Positions 1 through 24,737 of a DNA stretch of 24,737 nucleotides are shown in pieces. The notes below the pieces were generated by a model. It worked only from the letters and a program-made list of their open reading frames with translations. It was not told the DNA's origin and did no database searches. A program made the position numbers and the translations under genes. Source of the stretch: Deinococcales bacterium (lineage in GTDB: Bacteria > Deinococcota > Deinococci > Deinococcales > JAAFIG01); assembly GCA_031414595.1 (NCBI GenBank), contig JANNVX010000115.1:1-24737 (forward strand), in the 5' to 3' direction. Numbering within the stretch: the stretch's first letter is position 1; each line of letters begins with the position of its first letter.

Positions 1-186
1 CAAAATGTCGAACCAGTTGCGCCACTGTAAAACCCTGATTACTTAAACGTAGAATACTGGCTCTCAGACGAACTTTAGGGTGAATTCCGTGGGCTTGCTC
101 GAGTTGGCGTAATTGGCTATCTTCTTCTGGGCTTAATTTGACAAATCTTGGTCTACACATTCTTGTAGTTTACACGGGAAACACTT

Positions 187-804
187 ATGCAGCCATGTAT
201 CAGTTTAATCTGTAGCTCAGTTCACTTTTCTGGAATACTCCACAAAGAGCTTCAAAATTACGGTTTAGAGCTTTCAGACAACGCCGAACACATCATTTTA
301 GTTGAATCATCACTTGGTACAGTTTTGAGCGAACTCGAGAACTCCGAAATCGACCCGAGCAAAGTAGTTGTTTTCACCCCTAATCCATGCCCCGAATACT
401 GGCAAGATGTCCTCGAGATGGGCGTACTTGTGGTGGTCAGTTCGCTCAATAAAGGTATGGTCTTGGCTGCGGTAGAAGCCCTAAACAGCAAACGAGAACT
501 CAAACACATACCACAAGTAAAACAAGCCGCTTTAACCATCCAAGAACGTGATGTTCTAAGGCTTATCGCACGGAGCTTTAGCAACAAAGACATTGGCGAT
601 GTGCTAGGAAAATCCGAAAAGACGATCATGAACAACATTACCCACATTTTAGAAAAATTAACTGGAACATACCCAGAATTACGCTTCGATAACCGAGGTT
701 GCTTGGTGCATTACTATTACGGGTTTTGGAACAACATTGGCAAAGACTGTAGATACTCGAGAATTGCCAAAGAAAACCGACTCAAAAAGCGAAAAAACGG
801 GTAA
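187..804 (+). CDS. LuxR/NarL-family HTH transcriptional regulator with a degenerate receiver-like N-terminal domain
   Basis: The C-terminal LTIQERDVLRLIARSFSNKDIGDVLGKSEKTIMNNITHILEKL matches the LuxR HTH pattern (LTxxExxVLxLxAxGxSNxxIAxxLxxSxxT). The N-terminal alpha/beta region lacks a clear DD/D/K receiver triad. Confidence 0.85.
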   Translation: MQPCISLICSSVHFSGILHKELQNYGLELSDNAEHIILVESSLGTVLSELENSEIDPSKVVVFTPNPCPEYWQDVLEMGVLVVVSSLNKGMVLAAVEALNSKRELKHIPQVKQAALTIQERDVLRLIARSFSNKDIGDVLGKSEKTIMNNITHILEKLTGTYPELRFDNRGCLVHYYYGFWNNIGKDCRYSRIAKENRLKKRKNG

Positions 805-959
805 ATATGGCTAGGATGCTCGAGGGTATTTGTAAGAAGTGAGTAAAAAATTAAAATTATGCAGTTGTTTGGAATACGAAAACCGCAAGGGTTTTATCCC
901 GAGACTACGGGGGGAAACTCCCTTCACTTGAGTATGAGCAGCAAGTTAGGCTTTTTGGG

Positions 960-979
960 AACTACGCTCGAGAGTAGTT
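960..979. promoter_or_regulatory. 20-bp near-perfect palindrome, candidate operator upstream of the lipoprotein gene
   Basis: AACTACGCTCGAGAGTAGTT has 9 of 10 symmetric pairs and ends 29 bp before the ATG at 1009. Confidence 0.4.
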
Positions 980-1008
980 GAGTCACAAACACAAAGCTGG
1001 AGTCCAAG

Positions 1009-2133
1009 ATGAAAAAAGGTTTTGGTTACGAATTGATGTGTCTTTTATCGTGTTTTTTAATTCTATTCTCGAGTTGCGGGTCAAGTTTACCGCAAGACAT
1101 CCAACCCGAACCAGCGCCAATAAATTCAAAGCCCGCCGTTGTGCGCCCACAATGGTTTTGGCAAGGTGCTTGGTGGGGAACAACAGGGGCTTTAGCGCCA
1201 GAAGCTATTACAACAATTCAGCAAAACCCATGGATTCTTTCGGGAGCAAGGCTGGCAAGACAAGCAGCCCTTGGAGTTTCAGACGCACCTGCTTTTGATT
1301 TTCAAGGGGCGCGACAAATTTGGAATGAACAAGCTCAAAGGCTATCCATCCTAATTCCTTTTGTTGGAGATACTTCTCCTTATGGAGCTATTGTTAATAT
1401 TGCTCCAGTATTTTTCTGGTTTGGGGAACATGAAAAACGAATATCTAGTGTTAGTTACGGCGGATTCTCAAAGACCCAAACTGCCAGTGGTCGTGTTTAC
1501 CCTCAAGGATTAAATCTTGCGGCAGCAATACAAGATAAAGTGGTTTTCTCAAGCGTAATCATTAAACCTACAGGACAACTTGGCGAAGCAAACATGGCTG
1601 TTGCTTCACGAGCAACAGGACAAAAAGTAAATTGGTTTTCAACTCGCGCACCAGTGACAACACAAGTGCAAATTAAATCAATGTTTAATCCTAAACTTAC
1701 GGCGCAGGCTTTAGTTATAGTCGAGTGTGCGTTTGCGAGCGAGTCAAATCCAAGAAACCTACCTATTTGTCCAGTGACACCGATAACTCCAGGAAAGGAT
1801 TACTCTGTCCCACCAAGCGGGACTCCTCAAGAATCACAACCTATTGTAAATCCTCCAGTGAATTGTAATGATCTTGCCCAGCAAGTCAACTCTCTAGCAG
1901 CCGCTTCCACTCGTGCCTATGCTAATTTGATTGGAAATATAATGGTTGGTGCTGGAGCATGTGTCTTATCTGCTGTTACAGCACCGAACCCAGCAAGTTT
2001 TGCAGTTTTCCTTTTGGTGGTCACTATATGTGCAGGTGGGGGAACATTGATTTGGGTTGCGATTGACGGCTATCAGGAAGCACAAAGACTCTTTGAGGAT
2101 AAGTCAAGGGAGTATGTGGCTCAGTGTACATAG
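1009..2133 (+). CDS. Hypothetical lipoprotein with a Pro-rich linker and C-terminal hydrophobic Cys-bounded hairpin (bacteriocin/toxin-like architecture)
   Basis: 374-aa ORF with GGAG upstream, MKK plus a hydrophobic stretch plus LFSS-C23 lipobox, a Pro-rich segment at ~aa 255-284, and Gly/Ala-rich hydrophobic segments at ~aa 305-352. Confidence 0.75.
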   Translation: MKKGFGYELMCLLSCFLILFSSCGSSLPQDIQPEPAPINSKPAVVRPQWFWQGAWWGTTGALAPEAITTIQQNPWILSGARLARQAALGVSDAPAFDFQGARQIWNEQAQRLSILIPFVGDTSPYGAIVNIAPVFFWFGEHEKRISSVSYGGFSKTQTASGRVYPQGLNLAAAIQDKVVFSSVIIKPTGQLGEANMAVASRATGQKVNWFSTRAPVTTQVQIKSMFNPKLTAQALVIVECAFASESNPRNLPICPVTPITPGKDYSVPPSGTPQESQPIVNPPVNCNDLAQQVNSLAAASTRAYANLIGNIMVGAGACVLSAVTAPNPASFAVFLLVVTICAGGGTLIWVAIDGYQEAQRLFEDKSREYVAQCT

Positions 2134-2283
2134 AAAATGAGTGTGGATTTAAGTGGTTAAAAATTGATTGGGTTTATTGGAGACTAAACTCAAAACATTG
2201 TAACGAGGTGCATCTTGTTACAATGAATTATGGGTAAGAACCAATTTCTACAGATGTTCTAATTTCAATAGATATGTCGTCCT

Positions 2284-2311
2284 ATAGGGCAGATATGATG
2301 GTCTGCCCTAT
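2284..2311. repeat. Intergenic REP-like hairpin
   Basis: ATAGGGCAGA-tatgatgg-TCTGCCCTAT forms a perfect 10-bp stem with no U-tract. Confidence 0.55.
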
Positions 2312-2462
2312 GAAATCTAAATTCGTCTGTAATGTACTAAATCAAGAATATCACGAATTATTGAAAATGGGGTTTTGGGTAATAAGTCCTAAATTATCTT
2401 AAATGTTATACACTTAAACAGGATAAGTTTACTGATTCTTTTGGCTTTCAGGAGGTGTTGAA

Positions 2463-2744
2463 GTGATGAATTTCCTTATTTTTGCGTTTCCCGTTCTTTT
2501 ATTCATTTTCTTATGGTTTTTCTTTATTAAAAAACCACACACTAGAAAAGCCTTCTACGTTTTTTGTATGCTTTCGCCAAATTTGGCATTTCTACCAAGT
2601 CTGCTTCAGAACCCTCGGCTCATTTTTCCATTGACATTGCCAGATGGTGGTGTACTGATTTCACCACATATCATGGGTTTTTTGAATATATTCGCTATTA
2701 TTTTTGCTTATCTACTCACTATTCAAAAGCAAAAATCTCAATAA
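2463..2744 (+). CDS. Small hypothetical membrane protein (~3 hydrophobic segments), candidate immunity/accessory protein
   Basis: AGGAGG at 2450-2455 sits 7 nt before the GTG. The 93-aa product is rich in F/L/I with basic patches (KKPHTRK, QKQK). Confidence 0.7.
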   Translation: MMNFLIFAFPVLLFIFLWFFFIKKPHTRKAFYVFCMLSPNLAFLPSLLQNPRLIFPLTLPDGGVLISPHIMGFLNIFAIIFAYLLTIQKQKSQ

Positions 2745-3022
2745 GTTGTAAAGTCCTGTTGACGATGAGCATTTGATAGTGATTATCCGTGGTACAAATC
2801 ATTATTTAATCACGATTTGTACCTCTAAAACTCCGCAAATCTCGAGAAAGGCTGCTCTGGCGATTTCAAATTCTCCAGCGTGCCGCATTTCTATTCGTAA
2901 ACCGCTTCGCCATTTACCACGTTTAAGCGCACTTTTTGTTTTATCAAGCACGCTGGTCAGTTCAGGGTACAACTGGGCAATATATTTTCCGAACCACTGC
3001 CTTATGCGTTATGCTTTAGCAC

Positions 3023-4207
3023 ATGAAACAATCAACCCTTGCGGCTCGAGCCGGACTTGAACTTGAACTTGGACTTGGCACACCAATTAACCCCGCGATT
3101 CATCAAGCCACGGTCTATGCTTACCCGAGTTTAGAGGATTTAGAACGGGTCTTTCAGGGCGAAAAAGGGTACATTTACTACCGCAACGGTCATCCAAATG
3201 CCACAGCTTTAGAGACTCTACTGGCACAACTCGAATTTGCCCAAGCATCGGCGGTCTCGAGCAGTGGGATGGCAGCGATTTCGGCGCTGCTGCTGGGTAA
3301 TTTACGGGCTGGCGATCATATAATTGCTGACCAGAATGCCTACGGCGGTACTTTTGCGCTTTTAACTTTGGATTTACCCCGCTTTGGACTCGAGGTCAGT
3401 TTTATCGATGTGCAGGATTTAGCAGCCGTAGAAGCGGCTTTTTTGCCAAACACCAAATGGCTGCATTTAGAAAGCCTGTCCAATCCAACCATTCGGATTG
3501 CCGATGTTGGCAACTTGGTGGCTTTAGCCAAAATCAGAGGCGTAACGGTTTGTGTGGATAATACTTTTGCCAGTCCAGCCTTGTTAAATCCGATTGCCCT
3601 AGGCGCAGATGTGGTGGTGCATAGCCTTGCCAAATATATTGGTGGGCATGGGGCAGTCATGGGAGGGGCAATCATGGGCAGCACAAGCCTTATAGAAGCC
3701 GCCCGAAGCGCACTGCTACGGTTTGGTGGGACAATGGCGGCACTGGATGCTTGGTTGGCACTTCTGGGGGCAAAAACACTGGCTTTACGCATGGCACAAC
3801 ACAGTCAAAACGGTCTAGCGGTTGCTCAGTTTCTCGAGACACACCCGAAAATCATTCGGGTAGATTACCCCGGACTGGCATCGCACCCACAACACCAATT
3901 AGCCAAAGACCTGCTTAAAAATGGTTTTGGTGGCATGATGTCTTTTGAGTTGGGTGGCGGTTTGGCATCTGCTTCGAGTTTTGTAAAAGCCATCAGCCAT
4001 GCCATTCCGCTTGCGCCTAGCCTCGCCGATGTCTCGAGTACCCTGTCTTATCCGACTGGCACAAGTCACCGTGCCTTAAGCCCCAAGGCTCGAGCCAACA
4101 TTGGTGTGACCGATGGCTTACTGCGTTTATCGGTGGGGATAGAGGATGTAACCGATATTATTGGCGACTTGACACAGGCGCTTGACACAACGACGCTGCA
4201 CGTTTAG
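3023..4207 (+). CDS. Trans-sulfuration family PLP-dependent enzyme (cystathionine gamma-synthase/beta-lyase/methionine gamma-lyase-like)
   Basis: Motifs SSGMAAI, YGGT, ESLSNP, VDNTFASP, HSLAKYIGGH (PLP lysine), GFGGMMSF and LLRLSVGIED. The exact substrate cannot be assigned. Confidence 0.93.
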   Translation: MKQSTLAARAGLELELGLGTPINPAIHQATVYAYPSLEDLERVFQGEKGYIYYRNGHPNATALETLLAQLEFAQASAVSSSGMAAISALLLGNLRAGDHIIADQNAYGGTFALLTLDLPRFGLEVSFIDVQDLAAVEAAFLPNTKWLHLESLSNPTIRIADVGNLVALAKIRGVTVCVDNTFASPALLNPIALGADVVVHSLAKYIGGHGAVMGGAIMGSTSLIEAARSALLRFGGTMAALDAWLALLGAKTLALRMAQHSQNGLAVAQFLETHPKIIRVDYPGLASHPQHQLAKDLLKNGFGGMMSFELGGGLASASSFVKAISHAIPLAPSLADVSSTLSYPTGTSHRALSPKARANIGVTDGLLRLSVGIEDVTDIIGDLTQALDTTTLHV

Positions 4208-4210
4208 ACT
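4182..4210 (+). promoter_or_regulatory. Sigma70-type promoter for the tRNA-His / tRNA-Leu / tig region
   Basis: TTGACA (4182-4187), a 17-bp spacer, then TAGACT (4205-4210), 21 nt before tRNA-His. Confidence 0.8.
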
Positions 4211-4231
4211 CCTTTACGCCTTCGGGCTTGT

Positions 4232-4309
4232 GGTGGGTGTAGCTCAGCCGGTTAGAGCGCCGCTCTGTGGCAGCGGAGGTCGCGGGTTCAAATCCCGTCA
4301 CCTACCCCA
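4232..4309 (+). tRNA. tRNA-His (GTG)
   Basis: Acceptor stem GTGGGTG/CACCTAC with G-1:C73, D-arm AGCTCAGCCGGTTAGAGC, anticodon arm CCGCT-CTGTGGC-AGCGG, T-loop GGTTCAAATCC and encoded CCA. Confidence 0.97.
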
Positions 4310-4313
4310 AATG

Positions 4314-4340
4314 AATCCCGAGAGCTTTTTCTCGGGATTT
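4314..4340 (+). terminator. Hairpin after tRNA-His (terminator or processing stem)
   Basis: AATCCCGAGA-gctttt-TCTCGGGATT forms a 10-bp stem with only a weak T-tail. Confidence 0.5.
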
Positions 4341-4380
4341 GATTCTTTAGCGTTCTTATAGTAGGCTCTTTCGGCTTGAT

Positions 4381-4465
4381 GCGAGGATGGCGGAATTGGT
4401 AGACGCGCTGGACTTAGGATCCAGTGCCGTAAGGTGTGCGGGTTCAAGTCCCGCTTCTCGCACCA
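4381..4465 (+). tRNA. tRNA-Leu (TAG)
   Basis: Acceptor stem GCGAGGA/TTCTCGC, D-arm TGGCGGAATTGGTAGACGC, anticodon arm CTGGA-CTTAGGA-TCCAG, long variable arm, GGTTCAAGTCC and encoded CCA. Confidence 0.97.
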
Positions 4466-4483
4466 CAAAGGTTTTTAGGTTTA

Positions 4484-4537
4484 AGGAGTTTTGAACCACA
4501 AAAGAGAAGTTTTGAACCACAAAAGAGGAGTTTTGAA
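4484..4537 (+). repeat. 21-bp tandem repeat (~2.5 copies) containing the tig ribosome-binding site
   Basis: AGGAGTTTTGAACCACAAAAG / AGAAGTTTTGAACCACAAAAG / AGGAGTTTTGAA, followed directly by ATG. Confidence 0.9.
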
Positions 4538-5782
4538 ATGGCAGAATTATTGCAACGCGAAGGTAATAAAGTGAAGTTCAAAGTGGTTGTTCCAGCCACT
4601 GAAGTCGCCAAGGCATTTGACGGAATCATCAATCAATTGGTGCGTGAAGTCCGTGTCCCTGGCTTTCGTCCGGGCAAAGCCCCAAAAGCCATGATTGAAA
4701 AACGAGTCGGTACAGAATTTCTCGAGAACGAAGTCACCAAGCACCTGATTGAACAAAATTATGGGGCTGCTGTCAAAGAACTGAAACTCATTCCGGTCTC
4801 TGCCAATGTAGACCCGGGCAAGCTCGAGAAAGGCACAGAATTTGAATTTACGGTAGATGCCGAGAATTATCCAGAGGTAACGCTGCCCAACTGGGAAGCC
4901 TTTGCAATAGAAGCCCAAGCCCCAGTGGTTGGCGAAGAAGATGTCCAAAAAGCCCTCAACGAACTCTTACAAAGCCGTGCAACTTACGAACAAGTTGAAC
5001 GCAGCGCCGAAGCCGAAGATATGGTCAATGTTGAAATTCTCGAGGGCGAAGACGCTGGTAAAACCTATCCTGTCTATCTCGAGCGAGCCGAAGCTGGGGT
5101 GCGGAATGCCCTCTTAGGACAGGCTGTGGGTGCCGAAGCCGAAGTGATTGTCCAAGGTGGCGACAAGCCAGAGGACGAACAAACCGTTCTTAAAGTCAAA
5201 ATTTTAGACATTAAGAATAAAGTTGTGCCAGCCTTGGACGACGAATTTGCCAAGAGCTTTCAGCTAGACAACATAGACAGTGTAGAAAGCCTGACCACAC
5301 GCATCAAAGCCGACCTTGAAGCCCAAGCGATTCAAACTGGAAAACAAGCCCGCCGTGATGAATTTGTCAAAAAACTGGGCGAAGGCAGCACACTCGAGAT
5401 TCCACAAATCATGATTGAACGCCGTGTTGCAGCAATGGAACAAGACCTCGAGAACGACTTGCAAAAACAAGACATCACCTTAAAATCCTACCGTGAATAC
5501 CTTGGTAGCGAAGGTAAACTTGAAGAATTTGAGCAAGATATTTTGACAGGTGCAAATTTGCGGGTTCGCAATGACCTTGCGCTCGAGAAACTCAGCGAAA
5601 GCTTAGGCACAAAACTCGACAATGACGAATGGGCAACCGCCATTCGCAACTATGCCGTTTCGGTGCGTACCAGCGTGCCAAACCTCTTAAAAGCCCTAGG
5701 CGACGAAGGCGTGGATAATTTCCGTGTGATTGCTACCCGCGACAAAGCCTTAGAGACTGCCTTAAATAAACTCGGTGCATAA
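4538..5782 (+). CDS. tig: Trigger factor (ribosome-associated chaperone), 414 aa
   Basis: Signature VPGFRPGKAP, with LDDEFAK and IPQIMIE. The start is moved to ATG 4538 (GAGGAG at 4525-4530) because the longer ORF begins inside tRNA-Leu. Confidence 0.96.
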   Translation: MAELLQREGNKVKFKVVVPATEVAKAFDGIINQLVREVRVPGFRPGKAPKAMIEKRVGTEFLENEVTKHLIEQNYGAAVKELKLIPVSANVDPGKLEKGTEFEFTVDAENYPEVTLPNWEAFAIEAQAPVVGEEDVQKALNELLQSRATYEQVERSAEAEDMVNVEILEGEDAGKTYPVYLERAEAGVRNALLGQAVGAEAEVIVQGGDKPEDEQTVLKVKILDIKNKVVPALDDEFAKSFQLDNIDSVESLTTRIKADLEAQAIQTGKQARRDEFVKKLGEGSTLEIPQIMIERRVAAMEQDLENDLQKQDITLKSYREYLGSEGKLEEFEQDILTGANLRVRNDLALEKLSESLGTKLDNDEWATAIRNYAVSVRTSVPNLLKALGDEGVDNFRVIATRDKALETALNKLGA

Positions 5783-5791
5783 AGATTGTTT

Positions 5792-5822
5792 AACTCGAGG
5801 GCATGATGTCCTCGAGTTTTTT
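5792..5822 (+). terminator. Rho-independent terminator after tig
   Basis: Stem AACTCGAGGGCA-tga-TGTCCTCGAGTT followed by a T-run, between convergent genes. Confidence 0.85.
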
Positions 5823-5841
5823 ATAGTTTGTGCTTCAAGAA

Positions 5842-6228
5842 TTAAGCGTACTCGAGCAATTTAGCCCGAGCCACATCTGGCACAACCAAACTCTGCTTAG
5901 CATGGTGGTCATACCAAACCAGCACCGTCTCGAAGTTAGCGCACAAGATGTCATTGGCAATAACTTCGTGCTGCACAGTAAAACTTTTTGTTCCAACCTT
6001 AATAACCCAAGTGCTAATTTGCACTGTATCACCGTAATGCACTGCCCTTACATGACTCGCCACGACTCGAGCCAATAAACAACTGGGGAATTGCTTATCG
6101 GTAATCCCAAGAAAAGCAAAGAACTCGAGCCGAGCAAATTCGGTGTACGAGAAAAAAACCGCATTGTTGACATGCCCAAGCATATCAAGGTCGGCAAAAC
6201 GAACCACCATTGGCGTAAAAAACTTCAT
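5842..6228 (-). CDS. Acyl-CoA thioesterase, 4HBT/YbgC-like hot-dog fold
   Basis: VRFADLDMLGHVNNAVFFSYTEFAR motif. The start is set at MKFF (6228) because the upstream extension is translated heptamer repeat. Confidence 0.9.
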   Translation of the reverse strand: MKFFTPMVVRFADLDMLGHVNNAVFFSYTEFARLEFFAFLGITDKQFPSCLLARVVASHVRAVHYGDTVQISTWVIKVGTKSFTVQHEVIANDILCANFETVLVWYDHHAKQSLVVPDVARAKLLEYA

Positions 6229-6229
6229 C

Positions 6230-6257
6230 CTTCGCCTTTTGCCTTTCGCCCTTCGCC
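6230..6257 (-). repeat. Heptamer tandem array (4 x GGCRAAR) between glgC and the thioesterase gene
   Basis: Minus strand reads TGA GGCGAAG GGCGAAA GGCAAAA GGCGAAG G ATG. Confidence 0.8.
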
Positions 6258-7502
6258 TCACTCAAATCTATACCCTTTAGGCACAACAACCACACCTTTT
6301 TCGGTAATCTTAAAGCCCCGAGCGCGGTCTTCCTCAAGATTCACCCCGATTTTTGTTCCAGGTGGCACAATCACGTCTTTATCAAGAATCGCATTTTGAA
6401 TAATGCAGTTGCGTCCGACTTCTACTTCGTCGAATAAAACACTGCGATGCACCAAAGAATATGAATTAACTCGAGCGCGACGAAACAAAACCGAATCGCG
6501 TACCGTCCCACCAGAGATAATCACCCCGCCCGCCACAAGACTGTTTAAGGCGTGACCCGTGCGGTCTCCCGATTCATGTACAAACTTAGCGGGCGGGCTA
6601 TCGGCATTGACGGTGCGTAAGGGCCATTCTTGGTTGTACAAATCAAATTCTGGATTAACTGAAATCAATTCCATACTGGCTTCGTGGTACGCATCGAGCG
6701 TTCCGACATCTTTCCAGTAGGTGTTCGGGCGGTCTGTACCCGGAATTGGATTCTTAAAAAAATCATAGGCGTGCAAATGATACCCATCGCGTAAAGCCCT
6801 TGGCAGCACATCCTTGCCAAAGTCTTTGCTCGAGTTGTCGTCGCGGGCATCTAAATCGAGTAAATCCTCGAGTGCTTTGCGACTAAAAATATAATTGCCC
6901 ATACTGGCAAGTGCCATGTCAGGCTTTCCGGGCATTGTAAAGGGGTTTTTGGGTTTTTCTTGAAATTCGGTAATGCGGCTACGGTCATCCACACCAAGCA
7001 CCCCAAAACGGCTGGCTTCTGCCACTGGCACTGGAAAAGCGGCAATGCTGACATCGGCTCTGGAATCAAGGTGTTCTTGAATCATATGGTCTACGTTCAT
7101 TTTGTAGATATGATCGCCGCTAAAAATAGCGATGCAGTCGGCTTTATGGTTCTCGATTAAGTGCATGTTCTGCCAAATCGCATCGGCTGTACCACGATAC
7201 CAAACCGCGCCAAGTTCCTCAAAACGGTATTGCTGGGCGGGAACAAGGGTAATAAAGTAATCCGATAAAAACGAACCAAAACGCCAACCACGTTGAATAT
7301 GTTCGGTTAAGGACTGGGCTTTGTACTGGGTTAAAACATAAATACTGTAAATCTCTGAGTTGATGAAATTATTAATCGCAAAGTCTATAATGCGGTACTT
7401 TGCTCCGAATGGCACAGCAGGTTTAGAACGTTTAGAAGTAAGTGGTGAGAGCCTCGAGCCTTGACCACCAGCCAGAATCATGCCTAATGTGCGAACAGCC
7501 AT
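6258..7502 (-). CDS. glgC: Glucose-1-phosphate adenylyltransferase (ADP-glucose pyrophosphorylase)
   Basis: Motifs [50 protein letters not shown] and [16 protein letters not shown] and a TGtTATACT -10 (7525-7533) lie upstream. Confidence 0.98.
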
Positions 7503-7597
7503 ATTGTGTACCTCCGGATAAGACAGTATAACAGTCTCTTAGATAAATAAGGCAACATAGAATTAAGTTGTCATGATTTATTTGTAAACTGTACAGC

Positions 7598-8752
7598 ATG
7601 AAACTCTGGTGGCTTGGATTATTTTGCAGTGCAGCGCTGGCATTTTCGCTTCAAAACGATGCCAACCAAGATGTGCAACAATTGGTGAATTTTGGCGCTC
7701 GAGTTTCGGGCAGTAAAAACTTGGAGAATGCCGCCAATTATCTAGCCTCCGAGTACAAAAAAATTGGTGCAGAGGCTCGAGTCGAAACCTTTATTTTCGA
7801 GCGAGTGCGCGACCTTGGCTCGAGTGTCACGGTTGCGGGTAAGCGTTTTGAAGCCGATACTTTGTACTCTGCTAAAATCAACGATATTGAAGCCCAAGCG
7901 GTTGTGATTCCCAATTTTGGTTCGCAAGCCGATTATAAGGGCTTAGACTTAAAAACCCGGATTGCGCTGGTGAAACGCGGTGGGATAACTTTTCTCGAGA
8001 AAGCAAGGGCTGCACTGAACGCTGGCGCAGTTGGAGTGGTGCTGGTTAATAGTGTTTCTGGTCGTTTAAGCGCCAATTTACTGGGCGAATTCGATATTCC
8101 AATGCTGGCGGTTTCTGGAACAATCGGGGCTACTCTGCTCGAGCAAGCTAAAAAAAGTATTCTCAAAATCAGACTTATTTCCAATGTCCAACGCACCGAA
8201 GCCATTGGGCGTAATGTGGTCGCTAAATTTTCTGACCAAAATCCCAAACTGGTTCTCGGGGCGCATTTTGATAGTGTCCCCGGCAGCCCAGGTGCAAATG
8301 ACAACGCCAGTGGCACAGCCGCAATTCTCGAGATGGCACGGCGTTTAGCCCCAGAACTGCGTCAACAAATTTATTTTGTCTCGTTTGATGCCGAAGAGGA
8401 CGGTCTAATTGGCTCAAATGCTTTTGTGCAAGCCTTAGCCACAAGCACTTTAGATGGTCTAAAAGCGATGCTCAATTTTGATATGATCGCGGTCAATAAC
8501 AACCTGTCGGTTGGCGGCTCGAGTTCATTGGTGAACTTGATTCGTGGTTTATATCCACAAATCGGTCAGTTTAATGATTTCGCGGGTTCTGACCATGCCA
8601 GTTTTTTAAGCGAAGGCGTGCCAGCCGTGTTTTTCTGGCGTGGCTTTGAACCCAATTATCATTTGCCAGCCGATTCTAAAGTCAATCCTGTTCTGCTCGA
8701 GGAAACGGTACAAATTGGCTTAGGTGTGGTCAAACAACTCTTAAAGCAGTGA
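7598..8752 (+). CDS. Secreted M28-family metallopeptidase with PA domain
   Basis: Signal peptide (..ALA-F), PA-domain IALVKRGGITFLEKA, and zinc motifs GAHFDSV, GANDNASG, AEEDGLIGS, NFDM, SDHASF and YH. Confidence 0.92.
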   Translation: MKLWWLGLFCSAALAFSLQNDANQDVQQLVNFGARVSGSKNLENAANYLASEYKKIGAEARVETFIFERVRDLGSSVTVAGKRFEADTLYSAKINDIEAQAVVIPNFGSQADYKGLDLKTRIALVKRGGITFLEKARAALNAGAVGVVLVNSVSGRLSANLLGEFDIPMLAVSGTIGATLLEQAKKSILKIRLISNVQRTEAIGRNVVAKFSDQNPKLVLGAHFDSVPGSPGANDNASGTAAILEMARRLAPELRQQIYFVSFDAEEDGLIGSNAFVQALATSTLDGLKAMLNFDMIAVNNNLSVGGSSSLVNLIRGLYPQIGQFNDFAGSDHASFLSEGVPAVFFWRGFEPNYHLPADSKVNPVLLEETVQIGLGVVKQLLKQ

Positions 8753-8764
8753 TAAAATACACCC

Positions 8765-10162
8765 ATGTCAACCCGTACAGAAACCGACACGATGGGCGCT
8801 CTCGAGGTAGATTCCAGCCGTTACTGGGGCGCTCAAACCCAACGCAGCATTCAGAACTTCCCCATCGGACGTGACCGTTTTATTTGGGGTCGGGCGATTA
8901 TTCGTTCACTCGGGGTGCTGAAAAAAGCCGCCGCCCTTGCCAATGCCGAATTGGGGCAACTGCCGCAGGATGTGGCAGATTTGATTGCTCGAGCCGCCGA
9001 TGAAGTGATTACCGGCAAACTCGATGATCATTTTCCTTTGGTGGTTTGGCAAACGGGTTCTGGAACACAAAGCAACATGAATGCCAACGAAGTAATTTCT
9101 AACCGCGCTATTGCCTTAGCGGGCGGTGAATTGGGCAGTAAAAAACCAGTTCACCCAAACGATCATGTAAACCGTGGGCAGAGCAGCAATGATACTTTTC
9201 CAACGGCAATGCACATTGCCGTTGTCGAAGAACTGCACCGACAACTTTATCCAAATGTTTTGCTGTTGCGTGAGACACTACACCAAAAAGCCCAAGCATT
9301 CTCGAGCATCGTTAAAGTCGGACGCACCCACCTGCAAGATGCCACCCCGATTACCCTAGGACAAGAAATTGGGGCTTGGGTGGCGCAAATAGATTTTTGT
9401 CTCGAGCAGGTACGACACGCTGAAAAAGGTTTATATGAACTGGCGATTGGCGGAACAGCCGTTGGTACGGGCTTAAATGCCCATCCAAAATTTGGTGATT
9501 TAGCGGCACAGAAAATGGCAGACATTACAGGTTTACCATTTACTTCTGCCCTGAATAAATTTGCCGCACTTGCGGCGCACGATGCGCTTGTGACCACCTC
9601 GAGCAGTTTGCGGACACTGGCTGGCGCACTGATGAAAATGGCAAATGATGTGCGTTGGTTAGCCAGTGGACCACGCAACGGGATTGGCGAAATTGACATT
9701 CCAGAAAATGAACCCGGCTCGAGTATCATGCCCGGTAAAGTCAACCCAACCCAATCCGAAGCCATGACGATGGTCGTGGCACAAATTTTTGGCAATGATG
9801 CAACTGTGGCTTTTGCGGGTTCACAAGGCAATTTTCAACTCAATGTTTTTAAGCCCGTGATGGTGCATAACGTCATCGAAAGTATTGCCCTGCTCGGCGA
9901 TGCCTGTGTTTCTTTTAATGATAATTGTGCGGCTGGCATCGAGCCAAATCTCGAGCGAATTGCCCAAAACCTAGGTACAAACCTAATGCAAGTGACTGCC
10001 TTAAACCGTCATATTGGCTACGACAAAGCGGCTGCAATTGCCAAAAAAGCCCATAAAGAAGGCTTATCTTTGCGCGAAGCTGCCTTAAAACTGGGCTTTG
10101 TGACCGATACCGAATTTAACGAATGGGTGATTCCGCTCGAGATGACGTATTCAAAGGAATAG
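8765..10162 (+). CDS. fumC: Class II fumarate hydratase
   Basis: Motifs [47 protein letters not shown] and [13 protein letters not shown]. Confidence 0.98.
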
Positions 10163-10228
10163 GCTATGGGCTATGAGTCTTGAGCTATGAGGTAAAGCTC
10201 AAGGCTCATAGCCCATAGCTCATAGCTC
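10163..10228. repeat. Inverted heptamer arrays (RGCTATG)n forming a 24-bp hairpin between convergent genes
   Basis: GCTATGGGCTATGAGTCTTGAGCT (10163-10186) pairs with AGCTCAAGGCTCATAGCCCATAGC (10196-10219) with one wobble. Confidence 0.85.
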
Positions 10229-11338
10229 TAACAACATCCCCGCAATCAGTGCAGCCCGTGGCGCGAGACTTGGAATATCAATGTACTCGAGTTCTTTCTG
10301 ATGGGCATTTGCGCCAAATGCACCAAAGCCATCTATGGTTGGAGCAAGCCTTGCGGTAAAATTGCCGTCTGAACCGCCACCGACTCGAGCTGCTCCAGGA
10401 TTAAAACCGAGGGCATTAGCGATTTTCTGGGCTTTCTCGAGTAAAACCCATGTGCCATCGGACGGTTCCATTGCTGGGCGGTTAAGTCCATCGAGGATTT
10501 CATAGGTTGTGCCATCTAGCGGTTGGATTTTACGAATCGCTTCGTCTACTCGAGCCGCTTCTTCGCTTGTCCAAACTCGGATGTCTATTTCTAGGTACAC
10601 TTCGTCACAGACAACATTCATGGCGCTGCCGCCTTTGATGACGTTTGGTCCTAGGGTTGTGCCTTTGGCTAAATCTTGGAGTTTAATCACCTCGCCAATT
10701 AAATAGGCGGTGCTGACAAGGGCGTTGCGTCCGTTTTCGGGTTCTGTGCCTTGATGGGCGGCTTTGCCCCTGATAAAAACTCGGTAGCCGCCCACGCCTT
10801 TACGCGCAACTTTGAGGTCTCCATTTAAGTGTGGTGGCTCGAGAACCAGCACCGCTTTTGCGCCAGTCGCCAGCCCTTCGATATAGGGTCGCCCAGCATG
10901 ACTGGCAATTTCTTCGTCGGGTGTGACCAGAAAATCCACAGTGCAACTCGGGCGTTGCCCGTTTTCAAAAATGGCTTTTAATGCCCAGATTGCTTGGACT
11001 ATCCCAGCTTTCATATCGTAACTGCCCGGGGCAAAAACTTTATCGCCTTCGACTCGCCAATTGTCTTTCCAAGTGCCATGTGGGTAGACCGTATCGGCGT
11101 GTCCCATCAGCAGTACACGTTCACTCGAGACTCCTGGAATTTGAATATGCAGAATATCACCTAGTTCGTGGTGATGGCGTTTGACAGTGCCGTACTGCTC
11201 GAGCATGGCTTCTATTTGGTCTTGGACTTTGTTGATGGCGGCTGCATCTTTAGAGGGTGACTCGAGCCGCACCAGTTTTTCGATGTCGCTGAGCATGGCG
11301 TTGGTGGATTGACCTAAAAAAGCATAGATTTCTTGCAT
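10220..11338 (-). CDS. M20-family metallopeptidase (glutamate carboxypeptidase G2-like), 372 aa
   Basis: Motifs GHADTV, PGSYDMKAG, DEEI, LEP, GKAAHQG and GGGSDGNF. The start is set at MQEIY (11338), just after TGtTAGAAT. Confidence 0.92.
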   Translation of the reverse strand: MQEIYAFLGQSTNAMLSDIEKLVRLESPSKDAAAINKVQDQIEAMLEQYGTVKRHHHELGDILHIQIPGVSSERVLLMGHADTVYPHGTWKDNWRVEGDKVFAPGSYDMKAGIVQAIWALKAIFENGQRPSCTVDFLVTPDEEIASHAGRPYIEGLATGAKAVLVLEPPHLNGDLKVARKGVGGYRVFIRGKAAHQGTEPENGRNALVSTAYLIGEVIKLQDLAKGTTLGPNVIKGGSAMNVVCDEVYLEIDIRVWTSEEAARVDEAIRKIQPLDGTTYEILDGLNRPAMEPSDGTWVLLEKAQKIANALGFNPGAARVGGGSDGNFTARLAPTIDGFGAFGANAHQKELEYIDIPSLAPRAALIAGMLLEL

Positions 11339-11449
11339 GGTGCATTCTAACAGGCAAATCACACCACGCCGCAAACAGGCAAAACGCACTAGCCTCTGAA
11401 AGGTCTTGATTTTTTGAATTTTCCACAGAAGTGCATGAATGGAAAAACG

Positions 11450-11474
11450 GGGCGAACACGGAGGTTCACCCATA
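11450..11474 (-). repeat. REP-like hairpin
   Basis: Minus strand TATGGGTGAAC-ctccgt-GTTCGCCC gives an 8-bp stem with one wobble. Confidence 0.45.
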
Positions 11475-11529
11475 AGCATCAGGCTAAGACCCAAAGTCTT
11501 TCAGTACATATAGAATCACATTCAGTCAG

Positions 11530-11593
11530 CCCCTCACCCGACTCGCTTAGGCTCGCCACCCTCCCCCAAACCACGCTTCGCTTGGGGAGGGTT
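11530..11593 (+). repeat. Diverged copy of the CCCTCACCC...GGGAGGGTT (BoxC/REP-like) repeat
   Basis: CCCTCACCCGACTCGCTTAGGCTCGCCACCCTCCCCCAA...TTGGGGAGGGTT aligns with the copies at 11691 and 24536. Confidence 0.8.
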
Positions 11594-11690
11594 AGTGAGT
11601 GGTTTTGACTTTTATATACCTTGAAAAACCTGCTTGGAGCTATGTTTTTGACCTGTTTTGTCCTCTATTTGACTACAACACAAACCGAAC

Positions 11691-11791
11691 AACCCTCTCC
11701 CGCGCTGTTTGGCGGGATGAGGGTAACGAGCTTCAAGCGAGTTGGGTGAGGGTTAGATGGCGTTGACGGGCAAATCACCCTCGAGCGATGG
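11691..11791 (-). repeat. ~100-bp dispersed repeat, copy A (downstream of the chemosensory operon)
   Basis: 11691-11754 is the exact reverse complement of 24536-24599. 11755-11791 aligns imperfectly with 24500-24535. Confidence 0.95.
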
Positions 11792-11818
11792 ACTTGGTTG
11801 TTCTTTCGCTCTTCGCCC

Positions 11819-12646
11819 TTAAGCAAAGGCTTGTTGCAAACTTGGCATTTGCCTTGAAGCAAGGTAACGCACGGTGCTTGGCACACTTGGCGCAGTCACG
11901 ATTAAAGCAAGAGCGCTGGTGTCGTTGATTCGACTGACAAGTAAGCTCTTGCCTTGGTACTCGAGCGAGAAGCTGTGTAAGTCAACACCGCCCAAGTTAA
12001 TCCCTAAGCCATTAGAAATACTGGTTAGGGTTCGCACATATGTACCAACCAAGGGTGCTTCATCAAGTGGCTTGCCGTGTTCAGCCAGCACACTGGCATC
12101 TACAGTGGTAGCAACAATCAGCACTGTTTCGACTTCGGGTTTCTCGAGGAATGGCGCAAGGTGCGAAGTGAAATCAACACCATGCCCAGTGCTTGGGGCG
12201 CGGACTTCGGGGATAACCACGGCTGGAGCAGCCAATTGGACTTCGACTGTTTGGGCTTCGGTGCGCTCCTGTGCTGCTTGTCCACTTTTAGCGAGGGCTG
12301 CGTCTATCCGTGGGAACAGGTCTTCTGGGGTAAATGGTTTAGAAACCACACCCTCTGCTCCGGCTTCTTTGGCTTGGGCAGTCACAGCCGAATCCACAAT
12401 GCCGCTAATCAGCAAAATCGGAACATTGCGAAAACGATCCAAACTTTTTAAGCGGGCGGTTAATTCAAATCCGTTCATGTTCGGCATGACCACATCAGCA
12501 ATGATTAAGTTCGGTACATCATTGGCAATCAGTTCCATGGCATGTTCGGCACTCGAGGCGCTTAAAACACTGTATTGGCGGGGTGATAACAGGCGCTCGA
12601 GGGCTTTACGGACACTTACTGAGTCATCTACAATCAGGATTTTCAT
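11819..12646 (-). CDS. Response regulator: receiver domain fused to a C-terminal Roadblock/LC7 (MglB-like) domain
   Basis: Intact receiver (IVDD, IIADVVMP, LISG, SKPF), an Ala/Pro linker, then a ~115-aa C-terminus with a Roadblock-like pattern (VETVLIV...LGINLGG...SFSLEYQGKSLLVSRI...LALIV...VRY). AGGAG lies upstream. Confidence 0.8.
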   Translation of the reverse strand: MKILIVDDSVSVRKALERLLSPRQYSVLSASSAEHAMELIANDVPNLIIADVVMPNMNGFELTARLKSLDRFRNVPILLISGIVDSAVTAQAKEAGAEGVVSKPFTPEDLFPRIDAALAKSGQAAQERTEAQTVEVQLAAPAVVIPEVRAPSTGHGVDFTSHLAPFLEKPEVETVLIVATTVDASVLAEHGKPLDEAPLVGTYVRTLTSISNGLGINLGGVDLHSFSLEYQGKSLLVSRINDTSALALIVTAPSVPSTVRYLASRQMPSLQQAFA

Positions 12647-12682
12647 TTTTTGTAACTCCTATGGTGCGTTATTGCCATAACT

Positions 12683-13414
12683 TTATCGGGTGACACTTTC
12701 AAAGTTCGCCAGTTCCATTAACAGTTGAAATAGGGATTTGCGGATGGTTCGGGTTTGCAGGTCAAGTGCGTCTGGCTCGAGTTTCTCAAATGAAAAGTGT
12801 CCTTGTACGGCATGGCTGGCTTGTCCAAAGAGCCGAATTACGGCTTCTTCTCCGATGCGTCCATTGTACTCGGCGTGGGTCGGTCTGCCTTGTGAAAAAT
12901 AAATCCCGCCGTAAGCCCCATCCATATGAATTAAGAGTTTTCCGGTGCTGTTGGATTTGGCTAACCACTGCACCAAATTAAGTAAATCGGCATCATCCAA
13001 CGAGCCGCCGATGCTTGGGGCGCGTTCTTGGCTGGCACGGACTTCGGAATGAACTTGGTTTAAGACTTCTTGGACAAGGCGTTTGGCAATCAGGGCAATG
13101 TCGTTGGGATTAGAATTCGGGTTCATCACAAGGTCGTGTTTTCGCATTTCAAATTCGGCTGGTTTTTCGGCAGCCAGTAAAATAAACCCCGTAGTCACCA
13201 GACTTGGGTCGCCTCGCACAATTTCGTGCAAGTCGCAACCAGTCATATCAGAAAGCTCGCACTCTGACACAATCACATCGGGTTGAGAACGCTCTAAGAT
13301 GCTGGCGGCGTGCATCGCAGTTGGAGCAATTTCTACATCAAAATCGTTCATCCGCAATGGCGACTCGAGACTCCGCACTCGGTTTTGGTCGGCGCTGACA
13401 ATCATGGCTTTCAT
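12683..13414 (-). CDS. Pseudo-receiver plus DUF4388 (PatA_N-like) protein
   Basis: The C-terminal GSLDDADLLNLVQWL...TGKLLI...GGIYFSQGRPTHA...GEEAV...GHFSF fits DUF4388. The receiver has Glu (VIVSE) at the phosphoacceptor position. It overlaps cheA by ATGA. Confidence 0.82.
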   Translation of the reverse strand: MKAMIVSADQNRVRSLESPLRMNDFDVEIAPTAMHAASILERSQPDVIVSECELSDMTGCDLHEIVRGDPSLVTTGFILLAAEKPAEFEMRKHDLVMNPNSNPNDIALIAKRLVQEVLNQVHSEVRASQERAPSIGGSLDDADLLNLVQWLAKSNSTGKLLIHMDGAYGGIYFSQGRPTHAEYNGRIGEEAVIRLFGQASHAVQGHFSFEKLEPDALDLQTRTIRKSLFQLLMELANFESVTR

Positions 13415-16338
13415 GCGCTTACCATCTCAGAACGAACTCGAGTTAAAAAGCGCTCCAGTCGGGTTTCATCAATCGGTTTAGAAAAATACTCAGAGACACC
13501 CAAAGCTAGGGCAAATTCACGGTGTTTATCCGAAGCTCGGGTGGTAAGCATGGCGACGGGTAGTTTAGCAAAGGCTGGACGGCGGCGCAGTTCGTCGAGC
13601 AATTCAAAGCCGCTTTTACGGGGCATCTCGAGGTCGGTGATGATCGCATCAAATTCGGCTTTGCTGGTCATGAAGTTTAATGCCTCTTCGCCGTCGGCAG
13701 CAGTGGTGACATCGCAACCCATACGGGTTAATAACCCAGAGACAATTTTACGCACCGATAAGGAATCGTCCACCAGTAACATTCGGGTTCGGCGCGTGGC
13801 GGTAACCGTGCTTGGGGCTTGGATTTCGCCTCGCTCGAGTTTGGCAAGTCCGTTTGGGTCAAGCATTAAAATTACCTCACCCTCAGCACTGACCGAAGCG
13901 CCAGACAAATGGGCAATCTGGTCAAATGGGGCATCGAGTTGCCGCACCACAGCTTGCTCGAGTCCAATCATCGCATCCACTTCGTAGGCTACACGTCCGA
14001 CTTCTGATTCTAAAATCATCACTACAATCCGTTTGGTGTCGTTGATACTGCGTGGTAACTCGAGAATATCGGCGAGGTGGCTAAGAATAAAACTCTCGCC
14101 TTGTAAAACAAATTGACGTTCTAAACTGCCATCGGGCAGGGCGATTTGGGTAATGTCTCGTAAATCCAAACTGCGTAACGCCCTTACCGTTTCGGCAGGA
14201 ACAGCAAAATGCTCGCCGGAAACGCGAATCCCAAGAATATCGGAAACAATTAAGTTGGCTGGGATACGCAAACTAAAGCGTGTACCAAAACCATGTTCGG
14301 TCTGGATACTGACTGCGCCTTTTAAGCGGCGGATATTGTTGGCAACCACATCCATGCCGACCCCTCGCCCAGCACGGTCAGTGACGCTTTTGGCGGTGCT
14401 TAAACCGGGTAAGAAAATCAGTTCGGCTGCCATTTCATCGGTCATGGTATTGACTTCATCTTGGCTTTTTAAGCCGCGTTCAACTGCACGGCGGCGAACG
14501 GCTTGTAAATCTATGCCCGCCCCATCGTCTTGTACCTCGAGAACCAGATTTGCCCCGCGCCGCATGGCAGTGATTTTTAAGACACCCTCTGCCTGTTTAC
14601 CTGAGCGACGGCGCACATCAGGGGCTTCGATACCGTGAATTACGGCATTGTTGACCAAGTGAGTAAATGGGTCTACGAGATTTTCCAAGACCAAATTATC
14701 AATTTCAACATTTTCGCCCGTCAGTTCTAGCTTAACCATTTTACTGACCGCTTCGGCGGTGGTTCGCACTTGTCGCCGTAAACGCTGGTACAACCTAGAA
14801 AGTGGCACTAAACGCAAACGTCCAGCCTCGAGCCGCAAAGACCGCGTGAGTTTTTCAAAGTCTTGGGTTTCGCGCTTAAAGCCTCTGCCAATTTCCTCGA
14901 GTTCAAGTTGAAGCTCAGAAATGTCGGCGGTGAGTTCGGCAACACCACGGGCAATTAAACTGGTGTCGTCGTAACGGTCAAATTCAAGTTCTGAAAACAT
15001 GGCTCGCACATCTTCAATTAACTGGCTTGGGGCTTCGGTCTGGGTATCGGTTTCTGGCTCAGGACTGTCTGCCATGAATCTAGGATTACCAAAGCGTTCG
15101 GTAATATCGGCACTGGTTTTTTCTAAACGCACTCGGCTACCCGCCAAGAGTTCATTCAGTTCTTCGATTCGTTTTGAGAAATTATCAAAACGAGCGCGGG
15201 TGAGTAACACCTCACCCGACAAATTAAGTACCCGTTCCAGACGGTTCAAACCAACCCGTAAGGTCACATTGGCAGTCGGGGCATCGGTTTGAATGGTGGC
15301 TGGGATGACTGGAGTCAGTTGTATTTGTGGGGCAATGGTCAAGACCTGTTCTTGTACCCCAAGGATTAAATCAAGGGCTTGATGTGTGCCTTCAAGTGCG
15401 CCAAACAAAGCGACTTCGCGTCCTTCGGCAGTGGCAATCATTCTCGATAAAGCATCTATGCCTTGGGCAACAGCGTTGCCAAATTGGTCATTCCACTCGG
15501 TATTGCCATCTCGTACCAAGACCAGTGCATCCTCGAGTCGGTGGGCAAGTTTACCAAGCGGGTCGCAACCAACCGAATAACTTGCGCCTTTGACAGTGTG
15601 AAACCCACGAAACATCTCATCTAAGGATTCTTTAGGAGCTTCTATATCCAAGGTTTCTAAACCGTGGGCGACCAATTCTAGGTTCTCTAAAACTTCTGGG
15701 GCAAAGTATTCCCAAACTTCGGGTTGATTACGAAAATACTGGCGTAAATCATTCACGACTTGCTCTGAACTGGTTTTGACCACAGGCTCTGAACTGGTTC
15801 TGCCCACAGCTTCTGCGCTGACTATGGCTAACGGTTCGTCAAATTGAACCCCAGCCAGCACCGCTACTAAGTCTGGCTCGAGTTCATCAATAAAGCCCAT
15901 ACTTGCACCCATTTGGGCTTCGCTGCGCTTAAAATTGGTGGGATTTTTGACCAATAAACGTTGCAGCAGGTCGCCTCCACCCAAAGCGGCAAGGGCTAAA
16001 CCCGGTTCGCCCTCGTCGCCAGTGGTTTGAATTCGCTCTAAGGCTTCGGACAACACGGCGGTGACTTGTGCCGAAAAATCGAGGGCGAGGCGGCGTTCAT
16101 CGGCAGCAAATAAATGGGCGCTTTCAAAAACACGCTCGAGCAGTCCAGCTAAGCTCGAGACCTCACCATATTGGTACAGACCAGCACTGCCTTTTAAGCG
16201 GTGCGAAGCCACCACAAGACGGCGCATCCCATCTGGATGAACCATCAAAAACGGGGCAGACTCGAGTTCGCCAGTGGTTTCCCAGGCTTCGGTTAAGAAA
16301 CTTTCGATTAAATCTTGGGGGCGGGCAGTGGCTGTCAT
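13411..16338 (-). CDS. cheA: Hybrid chemosensory histidine kinase (Hpt-Hpt-dimerisation-HATPase-CheW-REC), ChpA/PilL-like
   Basis: Hpt motifs SHRLKGSA and FHTVKGAS, catalytic motifs HLVNNAVIHGIE, QDDGAGID, IFLPGLSTA and GRGVGMDVV, and a C-terminal receiver (LVDDS, ITDLEMP, SKP). Confidence 0.95.
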   Translation of the reverse strand: MTATARPQDLIESFLTEAWETTGELESAPFLMVHPDGMRRLVVASHRLKGSAGLYQYGEVSSLAGLLERVFESAHLFAADERRLALDFSAQVTAVLSEALERIQTTGDEGEPGLALAALGGGDLLQRLLVKNPTNFKRSEAQMGASMGFIDELEPDLVAVLAGVQFDEPLAIVSAEAVGRTSSEPVVKTSSEQVVNDLRQYFRNQPEVWEYFAPEVLENLELVAHGLETLDIEAPKESLDEMFRGFHTVKGASYSVGCDPLGKLAHRLEDALVLVRDGNTEWNDQFGNAVAQGIDALSRMIATAEGREVALFGALEGTHQALDLILGVQEQVLTIAPQIQLTPVIPATIQTDAPTANVTLRVGLNRLERVLNLSGEVLLTRARFDNFSKRIEELNELLAGSRVRLEKTSADITERFGNPRFMADSPEPETDTQTEAPSQLIEDVRAMFSELEFDRYDDTSLIARGVAELTADISELQLELEEIGRGFKRETQDFEKLTRSLRLEAGRLRLVPLSRLYQRLRRQVRTTAEAVSKMVKLELTGENVEIDNLVLENLVDPFTHLVNNAVIHGIEAPDVRRRSGKQAEGVLKITAMRRGANLVLEVQDDGAGIDLQAVRRRAVERGLKSQDEVNTMTDEMAAELIFLPGLSTAKSVTDRAGRGVGMDVVANNIRRLKGAVSIQTEHGFGTRFSLRIPANLIVSDILGIRVSGEHFAVPAETVRALRSLDLRDITQIALPDGSLERQFVLQGESFILSHLADILELPRSINDTKRIVVMILESEVGRVAYEVDAMIGLEQAVVRQLDAPFDQIAHLSGASVSAEGEVILMLDPNGLAKLERGEIQAPSTVTATRRTRMLLVDDSLSVRKIVSGLLTRMGCDVTTAADGEEALNFMTSKAEFDAIITDLEMPRKSGFELLDELRRRPAFAKLPVAMLTTRASDKHREFALALGVSEYFSKPIDETRLERFLTRVRSEMVSA

Positions 16339-16341
16339 GAT

Positions 16342-18300
16342 TTAGGCGGGCAAGCGGAAGCGCTCGAGGCTTTGAGATAAGGATTGTGACAGGGTTTGTA
16401 ATTCGCCTGCTGCCACACCACCTTGGCGGGTATTATTTTCGGTTACTTGAGCAGTTTTTACAATTCGGGTCACATTTTCACGCACCGTTTCGACCGATTC
16501 GGCTTGTTCGGTTGCCAAACTAGCGATGTCCAAAGCCACTTGCGCCGATTGTTGGGCAAGGTCAGAAATGCGTTCCAAGCGCTCACTGGCTTGGGCTGCC
16601 ACTTGTGTACCAATTTGCACTTGTTCTGCCCCACTGACGGCTCGAGTCGAGAGGCTTTGAATTTCGCTCTGTACGTCCTTAACGATTGCTGTGATACGAC
16701 TGGCGGCTTTTGCCGAATCATCGGCTAGGGAACGCACCGCGTTGGCTACCGCCCCGAAACGCGCTCCGGCTGTACCAGCACCAGCGGCTTCAAGCGAAGC
16801 ACCCAAGGCGAGAAGATTAGTCTGAGAAGCAAAGCGAGAAATGGTACGAACCACTTCGTTAATCTCGTCCGAGCGCCGTGCTAGACCCTGCATTCCTTGG
16901 GTCATCTCGAGCATTCGAGCGCGAATTTGCACCAATTGCTCACGGGTTTGGGTCACAGCTAAAGTCCCAGCACTCGAGGCTTCAAGGGTAAATTGCGCGG
17001 CAGTTGCGCCTTTATCGGCGGTCATGGCGAGCGACTGCATCGCTTCTGCCACCAAGTTGGTTTGATTCTGTGCGCCTTGGGCAAGACTGGCTTGTGATTG
17101 GGCATTCTCGAGAATCCCTTGACTGGTTTGAGTCATTGAATTGGCACTGGCAGAGACCCGTTCGGCGGCTGAACGGACATTGCCAAGCAACATCCCGAAT
17201 TCGTCGGTCATGATGTTAATAGCATCTACCACGTTACCCAATACATCGTCGGTGACTGCGCCTTTTTTGGTTAAATCTCCACCCGCAATGTCCATGGCGA
17301 CATTTAAGAATTCCGAAACATTTTCTTGTAATTTAAGACCGCGTTGGCGCTCCAAGTCTTGCTCGCCAAGTAAACCCTTTAATTGTAAAATCGAGGCATT
17401 TAAGGTGTTTGCCACCGAACCAATTTCATCGCGTCCCGAAACAGCAATCCGCATGTCTAAGTTGCCACTGCGGAGACTCTGAGCGCCGCGTTCGAGGTTT
17501 GCCATACGAATAGCAGTTGAACGCGCCACCAAAAACGCCAAAATAATACCAACCAGAAGTCCGACTCCAAGGGCAATAAAAATCAGCCGTTGGGTTTGTT
17601 CGGCATTTTGAGTTGCCACTTCGCGTTGGGTCGTGGCAATGTTATCGTTGATGTCGGCAAGGGTTTGTAAACTGCCACGCAAACTATCAAGTGAAACTAT
17701 CGCCCGCTCTGAAATTGCCGCCGTTGGCGCTTGGGTGCTGGCAATCACAAAGTAATCGGTGGTTTCTTTTTTGTTTTGGTCTACCAATTCTTGAATACGT
17801 GCCACTGCCGCTTTTTCTGAAGTCAGCAAAGACGCACTTCTCGAGCCAAGGTTAGTGGCAGAACTTGGGCGAATGCTTAAGGCATACTGGGAGGTATAGA
17901 GATTAAAAATCGCTTCGCCTAATTCGAGTGCGCCTTGGGCATCGTACACATATTGTTGGCGTGTTTCGGCATTTAAGGTGTTGCGGTTCAGTAACTCGAG
18001 AAAGCGTTGGGCATCGGCATACGCCAATTGTGAATTGGCAAGGGCTTTGGTTGGGTTAAGGGCATACTCATAACTGCTGGTTAGTGCTGACTGCAAGGAG
18101 CGCAAACCACCCAGAGCAGCAAAAGTCACAATCGCGGTGGACAAAACCAAAGCCAAAACAATCAAAACCAGTTTCCAAGTAAAACGCAAATTGGTCAGCA
18201 AACTGGTACGTATCGGCAGACCAGCCGATTCTAGCGTTTGTAATGGCTCGAAGGTCGCTAGGGGCTTAGGTTGAAATAAAGATTTTCTGACTTGGCTCAT
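16342..18300 (-). CDS. Methyl-accepting chemotaxis protein 2 (two TM helices, helical sensor domain, HAMP, divergent signalling tip)
   Basis: Two TM segments, HAMP GRDEIGSVA, SQTNLLAL..EAA.AG signalling motif, and AGGAGG upstream. Confidence 0.92.
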   Translation of the reverse strand: MSQVRKSLFQPKPLATFEPLQTLESAGLPIRTSLLTNLRFTWKLVLIVLALVLSTAIVTFAALGGLRSLQSALTSSYEYALNPTKALANSQLAYADAQRFLELLNRNTLNAETRQQYVYDAQGALELGEAIFNLYTSQYALSIRPSSATNLGSRSASLLTSEKAAVARIQELVDQNKKETTDYFVIASTQAPTAAISERAIVSLDSLRGSLQTLADINDNIATTQREVATQNAEQTQRLIFIALGVGLLVGIILAFLVARSTAIRMANLERGAQSLRSGNLDMRIAVSGRDEIGSVANTLNASILQLKGLLGEQDLERQRGLKLQENVSEFLNVAMDIAGGDLTKKGAVTDDVLGNVVDAINIMTDEFGMLLGNVRSAAERVSASANSMTQTSQGILENAQSQASLAQGAQNQTNLVAEAMQSLAMTADKGATAAQFTLEASSAGTLAVTQTREQLVQIRARMLEMTQGMQGLARRSDEINEVVRTISRFASQTNLLALGASLEAAGAGTAGARFGAVANAVRSLADDSAKAASRITAIVKDVQSEIQSLSTRAVSGAEQVQIGTQVAAQASERLERISDLAQQSAQVALDIASLATEQAESVETVRENVTRIVKTAQVTENNTRQGGVAAGELQTLSQSLSQSLERFRLPA

Positions 18301-18321
18301 GATTCACCCTCCTTTCTTGAC

Positions 18322-20664
18322 TTAGGCTGGTAAGCGGAAACGCTCTAAGTTTGCCGATAAATTCTGTGCCAATTGACGCAATTGTTCGGCATTATTTTGA
18401 CCACTTTGGCTCTGCTCACGGGCTGATTGGGCGGTGGCGGCAATCGTCTGAACGGCTTGAGTTACATTCTGGACACGACTCACTTGGTTGCGTGTCACCT
18501 CGGAAATGCGGTTGGCAAAGTCCGATGATTGCTGTGCCAATTGTGCGATTTGTTCTAACTGATTACCTGCTTGCGAGGCGATTTTATAGCCAGACTCAAC
18601 TTCTTTTGTACCGTCTTCAATACCGACCACCAAGCCCTGAATTTCGGTTTGAATACTCTTAATTAAGCCCGCTACACGGCTGGTGGATTTCGCCGAGTCT
18701 TCTGCCAAGCGCCGTACTTCGTCTGCCACAATCGCAAAACGAGCGCCCGCTTCACCCGCACCCGAGGCTTCAATCGCGGCGTTTAAGGAAAGAAGGTTGG
18801 TTTGCGCCGCAATACCAGAAATCGTATCCACGATTTCTTGAATCTCGAGCGACCGGTCTGAAAGGCTTTTAACTGACTTAGAAATGTTGCTGACTTCACG
18901 ACGAATCGAGTTCATGCCAGTTAAGGTTTCTTGCACCGCTTGTTGTCCTTCACGACTGGCATCGAGGGTGCGCTGCGCGATGACGGCGGTGTCGGAAGCG
19001 GTGGTGGTTAATTCCTCGAACTGCTGACTGACTTCAAGTGCTTGGCTTTGGGCTTCTTGGGCGATTTCTTCTTGGCTGACTGCACCTTGTACAATGTTGC
19101 GGCTGGCATGAGTTAATTCTCTTGCGCCTGAATTGACTTGTTCGGTCGTGGCTTGAACATCTTTTAGTAAGTAACCAACTTCTTCGGTCATCAGGTTAAT
19201 TGCGTCAATCACGTTACCCAATACATCTTCAGAGACCCGCCCTTTTTTGGTAAAGTCGCCACCTGAAATATCCATCGCCACGTTTAAGAATTCACCAATG
19301 TTATCTTGGAGTTGTTTAGAGCGCACCGCTTCATCGCGCTGACTATCCACGAAATCACGAAGTTGCAGTACTGAATTATTAAACGCGATACCCAACTGAC
19401 CGATTTCGTCTCGAGAGCGCACCGCCATGGTTTGCGATAAATCGCCAGAACCAAATTTCTCGGCAACCCCCACCATTTCTGAAAGCGGTCTGGTAATCGA
19501 ACGGGCTGTAAAAAACGCAAAAAGTAATAACAACAAGACTAAAACGAGCAAACCAATCAAAACCAAGCGCTGGGTATTTTGCAAAGCACGAACCCGTTGC
19601 TCGAGCAGTTCGTTCAGTTTAGCCAAAGCATTATCGTACAGACTGTAATAATTGGTCAGCAAACGGTTCATACCCGACACGAAATTAGGGATAGGATAGC
19701 CAACAATTGGATTATTGACCCCTTCTGAAAGACCCCCAACTTCTTGAATAAAGGTACGTTCAACCACATCGTCTAAAGTTGCTGTCGCGGCACGGTTATA
19801 ACCACCAGTCTGCAAGAAAAATTGCCGAAGTTCTTTGGGATTTGCATCGGCTGCAAATGAAGCCGAGCGTTCGGCTTCGGTTAAAACCGTCCGAACTCGA
19901 GACAAAATGGCATTCAAACGAAATTTTTCATCTTCAACAATCCGCTTACGGGTAAGAATACCCACACCAAACCCAGAAATTTGACCAAGGTCATCTAAAA
20001 TGGTTGGCAATTTGTTGATCGTTAAGTCGACTGTATACAACGAGTCTAAAGAAGGGTCAAGCACAAGGTTTGAGTTATTAGCAATAATTCGCAGTAAGTC
20101 AAACATTTCTGTGCGAATTAAGCGATTATGCGCCGTAAAGTTGGCATCAGATGTGTTGGTCACAAGGTTTTCTTCGATGTTGCGCCAACTGGTTTTCACT
20201 TTTTCATAGCCTTCATCGGCTTTGAATGACTTGCCAAATCGGTTATTGAGTCCGTCGGTGGTGGCAAGTAAGACATTGATTTCTTCAGCTTTCTTTTGGC
20301 GTTCTTGAATTGTTGCTCCGCCTGAGCGTTGCTGGGTTACCAAACCACGATGCTCTGAAAAACGTTGTAAGAGTGTTCCTAAACTGCGTAAATACAAAGC
20401 GCCATCGCGTTCACGTAAAGAAAAATTGATTTGTTGTTGTTGTTGATTCAAAAGTAAAAAGGTAACGATGCCCAAAGGAATCATCAGCGACAACACCAAA
20501 AATAGTAAGCGGGTGGAAACCAAAAACCCACCGCGTGGTGCAGAGGCTGCTGAGGCTGTTGTGGCAACAGTTTCAAACTCGATAGAGGTCACACTCGAGC
20601 TAGGCGAATCGGTTTTTTTACGAGAACCGAACAACGAGAACTTGGGTTTCTTGGTCGCGTTCAT
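18322..20664 (-). CDS. Methyl-accepting chemotaxis protein 1 (PilJ-like), 780 aa
   Basis: Two TM segments, a large extracytoplasmic domain, [13 protein letters not shown] and [32 protein letters not shown]. The start is set at ATG 20664, 7 nt after AGGAGG. Confidence 0.93.
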
Positions 20665-20733
20665 TGGCAGACCTCCTGTGACGGGTTCATCGGCGAACCT
20701 CCCTGTGGCAGCTTCATAAGGCAACCTCCTGTG
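20657..20733 (-). repeat. Three tandem 26-27-bp units, each CACAGG(G)AGG-N7-ATGAA
   Basis: CACAGGAGGTTGCCTTATGAAGCTGC / CACAGGGAGGTTCGCCGATGAACCCGT / CACAGGAGGTCTGCCAATGAACGCG. Confidence 0.8.
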
Positions 20734-20746
20734 TTAAAAACTAAAC

Positions 20747-21223
20747 TCATGATAAAACCCGATTGACAGTTGTCGGAACTGTAAACACAACCTGACTCGA
20801 TTGTGGTGCAAAGACCATAGACAATTGATCCAGAATTTTAGGTAATGAAAGCATTGGAATAACTTCGCCAGCGTAACGCATTCCACCTTGGCAAATTGGC
20901 TCGAGAATTGGGTCTATGGTGGTAACAGCCGCTTCAAAAACCACAAAGCCTAGGGCGGCATCTATACCAATCCCAAAATTTTTGGCTTCAAATTCGAGTT
21001 GGACTGCAAATTCGTGCTTGGGAATTGGCAGTTTTAGCAAAGGCTCGAGTGCCACAATCGGAATGACCTGTGAACGCAAAGCAAACAATCCAAGTAAGGC
21101 GCTGGCGGTTCGTGGCGCACGGCGCAAATCAGTCAGGCTATAGACTTGACGGGTATATGCCCCAGCAATACCAACCCTAAACTGTCCAAATTGAACCACG
21201 CAAGCCCGTTGACTCGAAATCAT
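20747..21223 (-). CDS. cheW: CheW-family coupling protein (divergent)
   Basis: ALLGLFALRSQVIPIVALEPLL matches the CheW GxxNLRGxIxPxxDL pattern, with FGIGIDAALG. It lies between the receiver gene and an MCP gene. Confidence 0.85.
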   Translation of the reverse strand: MISSQRACVVQFGQFRVGIAGAYTRQVYSLTDLRRAPRTASALLGLFALRSQVIPIVALEPLLKLPIPKHEFAVQLEFEAKNFGIGIDAALGFVVFEAAVTTIDPILEPICQGGMRYAGEVIPMLSLPKILDQLSMVFAPQSSQVVFTVPTTVNRVLS

Positions 21224-21230
21224 AATTTCC

Positions 21231-21596
21231 TTAAGAAGCCGTTAAACGCGCCACCATGTTTAGTAAAGCATCGGCGGTGTAGGGTTTTGGCAAGTAATCG
21301 GTTGCCCCTTGGCGTTTGCCCCATTCAATATCGGTCGGTTGGTCTTTACTCGAGATGATGCAGACAGGAATATCTTTACTGCTTGGGTCACGGCGTAATT
21401 TACGCAAAATTTCATAACCGTTGCGTTGCGGCATAACCACATCAAGTAAAATCAAATCTGGTTTTTCTTGTTCAATCAGGGCTTCTACACCTTCGCCATT
21501 GATGCACATGGCGACCCGGTGAGCCGCACCTGTCAGAATTGATTCGGCAAATTTTAAGTCTGCCATTGAGTCGTCTACAGCGATTATCTTTGCCAT
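21231..21596 (-). CDS. Single-domain response regulator (PilH/CheY-like)
   Basis: AVDDS, LLDVVMPQRNGY, ISSKDQPTDIEWGKRQGATDYLPKPY. The D..WG..QGA..Y..KP tail is typical of PilH. It is the first gene of the operon. Confidence 0.92.
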   Translation of the reverse strand: MAKIIAVDDSMADLKFAESILTGAAHRVAMCINGEGVEALIEQEKPDLILLDVVMPQRNGYEILRKLRRDPSSKDIPVCIISSKDQPTDIEWGKRQGATDYLPKPYTADALLNMVARLTAS

Positions 21597-21805
21597 GAGT
21601 TACCTCTAAAATTGAGAGTAAGGCATTTGTAATGCCTAATAAGATACCGTACCAGACTTCTGAGTGAAGTTGTGTGCGTTTTGTACATCGGCTAAATAGG
21701 CTCAGTCTAAACAACGTCTCATCCCTCCAAGGGTAACAACTAAAAATTTTGAACTGCTGTATTCTACGCGGTATTCTAAAATGTGCAATTGTTTTTGGGG
21801 CGACC

Positions 21806-24481
21806 ATGAAACCAGAGTATCCACCAGCAGACCAGCCGCCAAACTCTAAACTCGAGATTCGGGCGGCTTCGGCAGGGACTGGTAAAACCACCAGTTTGGT
21901 GAGGATGTACTTAGAAGCCTTAAAGCACACCCCAGCCCGAAGGATAGCGGCAGTGACGTTCACACGGGCTTCAGCACGTGATTTGCGGGAGCGTTTACGG
22001 GCGGGGCTATTAGAACTGCTTGAGACTGGGCATTATTTGGATGTGACCCTGCATTCCAGAAATCCATTTGAACGTGCTTTACAAGAGTTAGACTCGAGTA
22101 TAATATCAACCATTCATGGTTTCTTTCGGGTTTTGTTGCGCCTAAACGCCCCAAGCCTAGGCTTAGACCCAGAATTTAGCAACTTGGACGAAAGCCAAGC
22201 TAAAGATATTTACCGTGCTGCCAGCAGTGGTGTTCTTGCTAAAGCCGCCCTGTTTGGTGGGGCGGGTACAAATTTACTGGCTCAGCAAGGCTGGGACGAA
22301 GCCTTGAGCGCCTTAGAAACCCTTTTTGAAAAACGGGTCTATGCACCATTTCACAGCACCGATTTGAGCTTACTCGAGGCATACAACTCCGCCATTAACC
22401 AATACCAAAACCACTTGGCAAATAGCAGTTTATCTGCCACCGACATTGAAATAAAAACTTTGCAGTTACTCGAGAACCCCGAGTGCCTAAAACGCATTCA
22501 AAGCCGTTATCATTTGCTGTTGGTAGACGAATTTCAAGATGTCAACCCGCTTCAAGCTAAAGTCTTTACCCAGCTTAAACTAAAACATATTATTTTTGTC
22601 GGTGATGCCAAACAAAGTATCTATGCTTTCCGCGATGCAGACGTAACGGCTTTTATCGAGATGTACCAAAAAGCCACCCCCCTACCGCCCCTAACCACCT
22701 CGTACCGCCACGGAAAAGCCCTGACTGCACTCTACTCGAGCCTCGCCGAAAACCTTTTTAGCGAATTTAGTGAACAAGGGCTACCTGCCAGTGTCAGCAG
22801 TGGGCGTAAGCTAGACGCAACTTCAAACGCCGAAATCCATTTAATTGAAGCCAGCAGCCTAGAAAACGGACGAAACACCGAAGCCCGAATTATTGCCAAA
22901 CGCCTCTGGGAAATCCATCAACAAGGCTATGCGTGGCGTGAGATAGCCATTTTACTTCGCACCCGAACTTCTTTAAGTCATCTCGAGCCAAGCCTTAAAT
23001 TCGCCCAAATTCCATTTTTGGTCGGCAGTGGACAACGCTACTATGACCGCCGTGAAATCCGTGATGCGATGTTGCTGCTACGGGCTAAGCTCTATCCTTT
23101 TGCCCCAGAAACCTTGGCAGCGCTGGCAAGGTTGCCCAGCATTAACTTGCCGTTAGGGATAATCGAAAAACTCTTTAAGAACCCCAAAGCGGCGCTGCAA
23201 ACCGACGAATTTAGCGCCCTGACCGAATTGCTCGAGGTGATTCATGCCAGTACCGACGCGCTTAGTTTACTCGAAGCCGCTTGGATGCACCTTGGTATCA
23301 ACTTAACCCGAGAAGCCCAAAGCTATGCCAATTTAGATGGCTTATTATACCAATTGGCAGCCAGAGGCGCACGCGACCCTCGAGCCGCCCTTGCCTTTTT
23401 AGAACGCGCCCAACTTGGCGAAGCCGAAGGTGACGAGCCACTTGAGGGACAAGACGCGGTACGAATTCTAACCATCCATGCTTCCAAAGGACTCGAGTTT
23501 CCAATTTGTGTGGTTTTTGATTTATCACGCAGTGAACGCAATAACACCGATTTGTTAGCCATTCACCCCAACGGAGAAATTGCATGGCGCGGCACAGACC
23601 GCTACCACAGCATCCAAAGACATTGGAACGCAAGGCGCGATGGTGAAGCCAACCGCTTACTCTATGTTGCCATGACCCGCGCCAAAGACCATTTGATACT
23701 GACTGGCTCGAGTACCGGCACAAGCCGTGGCTGGCTGGCAACCTTAGAAAAAATCGGACTGCAAAACCTGCCGCACTTAGAAGTTTTTAGCCACCCAGAA
23801 GACCAAACTATCCCGCTCGAGACCAAAACAAGCACCACAGCATTCATCACCCTGATTCCTAATCCACAACTTGCCAATGCCACCTTTAAGCGCCACAACC
23901 CACGGGTACGCGCCCCCACCCGTTCACCCCAAGCAGGCGAACTCGAGACACAAAGCGATGAACTCCAACTGCTGGATTTACTGCACGGAGAAGCCAACAC
24001 CATCCCCCAAGCCGAACGGGTGATTGGCACACTTGCCCATTATGCGATAGCTGAAAATTTCTTGAGCAGCAACAACACCCAACGCCAAATTTTAAGCGCT
24101 CAGTATGTTCTGCACCCGTACACCGTTGAGGAACGCCAAGCCATGCTGAACAGTGCCTGGTGGTACTTAGAACAATACGAAAAGCTCTATCCCAACCGCC
24201 AAAACCGCCTAGCTGACTACGCCGAACTCCCGTTTGCGTACCAACAAGGCGAGACCACTTGGCAAGGCATCATAGACCGTTTGTATCAAGAAGAAAACGG
24301 CAATTGGATTCTCGAGGACTATAAGACCGACAGTATCCCAATCGTAGAACTCCCACAACGCGCAAGGGCTTACGAACGACAACTAGGCATTTACCAAGAA
24401 GCCGTGCGAAAAGCCCGAAATATCGAACCCGAACTACGATTAACTTTTTTGCACCACGGCATCATTTACAAATTAGGGTAA
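21806..24481 (+). CDS. addA: UvrD/SF1 helicase fused to a RecB-type PD-(D/E)XK nuclease (AddA-like)
   Basis: Helicase motifs ASAGTGKT, AVTFT, STIHGF, VDEFQDVN, VGDAKQSIYAFR, TIHASKGLEF and LLYVAMTRAK, with nuclease motifs GIIDRL, DYKT and QLGIY. The start at ATG 21806 is a best guess. Confidence 0.88.
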   Translation: MKPEYPPADQPPNSKLEIRAASAGTGKTTSLVRMYLEALKHTPARRIAAVTFTRASARDLRERLRAGLLELLETGHYLDVTLHSRNPFERALQELDSSIISTIHGFFRVLLRLNAPSLGLDPEFSNLDESQAKDIYRAASSGVLAKAALFGGAGTNLLAQQGWDEALSALETLFEKRVYAPFHSTDLSLLEAYNSAINQYQNHLANSSLSATDIEIKTLQLLENPECLKRIQSRYHLLLVDEFQDVNPLQAKVFTQLKLKHIIFVGDAKQSIYAFRDADVTAFIEMYQKATPLPPLTTSYRHGKALTALYSSLAENLFSEFSEQGLPASVSSGRKLDATSNAEIHLIEASSLENGRNTEARIIAKRLWEIHQQGYAWREIAILLRTRTSLSHLEPSLKFAQIPFLVGSGQRYYDRREIRDAMLLLRAKLYPFAPETLAALARLPSINLPLGIIEKLFKNPKAALQTDEFSALTELLEVIHASTDALSLLEAAWMHLGINLTREAQSYANLDGLLYQLAARGARDPRAALAFLERAQLGEAEGDEPLEGQDAVRILTIHASKGLEFPICVVFDLSRSERNNTDLLAIHPNGEIAWRGTDRYHSIQRHWNARRDGEANRLLYVAMTRAKDHLILTGSSTGTSRGWLATLEKIGLQNLPHLEVFSHPEDQTIPLETKTSTTAFITLIPNPQLANATFKRHNPRVRAPTRSPQAGELETQSDELQLLDLLHGEANTIPQAERVIGTLAHYAIAENFLSSNNTQRQILSAQYVLHPYTVEERQAMLNSAWWYLEQYEKLYPNRQNRLADYAELPFAYQQGETTWQGIIDRLYQEENGNWILEDYKTDSIPIVELPQRARAYERQLGIYQEAVRKARNIEPELRLTFLHHGIIYKLG

Positions 24482-24499
24482 GGGGCTAAAAGCAAAGAC

Positions 24500-24599
24500 C
24501 CATTGCTCGAGAGTGATTGTGCATCAACGCCACGCAACCCTCACCCAACTCGCTTGAAGCTCGTTACCCTCATCCCGCCAAACAGCGCGGGAGAGGGTT
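24500..24599 (+). repeat. ~100-bp dispersed repeat, copy B (downstream of the addA-like gene)
   Basis: 24536-24599 is identical to the reverse complement of 11691-11754. Confidence 0.95.
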
Positions 24600-24737
24600 A
24601 TACCAACTTTAGGTAGATAATAAGGAATGTCAAGATTAGGCACACCTCTAACCGCCCACCATACGACTGAAGAACTCGAGAAACACTACAAACAGTGCAA
24701 AGATGCCAAAGAAAAAACTCGTCGCCAAGTGATATGG
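24599..24737 (+). mobile_element. Probable left end of an IS630-family element (truncated by the window)
   Basis: TA-TACCAA lies immediately after the repeat. An open frame from ATG 24627 to the window end (MSRLGTPLTAHHTTEELEKHYKQCKDAKEKTRRQVIW) resembles IS630 transposase HTH N-termini (H..EEL...Y...KD..E....Q.IW). Confidence 0.65.
24627..24737 (+). CDS. Partial CDS, N-terminus of a probable IS630-family transposase / HTH protein
   Basis: 37 open codons to the end of the window. It is too short to appear in the supplied ORF track. Confidence 0.65.
   Translation, partial: MSRLGTPLTAHHTTEELEKHYKQCKDAKEKTRRQVIW

Follow-up and report, generated by a model that had tools for sequence, protein, structure and literature searches.

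Why should a single six-base palindrome, CTCGAG, recur 4.2 times per kb along a stretch of Deinococcales DNA? The window analysed here, meaning the whole stretch of 24,737 nt, contains exactly 104 copies, the number at which the preliminary description had arrived by an approximate hand count. That description likened the word to HIP1, the highly iterated palindrome of cyanobacteria, and supposed a genome-wide mechanism that creates or selects CTCGAG. It also named three outcomes that would speak against this reading: loss of the enrichment under a null preserving amino acids and codon usage, an explanation by TCGA frequency, and confinement to the window. None of the three was obtained, and both the HIP1-like reading and the supposition of a genome-wide mechanism are supported by the results below.

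CTCGAG is enriched throughout the genome and in every reading frame

Dinucleotide-preserving shuffles of the window (n = 100) yielded a mean of 3.0 CTCGAG (sd 1.64, largest 7), which makes the observed number an enrichment of about 35-fold. The whole genome (an assembly of 120 contigs, the longest of 305 kb) holds 23,235 copies, 5.2 per kb or about one per 190 bases, with each contig at 2.3-5.75 per kb. CTCGAG is the top 6-mer of the genome, 3-fold ahead of the others and 21-fold above the uniform 6-mer expectation; against a codon-preserving null the excess is about 10-fold in the window as well as in the genome. The 5-mers CTCGA and TCGAG are almost confined to CTCGAG itself, so that the genome-wide ratio of only 1.16 given by a maximal-order Markov model carries no information. 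CTCGAG read in reverse, GAGCTC, is found 6 times in the genome and CGATCG 3 times, and HIP1 is essentially absent. TCGA frequency does not explain the excess: 69% of all TCGA in the genome (23,235 of 33,474) sit within CTCGAG, and NTCGAN words other than CTCGAG are at or under expectation.

Gene calls in the window were ORF-based. Its coding copies read CTC GAG (Leu-Glu) in 60 cases, xCT CGA Gxx in 14 and xxC TCG AGx in 21, and the frames assigned earlier at 3045 (GCT CGA G) and 9718 (GGC TCG AGT, GSS) were correct. The non-coding copies lie at 98, 819, 967, 2841, 5794, 5811, 11780, 24506 and 24675, a set that includes all seven non-coding sites named previously. Shuffling synonymous codons within the 17 genes (n = 500) produced 8.7 ± 2.8 coding copies, the largest number being 16, compared with the 95 observed. 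Genome-wide, 20,067 coding copies were counted and 1,951 were expected when amino acids and codon usage were both preserved; by frame, the counts were 12,037, 3,874 and 4,156 with 1,299, 400 and 252 under the synonymous null, so that each frame is enriched 9-16-fold. CTCGAG is equally dense within genes (5.14 per kb) and outside gene calls (5.35 per kb), and spacers of 20-150 bp contain 5.28 per kb at 42% GC. The density is also flat around gene starts and ends, so that CTCGAG plays no regulatory part at the level of genes. At the six positions on either side of the core, base frequencies are near-uniform (0.17-0.30). CTCGAG is thus not a repeat element, and an interspersed repeat of the REP or MITE kind was rejected because no sequence is conserved outside the core. 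The word is a bare hexamer without conserved flanks, present at equal density in all frames and in intergenic DNA.

CTCGAG overrides codon choice and has altered amino acids. It has doubled Leu-Glu in the proteome, a visible proteome cost: the dipeptide is 2.22-fold over-represented (20,098 observed, 9,034 expected), and Glu-Leu is not (0.98-fold). The Leu-Glu frame accounts for 60% of the genome's coding copies and GC-rich genomes commonly have 1.4-1.9 CTCGAG per kb, which would suit a by-product of coding or composition, whether through a preferred Leu-Glu codon pair, an abundance of TCGA or a hidden family of repeats. That explanation is nevertheless refuted by the TCGA, synonymous-null and Leu-Glu results, and the equal intergenic density, the uniform flanks and the scarcity of GAGCTC also stand against it; we regard it as virtually impossible. 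We infer instead that the force on CTCGAG works on the DNA duplex and on each site individually, and that a symmetric (dimeric) protein reading the palindrome would exert it.

The word is shared by a whole family and its sites are held in place

All 18 other genomes of this uncultured Deinococcales family, in which five genera are represented, carry 4.3-6.8 CTCGAG per kb; the word is common to the whole family. The enrichment is present at both 45% and 61% GC and is therefore independent of base composition. Across the phylum there is a gradient between strong avoidance and an intermediate level of enrichment, and the genera that lack enrichment or strongly avoid CTCGAG include the largest ones. 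We found no published report of CTCGAG enrichment in this lineage.

Between this genome and another of the same genus (145 orthologue pairs), 58, 43 and 53% of CTCGAG sites were conserved by frame, compared with 18% of other hexamers; where the amino acids were unchanged, conservation rose to 75, 61 and 85%, compared with 31-33%. A genome of another genus with 61% GC (87 pairs) still gave 33, 15 and 22%, compared with 8%. A CTC codon preceding GAG was retained in 70% of cases, compared with 31% for CTC elsewhere. CTCGAG sites have thus been held in place over evolution beyond protein constraint, a positional conservation that selection and a corrective repair bias could each produce.

Under a repair or mutation bias without function, near-cognates would be converted to CTCGAG or mutated sites restored, and copies would accumulate until protein constraint halts them. 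Several observations agree with such a process: the equality of coding and non-coding density, the uniform flanks, the grading of the trait across the phylum, the native CTCGAG density of sporadically distributed methyltransferase genes, and a density unrelated to how conserved the protein is (Spearman -0.09 and -0.12, neither significant). Spacing is near-random as well (coefficient of variation 0.99; median 138, 133 expected), which is compatible with any site-by-site process. The precedent is Dcm/Vsr very-short-patch repair in E. coli, a repair bias that enriches a methylase target and raises CCWGG. The CTCGAG enrichment is far larger than that effect, Vsr (PF03852) has no match in this genome, and the one-off C-to-T words CTTGAG (1,154) and TTCGAG (1,306) are not depleted against a composition expectation of about 1,000 by our own arithmetic; Vsr-type repair was rejected on these grounds. 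No other candidate enzyme is known, and the trait persists, despite its proteome cost, in at least five genera and over a GC range of 45 to 61%. Xu et al. are also on record as reading the conservation of HIP1 sites as selection and not as biased repair (PMC5861425), a pattern that corrective bias could mimic. Altogether, we consider a function-less bias improbable.

Sites and gaps in the window

Table 1. Features of the window that bear on the distribution of CTCGAG.
Feature	Position	Strand	Remark
CTCGAG copies, 104 exact	98..24680	.	95 in 17 genes, three frames; 9 intergenic
Intrinsic terminator hairpin directly 3' of trigger-factor gene	5792..5818	+	CTCGAG in both stem arms (5794, 5811), then U-run
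CTCGAG across invariant fumarase GSS signature (GGC TCG AGT)	9718..9723	+	purely synonymous choice
CTCGAG as Leu-Glu near fumarase C-terminus	10136..10141	+	residues altered to fit the word
CTCGAG-free stretch, 1,767 bp, GC 40%	1074..2840	.	most of accessory ORF 1009-2133 and ORF-poor DNA behind it
tRNA-His and tRNA-Leu genes, zero CTCGAG	4233..4465	+	constrained RNA genes escaping the word

Individual sites illustrate how the word is accommodated (Table 1). The terminator behind the trigger-factor gene, with a minimum free energy of -26.1 kcal/mol (z = -7.1 against 200 shuffles), is an example of CTCGAG incorporated into a functional structure. Genome-wide, 25.9% of adjacent intergenic CTCGAG pairs lie at most 40 bp apart, compared with 10.9% of other adjacent pairs, nearly all of them coding. 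In fumarase, the GSS signature is present in 20 of 20 outgroup proteins, none of which spells it with CTCGAG, and the CTCGAG spelling is found in seven of nine family orthologues. At the C-terminal site, eight of the nine encode LE by CTCGAG, and the outgroups have LD, IE, ID or MD, with CTCGAG in 0 of 20. The 68 tRNA genes of the genome contain 7 copies, compared with 27.5 expected at genome density.

The site-free stretch has a Poisson chance of about 1e-4 of containing no copy at genome density. Its ORF matched no Pfam family, and of the 18 other genomes in the family only two yielded homologues (33-36% identity); the stretch is probably recently acquired DNA without the mark. Thirteen low-density islands (1.0-1.7 CTCGAG per kb), mostly of low GC, were identified in the genome, and those annotated comprise a gene cluster for surface polysaccharides, a transposase, and an RHS toxin accompanied by a SIR2-like gene. 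With its scarcity in these acquired islands and in the accessory site-free stretch, CTCGAG behaves like a mark of self. Our best guess, offered tentatively, is that CTCGAG may be a self-DNA tag in natural transformation or homologous recombination. Fragments or alleles carrying the word would be preferentially taken up or recombined; CTCGAG would spread in this way and then be kept by biased conversion and selection, a course already proposed for DNA-uptake sequences and, of late, for HIP1, and foreign DNA would come in without it.

No conserved methyltransferase was found to accompany the word

CTCGAG is a classical restriction-modification target, the recognition word of XhoI/PaeR7I-type systems, and an XhoI-family endonuclease with a partner gamma-class methyltransferase exists in the phylum. 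The endonuclease family (Pfam XhoI, PF04555) was matched in 4 of 201 genomes elsewhere in the phylum and in neither this genome (G000) nor a second family genome (G006). M.XhoI-like methyltransferases were found in 13 of the 201, and thus occur without the endonuclease in sister genera. A search of 19 family genomes with an M.XhoI-like probe returned no orthologue; the best match had 27% identity and seven genomes had none. An XhoI-type restriction footprint was rejected because PF04555 was missing from the two family genomes searched and an M.XhoI-like orthologue from all 19, and restriction targets are normally avoided, not enriched.

An orphan methyltransferase might still modify CTCGAG, the mark serving mismatch-repair strand discrimination, replication control or regulation, or methylation-coupled repair restoring the sites. 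At one per 190 bp, CTCGAG is about as dense as GATC in E. coli; at least 24 genes of this genome encode methyltransferase domains, their specificity not being assignable from sequence, and the solitary M.XhoI-like enzymes of sister genera point the same way. Methylated CTCGAG is on record for Halorubrum (PMC8112702) and for MAGs from hot springs together with their phages (10.64898/2026.06.24.734251), and cyanobacterial HIPs are reported by Elhai to be accompanied by a cognate methyltransferase (PMC4390886).

The distribution of the enzymes argues against such a mark. When 55 ORFs with a methyltransferase domain (Pfam DNA_methylase, N6_N4_Mtase, N6_Mtase and Eco57I), drawn from six genomes in five genera, were clustered, no group was present in more than three of the six and none was common to the five genera; specificity is not readable from sequence, and unrelated enzymes could share the target. 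One genus representative had no C5-methylase match, and a single-contig genome had no N6_N4 match. One genus (g13) is CTCGAG-enriched as a whole, yet only 4 of its 18 genomes have an M.XhoI-like enzyme. A Dam/D12 domain is present in 18 of 19 family genomes; in this genome a gene of the MutH/Sau3AI family lies beside it and GATC sites are avoided, which probably denotes a GATC restriction system. The missing Vsr and the undepleted T-variants weigh against methylation-coupled repair too. As far as gene content shows, CTCGAG appears not to be tied to a conserved methyltransferase, and methylation-directed repair, one of the options in the preliminary description, receives no support from that side. 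A methylation-linked word seems to us possible, if rather unlikely.

CTCGAG and known genomic words

HIP1 (GCGATCGC) and CTCGAG are alike in being short exact palindromes that are many-fold over-represented clade-wide, in genes and between them, with sites conserved between genomes. They differ in word, in length (8 and 6 bases), in phylum and in density, CTCGAG being denser at 5.2 per kb compared with the 0.3-2.7 per kb tabulated for HIP1 (PMC4390886, Table 2). HIP1 also goes with DmtA and DmtC, and no conserved cognate methyltransferase was found for CTCGAG. Of the properties that mark the HIP class, CTCGAG shows over-representation, occurrence in all frames and non-coding DNA, positional conservation and clade-wide sharing; the conserved cognate orphan methyltransferase described by Elhai (2015) has no apparent counterpart in the gene content. 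Single cyanobacteria possess alternate HIPs (GCsGC, rCCGGy and HIP1 derivatives), so different palindromes fill the HIP role in different lineages; as presented in that paper, all are cyanobacterial and each has a methyltransferase of matching specificity (PMC4390886). Its text contains neither CTCGAG nor Deinococcota.

The function of HIP1 is itself unsettled, the proposals being methylation-directed repair, nucleoid structure, or uptake and recombination (PMC4390886; PMC5861425; PMC13756078; 10.1101/2024.09.10.611283). Xu et al. (2018) favour a chromosome or nucleoid-structure role and describe a long-range HIP1 periodicity of 10-90 kb (PMC5861425). An abundant dimeric DNA-binding protein that reads CTCGAG to compact or align chromosomes would fit a DNA-level, genome-wide, strand-symmetric palindrome with a flat profile around genes, but the short-range spacing is random and no candidate protein is known. 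We hold this to be very doubtful.

The proposed self-DNA tag has analogues in the uptake sequences DUS (Neisseriaceae) and USS (Pasteurellaceae), family-wide self words that occur in all frames, alter proteins, are positionally stable and rare in foreign DNA, and frequently come as pairs in terminators. CTCGAG parallels them: it is family-wide and clade-specific, lies in all frames, has changed proteins, is positionally stable, is scarce in islands, is enriched in close pairs between genes and, in one terminator of the window, forms the stem. Uptake sequences are, however, non-palindromic, oriented words of 9-12 bases at about 1 per kb with an experimentally demonstrated uptake bias, and CTCGAG is a bare 6-base palindrome about five times denser. 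To our knowledge, all known uptake sequences are longer than six bases, and DNA uptake by those competence systems of the phylum that have been studied shows no preference for sequence. Chi sites, moreover, depend on an orientation that a palindrome lacks. The genera without enrichment or with strong avoidance, the largest of the phylum among them, also count against a tag, and the near-random spacing would suit a repair bias without function too. Competence machinery is represented by the ComEC uptake-channel domain in 18 of 19 family genomes, but also in 10 of 14 controls; since nearly all bacteria have ComEC, its presence proves little.

For the closest analogue, cyanobacterial HIP1, sites are stated to raise natural transformation up to >100-fold (10.1101/2024.09.10.611283) and an uptake-sequence role is now proposed for HIP1 (PMC13756078). 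The reported effect needs methylation (10.1101/2024.09.10.611283), which counts against a self-DNA tag here, where no conserved methyltransferase was found. Whatever the force behind it, CTCGAG belongs with the highly iterated palindromes as a genomic word under active maintenance, and in another phylum it parallels HIP1, the still unexplained palindrome of cyanobacteria.

CTCGAG is enriched in the window and throughout the genome

An exact count finds 104 CTCGAG sites in the window, spanning 98-24680, the very number that the preliminary description had estimated by hand. Dinucleotide-preserving shuffles (n = 100) contain 3.0 (sd 1.64, largest 7). According to ORF-based gene calls, 95 of the sites lie within 17 genes and nine are intergenic, and the coding sites divide by frame into 60 CTC GAG, 14 xCT CGA Gxx and 21 xxC TCG AGx. 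The frames earlier read at 3045 and 9718 are correct, and all seven sites earlier placed in non-coding DNA are confirmed there. Shuffling of synonymous codons inside the window genes leaves 8.7 ± 2.8 sites (largest 16 in 500 shuffles) versus the 95 observed.

The 4.49-Mb assembly to which the window belongs as contig C115 (G000; 120 contigs, 47.2% GC, 94% complete) holds 23,235 CTCGAG sites, equal to 5.18 per kb and 21 times the uniform expectation. The next-ranking 6-mers overlap the motif and reach a third of this number. A rough home-made ORF and codon-score caller delimited 3,734 genes (3.90 Mb) that contain 20,067 sites, or 12,037, 3,874 and 4,156 by frame, versus 1,951 (1,299, 400 and 252) after within-gene synonymous shuffling and 912 after shuffling of codon order. 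The enrichment is therefore not a codon-usage artefact, every frame being in excess. Density is 5.35 sites per kb outside called genes versus 5.14 inside, and spacers of 20-150 bp carry 5.28 per kb at just 42% GC. TCGA frequency is not the cause either, as CTCGAG makes up 23,235 of the 33,474 TCGA in the genome. A maximal-order Markov null gave an observed/expected ratio of 1.16 and was rejected as a test; it is circular because the sub-words CTCGA and TCGAG hardly exist apart from the motif.

The pattern, first described from the window, extends well beyond it. Every contig of G000 carries 2.3-5.75 sites per kb, and all 18 other genomes of the same Deinococcales family (f1, five genera) carry 4.3-6.8 per kb; GAGCTC, the reversed word, occurs just 0-568 times in them. 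Most relatives are incomplete MAGs (57-94% complete). The nearest named records, MAGs of Deinococcales or Deinococcota bacterium, have a trigger factor 72-99% identical to that of the window.

CTCGAG is a bare hexamer with near-geometric spacing

Base frequencies in G000 are 0.17-0.30 at six positions on each side of the word. The sole flank exception is CCTCGAGG, counted 178 times, where each of the remaining 15 flank pairs gives 1,108-1,905. Counts of the other NTCGAN palindromes are near zero (TTCGAA 29, GTCGAC 26, ATCGAT 89). The asymmetric words ATCGAC (63) and GTCGAT (59) are almost missing as well; these two and the CCTCGAGG flank may be further restriction targets.

Inter-site distances are close to geometric (coefficient of variation 0.99, median 138 versus 133 expected), with very short distances slightly short in number and multiples of three over-represented because of coding. 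The density profile is flat at gene starts and ends, save for a slight dip at start codons (4.1-4.6 per kb) and a slight rise past stops (6.6-6.8 per kb). Of adjacent intergenic site pairs, 25.9% are no more than 40 bp apart, versus 10.9% of the other adjacent pairs, which are nearly all coding. One such pair in the window forms a terminator stem (see the table of features). That the word is a site for a nucleoid protein ranks fourth among the explanations and appears very unlikely.

Locations of features in the window and elsewhere in G000
Feature	Location	Strand	Description
ORF	window 1009-2133		No usable protein-atlas match (best score 0.76)
Site-free stretch	window 1074-2840		Poisson chance about 1e-4; overlaps an accessory ORF that has weak homologues in just 2 of the 18 other f1 genomes
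Terminator	window 5794/5811		Strong terminator behind the trigger-factor gene, its stem formed by the site pair; -26.1 kcal/mol, z = -7.1
Fumarase sites	window 10136, 9301, 9598, 8801		LE or SS in f1; LD, IE, ID, SA or DD in outgroups
Fumarase GSS signature	window 9718		Invariant (20/20 outgroups); spelled CTCGAG in 7/9 f1 orthologues and in 0 outgroups
Repeated intergenic segments	window 10163-10219 and 11391-11475		About 77-88% identical copies on other G000 contigs and in relatives
Segment missing from related-strain contigs	window 10161-10225		65 bp; runs X5 and X6
Chemotaxis-like cluster	window 11819-21596	-	Two response regulators (one with DUF4388), hybrid CheA-like kinase, two methyl-accepting proteins, CheW, further receiver; ordinary content; 2.1-4.8 sites per kb
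S-layer gene slpA	G000:C86:22958-27511		Native; 1,517 aa, 54% GC, 1.5 sites per kb
Dam/D12-class methyltransferase gene	G000:C1:27108-28231		Loci L224, L402; the only one of its class in G000; MutH/Sau3AI-family gene directly after

The word marks protein sequence and is preferentially conserved

The G000 proteome has 20,098 Leu-Glu pairs where amino-acid frequencies predict 9,034 (2.22x), Glu-Leu stands at 0.98x, and CTCGAG spells 60% of all Leu-Glu. Both synonymous capture and residue change are seen in the fumarase gene of the window, where CTCGAG fills only 1 of 160 outgroup cells over eight sites.

When the window is aligned at the nucleotide level with 18 relatives, 77-88% of sites are kept in six of seven same-genus relatives (78-94% identity), the seventh keeping 5 of 12 window sites; other hexamers are kept at 22-70%. 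We further built codon alignments from 220 kb of G006, a genome of the window's genus (145 orthologue pairs), and 180 kb of G013, from another genus (61% GC, 87 pairs). In the same-genus comparison, the three frames retain 58, 43 and 53% of CTCGAG sites versus 18% for all other hexamers, rising to 75, 61 and 85% versus 31-33% where the amino acids at the site are the same. Between genera, the values are 33, 15 and 22% versus 8%. The CTC codon is retained at 70% when GAG comes next and at 31% elsewhere, and GAG at 78% after CTC and 42% elsewhere. About half of the sites differ inside the genus, mostly by at least two bases, and protein conservation is uncorrelated with site density (Spearman -0.09 and -0.12, not significant). 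Site conservation is also the ground on which Xu et al. (2018) argue that HIP1, the highly iterated palindrome of cyanobacteria, is under selection (PMC5861425). Contigs from four public runs, compared with window 3000-12900, place none of 40 listed variable places in CTCGAG where 1.3 are expected, a comparison that has no power with only 40 of 1,495 places.

The first of two repeated intergenic segments of the window behaves like a small inserted repeat, because contigs of related strains lack it together with its immediate borders.

Some native and accessory DNA is poor in the word

The 68 tRNA genes of G000 contain 7 sites versus 27.5 expected; the assembly holds no 16S rRNA gene. Thirteen islands, about 79 kb together and mostly 35-44% GC, carry 1.0-1.7 sites per kb. 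Six of the thirteen contribute 34 ORFs, of which 21 were annotated. Among them are a cluster for surface polysaccharide (29-43% GC), an RHS/PT-HINT polymorphic-toxin gene alongside a SIR2-like gene, a DDE transposase and the S-layer gene slpA. Presumably highly expressed, slpA may resist the word through strong constraint.

Viral contigs rich in triple sites were considered as phages of the clade and set aside, no such phage being recognisable among the loci listed. Of the 80 loci listed, the 25 with the highest density are all 59-72% GC and most have many GAGCTC too, suggesting a codon effect. A small number of GC-rich viral contigs (L289, L240/L241) combine 5-7 CTCGAG per kb with a lower count of GAGCTC; they might be phages that infect GC-rich members of the phylum.

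Methyltransferases, restriction and repair genes

G000 encodes at least 24 methyltransferase-domain genes, most at native motif density. Their CTCGAG density was tried as a residence clock and abandoned because 17 of the 24 reach 3.5 or more sites per kb, which affords no discrimination. NCBIfam assigned no specificity to six methyltransferases. For a comparison across the family, four Pfam families were searched in one genome from each of five genera. The resulting 55 ORFs from six genomes, with second pieces of an ORF, one stop-containing fragment and repeat matches in ORFs already taken left out, were clustered at ≥35% identity over ≥60% of the shorter protein. C5-methylase had no match in G010 and N6_N4 none in the single-contig G013. 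No cluster, grouped by sequence and not by target specificity, is present in more than three of the six genomes.

We then used as a probe an M.XhoI-like enzyme of presumed CTCGAG specificity, a gamma-class methyltransferase (Eco57I and TaqI_C domains) encoded immediately upstream of an XhoI-family gene in G104. It has no orthologue in the 19 f1 genomes (best match 27% identity, seven genomes without a match). Of 201 genomes of the phylum, 13 have orthologues at 43-61% identity, among them 4 of the 18 genomes of genus g13, which is enriched throughout; presence therefore does not track density. A gamma-class methyltransferase on contig C89, 23% identical to the probe, was dismissed as a candidate, with close orthologues in just 3 of 19 f1 genomes including G000. 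The XhoI endonuclease family (PF04555) was not found in G000 or G006 and occurs in 4 of 201 phylum genomes, with none in the CTCGAG-avoiding genus g7 (0 of 83 genomes); the ORF upstream of an XhoI endonuclease in G021 proved to be a spurious GC-rich frame. No conserved candidate for the orphan methyltransferase that the preliminary description suggested looking for emerged from these comparisons. A methylation-linked role for the word ranks second among the explanations, and the lack of any conserved methyltransferase weakens it and leaves it doubtful. The Vsr-like gene suggested in the same context was not found in a search of G000 (PF03852). Repair bias that would generate the word without any function ranks third and is unlikely.

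A Dam/D12 domain is present in 18 of 19 f1 genomes with very unequal scores, and ComEC likewise in 18 of 19. Considering the MutH/Sau3AI-family neighbour of the Dam/D12-class gene in G000 and the avoidance of GATC (seven-fold under-represented, 0.54 per kb), the pair looks like a GATC restriction system, not a mismatch-repair MutH. Other palindromes are almost missing from G000 (GGCC 152, CGATCG 3, TGCGCA 2, GGCGCC 3, GAGCTC 6, GTGCAC 6). This scarcity and the large set of methyltransferase-domain genes point to an unusually heavy restriction-modification load.

Enrichment is graded across Deinococcota

Among 150 further Deinococcota genomes, all from outside f1, the largest genus (g7, 77 genomes in the sample) avoids CTCGAG at about 0.01-0.27 per kb, and the 27 genomes of g9 carry about 0.6-1.6 per kb, comparable to GAGCTC. 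Genera g13, g14 and g15 carry 1.4-3.4 per kb with GAGCTC far rarer, and two genera of another family (f2) carry 1.55 and 2.4 per kb. Intermediate genera were checked on 100-kb samples, which are GC-rich and have rough gene calls. They are real but weaker versions of the enrichment.

CTCGAG in single genomes of three other genera
Genome	CTCGAG per kb	Synonymous-null ratio by frame	Intergenic per kb	Leu-Glu ratio
G038 (g13)	2.49	3.1, 15.6, 3.7	1.7	1.48
G019 (g6)	1.56	1.3, 8.9, 5.4	1.95	1.05
G036 (g7, avoider)	0.09	0.2, 0, 0.2	0.11	0.93

Discussion

For thirty years, highly iterated palindromes have posed a puzzle in cyanobacteria. The data here establish with high confidence that CTCGAG is maintained at the DNA level and that this is common to the clade, a conclusion we regard as robust. 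Full-text search, with most subscription journals outside its coverage, returned no report of CTCGAG over-representation in any bacterial lineage, and neither the word nor Deinococcota figures in the text of Elhai 2015 (PMC4390886). Compared with HIP1 of cyanobacteria, the present case involves another word in another phylum, is denser and comes without a detectable conserved methyltransferase.

We rank first, as quite possible though still tentative, the explanation that CTCGAG would serve as a self-tag for DNA uptake or recombination, a reading in line with the self-mark pattern, the paired sites in terminators and the new experiments on HIP1. Kamoku and Nielsen find natural transformation raised by HIP1 sites, with a dependence on homology and methylation (10.1101/2024.09.10.611283), and Rodriguez-Cruz et al. 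(2026) propose that HIP1 is an uptake sequence (PMC13756078). It is also possible, though on balance somewhat improbable, that CTCGAG is read directly and without methylation by a putative symmetric DNA-binding or -processing protein, marking self for uptake, recombination or repair in f1, with a weaker version in sister genera and the reverse in the largest genus. If so, CTCGAG would extend highly iterated palindromes beyond cyanobacteria for the first time and be the first of them to lack coupling to a cognate methyltransferase, and the phylum-wide gradient would offer a handle for finding the reader by phylogenetic profiling, an approach applied to HIP1 in PMC13756078.

CTCGAG is also a practical marker that flags foreign DNA in f1 genomes and could aid metagenome binning of the clade; XhoI-based cloning or digestion of clade DNA is expected to behave unusually. 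The range from strong avoidance in one genus through no enrichment in another and 2-3 per kb in several to 4-7 in f1 supplies natural contrasts for gene finding by comparative genomics. That an independent and denser second case exists in another phylum makes the phenomenon more general than cyanobacteria, and since the word differs and no conserved methyltransferase was found, it can part what is essential from what is incidental, such as whether methylation is needed.
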